From Ginglymostoma cirratum (lineage: Eukaryota), in NCBI GenBank assembly GCA_024137785.1, contig JAHRHZ010000119.1, positions 3,618,171 to 3,682,170 on the forward strand: a DNA stretch of 64,000 nt. Direction: 5' to 3'. Below, piece after piece: positions 1 through 64,000 of the stretch. The notes under the pieces were generated by a model. It did not search any database. It was given only the letters and a program-made list of their open reading frames with translations, and was not told the DNA's origin. Numbering within the stretch: the first letter of the stretch is position 1; every line of letters starts with the position of its first letter. The position numbers and the translations under genes were made by a program.

Positions 1-2441
1 TTAGATGTGTAACAATTAGCATGTTATTCTGTAAAACAGATTTCACATGTGGGTTTGTTCTTGCATCTCCAAATTCATTAGTGATGCAAAATAAATTGAG
101 ATCTCCAACAGCTGAACGGAGTTGATTGTTTATTTTGTTCAAAAAAAACAAGCTTAAGTTTAAAAAAAGAATGGTGGCTGGCTTGCTAGCTAATAAAGTT
201 GAAGGTCAAACCTTTTGGGAAGTGCCAAGTTCCAACAGGCAACATGAATTAGTTCTTGTATAAAAATTACATGGATTTGAAAAGATGGAGGAGGACAACA
301 AACCCTTTCTCTGTTTGAAAGATCTCTCAATGCTAAGCTGGTTTAAAGGCCCACAAGGTGTTAACTACAAAGTTGTGAATCAATGGTCTAAGGAAAACAG
401 ATTATCCTCAAGTGTCTACTCAAGTTCAGGACCATTAGCAACTGCAAAAAAAAAACAAACAAAAAAACCACAACACTTCAGTTGCAAGTGAATAATTCTT
501 TTCTAATGTCACTGGTAACTGAGCCAACAAATCTGATCCTCCGCACAGCTTTGTTTTTGCATGCTTGGTGACAGGGTGGTTGAATGGAGGAACATGTTTC
601 ACATTAGTGGGTAGTTCAAATATTGTCGTTTGCCGGGCTAATGGAGCCAACATTTAAGACATCCTTATGTGACAGAGCCCCAAGTGGGTTTGAAAGCCAT
701 ACAGCATTAGCAGGCATCCACTCCCCTCCTCCCACCAAAAAAAGTTAGCCAATTTTGATCCTTGAAATGGAAGTCAGTGGGCACAAGTTTGAAAAGCACT
801 GGTTTGAGCTTTGATGGTACAGGGGAAAGAAAAATGATGTTTTAAGTGAAAAATGTTCTTTTGACAAAAGAAAAATTGGAGAAACTGAGCACATTGAACA
901 GTGTCTGAGGGGAGAAAATAACCACATACTACTGGATCCAAGCTTTCCCAGCAATTTGCTTTCATTTTGAAATTAAAATCTACAAGACTACAGAAAAGAA
1001 AAAAAGATGGATTTAGATGCAAAGTTACAACAGAACCATCAACATATTGGGTTGGTTCAAAATCTGTTCTCTCGAACAAAATTGGAGATTTAGGATTCAA
1101 CTGGATAATTGATGAGCCTCTTCCAAAACAAAAGCTTCCAGGTAGCACAGGAACCAAAAGAGATTAGTTAGTTAGTTGACACAACGTAACAATGGTTCAT
1201 TTCAGATTAAAAACTATTTGAATGGGTTGTTCAAGAGGGAAGTTTGTTAGCCTTTTGGCAAAAAGGCCAGGTTTAAAAGAAACACTTAGTGGTCTCAGTC
1301 AAGGGGATCAGAAGTAGGAAGGTGTGACAAAGTTAAGCGTCACAACAACCATTTGAGGATTGAGAGAATCAAAAAAGTTACTAGGGACAGCAGCAACAAA
1401 CAGTGGAATAAGCTGTTTCCTGGGAGAGGAGACAACTGTTTGATTATTTGCTGCCTCACAACAAGTAGGCCATTAAGTCTGCCTGCAGAAGGAATATTTT
1501 GCAATAAATTGGTTAATGGCCGGAAAAGCTGTTTTAGACAGCTAAGCCCAAACACAAAAGGAACAGGGAAGCTACTGCAGATAAGGCAGCAAGCCACAGA
1601 CAAGGTTCCCAGATATATAAATAATGTTGGGGATGAAAAGAATCTATTAAATCATTGATAATGTTACACCACAAACTCAAGAAAAATTGTACAAGAATTC
1701 AACACCAGAACAACTCAGTGGCAGAACTTCAAAGAACACCACAAGGAATGAATCCAAGACTTCCAGAAACAGACATGGCTGATGGAATCCAGGCCAAGTT
1801 GAGTTGGGAAGTTTAATTTGCTTAGCTGAGGGGTCATATTTAGTTACTACATGCAATAAAATTTGAATTATTGCTTCAGTATTTGATTGTTGAGATTTCT
1901 TAATCAAGTAGTAACTCAAAAAAGGTAATGTGGTAATTTACTCAAGGTGTGCAGAAATCAGCAGCTATTTTGCCAATAAGGCCAGAAAAAAAAAAACAGT
2001 AAATGCTGTAACTGAGGCATTAACAGGAAACCTCATCCCAAGCCCCGAGTTCACTGCACCATTACATGCTGTGACAATCAGAACCACTTCTATTGTTGAA
2101 TCTGACTTGATGTTTAAGCCCTTTTTAAAAATACTTATGATTGTAAACCTGTCACTGCTTAAGTAACTGGTCTTCTTTTCATCTTTAAAGATCCTTTATC
2201 CTTACTTACTTTTAATCTTGGAGTCCTTTGGGTTTCACTCACTTGGAAATATTTTAAAGGGATTTTAAAGGGTCTTAAAAGGAGTTAATCGTTGCAGAAA
2301 GGGAAGACAGTTCGCAAGGCAGGGTGGACGAAGAGAGAGACAGATTGACCGAATTGTACTTAAATAACTCCAGGAAAAACACCGCACACTAAAGTAATGC
2401 AAAGAACCTATCAGTAATTGGAGTTGAGGTTTTGCACTCAC

Positions 2442-2616
2442 CGATTGGTGACTTGACTCTGAAGAACTCAGATGGGGATGGCTGCTGGAATGTTGGTATT
2501 GGAGAGGAGTGGCCTCGCTGATTTAGTGAGGTTGCTGTAGAATGATTCTGGTTGCCAAGCAGGTCACCTAGAATATCTGGTGATGGAGGCCCCATTACAT
2601 GGGGTGGTAGAATCTC
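2442..2616 (-). CDS. EIF4ENIF1: 4E-T coding exon (EILPPHVMGPPSPDILGDLLG...FFRVKSPI)
   Basis: ttttgtacag|GAG acceptor and G|gtgagt donor; 175 nt, phase 0->1. Divergent, but ends like human LRPRIPSPIG. Confidence 0.85.
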
Positions 2617-5600
2617 CTGTACAAAAATTCAAAGTTTGATCCAAGCACATGAACAAAACCTTTTAACCAGAGCAAGAATGGGCCACAGACCATTTCCATC
2701 AGAAAGACTGACTTTCAGAAAAAAAAAGGTGTAGGTCATATTCACTTCCTTCTAAATAAAGAGAATCTTAAAAGCTCATGCGAACTTAAAAGGGTGAATG
2801 ACTTTCAAACAGTGCAGTACAAATTCAGTGCTGTGTGCAGTAGTTAAAAGTCAGTGTTTTGGAACAAGTTGGAGATTCAAATACCAAAAGTTACTTACAA
2901 ATTGATAGTGATTGCTGATGAAAAACAAAAGGAATCCAGAACTAACAAGTGATACCAGTTATATTTGGAATTTAGAAGCTAGCCATGTCCAAAACTAGAT
3001 GACCAAGATTAATTCCCCTTTTGTGTCACAGTTCAGAAAAAAAAGTAAACGGTGGCTAAGTCATTTGGATTACATTTTAGTACAAAACCATTTTATTTCC
3101 CCATTACTTTTACAAAATACCTTGATTTCAAGCAAAACTGCCTGATCAGACTGACTAGCTTTGCTCATTGATAAATCAACCCAAGTGGAACATGCAAGAA
3201 ACTTAAGCACAACACCTTCCAGTTCAGTAACCCGAGTTAAGAATGAAAAACTTGGATTAAAAGGCCTACTGGATGCAAGGGTCACATGGTAAACTGGGTC
3301 TCAACCTAGACTTGGCACAAGATGATATTTTCACAGTACATCACCTAAAATGCATGGCAGCCAAAAGGGAACAGCAAACACTGAAGTCCCAAAACTGCAG
3401 AACAAGAACTTCACAGCTCATCTCCACAAATACAGGAAACATTTGACACTAAAAACATGAAAACTAAGCCACCTGTGATTGTGAGACTTTAAAATATGAG
3501 ATTTGAACACTCAACTTAAACACAGGATACATTGATATAGTTAACAATATATACCCTCAAGTAAAATTGCTGCACTTCTCCCTGTGGCAAATGGCTTTCA
3601 GGGTAATCAGCAAGGACTGAAACGTTAGCAGCTGCAACAGGATATACAAAAGCTTATCCTTAGAGGCTGCAAGAGGACTCTGCTTGCATACTATCACAAC
3701 CTGGATGTACAAGGTTCGATCGCAAATAGCATCGATGCACTTCAGAAGCAGAAGAAGTGAGCCATAGAATAGATGCTATTACGCATGATTGAAGACTGCA
3801 AAGCAAATTATAAAGTGAAAGGAGTATTTTAAAAAGGAACAAAATTTTCTAGCAGACAATTTGAGGTTGTATTCGGCCTCAGATCCAGTGATAGAAATGG
3901 ACAATGCAGAGGTGGGACTGTTGCTAAGAGAGGTGACAACACGACTAGCTAGAGTGGTGGCAATAGTAGTGTAGTCCAAAAAAAAAAAGTGACACACCCA
4001 CAGTAGCATGGCTTCACAAAACTGAATGGCCCCATCACCTATAATTTCACTCAGCCTTCCCAATACTGAAGCAGAAGTTTGTTTCAAAAAGTCATAACTA
4101 TTAAGATGCAACATTGACTTTGTCTCAAGCTGGCTTAGCTTCATTTCTAGCCTATGTAACGGAGGCAAAGAAACTTCCAATAAAGACTAACAGTGGAAGA
4201 GAAGTAGTGACGTGAAGGCCTACCACGAAATACTTTGGCTATGCAGATGTGGTTACTGAGCTAAGTGTTGCAAGGTCTACTATGGTTGACCATGCCGAGA
4301 GATAAATAAGGATAATGGAATGTAACCAGCTGATATAGGCTCACAATGGAAACGTTTTACTAAGCCAGCTAGCAAGGATGTAAAACCAGGTTAAAAGAAA
4401 TAGGAGTCGAGCACTTCTGTGAGATGAAGATCTTATACACAATGTCCTAATTAAGCATGGTAAAAGCAGAGAGAACAAAGGGTTACAGAGCAGGGTAACA
4501 GCTATGAGCAAACCCAAGCCAGTGAAGAGATGCGATTTGGCATAGTAAGTATACTAAAACAAGAACTGTATCAAACTACCATCCCACAGTCACTGCGGAA
4601 TCAAAGCGAAATTATAAAAACCGAGCAGGACTGCTGAAACAAGTCCCACTAACAAGTCTCAGCAAAATAATGTTAGCAGTAAGAGTGCAAAATTAAAGTG
4701 GTGCTACTGTCAATTAACCTTAGCTAGTTTGATATTCAAGGTTTGCACTCAAAACACCAATTTTGGATCCTTCAACACATGACACAGCAAAAATCACAGT
4801 TTCCAGACTACTAAATTAAAATGTAAAGAAATTAGGTCAAAGTAGTGACAAATTAGCAATAAAAATCCACTGGAGGTCTGTGAAAACAAGGGCAGTGAAT
4901 TTCAGAAAGAACATCCATACGTACAAGGTCAGAAGCTTCCCAGCTGCTCACTAGAGCTTGTAACTACACTGGCATTTCAAAGAGACACCCATTCGAACTA
5001 GATGCTCAAAAATAACTTGAATAAATAAATTCACATCATCTAGGCCACTAAGAGCTTTGAAGAAGCTTCCATATTATGCGGTCAGTTCTAATTCAGCCAA
5101 TTCTGAAGCCTACGTACACAAGTTTACTCTACTAGACATAATAGCTGCTCAAATATTGAATAACCAAAAGGCCACAAAAAGTCTTTCATATGCTTTACTA
5201 GAGGATGCCAGTGTTGAGTGAAGCTAAGTGTTAGCCTAGAACAATGTTGAGGCTGCATATTCACATGTCTCAACCATTAGGCTCTGCTCAATTTTTATAA
5301 TGACTATTACTTATTATGCCCATCACTACGATCAAGTGGTCAAACCATAACAAAAAGATTAGTCAAAACCTGACTCTAAAATCAACCATCTACTTACAGG
5401 GGGTTTCGGTTGTGAAGGCAGAGTCCCACTTGCCTTCATAGTGTTAACCAATTTATTGAAAGCAGTCATGTCCATGTCTCTTTGAGCTGGCTTGGAACCT
5501 GATGAAGAGGTCAAAGTCTGTTCCAGATGTTCAACCATGAATGGAGTGGCAAGTTTCCTTTCTGGTTCTACTTTGAGACCCTTCAGACCTGCCTCCACTT

Positions 5601-8600
5601 CTTCCACAGATAACACCACTCCAGTCTGTGCTGTAAAGCAGATGACAGTAACAGAAAACCTATTGATTTCATTCATGTTTTAAGCAATGCTTTGGGGTTA
5701 GAAAATGAGCACTGCTGTTTGTGATACAAGGAACCATGCATTTTTTCAAATTTAAGTGTGCAAACTGACTTCATTCTTTTCACATGGTATCAGCACAAAC
5801 TGCAGCTTTCACAAGCAGCCAGGATTGTACCAAACTACCATCCCACATTCACTGTGGAATCAAACTAAACTTCACGTTCCCCAAGTTATGATATAGTTGT
5901 GACTCAGTCAAAAGCTCCTAACTTAGGTTAAGATCAGCTTTGTCATGCTCACAATTAGAAGTTTGGAATTCAAGGGTCAGAGAGGAAAGCACCCCCCCCC
6001 CCCCCAGTCCATAAAATAACCCGAATAGCACACAGGTTCAAGCTTATTCATGCGATCACTGAATCTGTACAAAAGGGTCTTTTAGGATGCCATGAAGAAA
6101 TCCAACAAGACAGCTTAGAAACCAAGTTTTATGCAGGGTGGTTGGAAACTCAAAACAATGGAAAAGCAACTGGATTATTTCAGACTGCACTTCAAACTGT
6201 TCTGAGCCAAGTATAAAAATAGACACGTACAACTCTCCTTCAGCTTCTCCTTATTGGCTGTGAGACTGGATAGCAGTGGTTTCACATCCACATTTGCTTT
6301 TCGCAGAATCTCTAGAATATCAACCTTTTTATTAACCTCCTTATTATCTTCTCTTGACTGAATGGGAGCAAAGTAGTTACCAAGTTGTGAAACAGGTGTT
6401 GGGATCCTCTGTTCCAGACCTGTGCAAAGCAAAAATAAAGCTTAGGGTTCTTTACAATGACAAAGGTTCAGCTATCAAGACCTATTCAGAATATAAAACA
6501 CAATAGTACAACGTGACAGATTACATTCACATCCAAAATGCAGTCAGCCATGAAGCTAATTAAAAATTGGAGGACAGTCACCAGCATCGACAGCATGCTG
6601 CTGACTATTGTTCGAGGGAGAGGGCAGGAGTAAAGGGCACAGAAACATGGTCATTTATGAAGCTCCTCTTCCGTCTTACAAAAGATAGTAGCTAGCAATA
6701 ATTTACATAAGAAAATGTCAGTCAGTACTTAACTGGATGGAAAGCACTGGTTAAAAACTATTGTAATGGAAGTGATATTTAAACCCAACTTCTTGACAGA
6801 GTTTTGAACATTCTCTTCCACAGCACAGTGGAGTATGTGAAACAGCAACGAGTCTCTGGAAATAAATTCTGTTGTTAATCTAAAATGGGAGGCCTCATTT
6901 TTAAGTTATCCCCACAGGTGAAGCATTCTCAGTGTCGATCCTGTCGAGCCCTTTGGGGATCTGTTTCAACAAGATCATCTCTCTGATGCTCCTTACAAAT
7001 GGTTGAGATTTTCACATTCCACTTCCTTGAAGGAAGAGCCATTGAATTTACCCTCCTACTTGCTGCAACTGAATGCCAACTTGAATTTATCCTCAACTTG
7101 TCTTCCTACCAAACTATACATCAAACTTCAGCTCCAACACAACCTGTCCCTTCTTCCAAGTCATTAGAATGAACAAACAGTTGATGCCCCAGCTGATACC
7201 TGTAGCAGAGTAGTTATGGTTAGTCAAACAATAGTTTATCCCAAATCAATTTTCTATTATCCCATCCTCTAACCACACTAATATTACTCTAGTACTGGAC
7301 CTTGATCTTGTAGCAAGAAAAAGACTCACTGCACTTTATTGAAGGCCTTTTGGAAACCCCATTATACCACCTCTACTGGTTCCACTGACCTGGTTATAGC
7401 TAAAGCTCTAATAACTCTGTTGAGCCATTTCCCTTTCAAAGGAATGTGAACTTGACTGGATTACATTTTCCCCCAATGTTCAGTTATAACTCCTTAATAG
7501 CTGTCACTATTACCACAATCTCAAGTTTAGGCTAACTAACCAACCATTGCCTACTTTAAGCAGTCTTCCTTGACCAGAACTGGCACACTTGCAGTTTTCC
7601 AAGCCACTGGAACCATAATCAGAACCTGGGGAAGCTATGGAATACTATGAATTCACCAGTTATCACTGCACCCACTTCTCAACCAGAAGTTATACCCTTC
7701 ATAGACCTGCCAGCCTTTGGTTATTGCATTTTACTCAATTCCTCTTTCTATTGACTGTGGATGGGAGGATTTTCTACTCCAGCTCTCAAAATGAAGAGAA
7801 TGAAGCTTCAGTTCAGAATGGAGTGGAAGATATACCTGAATAGATAATGCCAATGATCTTCAAAAGGACAGAAACCAGAGACATTTGATAGGTTTGTCTT
7901 TTTATTTGTACAGAATAGATTGGCAATGCCAACAACAGTTGCTGCATAGTGAGCAGATAGTGGTGGCGGCAGTGAGCACCATCTTGAACTATAGTTCTTG
8001 ATGTAGGACCACTAGTACTGTTAGAGATGAAGCCCAGGACTTGACTTGATGACAGCAAACGAACCAATAATTTCAAGTCAGGATTATGGGGCTTAGAAAG
8101 GAAGCTTGGTGGTGCTCCCGTGGTCCTTTTTGGTGATAGAGTTCATTGGTTTGGAATGTGCCACAAAGCATTAGCAAGCTGTGGTACAACACTGTAGATT
8201 GAATAAACGTTGAAAGGTGATGGATAGGGTACAAGTCAAGCAGGTTACTTTTTCCCAGGATAGTCATGGTTAGTGTTGTGCAGCACCCAGCTAGCAAGTG
8301 CAGAATATTCCACCATGTAAGGCACAAGTCTGAAATAGGTGAAGAGCAGGTTTTGGGCACATCTGGAGAGTTAGTTACCACAATTCCCAGCCTCTACCCT
8401 GCTCATGTTGCCACAATATTTATGATTGGTGCAAGACAGTTTCTGGTCAGTGGTAAAACCCAGGATGTTGATAGTGGGGGAATTCAGTGATGATATGGCA
8501 CTAAGCGTCACAAGTGTTTAAGCTCACTTGGTAGCTGTTGCCTGGCATGCGTAGCCTGAAAGTCACTTGCCAATCATTAGCCCAGGCATGGATGTTGTCC

Positions 8601-11600
8601 TGATCCTGCCATGGTGAGGGACTGCTACAGCATCCAACCGGTCACAAAATAATACTGAAAACTGAGCAGCTGTCAGCTGATATTCCCACTTCTGATCCTA
8701 TGAAGTGGAGGGAAGGTTGGTGAAGCAGTTCAAGGCGTTTGGGCCCACAAACCCCTGCACTGATGTTTGGAGTGGGAGACAGCACCAACAAGGGATTTTG
8801 GTTGTTGGTCAGCTACACGGGACTTGAAATCAGGACCGCCCCCCACCCCCCACCCAAAATGTCATGACCTACAGAACAGAGTCTTCAAACAGTCTGCTGA
8901 TCTGAGATAAAGAGGTTTGATTTCCAGCAATTAAGAAATCAAGTCAAAACTCATAGCACAAATTTCAGGTTCAGGATGTTAAGTGAGTAATTAAGGCTAA
9001 TGTACTAACCCCACTAAGTGGTCAGATTCAATACTGCTTCAATTGCTCAACAGCATTGTCTGTGACATAGAGCTGCAAGTGGTTCCAACCTGCAAGGAAC
9101 AAGCACAAACTAGGTGTAGGCCATTTGGCCACTCAAGCTTGCCCTGCCATTCAACAAGGTCATGGCTGACCTGCCCCCAAATATGAACCCCTTTCATTAC
9201 AGCTCAGCATAGCCCTCAACTTCAATATTTTAAAAAAAAACTTAAATGTTCTGACCTAGCCCACACAACTCTAGGATAGAGAATTCCAGACATACATTAT
9301 TCTTTAGGAGAAAATATTCTATTCCATCCTGTTTTTAAAAAAGGTGTCCCCTTGTTTGGTAAGCTCACCCCTACGTGAAGATTCATTCTTATTTAGGGGA
9401 ACATTTCAACGGCTATCACATTAACCTCCTTCAAAATCTTAGGCACAGAATTGGCTGGATCAGATGTCTGTCACACACCAAGAGTTTATACCTACTACTA
9501 AACGTCCAACTTTTGATGAACTCCTTCCTCATAACTAAAAAAGTTGCCCCTATTATCTTAGTGACCATTGAAGAACTTAGATTCAGCAAAATGAACGGGT
9601 ACAACTAATGAATAACCATTTCTCAGAACTTAGAATGAAGGCCAGTGATTAGGTAATGGATTTCAATCAGTATTTACCAAGTCCTGTAGAAATTATTCTC
9701 TTCAAGTTCCTCAACCTTGCTGGACCCCTTCATTCACCACAACGCAAAGATATATCCACTTTAAAATTTACCACTCACTCATCTTTCTAGGCTCCATATT
9801 GCTTCCTGGTGATCAAATTGTTCAATTTATTGCAATTTCATGATCAAAGTCAGTTTACATTTACAACTTCCAATTGGGTTGTTGGATCAAGTATCTACAG
9901 TTTGCCTCTAAGCAGGCTGGTTGGAACCAGTGACAGCAGTGGTTCAAGGAGGCTGGATAGGAAATGGAGGGTGTCAAACTGACTGCGGAGAATTTTTGGG
10001 CAAGTCTAGTGTTGTTTTGTACAAAACTAATGTGGTTGGTCATTAATTCTATTGTTTTTCAGTTTAATGCTAATCAGTATAAGACTGGCAGAGTTTTGAA
10101 GCTTCAAGTGAAATAGCAGCTTAAAGATCAGCTGAAACTGGATTCTGGGCTTTTTTGTCCAAAGAGCACATTAAACTAGCCATGTTAGTGAGACATTGTC
10201 AGAGTTAAGTGATTCAGGGAGTAAAGTAAGAAAATTCTGAACTATTTCCACCTTCTGGAATTGCTTCATCCTCTGCTACAGGAAAATGAGCTAGTCAGTT
10301 GGAATGCATCTAAGTTATATTCTATTCCTGTAGCTCAAAATGGCATAGCCAGTTAGCAAGAATAATGAAGCATGATCTTAAAGTGGAATACAATTATATG
10401 GTTACGTAAAACCCAAAAGGATGGCAGGTAATGTGTCAATAAAGCATGTCAGAAGTTCTAAGTTGGTTCAGAACAAACATCTTGAGCAAGTATTTGAAGT
10501 TCAAACAGTCTCAGTTCATACTTTATGATCTAGGTTGGAAACTGATGGACCGCTTTGTAGAACACCTGCACTCAGTCCGCAATAAACAACTGCGCCTCCC
10601 AGTCGTGAACCATTTCAACTCCCCCTCCCGTTCCTCAGACGACCTGTCCATCCTGGGCCTCCTGCAATGCCACAGTGATGCCGCCTGAAGGCTGCAGGAA
10701 CAGCAACTCATTCAGCCTGGGAACCCTGCAGCCCAATGGCATCAATGTGGATTTCACAAGCTTCAAAATCTCCCCTCCCCCAACCGCATCCCAAAACCAG
10801 CCCAGCTCATCTCCACCTCCCTAACCGGTCTTTCCTCTCACCTATCCCCACCTCAAGCCACACCCCCATCTCCTATCTACTAACATCATCCCGCCCCCTT
10901 GACCTGTCCGTCCTCCCTGGACTGACCTATCTCCTCCCTATCCCCCCACCTACACTCACCTTTACTGGCTCCATCCCCGCCTCTTCGACTTGTCTGCCTC
11001 CTCTCCACCTATCTTATCCTCTATCCGCCTCCGCCTCCCCCTCTCCCTATTTATTTCAGAACCCTCTTCCCCGCCCCCATTTCTGAAGGGTCTAGGCCCA
11101 AAACGTCAAGCTTTCCTGCTCCTCTGATGCTGCTTGGCCTGCTGTGTTCATCCAGCCCCATGCCTTGTTATCTTGGAAACTGATTGAGGTTGGTTACAGG
11201 GATCCAGAGGGCAGGAGCCTCAGCCTTTGCACAGACTGGACAACTGAAGTTCTTTTAGCTTGCCTGGATGACTATCAAGGCTGCATGGCAGCTGAGCTAA
11301 CTGGCCATGGCACATCAAGCCACTCCAGATAGAGAAGATCAAGAAATTCATGATAGTAAAGGGTCAGTGCAGTGAGGGGAAATAGACACTATTAATGACT
11401 TCTGCTCTTTGCACAGAACAAGAGGAAGGGGTGGAGAGTATGAATTTGAGAGTCAACCAACAGATACAGCAAAAATTTACAATGATAAAACTAAAGGCTC
11501 TGTATCTGAACAGATACAACATTCAAAGTGTGTGTAAACAGAAAATGGGCAAGTCTGGTGGTCAGGAGAGACATGGCTGCAGCATGACATTAGGACATGA

Positions 11601-14600
11601 ATTTAAGGGTTACAGGAAATTTAGGAATCACCGGTTAGAAGAAAAAAGGGGAGAGATCTTTGTTAGAGAATGGGTGACCCAAGTTCAGGAAAACAAAGGT
11701 AACAGTTAGAATGACAAGGCAAGAAAAACATCCTGTGCATCCCACAGATAACAGTAACAGTGGGGCATTAAAAAAAATGAGCTTGTCAGAAAGGAAGGAG
11801 GTAATAATCATGACAGACTTTCAGCTACATGCAGTGCTGAATGGAAGTTACTTTGACAGAGGTTGCCTCTGTTGGGATCCTAATAGGCTGAGATAGTTGA
11901 TGCATTGACTTTAAAATTTTCAAAAAACTCCCTTAATCCTGAGAAGGTCCCATTAGACTGCAAGGTAATGCAATGTCTTCACTCCTTTGAATAAAAAGGA
12001 GTGAAGGAAAAAAGTTATAGGCCAGTTAGCTTAACAGTCAAATCAGGAAAATATTAGAAGTTAAAGTAACAGCACAGCCTATAGATAAGTTCAAGGTAGC
12101 GAGGCAGATTCTAGAGAAAAAAAATTTAACATACATTGCGGATAAAGGGGATCCAGTGGATGTGCAGTATTTTGGTTTCCAGAAGACATTTGATAAAACG
12201 CCTCCAAAACATTGAGGAAACCAACAGCTCAGGAACAGGTATGGGTAGGTATAAAAAAGTTGGCTAACAGGAAGCAGGCATGTCATGCAAGTGCATCTTT
12301 TCGCGTTAGAAAGGTGAAATGAGTTGTGTGCCACTGGGGATCAGTACTGGGGCCTCAATGTTACAGTTTACATGAATGGCTTGAATTAGATGGACAACAT
12401 GCTAAATTTACTGACAATGATAGGAGGAAAGGAAATTGAAAAAGATTAAGGTTAAGTTGACATGGATGTGGTAAATGGATCATGGGGCAAAGTGTATAAG
12501 TCTCTATTTTGCCAGGAATAAAAAGCAGCATATTGTCTAAGTACAGGGATTGCAGAGCTTAGGTGTTGAATGATTTGGGTTCCACATGCTGAAATAGTCA
12601 AGCTTACTATGCAGGTGAGCAAATTTAAGAACTCATTAATCACAAGCAGAATTAAGTTCAAAAGCAGGATTCTATTCATTATACAGGGCACTAGTAAGCC
12701 ACATCCAGAATACCATTATACTATTGGTCAACTTAATGATTAATGATATATTCATTGGAAGCTGCTCAGATTCATCTGAAATTGGGAGTGGAGGGGCAAG
12801 ATGGTAAGGCTAGGCTTGTATCCACTAGTATTTAAAAACTGCACAGGTGACATCACAAACCTACAAAGTCCTGAGGAATCTTGACAGGGAGTAGATGTGG
12901 AGATGTTACAGGAGAGCCAAGAACAAAAAAGGGATCAACCATTTGAAGCAGAGGTATTCAAAAAAGGTGGAAGTGGAGTCCTTAAATATTTTTAAAGCAG
13001 TGATAGATCTATTCTTGATAAGGAATGGAAAGAAAAGGTTAGAGTAGGAGAATGTGTGTAATTCATGAAACAAACAATCTCAGTCATGATCTTAATGACT
13101 GGAACATGCTTGTGGAGCTGAATGTCTACTCCTGCTTCCAGATGGCATACCTACTAATACCCTCAGCCATGAGCAAAACTGCAAATTAGTCACTTAAAAC
13201 AGTGAATTAGATTTGGCCCACATCAAGTCTTTATTCATCAAGGCCCAAGAAAGTCTAAAGAAACAAGCTAAGCCACATTTGTCTGCATTAAGTCTTACCA
13301 GCAAGTCTTTCAAGTTCTTCATGCGGGGTAGATCGTAAACTACTGGATCGGCTACCTGGTCGACTCACGTTACTAGAGAACCACTGGCTGAACCGGCTGG
13401 ATGATACTGATCCTTCACCCAGCACCTCTTCGATCATCTAAAGTTTTTAAAAAATCCAAAAAGAGGAAATATTATGCCACAAATCAAACCAAATTCAAGA
13501 AGCAAACTAGAGAAGAGCTTTGAACTTACGTCACACAGCGACTTGGCACTAAATTTGGAAGTTGAGTTTGAACTCCATTTCCCAACACGACAGATGGGGT
13601 AGCTGACTGCATCTCCACATCGCTGGCTGGCTGCTCAATTAGTGCAACAGACATCACCCCCTCCCAAAAAAATCATAACACCATTTAAGTTTCAGTAACA
13701 CATCTATTCATGGTTAGTGATGGGCATAACAAATAGACATTCAATTGAGCTTTCATTGGCATCCTTAAGTGACAAAATTTAGTATTCAAGGGAGCAAGCA
13801 CACCAAACCGTTAGTCTAACTTCAGAATTAATGTTTCCAAATCCGAACTAGAGCATGGCCTTACTGGCCCTATATCCAGTAATATACACTGGATGCAGAT
13901 TGAAGATCAGGATTAGGAGTAGACCACGACTGATTCACATCCATGTCAACATTAAATGCAATCAGCTCATCGCTGCCTCAACTCCATTTTTCTGCCCATT
14001 CACCAGTATTCCAGGACACCAAAAGTACAATTTAAGCCTGAAATGATTTTAAATAACTAAGAAAATTCTGAAGATTAATAACCCTTTCAGTGAAGAAATT
14101 TCAATCTTAAATGAATGAATCAGTCTCTTATGCTCAGAACTGCGCACCAAAAGGTTCTAAATTCTCTAGCCTTAGTTTATATTAAGCCTCTGCAGAAAGT
14201 TCATGCTTTAAATGAGACCACTATTCATTCTTCTACATCCCCAGAGAGTGTGCGTGCTCAATTTACTCAGCACATTATTGGACAGCCCTCTAGTTCCAGG
14301 GAGGAATGCAAAGGATTGTATTGTACTAGTTCCAATGGATGTGGACCTTCAATTTAAATACAGAGACCAAACTATTTAGGACTCTAACTGTGGTCTTAAG
14401 GTCTTTATTGGTCAAGACTACCCTACATGCATAATCCAAATCCCTTTTGAACAAATTAGGCCAACATACTATTTTCCTTGTAATTACTTGCTGCACCCAA
14501 GTTCAATTTCAACACAAGTTGCAAACTTTAAGACATTTGAACTTTACAAGTTGCTATTTGAAATGCACAGAATCAGATTTCTTGCAGCAGTGGCCATTTG

Positions 14601-17600
14601 ACCCACTGCATCAAAACACTGACGTTAGGGTTCCTTGAAAATTTTTACTTGGTCAAATTTGAAGATGTACATGCTCATACCAAACACTTCATTTCCTGAA
14701 TTTTAATGCAAATACACAATCTTAAGTTGAAGATTCATTTGATGCCAGGGTGTTGAGACCTTTGGATGGTTGACAGGTCAATACCTCCAAGTTCATTTTG
14801 AACATACCTACAATTGGATTTCTAATTTCCATGAAATTTAGAGTAGTTTTATTACTTTAGGAATATACTCATGTTAGGAGAACAGTACTTCAACAGAAAG
14901 CACTCACCACAGTGGTGAAAGCTCCTAGTGCTGAAACAATAAATCTGAAAAATCTTGGCCACGGTCAAGTCCAGAACATCTTGAACTGTTGAGCTGTTTC
15001 TAAAGTCTTAATTGGTTTAGTTTTAAAGGATCCTGGACAAGGTTTGAGAAGATTTGTAGCTCAGGTTGTTGAATTGCTCACCAAGTTGGTAAATTTGTTT
15101 GCAAACATTTTGTCACCATGCTAGGTAACACCCATGTGTCTCCAGTGAAGCATTGCTTTGCTGGGATAGGTGGCATCTCTTCTGGATTTATTTTAGTCGT
15201 TGGTATACAGGGTCCAGCTCTGTGTTTTGTTAGTGGAGTTCAGGTTTGACTGCCAGGCCTCCAGGAATTCTTGTCTCTCCTCGACTTGTCAGAGGATGGC
15301 GGTGTTGTCCCAGTCAAATTGCTGTCCCTCTTTGTCCATGTGTACTGTAATGAGTGATGGCAGGTCAAAGAGGGACAGCAATTTGACTGGGACAACACCG
15401 CCATCCTCTGACAAGTCGAGGAGAGACAAGAGTTCCTGGAGGCCTGGCAGTCAAACCTGAACTCCACTAACAAAACACAGAGCTGGACCCTGTATACCAA
15501 TCACTAAAAGAACAAATCTGGCTATGATATCACCTATCTCAGCAAAACAAACAAATAGCAAGCAGGACAAAACACCAATGCTTCACCAGCAGTGCAGTGA
15601 TGTTACCTAAGGTAACAAATGTTTGTGAACTAGCACAGAGCTAGCAAGTTTGTTAACAGCAGTATCCTAGGCCCTATCTAGTCTGGTCAATAAGACTAAT
15701 CCTTCACTGCAGCTGAAAAATAACCAGGAGGAACAGCTGATGTTTTTACAACAATTTAAAAACCTTTTGTTGATCCTTTTATGGACAAACTTGATCGTTA
15801 CTAGAGAAGGATTGAAAATTTACACAAAACCCAAATAAAAAAAGGTAGGTTTACCCTGGTGCTTAAATCAGCTCAGCAAATCAATGCATCTTAAAGCAAA
15901 CCAAGCCTTGGTTTGCCAACATGTTGCTTGGCAACCCACAGAAAATGCACAACTTTTACTTTTGACTAAAGCAGCTTGGTTACTTCTACTCAACCAACCC
16001 CCTCAACTAGGGACATGCATCAAGTGCAAAGTGACCAAATCAAGTCCCCCCCGCTGCCATTCCATCTCAGATACGTCACAGCTGTCAGCTAACTTGACCC
16101 CACGAAATCAAACCACCTGTTCATATACCCATTTGAGTGTTCCTTTTGACCCAAGTTACACTTCTCAGTCTCATGCTCAGCCGGTCATTTCCTGAGGTTT
16201 AGCACTGATATCCACAAGCAGTACTTTCTACCACTATTGTCCATGTTCCATTTGTGACCCTCAAAAGTTCTCAACCCTAAAAACATCAGAAAGAAAGCGC
16301 TGATCACTGGCTTTGTCCCTCCTAGTGCTCCACAACTTACATCACTTGTACCCAATTCTACTTTTATTAGCCCCAACCTTCTAGCATGTTCTCACACTTA
16401 ATCTTCAGTTTTCTTCACAACTTCCATTACATGCCAATATCCCACAGGAGAAACCAGATGACTGAAGTGGGGAAACTAGTTCCATACAACTGGCTGGAAT
16501 CAACCTTCCAAGATGTCCTCACTGCAGGCAACACTAAAATTTTTCCAAATTTAGGCTAAAAGCATTGCTTAGACTGGTCAGTTTGAAGTTTCTGACTTAA
16601 GGTGATTTATAGACAGATTTCATGCAGGATTTGCTGTCCTTCACATCAAATAATCCAAATCATTCTTGTCCTTGCAAAGAAAAAATCCTGGCTCATGCTC
16701 TGGATCAAAAATCCAGTCTTTGATACTTCACTCTACTAACCTCCCACACCTGTAATAAAAATCAGCCCATTCCTTGCACTCCCACAAAGAGCGCCAAGAC
16801 CTCAAATCAACTGCAATTTTTCAGCCTTCAAAATTCCAGATACGTTTCTTCCTAAAAATTTCTTAAACATTGCCATGTTCAATTTAAGAGATGACAGTTC
16901 CACAGAACAAGTACATTAAAAACCAGTATTACTTTCATATTCCTTTCCTGTAAGGAACTGGTAAAGGCAGCATGGCACAGCCAGTTTGTTAATTTAGGGC
17001 AAAGCTCACTTACATATTCAGAGAATGGATAGCCAAATCAACCCTACCAAAAAAATAAGAGCCAAATCCAGGGCTCATTCCCCAAGAATAATCCTCCTTG
17101 CACCACTCCACAGCTGGAGCAATATCAATAGCAGCTACATGGTCTGTGACCCAACCTTAAACCTCCTTCCAATCCCAAGCCCCCGTGGAACCTAAAATAG
17201 GTTAAATGGAACCACCACCCCATTAGTTACCATACATCAAGCAAAGAAACATAAAAAGTGGACTGTTAATCACAAATGCACCAAGCCTATAAAAGCTGAT
17301 GTACTTTGGACATTATGGCCAACTATTGCAAGATCTGCTTAAGGCAAATGATTGATGCTTCTATTGTTAAGTACAGGGGATACTTAAAAAGGATTAAAGT
17401 TTTTTGTCAAAATACTCAAATCACTACAGGAAAAAGGATCAGCATACTGAAATCAAGCCAACTAATTTATGATAAGTTTATTAAAACAGCACTTAGTTCT
17501 TTGCATTTGACAGCTCCGTCCTGTATTAAAAAGTAAAAAACTAGAAATTTCATGCTGTGAATGTCCACCACCTTACATGCAGTGTACTTTTGTTGTCCAA

Positions 17601-20600
17601 TATACTTACCTTTTAAAACTACATTCCAATTGTTGGTCTTAAACAATCTTTTTAAAAGTCCAATTGACATTTGTAAACTAAGCAAATGTTTATAGCATTA
17701 CTCCCAAAAGGGAGATGAACGGTGCTTTCAGTGAATTGGTGACCACCTGCCCAGAACACCAAAAGTAATCCAAATTGTGCAATGATAAATAAATCCTCCA
17801 AACCAAGACTTGGTCATTCATGGAGAAGCAGAAAAACAGCAATAAGTGCTGATAAGGGGAAAGCATGGTAGGATTCATATCAAGTAAGCGTCAGCAACTG
17901 CAGCTTATTACAATTTTGCTAGACATTACACACCCACTAACGGAGTGGGTCGATAGCCACAGCAACTTAACTCGTCAAGCAATATTCCAACAGGAAGTGA
18001 ATTGGAAGGGAATGTAGATTTACATACTAACAAACAGTAGCACTTGAGATTCAGAGATGGCAGTATACAGGATGGTATAAGAATGTGACCAATATAACTC
18101 AAGTATGCAGCAATCTGTTGTCTAAGCAAGTTAGCTTCTGGAGGATTAAAATACCATTGCACTTCTTTCCCTCACCACAACACCCAAAAACGCCAGCAGT
18201 GTCTGCTCACCAAAGCCAGTCCAGGTACGCTCTTTTCCATATTGAAGAACTCATTGAAGTCAAAATCCCCTGGTGTTTGCTCTGGTAGAACTGCCTCCTG
18301 AGGAACTTCTTGGTCAGCTTCTGTTGCAGGAACTGCAGATGACGTATCTGTCTCTTGACCACCACCATTGCATTCTGCACCTACAATGACCACAAGCTTC
18401 ACTCAGTTGTCAAGCTCTATTATAGCATGATAAAATCAAACTTCAATTTGCTGAAGCTATAAAGGCATAAAAATACTGGAAGCACAAAGTTCAATGCCCA
18501 AGGCTATGTTTCAGTAGTGGCACATCTGAATTCCAACCTGGTTTTGGCACTTGCTGAATTCATTAGAGGAAAGTAGAGCTACAACTTACTGCAGCTAATT
18601 TTGAAAGTAAAATTTGTTCCATCAAGCCTTCATATGGGAATCTGATTTAAATAACAATCATTTGCAGGCTCAGCATTCAACTTCATTCCACAGCCAGGCA
18701 GTCTAATATCAAATGAAGAAATGTTGCAACCTGAACTAGATTTGCCACCGAATCAAGGAATTATGTTCAGGTTCAGATCAACTTTGACAATCACCGCTCA
18801 TTTCATACTGATTTACATCCATGTTGCTGGTTTTAGCATCTCCTGATGTCAGCAAGGCTTCATTAAAGAACTGTACAATGCTTGGTACAAATTGAGCATG
18901 GCCTCTTAGATACAGTTTATAACAACTCTTACCCAAATGCTGTTCACTTAGCTGAGCCAGCTGTTAGTAAATGCTTATTTTTCACTATACCCATGATGCA
19001 CAGCCCTTCACTGCTCTGAACCCATTTAACACCAAGTGAGCTTCTTCCTTGCACCCAAGCTTGAAAATTGACAGGTTCCACCTCAATGACTAACCCTGGA
19101 AGACAATTTTGCCGCCTCAGAACTGAAGCTATCGCTCCTACTTAAGTTCAACATCTTCAATTTAGTTGCCTACGGGCCCTCATCCTAGACCCTATTTTTT
19201 AGAAAAAAAATTGCTTCCATCTAATTTCAGATACTTTTCCACTTCAAAAAGTAGAAGTTGAACTGCTTACCAAAACATTACAAGTCAACTCACTACTCTT
19301 CAAAGTTACAGAATAGGCTGGTTAACGCTATTCAACATGAGCTTGTCAAATCTAATTCAGTTATTAAACAAGCTTACCTTCTTTAAGGATATCCGATCGC
19401 TTCCTCCACCGCTTTGGCCGCCTTGGATCCTCCAATAGTACTTTATCATCGAAGCCAGTCAGCTCAATTGTTTCTGACTGACTGGTGGGGCCAGCAGAGA
19501 ACCATTCTGGTTCCTCCTCAGTGTATGAATCACATCGTCTCCGCTCACCAAAAGCACGTTTGCCATCACCATACTCCCTCTGCAAAAACAAATCAATAAC
19601 TTACCTCTGGGAAAAATTTTTCCCAGTGTTGAGGAATGAAGACAACAATGCTCATGAATATTCAGAAACTTTAGATACTGATTTGCTGTGATCTTTATGT
19701 CCACAACTGTCACTGGGGAACCCAATTTCAAAAAGGCTATTAGCCTTTAAAACAAAATGGAGGAACTTAAATAAAATACAGCAGACTCTGGTTTTATACC
19801 AGCACCCGATAAACTGGAAGATTATATCTTAATACATAAATATATTTGTGAGATCCAATATCTGATTAGTTAGCGAGGGCAAGTGAGAAGGTTCTCCACC
19901 AGTAAATTTTAAAGTAAAGTTGCATCGGGTGTATATCCCATGCATTATTTTTGTATTTCTAAGTTTTTACATTGGTTACATGAACGTTGATTTGGAATAT
20001 TGGACAACCTCAGTCCCACAGATGCTGGTTACTAGAAGGTTTGCTGTACCAAGTTCTAAATGGAGGACAGTGGAATGATTAAATTCCATTTACGTTGATC
20101 AGTAAAGGGTAACTTGCTAGGTTAAGTGACAATTTAGTGCTTAAATCTACTCAGCTTTAAGTTTTGTCAATTTAGCAGCAGCCATCAGAAAAACAGCACT
20201 CCTCAAATGGTTAGGTTACAGTTCCAAAGTAGCTTGGACCTTCTGAATCATGGAGGAGTTTTCAGCCTCAAAGCATAGCTTTAAAAAAGTGTGACTTTTG
20301 TCTCAATGCTAGTATCAATTTTACAATTACATTTTAAGTTCACACGGAAGCTAATCAACTGTCTGGTCAAAAGCCCAACACTGTCCTTATAGTCACCCTG
20401 TCTGATAGGGACAGGAGTCCCAGCTAACACATCTATTGTATCACATCCCATTGTCACCCCCGCCTCAGACAGTATTAAAGCAGGCAAAATCAGTTACAAG
20501 TGATCTTGAACTTATTATTCAAGTTACATTTTTCAGCCCATAGTTACTACTGACTTCTGTAATACTCAAGGTGGCATAAATGTCAGTGAAACATGACCAA

Positions 20601-23600
20601 ATCTAACCCGGAAGCGTTTTTCCTTGTAATCTCTCCCCTCGCGCACATCTCGGTCACGCAAGTCTTTGTCTCGGCCATCTCGATCAAAGGTTCTCGATGC
20701 AATTATCCGTCCACTGCCAATTCGCCGCTGAGCGCCCAATCCACGGGAATTTTCATTTTCTTTATTTTCTAGTGGGCTCCCAGATCTCCGGGAGTTCGAA
20801 GTACTAATCACGTGACAGCCTCCACCAAAGCTCCGGCGCTGTGGACTGAGCACAACATCAATATCTTCTTCTTTGATTCTCTCGCGTGGATCTGGACACA
20901 AGACATAATTGTTACTTGTACAACAAGGATCTAGGAGTTCAAGAACAGCCTGCTTAAAAGAATCATTTGCTACTTCTCTTCGACTTACCACCTCAAAAAG
21001 GAGACTGCCACACTCAATCTTTTTAAGTCTTAAATATGAAGTCATTAGGTGTAAAATGACAGTGTCAACATCATTGAGTGTCCTCAATCAGGGGTACTTA
21101 ACAGACCAGCGATTGAAAGGGTAGCTACATGGCAGAGTTCAGCAGCAGCACACTATGCAACAGGGCTCAACTGCTGAATACCTCTGTCCAATCTAGAACA
21201 AACTAGCATTTTCCAATTCAAGAAATAAAAAGAACCTAGTTAAAACTTAGTCAGCAAGTACAGGTAGAAGCATACTTTGCCAGGTATTTTAAGAAAACAG
21301 AAAAGTTTTGAGAATAAACAAATGCAGTGGATCCAATACAGATGTTCAAGTGGTAAACCTCTCAAGGCTATGAAAATTCTGAAGTGACCCCAAAAAAGGG
21401 TTTCCAGCAGCACTCAAGTAGATTTACATAACTGCACGCTGCTCACTAGTTTGCTAGTGACATAGCTTAATGTCAACCCCAAGTCCATTTCTGCATTTGG
21501 CAGATCAAGAGCATTTAGACTCTCACTTATGCAACAAACATGAAACAAACTGCAAAGCAAACATTTAGGAGAACTATAACTGCATTAGTTCAATGACAAG
21601 AGGAATGAAAAGGGGTAGGGGGGAAAATCACAGTGCACATGCATTAACCACTTGCAAGTGCAAACTTGTGTTTGGTTTTGGAAAGCCACGACATGAAGCA
21701 CAAGATTGGCCACCGTGCCAGTTGAGCATCCCACAATTAGATTTAAAACAAAAAGGACCTGTCACTGATCAAGATCCCCAATCATACCTGAATGTGTATT
21801 TTGTCTACCACAAGGTGGGACTGAGCAACAGTAGGAAGGGCAACATTAGTTGCTTGTCAGTTAATGGTCAGTCATGTTCCTGAGAGTCTAGATGTGAGGC
21901 AGACCACATAAGGATGCAAATTCCTTAGGAATTTCTGTGAACCAGAACAGTGTTTAAATGAGGATAGCTTCATGCTAGTCATTTGAGACTAGCTTAATAT
22001 CCTGGATAAAAAAACCTTTCCACTACCTGCCATGGTCAAGGTGGAACCCAATATACTTGGAACATTATCATTTCAACAGAAGTCAAAACAATTAAACACA
22101 TTATTCCATCAATTAGTATTGTTAGACTGTTCAGTTAGGGAATCAAAGGAACCACACCTATTCAAAAATTTTTGGTCAGCCTCCCTCTTGCCCTGTAGGC
22201 AGAAAATTCTAATTCTCCGTCAGTATCCTTTTTACAAGTCAGTTGCATCTGCCTCATTTAAGTGAGGCTATCTAAATCCAAAAGTTGACACAGATCAGGC
22301 TAATAAAGTGTGTTCAGGAATGTTCAGCATGACAAGATCAATCAGATCCTAGGCAGGTGGACATAATGTGCATGAAAATTGGAGATTCTGTCCCTGTAGG
22401 CAAGCAAAAAAGTAACACAATCTCTCTGCAAGATGCTAATAATTCTCACACACCATTTAACCTATAAACTGCCAATTCCAACCAGTGACTGGGAGACCGA
22501 ATCAGCAATGCCATAGTAGTGTGCATGCACAATACAATTGTAAAGGACTTGGAAAGATGATCTACGATCAGAAGGACTCAAAGCAGAAAGACACCTAATT
22601 GAATCCCATGGAGTCATGCTACTAAAAACAGTGCTCCCTTACTTTACCTTCATCTGTAAAGGTGAATGTTTACATTTGTTTGTATCTGCACGTGTAGTGG
22701 TTTACATTTGTGAAATTGGTCATATTTATCTGACTAGAACAGATTTGCAGTTTGTACTTTTACCACAAACCAGTGGTGTTTTCTGTTAAGTGGATGTGAT
22801 TAGACAAGAAAACTGGGGAAATGTGCAAGTTGATTCCATTAATTTGAAAAAGCAATGTAATTAGTACTCAGGGATAAAAGGTACTGCAGATGCTGGAGAG
22901 TCTGAGATAACAAGGTGTAGAGCTGGATGAACACAGCAGGTCAAGCAGCATCATCATGGGAGCAGGAAAACTTGACGTTTCGGGCCTAGACCCTTCATGA
23001 TTTCTGATGAAGGGTCTAGGCCCAAAACGTCAAGTTTTCCTGCTCAACCTGTGTTCAACCAGCCCCATGCTAATTAGTACTCGGCACATGCACACACCCT
23101 GTTTGATGCTGTCAAACTCAACAAGGATCACATGAGAGCACCACTTCCTGCATGCACACCCTCCAAGTCTTGGATGGCATTGTACTTGCTTCATTTTCAC
23201 TGGCTCAAAATCCTGTAATTGTCTAACAACAAAATCTGCTCCCATCGATTAGTGACAAAAAAAAAAGGAGCTCACCACTACTTTTAAGGGCAAGGAAGCT
23301 GACACTGTAAGCAGCATTCATTCATCGAACAAATAAGAGTGATCGAATTAAGTTCCCTTAGCCGTCATGAGAAGATTGGAATTTGTTTCAGTAGCATTGA
23401 TTCACGCCTCTGGATTTTCTGTCCAGTAAAGATCTGACCAATTCAGATGCCTTGCCCATCAAGTTAACATGCAAGTTGTTTTTTTTTTTTTTTTAAAAAA
23501 GAAAACTGAACAGTCAAGGGTCTTAATGTTCAAAATAAAAAGAAAAAAGTAGTGAGTGCCAAGTGTACTGGTTCAATACCAGGCTTTAATATCACAGGCA

Positions 23601-26600
23601 GGGCTGGGGAACTAAGTCACCCTAGGTTAAGGGCCAGAAGCGTGATGCCAAAATAGTAGTAATAAAGCTCATTGCTGTCTTCAGACACTGGTAAACTCAA
23701 AACAAATACATAGTCCACCTACAGGATGTGGACTTTAATATAAAATCTTGCCACAAAAGCAAAACATCAACTATAGCAAAACAAACGTGACTCTGACTCA
23801 GTCACCTGCCATTCTCCGCTTGAGAACTGCCCTGTCCAGATCTGAAGAATAATCCTTCTTTGTCCCATCCGATGGTGAACTCCTGCCCGAGCTGGGGTAC
23901 AAGGATGCGTGCCATTTCTCAGGGTCCCAGATACCTTCACTATAGAAATCACAAGCACAAAAACTCAGATGAGTAAATGGACTCATTTAACATAAACTGA
24001 GAGTTTTAAAAAGCTGTTTCATACATCCTGTACACTTTGAAGCTAGGGTGTGTCAACAATCAGTGTGGCAAATCCATTCTTCAAATCCAGTTAACATGTG
24101 ATAGTAAATAAACTTTACAGGATTTGGATTGAGGCTAGTTTTAATACAGCAGGCAGACAGTTGGTCAATCATGAACAAAACCAAAGTTGGGAAAAGCTCA
24201 GCACGTCTGCCAGCATCTGTGAAGGAAACAAAAAATTAATATTTCAGGTCCGGTGACCCTTCCTCAGAACAGTTCTGAAAGAGTGTCACTGGACCTGAAA
24301 TGTTAGCTTTTTTCTTTCACAGATGCTGCCAAAGTTATTGGAAAGTCTCAGCAGGTCTGTTTTTTGTTCATGATTTACAGCATCTGCAGTTCTTTCAGTT
24401 TTTAAACTTAGTTGGTCAATCATGCTTGCTCTTGAGAATTTCAGACAGTCCTACCACCTCTTTCCCATCAAGGTTAGAAAGTAACTTTGAAATTACTACA
24501 TCTGCATCACCATCCTTTCAGGTTGGACTGGCCATATCACAACATGCTGGGCAAAGTCAAAGTCATTGTCATGATATCATGGTTTTTTTTTTTAAAAAAA
24601 TTACCTTAAGTTGCTATGATAGACTGGAGAAGTTCACTAGACTTTCATACGCCACTGCAAAACAACTAAGTAATTCAGCAGTTACCAAAAAGACCAATTA
24701 AACATTGGAACTACAGGAGGCTCAAAATAAAGATCAACAAAACAGATCTATTGGAAAGCAGACTTATCTGGCCAAGTTAATTAAATATCCAAGTGTAAGC
24801 ATATACCCTTAAACCCTAAAACATTCACACCAGCAAGTGGACAAAGAATTACTTGGAAAGAAATCATTTAGCCAGTTAGTTCTTCAAATGGGACAAAAGA
24901 AAAAAGGTGTGGAATACTCATTTGGCAGTTGGCTGAACTTTCTGCATTTTCAGATAGGTGTCAAGCATGGTCAGTTGTTTCTAGAATGTGAGAATGCTAG
25001 AGTCTGGAAGAGACCGTTCAGCCCATCAGATCTGCAAAGCCATGAAGAGATCCCACCCTAACTCCATCACTCCACTTGACCATGGCTAACACAGCCCACA
25101 CACAATGGGCAATTTGAGAACAAATACAGCACAAACAGGTCCTTCAGCAACCACCACCACCCCTCCCCCACCACCCTAAGCCAATGCAGCCACATTTTGC
25201 TTTTCATAGCAAAAGGGTCTTCATTTACAGAAGAACCCATATCCCTAGTAACTGACCTCTCCACCCTGGGAAAAAGGCTCATACTTTCTATTCATTCACA
25301 ATCTTACAAACTTCTATCAGGTTGCCTCCAACCCCCTGCATTCTGGGAAAAATAAACCCAACCTATCCAACCATTCTTCATTGCTAACATCCTCGTAAAC
25401 ATGTCCTGTACCCTCTCCAAAGCATCCACATCCTTCTGGTAGAGCGATGACCAGAACTATATATAATATTCCAAGTGTGGCCTGACTTAAGTTCTAAAAA
25501 GCTGCAGCACACCTTGTCTATCTTGTACTCAGTGTCCCTTCCAATGAAGGCAAGCACACCATAAGCCTCACTACCTTATATGCCTGCAGTGCCACCTTCA
25601 GTCATGTGTAGGCTTGCACACCCAGATCCCTCTGCATATCAATAATCAAGGGTGCTGCCATCGACTGTACAATTTCCACCTCTACTTGACTTCCAAAATG
25701 CATCACCTCCCATTTGTCCAGATTAAACTCTGCCATTTTTCTACCCATGCCTTCAACTGATCTATAAACTGCTATATCCTCTGACAACCCTCCTCACTAT
25801 CTGCAACTCTAATCTTTGTTCCATCTGCAAACTTACAAAATGAGACCAGCCATGTTTTCCTCCAGATCATTTATCCTCGATTATAAACAGAGGTCCCAGC
25901 ACTGATCCCTGTGGAACACTAGTCACAGCCTTCCATTCTGAAGGAACATCCTTCCACCACTACCCTGTCTCCTACGATTAAGCCAGTTCCTTGCCAGCTC
26001 ACCCTGTATGACCGAGTCCAGATGCTGACATCTGATTTTGCTTTTTGTCTGCCGTGAGGCTTTACTGAAGGCCATGTAGACAGTATCAATCACTTTTCCC
26101 TCAATCATCTTAGTCACCTCAAAAACCTGAGGAAGTTAGTGAGGCACAACCTCCCCTGCACAAAACCACACTATCATTAATAAGTCCATTTGCTTCTAAA
26201 TGCTTATAGATCTTGTCCAAGAATCTTTTCCAATAATTTTCCTACCACCGATGTGGGACTCAAGTCTAATTTCCAGGACTATCCCAGCCACCCTTCTTAA
26301 ATAATGAGACAACATTGGCTATTCTCCAGCCCTCCTGACCTCACCTGAGGCCAAAGAGGATACAAAGATGTCAGCCAATGTTCCAGGGGTTTGTTCTCTC
26401 ACCTCCCTCAATATTCTGGGGAGATCCTATCAAGACTTGGGGACTTATCTACCTTAATACTATAACAGAAAACACTTATTTAAATAGAAACTTGGCTTAG
26501 AAACTCAACACTCCCTTCCAAGATCATTCTCCACCAATTCCTTCTCTTTGGTGAACACCAAAGTATTCATTCAGGACTTTAGCTATGTCTTCTGGCTCCA

Positions 26601-29600
26601 CACAGCTTGCCTCCTTTGTCCGTGATTAGGCCAACCCTTTTCCCAGATACGCTCTTACCTTTTAATATATGTATAAAGACTTCAGATTTGCCTCAATGCT
26701 ACATTCTATAAATTTATGACACCTTTTAGCCCTTCCAATTGCTTGTTTAAGTTCTTTCCTACTTACTTTATATACTTCAAAGGCTTCATCAGTTCACATC
26801 CTCCTAAACCTCACATATGCTTCCTTTTTTGAATCTGATCAAAGTCAATATCCCTGGTCATCCAAGGTTCACATAACTTGGGACTATTTCCTTCATTATT
26901 GCAGGAAAATGATGCTCCTGAACTCTTAACTGCTGTTTGAAATACTGCCACATACTCATGTAGATTTACCCTCAGCCACCTCCCATCAAAATTCTGCAGT
27001 TCCTGCTTAATGTTCTGTAGATCGCTTTCCACAATTTAACACTAAGGATGGATGGAGAAACTTGAACACTTTCATCTGGGCTTCAAGGAATGAATCAAAC
27101 CCTTGAAAACAGCCTTCTCAAAATGCACTTTTCAAAAAGAAATATTCTTACTGGATAATGAAGTTCATTTGAAAGAGATTAGATTTTAAGATAGAAGATC
27201 GGATGCTACTTTACCATTAGGTTTATCATTGTCATTTAAAACTTCATTCCACAATGTAATATTCTCCAAATTAAAATATTCAGGAGTGTCTTTTACGATC
27301 AGATTGAGTGTGATGTTTTTGGTTGGATTGAATATATTAATGCTGTGAATTTCTCCCCGTTTTACTGTCTAAAATAAAGCAGTTTTGTTCTGTGGGTTAC
27401 TATTCTATCACCACGTCTTTATTTTGACTCAAATGTTTTGATTCTAGAATTTTAGATGTTTTAAAACATTGTAATTTTCATCCATAAAGATCTTGAAGGC
27501 AGATACATTCTACATGGGAGTGTTTCTCTCAATTTTTCTCATCCAAGACGTGCAAACCGATCTCCATGTTCGAGTAGTCACCCTGAACTATGAAGGAATC
27601 CGCACAAGATTAATTAGTTTGCCAGATAATGACAGGACACTAATTCAATAGGGAAACTGCGCACTGTACAAATTCAGAGGACTTCGCCACCCATTTACAG
27701 ATCCAAGGCTACGAGACCTTCAACCAACACCAGTATCTCAGGAACTTAAAGCCAGCTGGTAAGCCGCCCAAATACCACTCCAACCAGAATCACCCTACCC
27801 ATTCAGATATTGGCTTGCACAGTTACGTGGAAGTGAGTGATAAAAATCTCAGCTGCCATCAACAGGTTCACCAGGTTGAATTAACAGCAAGTCCGATTGG
27901 TTGCTAATGCTCTGGAATGCCTTCCTGGCTCCCACACAATCTTCAAATGCAGATGTAGCATTTTCAACCTAATCAGGACATGCTCACATGTCTTCCACAG
28001 CAAGGATATCTTCCCATTACTGGGAGTTAGCACAGAGGCTCTGTAGTTAGCACTGCAGCCTCACAGCACCAGGGACCCAGGTTTGATTCCACCCTCAGCG
28101 ACTGTGGGGAGTTTGCACGTTCTCCAAGTCTGCGTGGGTTTCCTTCTAGTTCAAAGACGTGCAGATGACGTGGATTGGCTGTGCCAAATTGCCCATAGAG
28201 TCCAGGGATATGCATGCTAGGTGGATTAGCTACAGGAAATGCAGGGTTACACAGATAGGGTAGGGGGCAGTCTGGACTGAAACAAATGGTCTACTTCCAC
28301 ACTGTAGGGATTCTATAACTTAAGCAGTCCATTATTTTCATTTATTCAGGCACCCATGGTTTCTGGTAGCAACTTGAAGCAGTTTTCCTGTACTTCATCT
28401 CCAACTGTTTCTGTAGTGTCAGGGCATTTTTCAAAGAGATCAGACCATTTCTCATTTAGTACATGCACGTTATAGTGATCGATAGCTGCAAAGGTGGTGG
28501 AGGTGCAACGAGGATCTTGCAGCTGCTCCTGGGGTTGCATGCTTGAAGTTTTATTATAGTCTTAGTACAGGCATTATATTTAACTAATAGAAAACATTTG
28601 GATAAGTCCATGAATAGGAAAGTTTTTTTGGGGGGTGGGGGCGAATATTAACCAGCAGCAGGCAGGTGGGACTAGCTTAGTTTGGGATTGTTTGGACCAA
28701 AGGGTATGTTCCCGCACTGTATGACTACGACCTTCAAGGACTGCTGTTATCCCTATCTTGGGTATTATGACACTTTGGTACTATGACCTTTTCTGCCCTC
28801 CCTACCCCCAGAATGTCCTGCAGCTGCTTGGAGACATCCAGGACCCTAGTACCACGGAGACAACACCACCCTGGTGTCTTGGTTGAAGCCACAAACACCT
28901 ATTCCCCTTACAATTATAGGGGATTCAATTATATCATTTCTATGCCTCTGTCCCTCCATCTGCAGTCGACCCACCCACAGACCATGAATTTGGCTGCTGC
29001 CATTGTCGCCTTATGCATGGCTGTTCCACTTAAATCGGCACATCTTTGCACTGTGGAAGGAAGTCCGAGCATCTGGCAGAAATCCAGGCAGACAAGGAGA
29101 ATGTGCAAACTCCACACAATTGCCTGAGGCTGAAACCGAACCCAGCTCCCTGGCACTGAGGCAGCAGTGCTAACTCAAACCTCTCTAGGATACCCTGCAG
29201 AGGATCCTTCCAGATATTCCAAGAGAATGATCAGTTTTCACAATCGAGTTCACAAGGTTGTATCTAGCAACAACAGTAGTAAGCTGGAAGGCTCCTTTTC
29301 TTGAGCCACTTGATCACCAAGTATTAGTCAAAGCAGTAAGTGAGAGCGGATGGCTGTAAATTACTGTCTCCTTTGAGCAAATATTTACAAAAGACAGGTG
29401 GCTGCCAGAAGTACCTTATTCAAAGTTTGCCATGTCCGGTTAGTTTTGTAAGAAGTCAATATTCAGTTGCCTACAATCCTTCAAACAAGTCCACTAAAAC
29501 TAAACATGAAGCCCACATAACTGTATCTGTTACAGAATCATTGCCACCTCAAAGCCTTGCTCACATTTTCAAAACTCATTTAACACCTATTAACCCATCT

Positions 29601-32600
29601 CTCCATAATATCTGATCCTAGATCCCCAGCTGCTCAAGCCTGACATAGAACTTAACTATGTTCAATTTTGAAAAATCTAAATCCCAGGGTGCTAGCCATC
29701 AAATGAGAGACTAAGCATTTTTTTTGGGACACAGACCTATCATGAACTAGAATATTAGAGCTACATTGCTGTGCAGCTGGACTCAAGGCTCTACATTATT
29801 GACCACCCAGTTGTATGGGTACCATTGAAGTTCACCTTCATGCAACTATAACATGGAGATTCCACCCCTCCTATCTTCAATTGAGATTTTCATTATTAAA
29901 ATCAGGTCACAGCACTAGTGTTCAAAATTCAGGGTCAAACATGTGATTGGATTACCTAATTAAGATAGCAGAGAGCAGTCCACAGACAGCAAGTTTTCTG
30001 AAGTAAAGCTATCACGGAGAAGAGAAATACTCTGAAGGTGCATTCATCCATCACTTTAGAAATTTGGGCACTTCGAACTATTTTAAATCAAATAATGCGC
30101 AAACAGTATTTTTTTAAAAATTTGAATGCCAAGTCAATTTAAGAACCAGCTATATTTATAAAACAAACAATGACAATTTCAAACTGACTACATTGCTCAA
30201 TTGTCATGCACTTCAGCCTGAAAGACTTTGGAATCTACTTAACAGCAACAATTTTTGAAGTGCTCACGTTTTAAGGTTTACCTGTCATATTTTTCCAGAA
30301 GGCATGCTGGTCTCTGCTTGGCATATGGATAGTCTTTGATTTCCAGTAATTTTTCCTGCAAGAAAAATGCACTCAAACTAATGATTTTATATCATCTACA
30401 TTGCATGAATGCTTAAAAAACACAGCTTTTAATTGCAGATATTTCAATGTATACATTAGAATATCACAGGCAAAGGACTTGCTTCAATTGTATTTAACAC
30501 TGGCAGACTGACACCAAGTGTGGCGTGCAGTTCTGGTCCCCTTCGTCAAGGGAGGATATATAATATCACAAAAGGAATGCAATGGAAGTTCACCATACAA
30601 TTCCAGAGGTGGCAGCACTATCCTCGGAGGATAGATTATAGGATTCTGGACCCATATTCTCATGCTTTTAGCAGAATGGAGTTATGTTAATACACAATTC
30701 TATAAAAGGGACAGACGATAAGAGTTGATACAGGCAGTATGTTGCCCTATACTATCTTAATGGTATCTTGACTCAACAGTCCCAGATGAAAACACAGGCC
30801 ATTAAAAACACACCAGGATCAACTTCAGAGGGTTGAGAAACTCGGAATTTTCTACTCCAGAAGGATGAGAAACCTAATTAACTCAGTTCACAGGTTGATA
30901 AATATATAATTTCTAATGGCTTCAAGGGATTATGGAGAAAAGCACATTAATTTGGCAAAGATAATGAGCCATTAACCTACAGCAGCACAGCAAAGGGCTT
31001 GATGACCAAATGTCTGCCCTGACAGCTTCAGCAGATAGTGCTGTCACCTTCATTCCACCCTCAAATGTCAATTCCTACTACCTGTTACTATGCCATCTGG
31101 CCAAAACCCAACATCTCCCCTTGAAGGATAATTGCTATCTGGTCTGCAGCATTGTATGTCTGGTGTCAGATTCAAATTGGTTGAGGTGTGGCAAAAATAA
31201 GTTAACCAAAAAACTTGAAGTAACTCAAATTTAGGGGAAAACTGGATTGTGGGCTGTAGCTTAGACAGTCGCGTCAGATTTGGGGGAAGCAGGATTAAAA
31301 TTGTCTCTATCCCTATGCAACATCCAGTCAACCAGTGTTGCATAAACAATTGTGTAGATATTGAACCTAGCTGCACCCAATGCTGAAGTAAACTCAGTGG
31401 ACTGGTCTAGAGGCTGCAAATTTCAAAACACAAGCTGGAAGAATCTTAGAGATAAGATTAGAGATAAGGCATTTCCGATGAAGGGTCTAGGTCCGAAACG
31501 TCAAGCTTTCCTGCTCAGCCTGCTATGTTCCTCCAGCCCCACACCTTGTTATCCTGGAAGAATCTTAGCTTTTTCTGGACAGTTTAGCATAAACCAGGAA
31601 TTAGAATTCACTTAAAATGTTAAACTGCACATACTTCATCCTGGCATGACAAGATACAGCACAATTACCCGATTGCCCAGTACTTAGCTTTAAAAATTGA
31701 CACAGCACCCAGACTGTGGTCTAAATCTTAATGGGGGAAGCCATTAAAAACCTGTGGCATGCCCCACAAGTGAAGCCTTCCCAAAACCAGTACTAATTCC
31801 ATTCCTGCATCATGTTCGGAGCATTGCCCACCTCCCAACTCAAAGCTTCTGCCGTCTATTTGAAGACCTGACATACAAGGGATATCAGTTACCTAATGCT
31901 CTGGTAACCTTGGGACTTTGCATAGGTACGGCATCAACAACTGCATCATTTCTTACAAGAATACTCACTTGCACAAAAGATTCATCAGTAGGCACAAAGT
32001 GTACAGGCATACTGGTAACGAGTTAATCATACCACACCAAGGTTCCTTGCTGTACTGCAAAGTGTGACTTAAACTTCCAAACAGGAAGTGCTTAGTCATC
32101 AAGCCCTACAAGTCTGAAACAGCTATCGAACATTTATTCACAATCGCCTCTAGATATCAACTTGGATATCGGTAACTATTTTGTCCTAAGTTACTACAAG
32201 ACACTAAATCATTCCCAAAAACCTCAACACCCATGCTGAGTGATTAACAATAGCATTGTCACATTCAACTCTTTGCATTAACTGTGCAAATGCCAATGAT
32301 GATTCAAGAAAATTTTCCAACCTGATCCTGCAAATTGCTTCCAGTGGACATTTTTCTTCAAAACCCATCTAAGGCAATATGAACTACATGTTGCATATAG
32401 CAGAGCTAATTAGCTGTCCGTCACACAACTTCACGGTGTTGAAATTAGGTAGTTCAAATCATAACCATTTGTAATGCCTGATATTCGAAACATATCCCTC
32501 AGACTAAGACTACCAATACAATACCATTGAAAAAGCTGCCAGTCATGATGTGCAGCTGCAAATATTGTACATTCTCTCCAGAAAGATCCTAATCACTAAG

Positions 32601-35600
32601 TAGTTGCTTCATCAGTACAGTTTACTTGAGGCAATCCATCCAATTGGAAATTCTAGATCTAGAATCTAGATATCTGCACAAGTACAATTTGATCAATTAA
32701 TATTGTTTACTGTGCATTGGTTCAGCTACTTGCCATGGTTATAAAATGGTCACATTATTTAAGTTAAGCTTTTTTAAACTCACTTAGTACATGGACACTA
32801 ACATGTAAGCAGTTAGGAATCAAGTTATAGATCAAATTACCACTGCTAGGATTGAATAGAGTTACTTGCTTCAATCACGCAACATTTTTGAACGATGTAC
32901 AGAATTTGTTAGATTAATGAAATTCAGCCTTGATCTTAGTTAATGGATGGATTTCCACCACCCCCCAAACATTGAAAATTATACCTCAAAGTGATTAATT
33001 TTCCCCTTCCTTTTAAATAGACTACTTGCCACAACTCTTTGCTGCAAAGAGCACACATTGGAGACCATGCCTCAACCTCCAAAGCTCTTCAGATATTGCC
33101 ACTCCAAAAAAGGTACCCAGAGGAATTCCAATTAGGAAACAGGTTGATATGAATATCAATAAAACAGCACAAGCATTTTACATGATAAACAAAACGTAAA
33201 GTGAGAAGGATCAAGGGAGTGCATTTGCAATCTTGAGTGGCCCAAGAGGCATTTGGATAAAATGATTATGAGCACAAAAAGCAGAGAAATTACACATTCT
33301 GAAGAGTCATATCAGACTCAAGTTAGCTATTTAGCTCTCCACAGATCCTGCCAAATCAGATTTTCTCCAATTTTTTTAAAAAAATATTTCCAGCATCAAC
33401 AGTATGTTGCTTTTATTCAAATTATGCTGAGCATTAAAAACAGCTCATGATAGGTCACAAGTAACAGTGTGGAGCTGGAGGAACACAGCAGGCTAGACAG
33501 CAGAGGAGCAGGAAAGCTGACATTTTGGGTCAGGACCTTTCTTCAGAAGAACGGCCTGCTGTTTTCCTCCAGCTCCACACTTATCTCCAACGCCAGCATC
33601 AGCAGTTCTTATTATCTCTAGGTCACAAGTAGCCCAGTTCTGAAAGACATCATGAAGTGTGACAAGATATTTTGAAAGTTTGCACAGTAGATGTACTATC
33701 CTGGTGGGTGCATGGCCCAGAGATGCACAATAAGAAAAGCTATTACCATTAAAATGATGGTTACAAGGACAAGTGGACAGATTTAATATCTGGTCAAGAG
33801 ATGGAGAAGAGGCTTCAGTGAATCGCAAGGACTCGAAACTTACTGCCCAAAAAGGAGTGGACAAAGTGGAATCAGTGTAAGAAAATCAGATTGCACTTAG
33901 AGATTAAATTTATCAAACTGTAAGGAATGGACACAGCTAGACTGCTCTGCCGAAAGCCATTTTATACGTGGGCTGAATGGCCTGTACTGCAAACAACTCT
34001 GCAATTTCATAGCTCCGTTTAAAGCAGAGTGGGATGGGGGGCTGGTAGTGGTCAGGGAGCAGGGCGTATACTGAATTACATATTGGTCAGGATGAGGAAC
34101 ACTGCTCTCCAACATTCACAATCCTCAAGAGTTTCCCTTCATAAGGATCACTGCTGCATGTGAAGTGACTTTGAGTGAATCACGGATGGATCAAAGCTGA
34201 GATCAAAGCTCATTATGACATCTCCTTGCCTGGAAAACATACAACTTCAAGTACTGCACCATACACATGCAGCCCTGAGCATTAATAAATTCAACGTATT
34301 TGAGCACAGTAATAACACCAATTGGCTTTGGCAACCACAGGTCGGGGGAGCAGGAGGCCAGGAATAAGATACACAACCAATGAGTAAAGGCGCATGGGAG
34401 GCTGAGCATATGGAGATGGTGGTCAGCTGAGATCAAGAGCACACACAATAAAAAAGGGAGTACACCACTTGCATCTGTTCCACCATTCGATATGATCAAC
34501 ATGCACGCACACAATTTTTGGCCACTTAGTGGTTATGAATTTTGCAGGCTCACCACTCATTGGGTGAAAGGATTTCTCATCTTAGTCTTCAAAATTACCC
34601 CACATTTCCTCCCCCACCATCACAAACATCCTTCCTGCATCTAACCTACCTAGTTAGGTTAGAATTTTATAGGTTTCCCTTAGATCCTGCCCTCATTCTC
34701 AACTCCAGAGAATACAATCCTAAGCCAAACCTTTTTAAAAAAAAGACAATTCAAATCAGTCAGTGCAGAAACAAGACGTATAGCCACAATTCATACAGGG
34801 CATTGATGAGGTCACACCTTGACTACGGTATGCAGTGTTGGTCTCCTTATTCAAAAGGAAAGATGTTCTTGCTAAAGAGATATAACAGTACTGTGCCGTT
34901 CAGAGATTTGTTCTGTCCTGGTCATCTTGCATGCTGTCATAGCAGTGCTGGAGTGTCTGCTTCAGAAGCAATGGGTAAACAGCTTTGTGCTTTAGTGGGT
35001 TTTTTTGAAAACAAAAGACAGAAGCAGCACGAATGGATGGAATCAGGCTCACAATGACCCAGGCTTTTACTTTCACTTTGTTGAAGCTAGGGTTTTTGGA
35101 GTTGAAACTACTAGATGTAGCTCTCTCCCTCTGCTGCACTCAAAAGCAGAAGTTCTCTCTCTACTGTTAGATTGCTTATTTTTGTATTCCTTTCTCCTAG
35201 ATAGCTCGTTAGGAAGATGTTTTACAAATTTGCTGCTGCCAAGGGCGTATTTATGGGACACTATATTGGAACAGTTGAGTAGTTAAACAATGTTTAGTAT
35301 TTCAATAGAGTTAAAGTTAGGCTGATTCTTGTTTGTAATTTAACTGTAAGAATACAGTGTTTCACTCAGAGCCTAGTAGTGTACCAAATCACAACTGGAA
35401 CACAGCATCTTACACTTTCCTTTGAGTAAAGGAATTCCAGCCTTGCTATATTTTGAGGGGGTTTGGTCTGGTCCATAAGAGGGAATGCAGTAAAGCTTTA
35501 CCAAAAGCAGCTGTGAACTTGAAAGATAAGTCTAAAGGACAATTCCAAGTGTGAAATTGTACACCTTGGAATGACACATCGAGATAAACAATTGGCACAT

Positions 35601-38600
35601 AACAGTACATACAGATTCTCACATTAAAAACATCATTTTGATGCCACAGCCAAAGTCAAAATCCAACACACCCTAGCGATCAAGCAAGTGTAAATTCACA
35701 TTTTATATCATTTAAAAATAAGAGTCTCCGATGTATTGGCTACTTAAATACCAAATACTTAAGCCAAGTCACAACTTGATAAACCATTCACGTGGATTCA
35801 GAAAGGTTCCCACTGACAACTAAACTCAATGTCAGCAATGTTACATCTGCACCCAGACAGGACATCCTGGAGGGCACATCCACAGAGGCAAAATGGATAG
35901 AGTTCAAAAATAAGATGGGAGCAATCACTGATTGGATTATACTACAGGCCCCTCAACAGCCAAGAGATTGAGGAACAAAAATATAGGTGGGTTATGGTAA
36001 GGTGCAATAAAAAGAGTTGTCATAGCGAATGACGAACTTCCCTGGTATCAGCCGGGAATCCCTTAGAGCAAGAGTTTAGACAGGGCAGAATTTGTTATGT
36101 GGCATCCAAGAGGGTTTCCTGAAACAGTATGTGGATAATCCAGCTACAGGCGGGGCCATACTGGACCTTGTATTGACTAACGAGCCTGGCCAGGAGACAG
36201 ACCCTTCAGTGGGAGCACATCTTGTTAAGTGAACACAACCCCTTAAGTTTTAACTCACTCAGATAGCAAGAACTGCTGATGTTGGAGTCTGAGATAACAA
36301 TGTGTGGAGCTGGAGGAACAGAGCAAGCCAGGCAGCAGAGGAGCAGGAAAGCTGACGTTTCAGGTCTGGACCCTTTTTTCAAAAATGAAGAAAGGTTCTG
36401 ACCCAAAGTGTTGGCTTTCTGCTCCTCTGATGCTGCCTGGCCTGTTGCATTCCTCCAGCTCCACACATTGTTATTCCTTAAGTTTTAAGACAGCTATGAA
36501 CAAGGATAAGTCAGGACCTCGAGCGAAGGCACAAATTGGGAGAGGGCAAATTACATCAGTGTTAGGCAGGAACTAGAGTGTTCGTTGGGAGGAGCTGTTA
36601 TCAGGCAAGTCCAGATTTGACATGTGGGAACTATTTAAAGACCTGCTGAGGAGAGTTCAAGTCTGGTGTGTTCCAGTAAGGAGGAAGGATAAGGGTGGTA
36701 AAGTAAGGGACCCTTGGATAATGAGGGAGTTTGTGAATTTAGTCAAAAAGGAATTTAAAAAAACACATAAGGAAAGCTAAAATCAGATAGGGCTCATGGG
36801 GAATACAAGAAAAGCACCCAAGCAGGAAATTAGGAGAGCAAGAGGGCATGAAACGATCTTGGCCAGTAGAGTTAAAGGTATTCTATGGATCCATTTAAAA
36901 ACAATAGGATAATTAGGGAGAAGGTAAGACCGCTCAAGGTGAAAGGAGGGAAACTTGTGCTTGGAAGCAGAGAATATGGGCATGATCCTAAATGAGTACT
37001 TTGCATTAGTATTCACCGAGAAGAATATGGAGAATAGATTTGTGTGGACCATGCTAAAAATGCATTGAGATCAAGAAAGAAGTGGCGTTGATCTCTTGAA
37101 GACCAAAGTGGCTAAGTTCCCAGGGCCCGATGGTATCTAGCCCAGATTATTGAGAAAGGCACGACAGGAGATTACTGGGAACTTGATCAAGATCTTTGTA
37201 TCCTCACCAGCTACTGGAGAGATCCCAGAGTACTAATGAATGGCTAGTGTTGTTCTTCTGTTCAAGGAGGGAACTAGAGATAATCTGGGAAACTACAGAC
37301 CAGCAAGTCTCACGGTGGTTGGAAAGCTATTAGAGAATTCTTAGGGACAGGATTTATGCACATTTGGAAAAAGCATGGCCTCATTAGGGCCACTTAGCAT
37401 TAGCTTTGCGCAGGGCAGGTCATGTCTTACTGAATGATTGGCTTTCAAGGTGGTGACAAAGGTGATTGAGGGTAGACAGTGGATGTTAATAAGGCTTTCG
37501 ACAAGGTCCCTCACGGTAGTCTCATCCAGAGGATTAAGACGCATGGGATCCATGGTGACTTGGCCACATGGATTCAGAATTGGCTTGCCCATAGAAGCTA
37601 GAGGGTATTGGTGGCATTTTCCAGGCTGGAAATCCATGACTAGTGGTGTCCTGCAGGGGATCTGTACTGGGACCTCTGCTGTGTTAGATTTATATAAAAG
37701 TGACTTGGATGAAAATGTAGACAGGTAGGTTAGCAAGTTTGCAGACAATATAAAGATTGGTGGAGTTAGGGATAGTGTAGAAGATTGTTAAAGGATACAG
37801 CAGGATATGGGCAGAGATACGGCAGATGGAGTTTAATCCGGGTAAGTAAGGTGCTACACTTTGGGAGATCAAGTGTTAAGGAAATATAGCTAGTGGCAAG
37901 GCTCTGAACAGCTTTGATGGACAAAAGGATCTTAGGGGTTCAAGTCCATAGCTCCCTGCAATTAGCCAAGTAGAGAGGATGGTAAAGGTGGTGTATAGCA
38001 TGCTTGCTTTTATTGGTTGGAGAATTGTGTACAAGTATCAGGATGTCATGTTGCAGCTTTTAAGATGTTGATTAGGCCACAGTATTGCATTCATTTCTTG
38101 TCACCCCACTACAGGAAAGATGCAGGGGCTTTGGAGCGAATGCAGAGAAGGTTTACCAAGATGATGCCTGGACTAGAGGTTTAGCAGTACAGAGGCTAGA
38201 AAAACTCAGTCTCTGCTACTCAAAGGAAAACAGAGCAGGGGAACCTGATACAAATCTATAAAATTGAGAATGCATAGATAGAGTTGAAATGTCTAATACT
38301 AGGGGACATGCATTTAGGGTGGAGGTGGGGAGTTCAGAGGAGACACCAGGACCAATTTTTTTGTTTAAAAAAGCAGTACCAGTCTGGAACACTGCCAAGG
38401 TGGTGGTAGTAGAGGCATTTAAAAGGACTTATTCCTTGCATATTCATGTCATTGTCTAAAAGGCATATAGACCAACAGCAGACAGAAGGGATTAGTTTAA
38501 TTTGGTGTCATGTTTGGCACAATATCATGGGTTGAAGGGCCGCTCTGCTGTACAGTTCTATGTTGTATCATTTTAACACTTCTAGATCAAATCCTAAAGT

Positions 38601-39243
38601 AACTTGCCTAACAGCATGTGAACTACAAAAAAAAACCAAGCAGTTTACCACCAGCTCCAAGGGGCAGTTGGAGATTGGTATTTCTTGAAGTGTAGCCAGC
38701 AGTACTCAGATCATAAGCAGGAAGTTAAGGAAGAAGATTGCATCAAAAAGGTAAAGGTTGAGTGGGTCACACGACCCATACTTTCACAGTTCACTGGAAC
38801 AGAGACTGCTGCTACGTGACATCACACCACAAAATGCTCTGGAGTCATACCTCAAAACTCCTCGGTCAATTGCTATTGACTTGTTTCCACTCAGCTGCAC
38901 CAAGTTAAACAGAATCTTCCAATTTTGCTACAGCTGGTCACGGTCACCAAGACAAATTCTTGAACAGAATCTCTTCTATTAATCATGATCTATCAACTTG
39001 ACAAGTATGGCCCATTATTACTAAAACAAAAATAAATACCTGCAAGCTGCAAGACCCAAAACAAAGTTAAGGTGTCAACCACATCGGTTCCATGAAATGG
39101 ATTTTAAATATTAATCCTAGCTATCACCACATGATTCATACCTTTGAATATCGATATGGTTTCTTCATAACACAGATTTTTGGTAGATTAGTTAATGGTT
39201 CTCCATTTTCTTCAATCCATTCTTTTTTATCCATGGCTGCCAT
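2442..39243 (-). CDS. EIF4ENIF1: eIF4E nuclear import factor 1 / 4E-T, spliced CDS, 3'-partial (10 coding exons: 39142-39243, 30282-30355, 23806-23939, 20608-20891, 19378-19579, 18211-18380, 13299-13437, 6231-6419, 5398-5630, 2442-2616)
   Basis: All exons have AG/GT boundaries and compatible phases and join into one open frame. The frame contains the eIF4E-binding motif YSKEKLL, IWDPEKWHASLYP, LSPQRRSFGGGCHV, the Cup-homology/DDX6-binding EEEPEWFSAGPTSQSETIELTGFDD, SRFSQWF, VVLSVEEVEAGL and DMTAFNKLVNTMKASGTLP, all matching recalled human 4E-T. The C-terminal exons were not found in 1-2441, so the gene continues off-window. Confidence 0.97.
5398..5630 (-). CDS. EIF4ENIF1: 4E-T coding exon (SQTGVVLSVEEVEAGLKGLKV...KASGTLPSQPKPP)
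   Basis: tgctttacag|CA acceptor, CCT|gtaagt donor; 233 nt, phase 1->0; strong similarity to human 4E-T. Confidence 0.96.
6231..6419 (-). CDS. EIF4ENIF1: 4E-T coding exon (GLEQ...GNYFAPI...KVDILEILRKANVDVKPLLSSLTANKEKLKES)
   Basis: ttgcacag|GT acceptor, T|gtacgt donor; 189 nt, phase 1->1. Confidence 0.95.
6760..7700 (-). mobile_element. Highly degraded CR1-type LINE fragment
   Basis: Remnants such as attgaaggccttttggaaacc (FQKAF motif, reverse) and ccactggaaccat resemble the CR1 copy at 57.5-61.5 kb. Confidence 0.5.
7950..8790 (-). mobile_element. Degraded LINE RT C-terminal fragment (L2/CR1 group; same family as 46045-46910 and 52270-53160)
   Basis: Shared blocks such as cttacatggtggaatattctgcacttg and gacatccatgcctgggctaatgattggcaagtgact on the minus strand. 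Confidence 0.55.
10547..11172 (+). mobile_element. 5'-truncated Penelope-like element (GIY-YIG C-terminus, C-rich 3' region, degenerate hammerhead tail) with 12-bp TSD
   Basis: Translates RFVEHLHSVRNKQLRLPVVNHFNSPS...LSILGLL. Tail ttctgaagggtctaggcccaaaacgtcaagc. Flanked by ttggaaactgat at 10535-10546 and 11173-11184. Confidence 0.85.
11470..13140 (+). mobile_element. Degraded, internally deleted CR1 LINE ORF2 (EN to 3' end)
   Basis: KLKALYLN (EN start), tataggccagttagcttaaca (YRPVSLT), ttccagaagacatttgataaa (FQKxFDK), gggatcagtactggggcct (QGSVLGP-like), and a CR1 3' tail near 13080-13140. Confidence 0.75.
13299..13437 (-). CDS. EIF4ENIF1: 4E-T coding exon (MIEEVLGEGSVSSSRFSQWFSSNVSRPGSRSSSLRSTPHEELERLA)
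   Basis: tttag|ATG acceptor, G|gtaaga donor; 139 nt, phase 0->1. Too short for the supplied ORF track but nearly identical to the human segment. Confidence 0.96.
13900..14480 (-). mobile_element. Degraded CR1 3' fragment
   Basis: Similar to the CR1 3' end at 57455-58100. Confidence 0.5.
15050..15660. mobile_element. Inverted pair of Penelope-like (GIY-YIG C-terminal) 3' segments, with a 135-bp near-perfect inverted-repeat core
   Basis: 15200-15334 is the reverse complement of 15366-15500 with one mismatch. The right arm reads KEGQQFDWDNTAIL*...EFLEAWQSN, typical of the PLE endonuclease C-terminus. Both outer ends carry a decayed tgatgttacctagcatggtgac-gaaa hammerhead-like tail. Confidence 0.8.
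18211..18380 (-). CDS. EIF4ENIF1: 4E-T coding exon (GAECNGG...EQTPGDFDFNEFFNMEKSVPGLAL)
   Basis: gtcattgtag|GT acceptor, TTG|gtgagc donor; 170 nt, phase 1->0. Confidence 0.95.
19378..19579 (-). CDS. EIF4ENIF1: 4E-T coding exon containing the NLS region and Cup homology domain (DDX6-binding)
   Basis: tttgcag|AGG acceptor, AAG|gtaagc donor; 202 nt, phase 0->1; REYGDGKRAFGERRRCDSYTEEEPEWFSAGPTSQSETIELTGFDDK. Confidence 0.97.
20608..20891 (-). CDS. EIF4ENIF1: 4E-T coding exon (DPRERIKEEDIDVVLSPQRRSFGGGCHV...RRIGSGRII...KEKRFR)
   Basis: tgtgtccag|AT acceptor, CGG|gttaga donor; 284 nt, phase 1->0. Confidence 0.97.
21870..22060 (-). mobile_element. Fragment of a tRNA-headed repeat (same family as 47100-47380)
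   Basis: Shares gatgtgaggcagacc...gagactagctt...ctgccatggt with the 47100-47380 copy. Confidence 0.5.
22870..23070. mobile_element. Palindromic non-autonomous Penelope-derived element with two opposed hammerhead motifs; 12-bp TSD
   Basis: Centre gacgtttcgggcctagacccttcatga-tttc-tgatgaagggtctaggcccaaaacgtc. TSD taattagtactc at 22858-22869 and 23071-23082. Confidence 0.8.
23806..23939 (-). CDS. EIF4ENIF1: 4E-T coding exon with the non-canonical eIF4E-binding segment (EGIWDPEKWHASLYPSSGRSSP...)
   Basis: tttctatag|T acceptor, CAG|gtgact donor; 134 nt, phase 2->1. Confidence 0.96.
24174..24409. mobile_element. Palindromic Penelope-derived element (second subfamily) with two opposed hammerhead motifs; 15-bp TSD
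   Basis: Centre tttcaggtccggtgacccttcctcagaac-a-gttctgaaagagtgtcactggacctgaaa. TSD agttggtcaatcatg at 24159-24173 and 24410-24424. Confidence 0.8.
24236..24270 (-). ncRNA. Minimal type I hammerhead ribozyme motif (PLE-type)
   Basis: Minus strand reads CUGAGGA-A-GGGUC(ACCG)GACCU-GAAA-U-AUU. The catalytic core is intact, stem II is 5 bp, stem III is palindromic and loopless, and stem I is weak. Activity is untested. Confidence 0.55.
25115..27035 (-). mobile_element. Degraded CR1 LINE ORF2 (RT and 3' region)
   Basis: ORF-track fragments MAEFNLDKWEVMHFG...QRDLGVQ, IDTVYMAFSKA and PWMTRDI; ccacagggatcagtgctggga (PQGSVLG) at about 25895-25915. Confidence 0.8.
28027..28316 (+). mobile_element. HE1-type tRNA-derived SINE (V-SINE family)
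   Basis: A-box-like ggctctgtagttagcactgc, B-box ggtttgattcc, V-domain ggagtttgcacgttctcc...ctgcgtgggtttcc, and LINE-like tail ttccacactgtagggattctat. Confidence 0.85.
29030..29175 (-). mobile_element. Partial HE1-type SINE (head and V-domain)
   Basis: ggagaatgtgcaaactccacaca...gaggcagcagtgctaac. Confidence 0.75.
30282..30355 (-). CDS. EIF4ENIF1: 4E-T coding exon (EKLLEIKDYPYAKQRPACLLEKYDS)
   Basis: ttcttgcag|GAA acceptor, CAG|gtaaac donor; 74 nt, phase 0->2; matches human EELLDIKELPHSKQRPSCLSEKYDS. Not in the ORF track. Confidence 0.95.
30440..31030 (+). mobile_element. Degraded CR1 3' fragment
   Basis: gtgcagttctggtcccc (VQFWSP) and downstream CR1-like blocks. Confidence 0.55.
31450..31553 (+). 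mobile_element. Single-arm Penelope-derived hammerhead element; 15-bp TSD
   Basis: ccgatgaagggtctaggtccgaaacgtc at 31475-31502 (U4->C in the core). TSD ctggaagaatcttag at 31435-31449 and 31554-31568. Confidence 0.8.
33464..33618. mobile_element. Palindromic Penelope-derived element with a partly deleted second arm; 13-bp TSD
   Basis: gtgtggagctggaggaacacagcaggc ... gcctgctgttttcctccagctccacac. TSD taggtcacaagta at 33451-33463 and 33619-33631. Confidence 0.8.
34895..35480 (+). mobile_element. Possible solo LTR-like fragment
   Basis: T-rich block of opposite skew to the host intron, ending gagggggtttggtctggtccataa, which resembles LTR ends recalled from shark genomes. No clear TG..CA or TSD. 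Confidence 0.25.
35830..38570 (+). mobile_element. Degraded CR1 LINE ORF2 (EN, RT, 3' tail), interrupted at 36254-36475
   Basis: YYRPP-like tactacaggcccc, gccatactggaccttgta (AILDLV), cccagggcccgatggt (PGPDG), aactacagaccag (NYRP), tttgcagacaat (FADx), and tail ctgtacagttctatgtt. Confidence 0.85.
36254..36475. mobile_element. Palindromic Penelope-derived element inserted into the CR1 endonuclease region; 13-bp TSD
   Basis: ataacaatgtgtggagctggaggaa ... ttcctccagctccacacattgttat arms with decayed hammerheads at the centre. TSD ccttaagttttaa at 36241-36253 and 36476-36488. Confidence 0.8.
39142..39243 (-). CDS. EIF4ENIF1: 4E-T first coding exon (MAAMDKKEWIEENGEPLTNLPKICVMKKPYRYSK); the exon spans 39142-39265
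   Basis: tttcgtttgaag|GTAC acceptor at 39265 and AAG|gtatga donor. Ends in RYSK, which completes YSKEKLL with the next exon. In-frame ATGs at 39261, 39243 and 39234. Confidence 0.9.
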
Positions 39244-39699
39244 GGAGGGCTTTGTGAACATGTACCTTCAAACGAAAACACAAAGCTTCAAAACTCAGAC
39301 AATTCGAACATTTAAAGCTACTGCACCTTAAAGAACCCAAGTTAAGTCAGCTCAGAACAGTTAAAGTTACAAGAGAAATTTAATTTCCATTCCATCAACT
39401 ACTGTTAATTGCGCAGGTTTGTCTCCTCAGCCGCTAGGAGGAAGCGACTGTAACCAGTTCTCCCTTAGAAATTTTCAGTTTTGAAACAAACCAACTTGCA
39501 AAAAAAGGACAGAATTAACCCGACTTCACCACAGCCAAGGCACACTAGGAACAAACGGCCAGCTATTTCGTTTGACGTCGTAGGAAGCCATAAACAAAAC
39601 GTGATATAAACAAGTCGGGACAAAAAAAAAAGATTAAAGCAGCTTGCTCCACCAAGTACAAAGACCGAGGCTAGACGATGTTTTTGCATGATAACCACA

Positions 39700-40560
39700 C
39701 ACACCTGACAGAGAGAGATTCCGAGGCTGACAGTTCAGGCCTCTGACTGAGGAAGTTTGCCCGGGTGAGAGGGAGTGGGGAAGAAAAAGGCGTCCGGCTG
39801 CCCTACCAGTCACCAGGTCCGGGCCGAGCGAAGAGACTGAACGAGGAGAGAGAGCGGCCCACCCGCCCGCGCCGGGCACTGGAGGGTTTTTTTTGGGGGG
39901 GGGGGGCGGCAAGGGGAGGGGGTCAGACCTCGGCGCCTCCCCAAAGACCGACTCCCGAAGGCAGGAGGCCAAGTGCCGGCTCCTTCCCGGGAGGGGAGGG
40001 GGGTATGGAGGGAGGGGAAGGGGGGGGGGTTATGGACACTCGGCCCCTAGCTTGCCGCCTCTCCCGCTCTGGCCTGAGCCGGAGCCGACGGAACCGGCCT
40101 GTCTCCCGAAGCCCGGCAACAGCCGCTTCACACACCCGGATGTACAGACCAACCGCCTGCCTGTCCCCACAACCAAAACAAAAAAAAATCAACACACAAA
40201 AAAAAGCCACAAGGCCCGCACTTTCTTTTTTTTTAAAGAAAAGCACTTTCGACTACACTTTTAATAAATTTGTCAAGACCCCTCTTCGTCCTCAAAAGGG
40301 AAAGGGCCCTCAAGCAACTAGGATTGACGACTATATTTTGGACGGTGGAACCAATCAGAACGGAGGAGGCGGGCCAGACCACAACGTCATCGGGTCAATC
40401 CCATTCACTTTTTTGTCTGATTGACAGTGATACCGGAAGTGGGCGGCTGAATACTCTCAGAGGCTGTCTATTGAGAACGGCAGCCAAATGGAGCATTCAG
40501 AGCAATCACGTCGTTCTGGATGATTAAATTTAATTCATCTCACATGTCATGGCCAATATC
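39700..40560 (-). promoter_or_regulatory. CpG island / promoter and probable non-coding first exon of EIF4ENIF1
   Basis: Abrupt GC- and CpG-rich segment. CCAAT box at 40351, CRE-like aacgtcat at about 40383, ETS+GC box accggaagtgggcgg at 40432-40446. Candidate minus-strand donors at 39705 (CAG|gtgtgt), about 39812 and about 40136. TSS not determinable. Confidence 0.8.
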
Positions 40561-40744
40561 AGACGAGATTGTTAATGCTTCTTTCTCCTCAACCACTGAC
40601 CCCTCTCCCTGTGGAATTTCTTTCCCCACAAAGTACTGTGTCACTGACTTTAGTCAAGTAGTATTGAATAGATTTTTGTTAATGGAGTCAACGGCTCTGG
40701 GGCACGTAGAGGAAAGTGGAATGGAGACCACAACATGTCAGCAA

Positions 40745-41580
40745 ATCAGTTTTCCCAAGGAGTCCCCAATCAGGCACACATAAAAATGCACAGCAAGCCT
40801 CTGGACAATGTGGATCATTTCCCATACCTTGGAAGCTTCCTCTTGGTGCAAGTAGACATTGACAATGAAATCAAACATTGACTCCAATAAACCATTGCAA
40901 CCTGAGGAACAGAATGTTTGAAGTCCAGGACTTCAAATCCAGCGCCAAGCTCATGCTCTACATTGAAGCCATGCTCCCACCCTCCTGTATGCACATAGAA
41001 ACATAGAGCATGTATAGTAGATATCTCAAATCATTGGAGAGTTATCACCACTGCTGCCTTTGCAAAATCCTGGAAATCCATTGGCAGTATAGGCGTACCA
41101 ACATAAGCGTCCTCTCTCTGGCCAATGTCACGTATGACTAGCTGCTGTGGGTGGGCCCAACACAGAACTCCCTAAACAGGAACTCTGGTCTGAGCTCCGC
41201 AGTGGTAAGTGATCACTAGGAGGGTAAATGAAATGCTACAAGGACACTCTGAAAACCCCCCCAAACAAATGTAATATCCCCACCAATGCATGGGAATTGC
41301 TTGCCCTAGAATGCACAAACTTAAGAAGAAGCATCCACAAAAATGCCACCACTTCCAGTATCACCGAGGGGAGCACATGGAGGCTAAGCACAAGAAGGGG
41401 AAAGAGTTCACAGAATCAGAACATCCCACCCTCCTACCTCATCAAACGTCACCTGCCCCTTGTATGGCAGAGTCTGCGGCTCCAGGATTGAATTATTCAA
41501 CCACCGAAGAAATCCCCCTTCCCCACCCCAAATGGAAGGAAGTTGTCCCGGACCCTGAGGGACTGCCAAAGAAGAGAAGG
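40745..41580 (+). mobile_element. RTE-clade LINE 3' fragment
   Basis: Translated remnants LDNVDHFPYLGS, CLCKILEIHWQYRRTNISVLSLAN, LPKQ and KCYKDTLK...CNIPTNAWELLA are characteristic of RTE ORF C-termini. Confidence 0.8.
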
Positions 41581-42069
41581 TTAGATCCTCATTAGTTATA
41601 TGGGACAAATGTGCTTCCAACCTCTCTGCCAGTAAGACACATGTCTATCTTTTCCAGATCTCACTGTTTGAATAACTCCAATAAAATTTTTCTAGTTATG
41701 GCACAGTCACCATTGCATAATTCAAAAAACAAACTCTTACAAATGAAGAGGTTTGGTACAGAACTAAACAAGTCGTTCTTGGCTTATTTAAGCTCAACAT
41801 TTCAGAGCTTCTTATAAAAAAAAGTATCACTATCCTGTTTAGTGCTTGGAAGCAGTGGCAGACTTGAACTAGCACATGGTCCCAAAGGTTAAAAAGTAGA
41901 CAGCAACATCTCCTGCCAAATTGTTGAAAATTGAGTCGGATGATTTTTCAGACATTCAGAGAGCTGCCTAAGATGAACATTTCCCCTATGTACACTAGTG
42001 GGGAGCCTAATGCCTTATTTAGGACTCCTTGAGAAAACAGATATGCCCAAATATCAGGCTTGTCCCACC

Positions 42070-42195
42070 AGAACAGTTCTGAAGAAGAGTCATGACAACT
42101 TGAAACATTAGCTCTCCAAAGATGCTGCAAAACCTGTTGAGTTTCTCCAGCATCCTCTGTTTTTGTATCACATTTTCATCATCTGCAGCATTTGA
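42070..42195 (+). mobile_element. Penelope-derived hammerhead-bearing arm
   Basis: ctgaagaagagtcatgacaacttgaaacatt (42079-42109) followed by the family tail gatgctgc...gagtttctccagca...catctgcag. Confidence 0.7.
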
Positions 42196-43074
42196 TTCAT
42201 AATTTAACAACTTATTTCTCTCCAGTTTAAGAACAAACTTCAGGACCGTACCATATGTCATCTTGCAACTCATGCATACATATCAGCGCTTAGGACATCG
42301 CTTAAAGATCCAGACTCAAAGCAACATGTTTTGCAGGCTTCCATTTCCAGTTTCCTCCTAAGCAAAGCACATGGGCCTTAAGGTGTGCATGAACAGTCTC
42401 AGATTAAGTGCATATATGTAAAAGTACTATTAAAAATCCTGAGATTTCAGTTCTTCTGTGAGATTGTGGGTAAAGTTGAATATGAATGAGAAACCGCATC
42501 TTTCACAATCACTTCAGAAGAGTTAGTACATCTATGGTTATGCTCCAATCGCAGTATTGATACAGCTCAAAGGAGAACACCAGCTTTTCCAACCCAAGTT
42601 TGAAACTTAAATCTTTCATCCCTGGAACCATTCTGTTAAATCTCCTCTGCACCTCATCATGGGTCCTCATGCTCCTCCTAAAATGTGGTGGCCAAATCAA
42701 TGGCGGTCAAAGTCACAAATAACAACATATGTGACTGTGATCAGGATAAACTATTCCTTCTCTGGTTTTGAATCTATATGGATTTTGACATGGTTCATCA
42801 CGTCAAACTCACAAACACTACTGCCCAGCTTGGTAGGGCTGGACTCACCTAGTTTCTCTTGTCTCTCCAGTTGTAGTCAGACAATTACCATCATTGATTT
42901 CTCTTCTCAATCTGGCAACATTGTCATCGAGTCATACAACACAGAAACAGACCCTTTGGTCTAACTCGTTCGCGCCAACCAGACATTCCAAAATGACCCA
43001 GTCTCATTTGCCAGCATTTAGCCCATACCCCTCTAAATCCTTCTTATTCATAAACCCCTCCAGATAGATTGTTT

Positions 43075-43460
43075 GTGGTGTCTCTCAAGGTCTAGCCCTA
43101 CCAGCTCTTATTTCTCATCTGTATGCTTCACTTTGGTGGCACCATTTAAAAATACACCAATGGATTCCATGTATGGGCTGATGGCACCCAACTCTGCCTC
43201 ACCACACCTCTCTCAACTCTTACAGTATCTCAAAATTGTCAGGCTGCTTGTCAATATCTGGGGCTTGATGAGCAGAAATTCCCCTCAACTAAATATTCAG
43301 AACAATGAAGCCATTACAAACTACATTTCTGAGTCACCAATTCCCTGCTCTACCTGGTCACTGTCTGAGGCTGAATGAGACTGTTCACAAACTTTGTGTC
43401 ATATCTGATCCTGGTATGATCTCATTCTCACAACATTCCTGAGACTGTCTGGGTCTTCAC
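43075..43460 (+). mobile_element. L2 LINE RT C-terminal fragment (continues at about 44020-44280)
   Basis: MSRNSPQLNIQNNEAI (compare WMSxNFLQLNxxKTE), and VLTDMHWLP...FKMIIFVFKSLHGLILPYL at about 44025-44130. Confidence 0.75.
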
Positions 43461-43523
43461 TATTCTATTCTATTCTTCTTCCATTCCCTACAAATCAAAC
43501 ATTACGCTAATTTGTACCAAATC

Positions 43524-44020
43524 CCATTGACTTGGCCACCACATTTTTGGAGGAGAATGAGGACCCATGATGAGGTGCAGAGGAGATTTAACAGAATGGT
43601 TCCAGGGATGAGAGATTTTAGTTACAAACTTGGGTTCGAAAAACTGGGGTCTCCTTTGACCAGAGATTATGGGGAGATTTGATAATAGTGTGCAAGATTA
43701 TGACAAGTTTGGATAAGGGAAGCAACAGAAAACTGTGACTATTGTTGATAGTAGAAGGATGAAGGGGGACACAGATTGAAGGTTTTGGTCAAAAGATATG
43801 CCAGAGATGTGAAGAGGAACACTTTAACTCAGCAAGCAGTAATGATCAGGAACTCAGTGCCCACAAACAGAAACACCAGCAGGAGATTGAATGGACACTT
43901 GAAGGATAAAACAACTTGCAGAGCGACAGGGATCAAGAGAGGGAATAGAATTAACATTGAATTGGTTCACAGGAAGTCAGCATGGATTCAGAGAATCCCT
44001 TCTGCATTGTAAATGACTCT
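43524..44020 (+). mobile_element. CR1 3' fragment; its first ~135 bp are duplicated in inverted orientation at 42567-42703
   Basis: gaggtgcagaggagatttaacagaatggttccagggatg (EVQRRFNRMVPGM) and a CR1-like tail gtaaatgactctatga. Confidence 0.75.
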
Positions 44021-44458
44021 ATGATTGCTGTACTCACTGACATGCATTGGCTTCCAGGTAAGCAATGCTGCAATTTCAAAATGATCATTTTTGTTTTCAA
44101 GTCGCTCCATGGCCTCATCCTTCCCTATCTCTTTTATTTCCTGCAGCTCCATGATGTTTTGAGATCCAACCTCCTCTAATTTTGGATATCCTTAATTTTA
44201 AATACTCCACCATTTGGTAGTCATACTTTCATTTGCTTGGGCCCTAAGGTCTGAAATTACGTCCTAAAACTCTTTGCCTTTCTACCTTTTGTTCATTAAC
44301 TGTAACACTGTTGATTCTTAATTGCCCTCTGAAATTATCTAAAAGGGCACCCAAACCACAGTGAATTTTAAACTGGATGGACCACCTAGCAATGACCCAG
44401 GTACCAGAAACAACTCCAACACAGCCATGTTGAGCTTTAATGTTCTCTTCGCTAACAT

Positions 44459-44721
44459 AGAATCCCTGCAGCATGGAAGCAGGTTATTCGGCCCATCGAG
44501 TCCACACCGACCATCCAAACATCTCTGTAACCCCGCATTTCCCATGGCCAATCCACCTAACCTGCACATCTTTGGACTGTGGAAAGAACCAGAGCACTCA
44601 GAGGAAACTCATCCAGACACAGGGAGAAAGTGCAAACTCCAAACAGACAGTCGCCCAAGGCTGGAATTGAACCTGGGGCCCTGTGAGGCAGTGGTGCTCA
44701 CCACTGAGCCACCGTGCCACC
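44459..44721 (-). mobile_element. HE1-type SINE with 7-bp TSD
   Basis: Head gtggcacggtggctcagtggtgagcac, V-domain and LINE-like tail. TSD ctaacat at 44452-44458 and 44722-44728. Confidence 0.88.
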
Positions 44722-45186
44722 CTAACATCTGGAAACTTGTGTCAAAATTCAGACTGCTGCCCCAGAAACTAGTCAAGCAGCAGCCTACACAGTCATACTC
44801 ATAGAATCATTCCTTGTAGACAATGCTCCGGACATCATCATCCCTGGATATGTCACCCCCCAGCAGCAAGACAAACCCACTAGAGGTGGCAGTACAGTGG
44901 TACACTGTGCAGGAGATAGTTATCCAAGGAGTCGTTGATATTGAGTCTGGGCCCCATGAAGTTTCATACTGTCAGGTCAAACATGGGCAAGGGAACCTCC
45001 TGCTGATAACCACTTAGCATCCCTACTTGGCTGATTATTCAGGTTTCCTCCTTGTTGAACATTACCTGGAGGAAGCACTCAGGGCGGCATGGATGCAGAA
45101 TGCACTCTGGGTGGGGGAACCTCAAAGTCCATCAGCAAAAGTGTCTCAGTAGTATCACCACTGACCAAGCTGGCTGAGCTATTGTG

Positions 45187-45460
45187 GAATCCCTGCAGTG
45201 TGGAAACAGGCCATTAGGCCTGTTTAGTCAACACCGACCATCTGAAGAGCATCCCACCCAGACACTGTAACCCTGCATTACCCATGGCTAATCCACCTGA
45301 CCTGCACACCTTTGGACTGCGGGATGAAACCAGAACACCCAAAGAAGACACAGTGCAGAATATGCAAACTCCACACAGACAGTTGCCTGAACGTGGAATC
45401 AAACCCAGATCTCTGGCGCCGTGAGGCAGCAGTGCTAACCAATGAGCCACTGTGCTGTCC
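45187..45460 (-). mobile_element. HE1-type SINE
   Basis: Head cagcacagtggctcattggttagcactgctgcctcacggcgcc; tail ttccacactgcagggattc. Confidence 0.88.
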
Positions 45461-45481
45461 TAAAGTTCGAAAGGATATTCT

Positions 45482-45834
45482 TAGAATCCCTACAGTGTGG
45501 AAGCAGGCCATTTGGCCCAAAAATTCCACACCAACCCTCCAAAGAGCATCCCGCCTGGACCCATTCCCCCTACCCTATCCCTGTAACCCTGCATTTTCCA
45601 TGGCTAACGCACCTAACCGACACATACCCGAACACTATGGGCAATTTAGCATGGCCAATCCACCTAGCTTGCACATCTTTGGACTACGGGAGGAAACCGG
45701 AGCACCAGGAGGAAATCCATGCAGACACAGACAGAATGTGCAAACTCCATGCAGACAGTCACCCGAGGGTGGAATCGAATCTAGGTCCCTGGCGCTGGGA
45801 AAGCAGCAGTGCTAACCACTGAGCCACCATGCCA
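45482..45834 (-). mobile_element. HE1-type SINE (most complete copy)
   Basis: Head ggcatggtggctcagtggttagcactgctg, B-box ggttcgattcc-like gattcgattcc, V-domain, tail ttccacactgtagggattcta. Confidence 0.9.
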
Positions 45835-46042
45835 TCACCTATCTCCATTCCGCCTACCCTCCCCTTAGCCCCACTCCCGTCCCTCGATTTATTTCTGGGC
45901 TCCCCTCCCCCTCTTCAGTCCTGACAAAGGGTCTTAGCCCAAAACATTGACTTCCCTGCTCCTCGGATGCTGCCTGACCTGCTGTGATTTTTGAGCTCCA
46001 CATTTATTGACTCTAGCTTCCGGCATCTACAGTCCTTTTTGC
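45835..46042 (+). mobile_element. Penelope 3' end fragment with decayed hammerhead
   Basis: C-rich tract plus agtcctgacaaagggtcttagcccaaaacattgact, homologous to 11020-11170. Confidence 0.7.
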
Positions 46043-47099
46043 CTCCATGTCCAAATGTGTTTAGTCCTAAACCATATTCATGTTTCAGCTGAGAAGTGGT
46101 TTGTAATATTCACACTCCACTAATGATAGACAATGACCATCTCCACCAATAGGGAATCTAAACATTATCCCCGAGCACTCCCACACTATCAATATCAATG
46201 GCCAAAAACCAAATTGGATCAATCATGCACAAAGTGTGGCTGTAAGTGCAAGTCTGAGGCGGGAATTCTGTGACAAATAATTCAGCACCCACCTCCCATG
46301 CCTGTCCATTATTGATAAGCTTTCCTGCTCCTATGATGCTGCACGACCCGCTGTGTTCATCCAGCTCCACACCTTGTTATCTCGGATTCTCCAGCATCTG
46401 CAGTTCCTATTATCTCTGGGATACAAGCTAGGAGAGCCTGAATGTGTGCCGCTCCAACAATACTCAAGAATCTTGACACCATTCAGAAAAATTAGTCTGC
46501 TTGATTGGCATCTGATGCACCACCTTAATTATTTATTCCCTCCACCACTGATGCACAGTAACAGCAGAGTGAACCATCTGCAAGATGAACTGCAGCAATT
46601 CCTTATCGCTTCTTCAACTTCACCTTCCAAACTCATTGACCACTCCCACCGGGAAGGATGAGGGGAGCAGATATGTGGGAATACCACCACCTGCGTGTTC
46701 CCTTCCAAGTCGCAAACCATCCTGACTTGGAATTATCTAATTAGTTTTTCAATGTCACTGGGTCAAAATTCCAGAACTCCCTTCCTCATAGCACTCTGGG
46801 TTCATGCACATTCCAAGGGCTGTAACAGCTCACTACCGGTTTCTCAAGGACAACTAGGAATGGGCAATAAATGGGCATCGAAGCCCACATCCTGTGAATG
46901 AATTTTTTTTTTAAAAATCGCACTGATACTCAGTTTGAGTTCTGTCATTCTCACTCATCTGCAGATCTCTTTACAGCCTTTCTTCAAACTCAAATAAAAT
47001 AATTGAATCCCAGAAGTTTTTCCTTTATTATTTTGGACCAAATGTGCACACTTGTTGTCTATGTCTAAGTGCTCCTAGACAGAATGGTTTGCTCAGAAA

Positions 47100-47380
47100 T
47101 TTCAGGGAGCAGGTAAGAGTCATCCACCTTGCTGTAGGTGTAGATCACTTGTACGCCAGGCGAGGTAGGGAAGAAATATTTCATTTACTAAAGGGCAACA
47201 GCCTTCAGAATTGATGATGGCTGTTGTGACCACCATTACTAAGACTAGTTTTATGTTCCAGATTTTCTTTCCATTGAACTTCAATTCCACTAGCTGCCGT
47301 GGTGGGTTTTAACTAAGGCCCCAGGGTATAATCTGTGTCTCGAGATTACTCGTCCACTAACACTGTACCACCATCTCTCC
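47100..47380 (-). mobile_element. tRNA-headed repeat fragment (SINE or LINE 5' end)
   Basis: Minus strand gagatggtggtacagtgttagtggacgagtaatc...aaacccaccacggcagctagtggaattgaa with Pol III A/B-box-like motifs; second copy at about 21870-22060. Confidence 0.55.
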
Positions 47381-48189
47381 TCAAAAAATAATTTGAGCTT
47401 GACACCAAGGCAGCTTTTGACTGAGTGAAAAACTGAAATCAATGTGAATCGGAGAAATGCTTTCTAACGGTTGTTGAGTTTTGTTGAATAGTGTTTCAAT
47501 ATACTCACAGTATCATCATCATGTAAACAAATAAACTAATTTATTAGCCCAGATGCTTATGTGCCTGAGGAATTCCACATTTGTAGATAATGGTTAGTTG
47601 TAATAAATATCTATTAGATTCCTCAATATTATAATACCCACACCCCTAAGGAGATAACCCCTCACACAGTAATTTGCAGCAAAGTAGTATGCTTCCACAA
47701 GGTTATCATGCTTCAAGTCTTCCAAGGTAGTTTGGCGTATGAGATCTTTATACCCTCAGTGATATCATGAACATATCTCTGTAAGGTATACTGACTGTGA
47801 CATGACAAAACACTTGTTGGAGGATGTCTAGCACAAAGGAAGATGGTTGGGCTTTTGGAGGCCAAACATCTCAGCTTGAGGACTTGTCCTGGGTACATAT
47901 TCAGCTGCTTTATCAATAATCTTTCCTCCATTATAGACTCATGTTGTTCAATGATAAATGTACAATATTCAAAGCCATTTGCAACTCTTCAGATGCCAGA
48001 GTTCATGTTCACATGCAGCAAAATCTGGACCACAATCAGATTACAGCTATTAAGCGGCAAGTGATATTCATGCCACGCAAATGCCAGACATTGGCCATCC
48101 GCATCAAGACACAATCTAACCATCTCCAAACGTCAACATTTTGGGAGTTACCTTTGATCAGAAATGTAACAGGACAAGCATCAAAAGTT

Positions 48190-48295
48190 CAAACACAGAG
48201 ATTGCTGAAGGAACTCAGCTAGTCTGGCAGCATCTGGGGAGAGAGAAACAGAGTTAACATTGTAAGTCTGGTATGATTTTTCTTCAGAACTGAAC
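48190..48295 (-). mobile_element. Penelope-derived hammerhead-bearing arm (decayed)
   Basis: Reverse complement cagttctgaagaaaaatcataccagactt...gttaactctg...cagatgctgccagac. Confidence 0.65.
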
Positions 48296-48780
48296 AAAGA
48301 ATGATTTTAGAAAAGCACATGCCCCATCTCAGAACCCTGAAAAAGACATGACAGTGGTTTTCTCTGCTTTGCTTTGGAACCCTCTGTTTTAATGTTCAAT
48401 TTCTTGTTGTAGAATTACGTATTGTGTATGTGATCATTGCATCAAAATGCACAACTTTCAATAATTTTTAAAATGAGACTAGAACGAGCTCGAAAGTTAT
48501 ATGTAGATTGAATGAAACCAAGTGAATTAAACATTGAGGCCAGGCGAAGTAAGAAAGAAACACTTCATTTACTAAAGTCATAACTTGGACGACAATCAAA
48601 GAAAAGATTGAGCCTCCTTGTATATCTGCTGAGATATACACAACCATGCACACTCACATGTGGTCATGACCCAGTGATTCTTTTTGGATTTATGCATATG
48701 ACGTCGGTTGGGGTTTTGAACGTTTATGAAACTAATTCAACATTCCTGTACATTTACACATCAATGTATCATAAGGTGTT

Positions 48781-48811
48781 GGGGGGGTGGTGGTGGTGGT
48801 GGTGGTGGGGG
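48781..48811 (+). repeat. (GGT)n microsatellite with G-run flanks
   Basis: gggggggtggtggtggtggtggtggtggggg. Confidence 0.9.
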
Positions 48812-50769
48812 TTTAGGGATGATGGACAAGGGCAGTTCCAGGGTATAGGATTCTTTCATTGATAAATTCATTAGTGAACTTTTTTTTGGTAGTACAATTC
48901 AGTTCCTTGGTTAAAGATAACGTCTAAACTATAGACTGTGAATGTAGAAACAGAGATGGTGAAGGTTCAAGAGAATAAGTAGAAAATTAATGAGTCCCAA
49001 ATAAAAATACAGGTCAACTTTTTCCTAAATTAAGAATTTGAATGCTTAAGTCATGACTCTAATCGTGAATTAACATTAATAAAATTGATTTAAAAGAGCT
49101 GATTAAACATTGAGTTGGGAGAGGAATTGTAGTTTATAGGCAAAATGATCAAACACTCAATGACAGCCAATCATTTCCAAAACTGGTTGGGGGGACACAG
49201 AATATCAACTACGGATAACAAATTGCCAAACTAGAATAATTACAAGTGCAAGGATTCAATATTGACTTAGTTTGGATCAAGAGAAAATCTTTCAAAAGCC
49301 AACTATCAGGTAATTGGATTGAAAATGCAATTAGACACATCATAAGAGATCTGTGAAATGATGTTTGTGAATGGTTTTTCTGGATACATGATGTTTTAAT
49401 ATAGCATGCTTAAAGAGAGAAGAAGGCTTGGCAAGGCTGACTATTAACAGGTCCAGGCAGCTGGCTGTGAGAAGGGTCATTTCTGTTGACTGCCTACCCC
49501 TCTTCTGTGGTTATATTTGAGCCCAGGTGTCCTTGGAGAAGGAGCATGTAGTGTCCATCAATGCTCCTTCCTGCCTTTAGAGAGAGGTGGGTACCGCAGT
49601 GGGGTGGAGTGCTTTATTCCCCCTCAAACTCCATCTTGATTTGATTTGATCCGTACCCTCCCCTCCCCTCCCCTTCACTTTTTCTTTCACATAGGCATTG
49701 CCCCTACTGGGTTCTGCCTGACAGTGGTTCCCTGGCCACATGGGTGTTTTTCCTGGTGGTGGAATATTTAATAAAATTGTTTACGCAACCGGTGTTTTTA
49801 CTGAGTCCTGCACTTGCACAGACACAACATAGGTGCTGTGGATAAAACCAAGCACTACTGTTGTATAGGAGTAGTGTAGGGGTATTTAAAAAAACCCATG
49901 AGATTAGGGAAAAAAAGAATGAGGGAAAAAAAAGGCTTAAATTTATATTGCATTTTTTGACTTTTACAGATAGAGCCAATGAAATAATAAAAACAAAAAT
50001 TCTGAAAACGAACAGCTGGTCAGTTGGACACTGAAAAAAGACAAATATGTTTTGGGTGTACACCATCATCAGAACCTCTGTCTTTCATAAGTTGGGTCAT
50101 TCAATAGGGAATTCAGCTCCTTGATCCTCTTCTGCTTTTCAGTTACATAATATATCTGTATATCCCCACTGAATTCAGGGAATGCACTAAGTTTATGCAA
50201 TGTGTCCTCAAAGTTTAATTATTTAAACCCTGATATCACAGTCAAAGAATCATTTAGGGCACAAAAGAACATCACTCAACCCATCAAGTCCATGTTAGCT
50301 TCTCACAGAACAATTTCATCAATCCCACTGCTGACTGAGTTCCTGTAGCCCTGCAAGTTTATTTATTTCAAGTGCCCAGACAATTTCCTTTTGAAATCTA
50401 TGATTCCAGATCCATCACACTTCTGGGCAGTGAAGAATCAGATCATTCTGATGAATGTACACTGTATTTCCTCCCCATCTCTGTCTCAACGATACTACAT
50501 AATTCTAATTGCAAATTGCAGCACTCTTGTCAGTCTTTGCTTGCTTTCAGGAATACTTACTGAAAATATGTATGGTTTTACTGGGATGAGAAGGAAAACA
50601 TTTAGCTTGTGAATTCCCATACCCAATACTCTCAGTCCAGTGGCTTCACATATGAATGCGCCCCTGACAGTATTTTTCCATTTTGCTTGGAACATTATTT
50701 ACAGATGTCTGTCACCCCTTGAGTAAAGTGTTTTTTCTGGTACGTATTGTGATTTCTTTCTTAATATTT

Positions 50770-51240
50770 TAATATTAAATCCATGGGACTTAAAACGTCT
50801 TTTCCTGTCCTCACTCCAATCTTGGTTCCATAGTGACGGACTCTATCCTTCTCCCATTCTGTTTGCAACCTTGGTGTCACATTTAATTTTGAGTTGAGAT
50901 TCTGACCTCAAATTTGCACTATTGCTAAGACTGCCAATTTCCACCTGGATAGCATTGTTCTATTACATCCCAGTCTTAGCTCCTTCAACACCTTAAATTC
51001 TGGGCTCTTGTGCATTTGCAATTATAATTGCTATACCAGTGGTAGCTCTGCCTTCAGTTGCATAGATCCCAACCTGTACAATTCCTAGCCCACACCGCTC
51101 TGCCTCTGTAGCTCACTATTTAAAGCCTGACATTTTTGATCATGCTTTCTAACATTTGATCTAATATCTCCTGAGTGTCATACTTTGCATGATTATGTCC
51201 TGTAGAGCACCTTATAACACTTCATGAGTTTAAAGGCACT
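50770..51240 (+). mobile_element. L2 LINE 3' fragment
   Basis: gtttgcaaccttggtgtcacattt (VxNLGVxF), aagactgccaatttccacct, ggtagctctgccttcagttg...tgtagagcacctt...aaggcactacataa (L2-type tail). Confidence 0.65.
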
Positions 51241-51254
51241 ACATAAGACCATTG

Positions 51255-51818
51255 AGCATTGGAGCTGGGACATCATGAGCTTGTACAGGATGTTGGTCAG
51301 GCCCCTTTTGAAGTACTGTGTACAGTTCTGATTGCCCTGCTATAAGAAGGATATTGTTAAATTGGAGAGGGTTCAGAAAAGATTTACTAGGATGTTGCCA
51401 GGACTGGAGAGTTTGAGTTAGAGGGAGAGGCTGGGAGTTTTTTCACTGTAGCTTAAGAGATTGAGCTGCGATCTTATTGAGGTTTATAAAATCGTGAGGG
51501 GCATAGATAAGGTTAATAGCAAAGGTCTTTTCCCTAGGATGGGGGAGTTTAAAACTAGGGGGCATAATTTTATGAGAGGAGCAAGATTTAAAAGGGACCT
51601 GAGGGACGCAGAGGGTGACTTGTGATGGGAATGAACTGCCAGAGGAAGTAGTAGTTGCAGGTATAGTTACAACATTTAAAAGACATTTCGACAGGTACAT
51701 GAATAGGAAATGGGCCAAACACAGGCAAGTGGGACTAGTTTAGTTTAGGAAACTTGGTTGGAATGGACGAGTTGGATTGAAGGGTCTGTTTCTGTGCTGT
51801 TTTACTCTACGACTCTAT
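51255..51818 (+). mobile_element. CR1/HER1-type LINE 3' fragment
   Basis: [41 protein letters not shown]; tail tgtttctgtgctgttttactctacgactctat. Confidence 0.88.
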
Positions 51819-52269
51819 AAACAAGTTGATGCTGGCTGTCCATAAGCCTGATTTACTTTGAAGTAATATTCTGGACCTACGTATCCCGTAAACATTTGAA
51901 GATTCCTTTAGCCTTTTTAAACACCTTCTACTAAGGCAGAAGAGCTTGAACTTCTCAAATATTTTCCCAGAGCTTGTTCACTTCACACTGGAGATCTTCC
52001 TCGTTGTTCCTTATAGATTTATTCTGTACCCTCAGCACTTTATTTGAAAACGTTGAAGAAAATTGAATACAGTCAGCTAAGCGAGATGAGACATATGCTT
52101 TTTCAAGTCATATCATAGCCTCTGCAGATTTCTATTCTGATTTGGTTGTGTTTCATTCACACTCACAAATTGCCAGTTTCCAATATTCCCATTTTCCGTT
52201 GAAGGATTGTCACGTGAGTTGGTGATATTTTAGATTCACTCCTGAGATGAGGGAATTATTGGGTTGCCC

Positions 52270-53160
52270 GCAATTATTGCCCATTCCTAATGCCCTTGAG
52301 AATGTGGTAATGAGCTACTTTTTGACCTGCTGTAGTCCATTTAGTGTAGGTACACCCACAACGGTGTTAGGAAGGGAGTTCCAGGATTTTCACCTTGTGA
52401 CACTGAAGCATTGATATATTTCCAAGCCGGGATAGTGAATACTTGGCGGGGAAATTGCAGTGGGTGGTGTTCCCAGGCATTTGCTATTCTTGTCCTCTTA
52501 GATGGAAATGGTCGTGGGTTTAGAAGATACTATCTCAGGAGCCTTCGTAAATTTCTGCAGTGCATCTGTATACAGTACACAATGCGATATTTTGCATCTG
52601 TGATGAATGTTTCTGGATGTGGTTCCTATCAAGTGGGCTGCTTTGGTCTGAATGGTGTAAAGCTTCTTGAGTGTTGTTGAGCTGAACTCATCTAGGCAAG
52701 TGAGTTACTTGTTGGAGGATTCCAAGGACTGAATTACTCTTGTCACCGCACAATTTGTAAAGCTAGTTCAGTTTCTGGCCAAAGGTAACCCAGAAGGTAT
52801 TGAGTAAGGAAGTCAGTGATGGTAATGTCATTGAATGTCAAAGCTATTTTTCTCTTTTTGGAGTTGATCATTGCCTGGTGCTCGTGTGGCGTGAATGTTA
52901 CCTGCTACTTGACAGCTATTGTCTGGGTCTTGTTACATTTGGACATGGCCTGCTTCAGTATCTGAGGAAGCTCAAATTATGCTGAACATTGTGTGGATGG
53001 TTGCTGATGATTGCACAATTATGGAGGGAAGGTCATTGATGAAACAGCTAAAGATGGCTGGTCTTCACACACTCCTGCCTGAGATGACTGACCTCCAACA
53101 AACACACCCATATTTCTTTGTGCTAGGTATAACTCTGACCAGAGTTTACCTCTGATTTCC
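52270..53160 (-). mobile_element. LINE 3' fragment (same family as 46045-46910)
   Basis: Begins with the reverse complement of the family tail (attgcccattcctaatgcccttgagaa) and is colinear with the 46.4-46.9 kb copy. Confidence 0.7.
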
Positions 53161-53699
53161 TGATTGTACTTTTGTGAAGGCTGTTTGATGGCACATTGGT
53201 CAAATACCTTAATAACCCTTTAATATTTTCCTAAGTTTAACTTATTTTCAACTCTGTAATTAAGCAACTACTTCTAATTCTCTGCTGTATCCAAGAATTG
53301 TACAGAGGTACTTGTACTTAAGATGTTGCTGTAAGAAGGCAGACATTGTAAAAGTTTTCACTGTACTTGTACAATGGAATACATGTGACAATGAAAGGGT
53401 ATTGATTATTTGATAAATGTGACCTTGATTTTCCGGTCAGCTCATCTCTGGAATGCTGGCCAGGTTTCTGAAGTAGAAGCCAAGCACATAGTCTTCTTGA
53501 CTTAATGCAAATTTAGTTTCTCAAATGTACCTTTTTCCCTATCAAGATTTTGACCGCAAAGGGCGACCCCAAATGGCAACTGTACATTTTAAAATCTATA
53601 GCAGCCTTCGCGTATTAGCAGTTATAAACACGAGGAAGCACCATACATGGATATACAATGCATACCTAGAACCACATTTTAAAAGATCAGATCCCAGCA

Positions 53700-53950
53700 T
53701 TCAGGATGTGATTGTGGACACCCCCTGACTCTATCTGCAGAGCTTCCCACCGGATTGCTGGCCGGCTCCATCCTTGCCTCCCACTCACTTCCGGCGTCTG
53801 GTTGCTGTGGAGACGGGTGTGGCGCGTTGCCCGCTGGGATGGTAGAAATGGCGGCCTTTCGAACGGTCTGTTCATGGGGCTTTGGCGAGGCCTGTTGCTT
53901 TCTTCTCGGTAATTGACGGTTTTGAGCCTCGTTTCACCCGCCTTTTTACA
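53700..53950 (+). promoter_or_regulatory. CpG-rich promoter / first exon of SFI1
   Basis: CpG cluster with ETS site cacttccgg (53786-53794), RFX X-box-like gttgctgtggagac (53801-53814) and YY1-like aaatggcggc (53846-53855). Donor TCG|gtaatt after 53908 and a strong acceptor ttttattgcag| before 54119. Confidence 0.75.
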
Positions 53951-54488
53951 CAGCGGTGTGAAATATGACCTTTCTGCCTCTCTCTCCCCACCCTCCATTT
54001 TTGTGTTAAGTCCGTGCACTTTTGAGAAAATGTTGCACGTATTTAGTAAGTACAGTTACAAGTTACTGGAAAATCACAGAATCATGCAACTTTTTTTTTG
54101 TTTGAATTTTTATTGCAGGGTTCATCTGAGTTCCATTTAGAAGAATTCGGTCATCTAAAGGACATAGCAGCAAGTGAACAAAGAAAACAAAATAATCACC
54201 TGAATAATCTGAGATATGAAGATTTGTTACATCCTTTCAAGCACGTACCATCTGAAGCCTAACAGTTACTTTCTGATTATTCCAATGCTGACTCATGAAC
54301 AGGCTCTGCCATCACAATATTTTTGTAGCTGTTTCAAAGTAAACAGTCAAATATGTTGTCAAATCAAGAGGCCATAGTTGAAGATTTGACAGCGAACTCA
54401 ACTGGAATTGCTGTAAAGAAACTTCACCGATCTTCTTGAGGATCATTGATGTTTCGTGTTAATTTATTTTTCACTCTTGTGGAATCAA

Positions 54489-54595
54489 ATGGAGCAAAAA
54501 ACAAATAAGATTACTTTAAGTTTGGCAAGGAGTCGAATTAGAAAGGACTTAGGAACAAAGAAAGATGATTGCTCATTGAAGAAAGATCATCAAAG
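54489..54595 (+). CDS. SFI1: SFI1 centrin-binding protein, probable first coding exon (MEQKTNKITLSLARSRIRKDLGTKKDDCSLKKDHQR)
   Basis: ATG in caaATGG context with an upstream in-frame TGA. AAG|gtaaat donor in phase 2, matching the phase of the next exon. The N-terminus itself is not recognisably conserved. Confidence 0.65.
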
Positions 54596-54659
54596 GTAAA
54601 TTGAGGAAAAAAAGTCAATGAAATAGACATTCTGCTCCAATGTCCTGTTTATAGTAGAA

Positions 54660-55120
54660 TTATAAAATTGTTACTGTAGAAAAGGAAGCCACTTGGCCCA
54701 TAATGTCTGTGTTGGTTCTTTGGAAGAACTGTTCAGTTCGTCTTGCAGATTTTCCCTTTTCACAATTATCGATTATCGATTATCAAATATCCTGTGGAAA
54801 GCTTTGAATTAGCCTCTGTCAGGTAGTGTATTGTAGATTACGTTCAGATACAGTGTATTGCATCCCTCTACATCCCTTGCACAGAATCTTATATCTGTGT
54901 CCCTGAGTCCTTGCACAATGAACTAATGAGAAGTGTTTTTCCTGATCTACCTCACCTGTCATAGTCTTGTACCTCTCTATCAAATCCTCTGTCTGTCTCC
55001 TTTGCTCCAAAGGAAACAAGCCTTCCAAACTAACCTTGTGACTAAAACCAAACCTTTCATCGTTGTAACCATTCTATCAAATCTTCTCTGTGCTTTCTTG
55101 AGGATCTTCATACCTTTCTG
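54660..55120 (-). mobile_element. Degraded CR1 3' fragment
   Basis: ORF track LEQRRQTEDLIERYKTMTG...TQGHRYK. Confidence 0.7.
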
Positions 55121-55364
55121 AAACTGCCACTTGTTGAGATGTTTTATCGTTGCCATTGGAGCTTTGAAGGTAACTTATTTTATCATTTACGTGCACTTGC
55201 CAGGTTTTAGAACAGGAGTACAGGGATTAATTTTTATCGACGGACAGAATTAGTACCTCATTATTGGCTTCATCTGCATGGACTAGAAATTTACTGCTAT
55301 TTTAGAAGTAATTTCAAAGATTTACAACCTTTGACTGGGCTGTCTCTGATTCCTTTTTCACCAA

Positions 55365-56580
55365 CAGGTCCCCCTGCCATGGTTGACAGGGCCCTCAACT
55401 GGGTCTGACCCATATCTCGCACTAAAAGCACAGCAGATCAGACAGCGTCCGAGGAACAGGAAAATCAATGTTTTGGGCCGAAACGTTGACTTCCCTGCTC
55501 CTCAGTTACTGCCTGATCTGATGTGCTTTTCTAGCCTCATGCCTATAGACTATGATTTCCAGCGTCTGCAGTCCTTGTTTTCTCCATGTCTCACACTTCT
55601 GCCCTCACCTTTTTCACCACTTTCCCAGACAATAGGGTTCTCCTTGTACTCATTTTCCACCCAATCTGCCTTTGCATGCAAACGTTCATTTTTTGCCATT
55701 TGCACCCCCTTCACCAGGACACCACATCTTCCCTTCCTCTGTCAGCACTCCACAGAGACTGTTCTGTCTGCAACATCTTGGTCCACACTTCCAAAACTCC
55801 TAACATTTCTTTACTCCCCAGTGGCAGCCTTCCCATGCAATTGCAGAAGTTGTAACACCTGCCCAATTACCCTCTTCCCTCACTATCTAAGGCTCCAAAC
55901 ACACATGAGGCATGATTTTCCTTGTACTTCTTTCCATCTAGTTTTACTGTATTTGCTGCTGTCAATGTGGTCTATTTTACGCAGGTGAGACCAAACACAG
56001 ACTGGGTGACTGCTTTGTGAAACACCTCCACTTTGTTGATCGGAATCACCCCAGACTTCCAGATACTTACCATTTCAATAAAACCACCATGCTCCTATGC
56101 TGGTATTTCTGTCCTTGGCCTACCATACTGTTCTAATGAAGCTCAATGCAAAGCTAGGGGAACAACACCTCATTTTATGTTTAGGCACTGTCCAGCCTCG
56201 AGAACGCAATGCTGAATTCCACAACTTCAGAGTATGTCCTCTGTACTCAATTTTTCTTAAATCGCCTCACCTTCCCTCGCCTGAGTCTTTTTGGGTTTGC
56301 TCTCAGTAGAGGACCCATTTGCTCCTTTTTACAGCTAACATTTACACCTGTTTTGCATATCTAGCACTCCTTCATCAGGATTGTCACTGCCTTCATCTTT
56401 AACCCTGAGTTCCCTCGCAATCTGTTTCACTTGCTTCTCTTCCCGCCTCTGTCTATAGCAGGAAAATCACAATTTTCCAGTCCTTTACAGTTCCGACCAA
56501 AAAAACACGCTAGACTTGAAATGTCTGTTTCTCTTCCACAAATGCTGCCAGGCCTGCTGAGTTTCTCCAGCATATTCAAT
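55365..56580 (+). mobile_element. Penelope-like element fragment (Neptune-type Cys-rich linker plus GIY-YIG endonuclease), with a nested palindromic element at 55424-55583
   Basis: RVLLVLIFHP, FPCNCRSCNTCP, FPCTS.../CQCGLFYAGETKHRLGDCFVKHL, then a family tail with a decayed hammerhead at about 56485-56575. The nested palindrome has an imperfect 14-bp TSD (ccatatctcgcact 55410-55423; ccatgtctcacact 55584-55597). Confidence 0.82.
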
Positions 56581-56896
56581 TTTTATAACACACCACTCAG
56601 TTTTTCCAAACCCTTGCAAGGACAGCCGTGCCCTCAGAAGGTGTAACAAATGCTGACTCGCCAGCATTGCTTGCATCCCATGAAGTAATTGAAAAATGTT
56701 GGTGTGATCTGAGAATTCACTTGATTGTAAGCTGGCACAGGATGGAGACCTGTGGCAAATCACTGCTTTTATGTGATCTTGGCTGAGAAATAACTAAAAA
56801 GCTCAGTTTCTTGTTGACTTGTTGTTTACGAGATTAGTTATGTTGCTTGTGATGTTTTGGTAAGGGTTGACATGATTCTATCCTTTGATTCTCCAG

Positions 56897-57067
56897 GGCT
56901 GTGTTGGTGAGCTCAAGAGTAAAAAGCCAGCTTCCCAAAAGCATATCCCAGGAACATGCCATAAAGCGCGGTGGGATTAATGTATATTGTGTCAAAAAGA
57001 GTTTGATTCGAGACAGGGTGAATTACACCTGGAACAGAGGTGGGCGATTAAAGGAACTTCGCATAAG
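56897..57067 (+). CDS. SFI1: SFI1 coding exon (AVLVSSRVKSQ...RDRVNYTWNRGGRLKELRIR); gene continues off-window
   Basis: tttgattctccag|G acceptor, AAG|gtaaaa donor; 171 nt, phase 2->2, open. The end matches recalled human SFI1 ...TRQGRLRELRIR. The head-to-head arrangement with EIF4ENIF1 matches known human synteny. Confidence 0.88.
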
Positions 57068-57451
57068 GTAAAATCTGCAGTTAATGGGCCCTGAAAGACC
57101 CTTCTTCCATTTTAGAGGCCAGCTTTTTGACACTTGTTTGTGCAAAGTCACTGAAATGAAGTCAGCGTGTGAAAAGGTTTCTTGGACTGTTTAGCATCTG
57201 AATTGGAGTTATTCAAAAGTCAATCATTTTGCATCTAAACTCTTTTTTTTTTTTGGGGAGATTATAGCAAACATTGATCATGATGTGTAAATAACTTATT
57301 TCTGCTATTTCTGTATTAAAGTTGCTTCTCTTATCGCAGTAGCTGTAGTTATCTGAATTGATGTTGCTATCTCAACTTTCCCACGGACTTTGTTGGACTG
57401 TGGGCCTTTTCTACCTCACTTTCGTCCGTGGATGATTTCCGCTGATTTCAT

Positions 57452-60400
57452 TAGACCATAAGACCATAAGACACAGGAGCAGAAATTAGGCCATTCGGCC
57501 CATGGAGTCTGCTCTGCCATTCAATTGTGGCTGATAAGTTCCTCAACCCCTTTCTCCCGCTTTCTCCCCATAACCCTTGATCCCTTGATAATCAAGAACC
57601 TATCTATCTCTGTCTTAAATGTACTCAATGACCTGGCCTCCACAGCCTTCTGTGGCATTGAATTCCAAAGATTCACGACTGAGTGGCTGAAGAAGTTTTT
57701 CCTTACCTCCATTCTAAAAGGTCTTCCCTTTACTCGAAGGCTGTGCCCTTGAGTCCTATTCTCTCCTACCAATGGAAGCATCTTCCCAACATTCACTTTG
57801 TCCAGGCCATTCAGTAAGTTTCAGTTAGATCCCCCCTCATCCTTCTGAACTCCATTGAGTATAGACCCAGAGTCCTGAAACGTTCCTCATATGTTAAGCT
57901 TCTCATTCCTGGGACCATTCTTGTGAATCTCCTCTGAACCTGCTCCAGGGCTAGGACATCCTTCCTGAGATACGGGGCCCAAAACTGCACACAATTCTTC
58001 AAATATTGCCTGACCAGAGCCTTATAAAGCCTCAGTAGTAAGTTTCTGTTTTTATATTCAAGTCCTCTCAAAATAAATGCCAACATTGCATTTTCCTTCC
58101 TGACTACTGACTCATCCTGCAAGTTTACCTTGAGAGAATCGTGGACTAGAACTCCCAAGTCACTCTGCACTTCAGACTTTTGAATTTTCTCCCCATTAAG
58201 AAAATAGTCCATGCTTTTATTCTTCTTGCCAAAGTGCATGGCCTCACGCTTTCCCACGTTGTATTCCATCTGCCACTTCTTTACCCGCTCTCCTAACCTG
58301 TCCAAATCCTTCTGCAGCCTCCCTATCTCCTCAATACTACCTGTCCCTCCACCTGTCTTTGTATCGTCTGCAAACTTAGCCAGAATGCCCATAGTTACTT
58401 CATCTAGATCATTGAGGGGGGATTTTATAGAAACATATAAAATTATGAAGGGAATAGATAAGATAGAAGTAGAGAGGATCTTTCCACTGGCAGGTGAAGC
58501 TAGGACAAGAGGGCATAGCCTCAAGATTAGAGGGAACAGATTTAGGACTGAATTGAGAAGGAACTTCTTCAGCCAGAGGGTTGTTAATCGATGGAATTCC
58601 TTGCCCAGTGAAGTAGTTGACGCTACTTCAGTAAACGTTTTTAAAGCTAAGGTAGATTTTTTTTTTTTTTTTTTTTTTTTTGAACAATAAAGGAATTAAG
58701 GGATACGGTGAGAGCGCGGGTAAGTGGATCCGAGTCCACAAAAAGATCAGCCATGATCTTATTGAATGGCGGAGCAGGCTCGAAGGGCCGGAAGGCCGAC
58801 TCCTGCTCCTACTGCTTATGTTCTTATTAATGTATAAAGTGAAAAGTTGTGGTCCCAACACTGATCCTTGTGGAACACCACTTGTCACCGGCTGCCATCC
58901 TGAGAAAGACCCTTTTATCCCCACTCTCTGCTTTCTGCCAGGCAGCCAATCTTCTAGCCATGTGAGCATCTTGCCTCTAACATCGTGGGCCCTTATCTTA
59001 CTCAGCAACCTCCTGTGTGGCACCTTGCTAAAGGCCTTTTGGAAATTCGGGTAGATAACATTGGCTGTCCTTGATCTACCCTGCTCATTGCTAGAATTCT
59101 TTGAGGAAGTAGATTTGTCAGGCATGACCTCCCTTGATGAGACGATGCTGACTTTGCCCTATTTTACCATACACTTTCAAATATTCGGAAATCTCATTCT
59201 TCACAATGGACTCCAAAATCTTCCCCACGACTGATGTTAGGCTAATTGGCCTGTATTTTTCTGTTTTTTGCCTTACTCCCTTTTTAAACAGGGGTGTCAC
59301 GTTAGCAATTATCCAGTCTTCTGGGACCCTCCCTGACTCGAGCGATTCCTGAAAGATCACCACTAACACTTCCACTATCTCTTCAGCTATCTCCTTTAGA
59401 ACTCTGGGGTGTAGTCCATCTGGTCCGGGTGATTTATCCACCTTCAGGCCAATCAGTTTTTCTAGAACCTTCTCCTTGGTGATGGCCACCATACTTAGCT
59501 CTGCCCCCTGCCTCTCTTGAATTTTTGGGATAATACTCGTGTCTTCCACTGTGAAGACTGACACAAAGTAATTTTTCATTTCCTCAGACATTTCCTTGTT
59601 CCCCATTACTATCTCTCCAGCATCATTTTCCAGTGGTCCAATGTCCACTTTTGCCTTGCTTTTGCCCTTTTAGATATCTAAAGAAACACTTGCAGTCTTC
59701 ATTTATATTACTGGCTAGCTTACCCTCATATTTAATCTTTTTCCCCCCTTATTTCTTTTTTGTTGCCCTCTGTTGGTCTTTGGGAAGCTTCCCAATCTTC
59801 TGGTTTCCCATTGCCCTTCGCCACATTCTATGCTTTCTCTTTTGCTTTTATGCTACCCTTGACTTCCTCAGTCAGCCACGGTTGCTTCATCCTCCCTGTA
59901 CCATGCTGCTTTTTCCTGGGGATGAATTTTTGCTGTGTCTCCTGAATTACTCCCAGCAAATCCTGCCACTGCTATTCCACTGTCTTCCCTGCTAGGATCC
60001 TCTTCCAGTCAATCCTGCCCAGCTCCTTCCTCATACCTCTGTAGTCGCCTTTATTCAGCTGTAATACCGTTATGTCACATTCTATCTTCTCCCTCTCAAA
60101 TTGCAGAGTAAATTCTATCATATTATGGTCACTGCCTCCTAAAAGTTCCTTCACGTTAAGCCCCCTTATCAAATCTGCCTCATTGCGCAATGTTAAATCC
60201 AGGATTGCCTGTTCCCTTGTGGGGTCCACCACGCGCTGCTCCAAAAAGCCTCTTGTAGACATTCCACATGCTCCTTTTCTTGCAATCCACTACCAACATG
60301 ATTTTCCCAGTCCACCTGCATATTGAAATCCCCCATGATCACTGTGACTTCGCCTTTCTTACACAACTTTTCTATCTGCTGGTGTGACTTGTGCCCCAGC

Positions 60401-61580
60401 TCCTGACTACTGTTTGGAGGCCTGTACGCAACTCCAACTATGGTGTTTTCACCTTTTGCGGTTCCTCAATTCTACCCGCGCAGACTTTACACCATCTGAC
60501 CCTACTTTGTTTCTTCCTATTGATTTAATTTCATTTCTTACTAATGAGGCAACCCCACCCCCTCGGCCCACCTGCCTACCTTTTCGATGGGATGTATATC
60601 CTTGTATATTCGGTGCCCAATCCTGATCCCCTTGCAGCCACGTCGCCGTGATGCCCACCATGTCATACCTGCCAATTTTGATCTGCGCCACAAGCTCGTT
60701 TACCTTATTCTTTATACTGCGTGCATTCAGAGATAACGCCTTCAGTCCTGTATTAACCGTCCCTCTTCTCATTGTCATTTGTTTATCCAGTGTGCTTGAA
60801 GTTTGATTGCTAGCCCTTTACAAACACTCTGTCTTATTTGTGTCTGTGCTGGAGACTCTAATAACATCTCCTGAGTTCTCCTTTCCTGTCATTTCTTTCA
60901 TATTTTTCCACATCGTTGAATCCACCACTACTAACCTGCTGCTTTGTTTCCCACTGGGGCAAGTTTCACCATTTCTCTCCCCTCTTACCCCCCCCACTTT
61001 CTAGTTTAAAGTTCTGTTAACCAGCCTATTTACCCTTTTCGCTAGAACATTGGTCCCAGCTCGATTCAGGTGGAGATCGTCCCAACGGTACAGATCCCTC
61101 CTGTTCCAATACTGATGCCAATGCCCCATGAAAAGGAACCCCTCTTTCCCGCACCACTCTATTAGCCACGTGTTTACTTCCATTGTTCTCATGTCCTAAT
61201 GCCAATTAGCACGTGGCTCGGGCAGTAATCCGGAGACTAGAACCCTTGAGGACCTGTCCTTTAATTTGGTTCCTAGCTCCTGATAATCTCTGAACAGGTC
61301 CTCTTTCATAGTCTTGCCTATGTTTTTTGTTCCGGCGTGGACCACAACAACTGGATCCTCCCTGTCCCGCTCCAATATCTTTTCAAGCCGGTCAGAGATA
61401 TCCCTTAGCCTGGCACTGGGCAGACAACACACCATGCGAGACTCTCGATCCTGCTTACAAAGGACACTATCTATCCCCCTAATTATAGAATTCCCTTCAA
61501 CTACCACTTGTCTTTTTGCTCCCCACCTCTTGAATAGTCTCCCATACCACAGTGCAGTGGTCAGTTGGCTCATCCTCCCT
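57452..61580 (-). mobile_element. Near-full-length CR1 LINE (ORF1 SGNH/GDSL esterase domain; ORF2 APE endonuclease and reverse transcriptase), inactivated by frameshifts and a nested insertion
   Basis: ORF1: VVVEGNSIIRG...VCCLPSAR...VVVVHAGTKNIG...DDLHLNRAG. EN: LSLNARSIKNK...GGSDHNMIEF. RT: [50 protein letters not shown]. The 3' tandem tail (cttatggt)n is at 57452-57471. Confidence 0.95.
58411..58825 (+). mobile_element. CR1 3' fragment inserted antisense inside the RT domain of the long CR1; contains a T homopolymer at about 58656-58681
   Basis: RGDFIETYKIMKGIDK...TRGHSLKI...FFSQRVVNRWNSLP; tail cttatgttctt. Splits the host reading LYIN|DLDE with only 'att' shared at the junctions. Confidence 0.9.
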
Positions 61581-62299
61581 ATTCGGGTACAAAAAACGCA
61601 GTCTGCAGTATTTGTACCAATGAGATGAAATTATTTTTCAAAGCTGGCCAACTTTTCACCTCAGGTGAAATAAGGCTGAATTAATTTTTAATGGAGATTT
61701 TTTTGCCTTCAAGCCTTCTGAATTCCTTCCAATTGTAATCAAGAACCTCCAGCAGTCACTATTGTTAAATTTCTTCTCTCTTCAGTGACACTGTTGAATT
61801 GAAGACTAGTTGTGACTGGTTCTTTTCAATGCTGTGGAGTCTTTATTGCCTTCTGTTTTCCTTTTCTCCTGAAGCCCACAGAATTTTAAAATTTGTTGTC
61901 ATCTGACAATTGCATCTTTTTATTTACATTTGTCAACTTTTCTGTTGACCTGTGGCCTTGGCCCTTCACTTTTTAACCAGATTTTCTGAAAGGAGATAAC
62001 TTTTAGTTTTCCTGCTGCATCCAGTTGCTGACTGACTTAAAAACACCACAGACTTTCCAGCAGTCTGTGAACTGAAAGTGTAAATTGGTGTGTGATTTTG
62101 ACGCACACAGTCCAGAGAAAATATAAACGTGAAGTGGACATAACTTTGTCAGGTAATATTTATTGTTCTTGTTTTGGCACTCCATTACACCAAATATATT
62201 TGAGTCAAAAGCTAAGGCTCAATAAAATACTAGAGATGGAAAGAGCTACAACAGATATAACAGATTTAAAAAAAAGATGCAGATTGTATTTATTGGAAC

Positions 62300-62692
62300 A
62301 GAAGATGCTAAGGAGAAACCTAATTTTGCATAACCTTATAGAAATTTAAAATCATGAGGCATAGATAGGGTGAACAGCCAAGTTCTTTTTCGCAGGGTTT
62401 GGGAGGCCAAAACTAAAGGGCACAAGTTTAAGCTGAGAGGGGAAAGATTTCAAAGGGACCAGAGGGGCAACATTTTCATGCAGTGGGTGGTGTGTGTATG
62501 GAACGAGCTGCCAGAGTAGTGGAAGTAGGTACAATTACGATATTTAAAAGACATCCGGATGGGTGTATGAATAGGGAGGGTTTCGAGGGATGTGGGCCAA
62601 ATGCTGCCAAATGGGACTAGATTAATTTAGGATATCTGATTGGCATGGACTGAAGGGTTTGTTTGCATGCTGTGTAACTTTACGACTGTATA
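62300..62692 (+). mobile_element. CR1/HER1-type 3' fragment
   Basis: Colinear with 51480-51818 (aaaatcatgaggcatagataggg...tggaacgagctgccagag...gggactagatt). Confidence 0.85.
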
Positions 62693-63639
62693 ATGGGTTT
62701 CAAGTAAGTTTGAAAGATAACTGATGAAATATAATTTCCATTGGTTGGTTGAATCAGTAACAAGCAGACATGTAATTGTTTTGATGAAGAGAGTTATTAA
62801 GAATCTAACCAAAAGCGGCTAATGGTCTCTTTGAGCGCTTGAAAATCATTAAATATCCAAGGATGTAGTTTGAATAACTTAGGGACTAAAGTATAGCAAA
62901 TTAGATCTGTGCGTTGGGGTTTTGAGCTGAATGGTCTTTTTTTCATGCTACAATCCCTGTTGTTCATTCCACTAACCAAATTTGAATTGTAATCTTATCC
63001 AGTGTACAGATTTCTATATAAACAAATGAATAGGTTATGTGGCTACTACTTCTTCAGGCAGGTGTGTTCGCCTCGTTCCTGTTTAATAGTACAAATTATT
63101 GTATCCTGTGTAAAGCATTATCATTCACAAATTGGATCTTATTTTAACTACATCGCATTAGCCTAGAAAGTATCTCTTTCTAAATTCTGGTTGATTAGCG
63201 CTTTGATAAAAACACCTACCCTCATCACACTGTCTTTAGATTTTATAACATGCATGGTGAAAAACAGAATCAATTTCTTCATTTTGTAGATCAATGTTAA
63301 AAATACAGCAGAAAGCTTCAGATTTGCTTCATTGTATCATGCTTACCTCATGTAAAAGTTTTCTGGTGTAAAATGCACTTGTTATTGCCTTGGGAGTTTA
63401 AGCTGTCAAGGTGCACTAAATAATTAAATTTTAAAATTTGCATCAAATTTGGAGTGTTGTTTATCAATCTTATGCAGAGGGCACAGCTGTAAACCTCAAA
63501 CATAACACATACATTACCCAGGATGAATGGAATATGTTATGAAATACAATCAATATCAGTACCTAGAAATAGAAAGGTTGCTGATCCTGCACCCTCCCCA
63601 CTTTCAACACTATTCAGAAAATTTCTACTTTTCTACTCT

Positions 63640-63790
63640 TGCAACTGAAGTGAATAACCTTGCTTTGCCATGTCACACTGCATTTGTAAGTTTATTGTCC
63701 ACCCTGTCTCTATTGCCTTGCAGCGATGCTGTGTTCTCTTCTCGGCTCATATTTCCATCTAGCTTTGTATCAACAGCAAATCTAGGATCC
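63640..63790 (-). mobile_element. CR1 RT fragment
   Basis: RFAVDTKLDGNMSREENTASLQGNRDR (FADDTK motif). Confidence 0.7.
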
Positions 63791-64000
63791 ATGAAGTGTG
63801 ACAAGCTTGTCTCAGACAGGTGGAATATTGTTGTCTGCTGAGAGTGACACAGTAGAAATGTGCCAAATGATTTGAATTTCACTGTCTTCCTGCTCCACTT
63901 TGGGGAGTGGGAAGAAATAGCAATTCTTCCTTCTGAGCGTGAAGCTTCACAAATTCGACACTGGCATCCCAGCAACTTTTTACATTTTATTATACCAGCT

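Follow-up and report, generated by a model that had tools for sequence, protein, structure and literature searches.

EN+ Penelope-like elements (PLEs) insert with a 5'-truncated pLTR in inverted orientation and with a tail of 30-40 bp on one side (Pen2a_Av, PMC3846280; PMC8557442 Fig. 2). The building of inverted and tandem PLE ends has been called open (PMC8557442), and the explanation encountered in the literature invokes antisense self-priming (PMC3846280). PLE minimal hammerheads cleave as dimers (reviewed in PMC6765202) and, according to the available text of PMC4209133, occur in Schistosoma both as dispersed single motifs and as opposite-strand pairs 100-700 bp apart; no shark is named in that available text. 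An anole PLE protein was described, in the accessible part of PMC11167929, as cleaving and extending both strands, mainly on uncleaved RNA, with two internal reverse-transcription starts that bound the tail, a predicted dimer and no start-site difference between strands; no link of two-strand extension to inverted insertions was found in that part. The promoter of D. virilis Penelope is internal and TATA-less (PMC2377424). Retrozymes consist of direct repeats in tandem, each unit bearing a hammerhead, and give rise to circular RNAs (PMC7229834; 10.64898/2026.07.22.740005).

The short elements of the shark Ginglymostoma cirratum resemble Pen2a_Av in their head-to-head inverted repeats, one-sided tails, variable target-site duplications (TSDs) and partial tandems (PMC3846280; scheme in PMC8557442 Fig. 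2), and in a pLTR with TATA and Inr-like motifs (PMC3846280); this insert layout is already published (PMC3846280, PMC8557442). Unlike Pen2a_Av, the commonest shark product is the minimal one (i.e. leader only, without ORF), extrapolated to some 10^5 pairs in the genome. Its 5' ends gather at a predicted start site, and the arrangement of the ends speaks against self-priming as modelled in PMC3846280. Similarities to Poseidon of Anolis carolinensis in vitro, as presented in the accessible part of PMC11167929, comprise the two internal reverse-transcription starts bounding the tail, a hammerhead near the 5' part of the RNA and, presumptively for the shark, uncleaved template RNA with extension of both strands; the Poseidon ORF begins inside the hammerhead, whereas the shark ATG is at +171. 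The elements share with animal non-LTR retrozymes a small size, lack of coding capacity, a type I hammerhead, a relationship to PLEs and TSDs of >4 bp (PMC7229834; 10.64898/2026.07.22.740005) but differ in that they occur as solos or in inverted pairs, carry minimal hammerheads and are exact pieces of an autonomous PLE. The putative start-site and cap signature is new here, and a literature search, with most subscription papers outside its reach, turned up neither these shark elements nor a two-nick model.

The window (i.e. the whole 64-kb stretch of DNA analysed) was examined for PLE-derived features (Table 1). All ten loci listed in the initial annotation as sharing one arm sequence matched family arms, 33295-33415 only weakly (E 5e-4), but these arms belong to three related PLE families (A, B and C) and not to one sequence. 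Two additional arm loci were detected at 45836-46047 and ~56480-56580. Back-to-back inverted arms were confirmed at 22870-23070, 24174-24409, 33464-33618, 36254-36475 and 55424-55586, as was a GIY-YIG C-terminal fragment from 10548 whose 3' end is a family A arm and which has a 12-bp TSD at 10535/11173. Of the ten non-coding elements, five had exact TSDs, with lengths of 12, 15, 15, 13 and 13 bp; the sixth that had been counted is that of the GIY-YIG fragment. No flanking repeat of at least 8 bp was found at 33295, 42070, 46317, 48190 or 55424. The PLE fragment at 10547..11172 sits between two EIF4E-T coding stretches, and those elements that lie between 22870 and 36475 probably occupy upstream introns.

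Table 1. PLE-derived and host features of the 64-kb window (S, short; L, tail-bearing)
Feature	Position	Strand	Details
Host gene, two EIF4E-T (4E-transporter) coding stretches	5362-5679, 20569-21087	-	PF10477 E 2.9e-9, 3.1e-13
Left TSD of PLE 3' fragment	10535..10546	+	12 bp; right copy 11173-11184
5'-truncated family A PLE	10547..11172	+	ends near S end; GIY-YIG C-terminus, then UTR, promoter motif, hammerhead
GIY-YIG C-terminus	within 10547..11172	+	one stop, one frameshift
TATA-like motif of 10547..11172 fragment	11048-11054	+	predicted start site at 11079
Hammerhead of 10547..11172 fragment		+	3-nt core deletion, G12A
Family A palindrome	22858..23082	.	TSDs 22858-22869 and 23071-23082
L arm of 22858 palindrome	22870-22998	-	covers +8..+135; one G at junction
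S arm of 22858 palindrome	23000-23070	+	from +1; internal deletion, G12A
Family B palindrome	24159..24424	.	15-bp TSD; predicted start reached by both arms
Arms of 24159 palindrome	S 24174-24270; L 24271-24409	S -; L +	
Family A element	31435..31568	+	15-bp TSD; S arm 31470-31553 from ~+1
Short inverted-tail-like remnant before S arm	31450-31469		read from sequence
Old decayed family B-like solo arm	33295..33415	+	core destroyed, no TSD
Older A/C-type palindrome	33451..33631	.	13-bp TSD; S arm - 33464-33546; L arm + 33555-33618 from +63
Older family A palindrome	36241..36488	.	13-bp TSD; L arm - from 36254; S arm + to 36475; cores decayed
Old family B solo arm	42070..42195	+	no TSD; stem II, stem III degraded
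Family C pLTR end	45836..46047	+	promoter region (-81), arm to L end, G12A; absent from initial annotation
Family A solo L arm	46317..46417	+	from +33, where hammerhead cleavage is predicted; TSD not found
Old family B solo S arm	48190..48295	-	decayed core, no TSD
Family C palindrome	55424..55586	.	both arms from ~+15 (inside stem II), hence whole hammerhead on neither strand
Decayed family B-like arm	56480..56580	+	

Hammerheads were identified using a published minimal-hammerhead descriptor (PMC4209133) and not Rfam. Rfam produced no hammerhead family match in the window at E values up to 10, the only hits being sub-threshold hairpin matches, microRNA among them. A relaxed hammerhead pattern matched seven times in the window as compared to 0 in each of 20 base-pair-block shuffles, and 42070..42195 was the sole strict core-pattern match. 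The motif is, as had been annotated, a PLE-type minimal type I hammerhead; the CUGANGA / GAAA / NUH core, stems I-II and a palindromic stem III were present in the family majority sequences and in many natural copies. Like the metazoan PLE minimal hammerheads covered by the available text of PMC4209133, the shark motif has a complete core, an extra nucleotide between 9 and 10.1, a G10.1-C11.1 pair, a palindromic minimal stem III and a stem I of 3-4 bp; the extra A after A9 that had been singled out is present but standard in this class. Unlike that metazoan set, the shark motif is predicted to form the first 32-34 nt of the RNA. All window copies were damaged, with the whole core and its pairs being retained in 0/8 window arms versus 21/71 sampled arms. 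G12, at which most copies had been claimed to be inactivated, was mutated in 5/8 window arms spanning the core but in only 17/71 arms sampled genome-wide; loss of stem III CpG was commoner than loss of G12 in the sampled arms (14/71 and 23/71).

Arm ends were scored in an arbitrary sample of 487 kb of genome sequence, with 136 sampled arms used for start counts. In full-length family A copies, the arm lies between a pLTR with a TATA/Inr-like promoter and the ORF. Among 30 loci found with the ORF N-terminus, the arm directly preceded the ORF in 26 and a pLTR-arm-ORF order was in register in four. The N-terminal ORF part and full layout were seen in copies L231-L234; L231 has its ATG at +171 and a second pLTR and arm at the end of the element. 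The arm of families B and C also occurs behind GIY-YIG coding sequence. Copy L161 encodes a 635-aa ORF matching RVT_1 (E 1.3e-5) and GIY-YIG (E 1.4e-4), both narrowly missing the Pfam cut-offs. The single-ORF organization of EN+ PLEs (i.e. reverse transcriptase with a C-terminal GIY-YIG) was found, together with hammerhead-containing pLTRs arranged as partial tandems or inverted. L161 has Cys clusters ahead of its GIY-YIG motif, matching the Zn-finger-like motif between RT and EN that is common to Neptune and Nematis (PMC8557442), and the source elements can be described as Neptune-like, in agreement with the initial annotation. The arm appears to represent the transcription-unit start of all three PLE families.

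Arm 3' ends in the 487-kb sample fell at two sites, S at ~+99 and L at ~+133, the gap between them being the PLE 'tail'. One S and one L end were combined in 25/26 scorable head-to-head pairs (p 2.7e-7 versus independent choice), tail-to-tail pairs numbered 0 among the 26 scorable pairs of this arbitrary sample, and ORF-bearing inverted pairs exhibited S+L pairing too. The elements have the one-sided 30-40 bp tail and variable-length TSDs of EN+ PLEs.

Arm 5' ends clustered 4 nt before the hammerhead core, with 48/136 sampled arms beginning at -3..+4, 65 spread over +5..+100 and 23 upstream. Selection of loci by downstream sequence only gave 12/27 starts at -1..+4 for family A (two loci with N excluded) and 12/28 at -1..+5 for family B (one locus with N excluded). 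A TATA-like motif ~30 nt upstream of +1, present in all three families and missing in short copies, is accompanied by an initiator-like motif at +1; stem I starts at +1 or +2 with compensating changes between the families. In short arms of family A that begin at +1 and have no inverted arm close by, the base before +1 was C in 17/34 and G in 13/17 of the non-C cases (p 3e-4); C was found in 21/23 promoter-bearing copies. This added-G signal was clear only in family A. The TATA-like and initiator-like motifs and the untemplated G suggest that the 5'-end pile-up marks a capped transcription start, in which case the template RNA would be uncleaved. In families B and C, a splice acceptor can also be read in the +1 region; splicing as the cause of the 5' boundary was set aside as short B arms lacked a common upstream exon. 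No peak of arm starts was observed at the hammerhead cut site, with 3/136 sampled arms starting within 1 nt, or in the loci selected by downstream sequence (0/27 and 2/28). The window element at 46317 is one arm starting at the predicted cut site.

These end statistics favour a scheme in which both nicks act as primers and uncleaved sense RNA is the template. The short elements are, with good confidence, independent, dead-end insertion products of three Neptune-like PLE families, each probably generated by double nick priming in the 5' leader with the cDNAs joined head to head. Reverse transcription of uncleaved PLE RNA would start from both target nicks; a start within the 5' leader would give a cDNA of 100-135 nt, synthesis running off the RNA end, and a start within the 3' leader copy would give long, randomly truncated, ORF-bearing arms. 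Joining of the cDNA end to the other cDNA would generate a palindrome, joining to the target a solo arm and jumping back onto the PLE RNA a partial tandem. The upstream promoter is missing from short copies, and the sense hammerhead of a palindrome would be masked by the antisense arm, which is predicted from folding to zip it up. The templates may have been two separate RNA molecules; the arms of a pair were nearly always of the same subfamily, being concordant at 194/209 (A) and 110/132 (B) diagnostic sites, with at least two diagnostic differences in 0/74 A pairs and 1/58 B pairs, and no pair was found to combine arms of two families or of clearly different subfamilies. Private changes were seldom common to both arms (22/254; 32/365), indicating that the arms are not homogenised. 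Of five adjacent A/B cases considered as chimeras, L007 and L288 could be assigned neither to chimera nor to nesting, and L160, L290 and L301 are A insertions nested in older B, as judged from flanking repeats by eye. A more tentative proposal, with slightly less than an even chance, is symmetric double target-primed integration in which one dimer subunit starts on the RNA at S and the other at L. The capped mRNA would begin with the hammerhead as its first 32-34 nt, such that cutting would remove the cap, and uncut RNA would be the template. The lack of a strand difference in start sites, as described in the accessible part of PMC11167929, does not by itself explain strict S+L pairing.

MITEs are defined by a fixed TSD length and uniform element ends. 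TSDs of 8-16 bp were found in 74/99 young pairs versus 8/400 random controls, supporting the earlier view that the elements are retrotransposed; a DNA-transposon derivative was ruled out by these TSDs, the asymmetric S/L ends and the variable centre. The initial annotation further proposed a retrozyme- or MITE-like palindromic, non-autonomous family that spreads as a unit from masters via PLE enzymes. The high copy number on which this drew was borne out (62 pairs per Mb sampled, which extrapolates to roughly 10^5 pairs and 10^6 arms in the whole genome), short arms outnumber long ones, chiefly in B (4/64 reach at least 20 nt upstream), and animal non-LTR retrozymes have been proposed as PLE derivatives (10.64898/2026.07.22.740005). 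A one-base centre that recurs across many hits of family B also fits unit spreading, but its enrichment came from the query and its copies divided 8:8 between the two orientations relative to the tail. Moreover, 60 distinct junctions were found among 61 unselected pairs. Pair sizes were continuous from ~100 bp to >2 kb, grading into ORF-bearing inverted pairs, and all five main family A short-arm haplotypes also occurred in long copies with upstream PLE sequence. Instead of tandem direct repeats with a hammerhead per unit, the short elements are solos or inverted pairs with two hammerheads on opposite strands, same-strand repeats being seen in partial PLE tandems, and folding of 17 palindromes gave a stem II pairing probability of 0.0 in 17/17. 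Unit spreading from non-autonomous masters is largely refuted and very improbable; the independent origin of each copy, which the initial annotation had itself set against its proposal, is what the data point to.

Self-priming or fold-back on one template, as put forward for antisense RNA in rotifer PLEs (PMC3846280, Discussion), would fit the near-constant sharing of one subfamily by the arms of a pair and the frequent 1-5 nt overlaps at junctions, but would leave one arm contained within its partner. In 19/41 unselected pairs and in 9/9 EN-selected family A pairs, the arm without a tail reached further 5', the tail being confined to the other arm, and neither arm was always nested in its partner. 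An antisense template also fails to account for 5' ends that cluster at a sense initiator behind an added G, and this origin of the second arm is unlikely. A similarly low probability attaches to a SINE-like partnership with the PLE, in which an internal promoter would drive transcription of solo leader arms and these would be re-mobilised beside by-product palindromes. Many solos begin at ~+1, the internal promoter of D. virilis Penelope (PMC2377424) means that solo arms could be transcribable, and leader depth was far above ORF depth in polyA RNA; against this, short copies lack the TATA-like motif, which all three families have upstream of +1, RNA depth derived mostly from copies embedded in other transcripts and a short-only haplotype was not found among the main family A types.

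The reading of a novel ribozyme parasite fails, the elements being PLE fragments with an already published layout. The value of double nick priming is mechanistic. Start sites, S+L pairing and the added G are exact predictions for an existing in vitro system. If symmetric integration were true, the palindromes (~10^5) and arms (~10^6) would be a nucleotide-resolution record of PLE integration and the origin of inverted pLTRs, tails and partial tandems would be settled. Repeat annotation would mislabel the elements as MITEs or microRNA-like hairpins, and the palindromes seed many long hairpins in host transcripts.

RNA data comprised an unstranded run (X22), mostly of embedded copies, and a set of 25 reads (X23). 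Molecule starts in one polyA run exhibited no pile-up and 87% of reads continued into unrelated flanks; no discrete RNA ends were detected in one polyA run and two contig sets, a library type that would miss circles, and RNA-seq reads did not pile up at the predicted hammerhead cut site. Peaks of loose ends at +2, +98 and +131..133 merely repeated the genomic boundaries. An excess of A>G and T>C in reads reached almost 100% at each site and was attributed to locus-specific mutation and not to RNA editing.

All elements listed in the initial annotation were found in the window, where local alignment identified 17 arms (i.e. copies of the shared element sequence) of three related Penelope-like element (PLE) families, A, B and C. 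Five loci had two arms arranged head-to-head. The 12–15 bp target-site duplications (TSDs) described in that annotation exist but were exact for five of the ten non-coding elements rather than six (see table). Window elements lie within or close to an EIF4E-T gene. Judging from its repeats, the host appears to be a shark. The feature is real; our verdict is that it consists of ordinary PLE insertion products and not of a new ribozyme family.

Features of the window, with exact TSDs where present
Position	Feature	TSD (bp)
10547-11172	Fragment coding for the GIY-YIG C-terminus	12
22870-23070	Non-coding element	12
24174-24409	Non-coding element	15
31450-31553	Non-coding element	15
33464-33618	Non-coding element	13
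36254-36475	Non-coding element	13
15188-15512 (probable extent ~15090-15640)	Head-to-head pair of a second PLE type	None clear
28029-28267, 29038-29123, 44460-45834	Cluster of another interspersed family, SINE-like	
39600-40450	GC-rich; from reading frames, probably the promoter region of the host gene	
42577-42703 / 43524-43650	Two LINE-like pieces in inverted orientation, each 127 nt, with 93% complementarity and a spacing of 820 nt	
57811-61630, minus strand	Long decayed LINE with RT-like frames	

A longer copy of the coding fragment encodes an RT, a Cys-rich linker and GIY-YIG, a layout given for Neptune and Nematis PLEs in PMC8557442. The B and C arms likewise follow GIY-YIG coding sequence. 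A query with the N-terminal part of the ORF matched 30 loci, with the arm directly continuous with the ORF in 26 and a terminal repeat (pLTR), arm and ORF in register in four. At one genomic locus (i.e. L231), 171 nt separate the first base of the arm from the ATG and the element is closed by a second pLTR and arm. Because of these layouts, the arm is both the PLE 3' end and the leader of the PLE transcription unit. In all three families, an initiator-like motif sits at the first base of the arm and a TATA-like motif ~30 nt before it, as judged against known consensus motifs. The same motif pair is described for rotifer pLTRs in PMC3846280.

To estimate abundance, 93 segments, each 10 kb long, were taken from large contigs at arbitrary coordinates; 43 of them consisted entirely of N, and 486,888 bases remained. 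In this sample, 68 arms belonged to family A, 64 to B and 4 to C (136 in total); 30 pairs were head-to-head and none tail-to-tail. For 4.36 Gb, this scales to arm and pair numbers of ~1.2 million and ~270,000, respectively, rough figures since regions were missing. Numbering from the predicted transcription start (+1, the first base of the arm), 48 of the 136 arm 5' ends fell at -3 to +4, 65 were scattered over +5 to +100 and 23 reached upstream; three arms started at the hammerhead cut site. The same pile-up occurred at loci picked by downstream sequence alone (A 12/27, B 12/28). In 34 short family A arms with no inverted arm close by, +1 was preceded by C 17 times, by G 13 times, by A three times and by T once, as compared to C in 21 of 23 copies retaining the promoter. 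An added G is the expected trace of cap copying, which is established for reverse transcriptases. Family B arms gave no clear added-G signal at this position, and RNA-seq reads, mainly from copies embedded in other transcripts, did not confirm the start site.

Arm 3' ends clustered at ~+99 (short, S) and ~+133 (long, L) in family A and at ~+101 and ~+139 in family B, in agreement with two internal RT starts seen in vitro (PMC11167929). One S and one L end were combined in 25 of 26 scorable sample pairs (p 2.7e-7). When selected pairs were added (176 in total), 136 were S+L, six S+S and four L+L, with 30 unscorable or running into the ORF. This pairing extended to ORF-bearing inverted pairs of up to >2 kb and agrees with the one-sided PLE tail (i.e. 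the S–L gap). Inverted pLTRs, one-sided tails and TSDs are already published (PMC3846280 and PMC8557442). On the reference strand, the S-left/L-right order outnumbered the reverse by 20 to 5 in arbitrary regions (L061-L100, L164-L200, L235-L250) as against 9:9 in flanks, probably a sampling effect.

The initial annotation had proposed a family spreading in its own right. This was not borne out, as 60 distinct junctions were present among 61 unselected pairs and each of the five main family A short-arm haplotypes also occurred in long copies. Haplotype frequencies differed between short arms and long copies in the pooled, query-biased set; in the unselected set, the two main types occurred at similar frequencies in both. 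Both arms were at the start site in nine of the 61 pairs, one in 31 and neither in 21. A recurrent, query-enriched family B centre was split 8:8 by orientation. TSDs of 8–16 bp, and hence of no fixed length, flanked 74 of 99 young pairs as compared to 8 of 400 controls. Based on junctions, centre orientation, shared haplotypes and TSDs, the palindromes fit independent insertions rather than spread from a master copy. Retrozymes are tandem repeats (PMC7229834 and 10.64898/2026.07.22.740005), unlike these palindromes.

The second arm could be created by fold-back copying, in which case one arm would be wholly contained in the other. However, the tail-less (S) arm reached further 5' in 19 of 41 unselected pairs with the tail on the other arm only, and therefore an RNA template is needed for both arms; the reverse held in 14 and eight were tied. 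Among EN-selected family A pairs, the tail-less arm was longer in 9/9 (L032, L040, L049, L050, L052, L056, L057, L059, L161), as compared to 19:14 in unselected pairs. In the simplest model, the target would receive a staggered double cut, after which each 3' end would prime, one at S and one at L, the cDNAs would run off at the capped RNA end or truncate at random, and their ends would be joined. Loci in which start, leader and partial ORF precede a second arm beginning at +1 (e.g. L006) fit a jump back onto PLE RNA following run-off. The two arms of a pair almost always belong to one subfamily, which counts against full proof of this model: double use of a single RNA is indistinguishable from use of two RNAs from one locus. 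A near-complete family A ORF (L162:4881-8484) has an inverted, non-overlapping N-terminal part, an arrangement reminiscent of twin priming on a single RNA. Three family A palindromes (L160:2282-2616, L290:1303-1605, L301:1209-1603) are nested within older arms of family B, near the hammerhead of the latter; these three cases may reflect a pLTR target preference. As a dataset for studying PLE integration, the palindromes are of moderate value.

A relaxed hammerhead pattern had seven matches in the window but none in any of 20 shuffled controls, and an Rfam scan of the window returned no matching hammerhead model. The families' majority sequences satisfy the minimal-hammerhead descriptor of PMC4209133. 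They also have the additional base following A9, which that paper lists as general to PLEs; opposite-strand minimal hammerheads are noted there as well. Stem I varies in sequence between A, B and C with base pairs preserved. None of eight motif-spanning window arms had a fully intact hammerhead as compared to 21 of 71 sample arms. Inactivation of most copies at G12, as initially suggested, holds for the window (5/8) but not for the genome (17/71). Folding predictions gave a long hairpin for transcripts through a palindrome (z -10.9 and -5.9). The probability of stem II pairing was 0.0 in 17/17 folded palindromes, whereas the same arms folded by themselves averaged 0.30; hammerheads within palindromes are thus predicted to be silent.

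Other repeats were also present in the window. In the pair of the second PLE type, possibly of the Penelope/Poseidon clade, each arm codes for a GIY-YIG C-terminus, with 97% complementarity over 150 nt, and apparent decayed hammerheads lie further outward. The SINE-like family is assumed to be of a shark SINE type.
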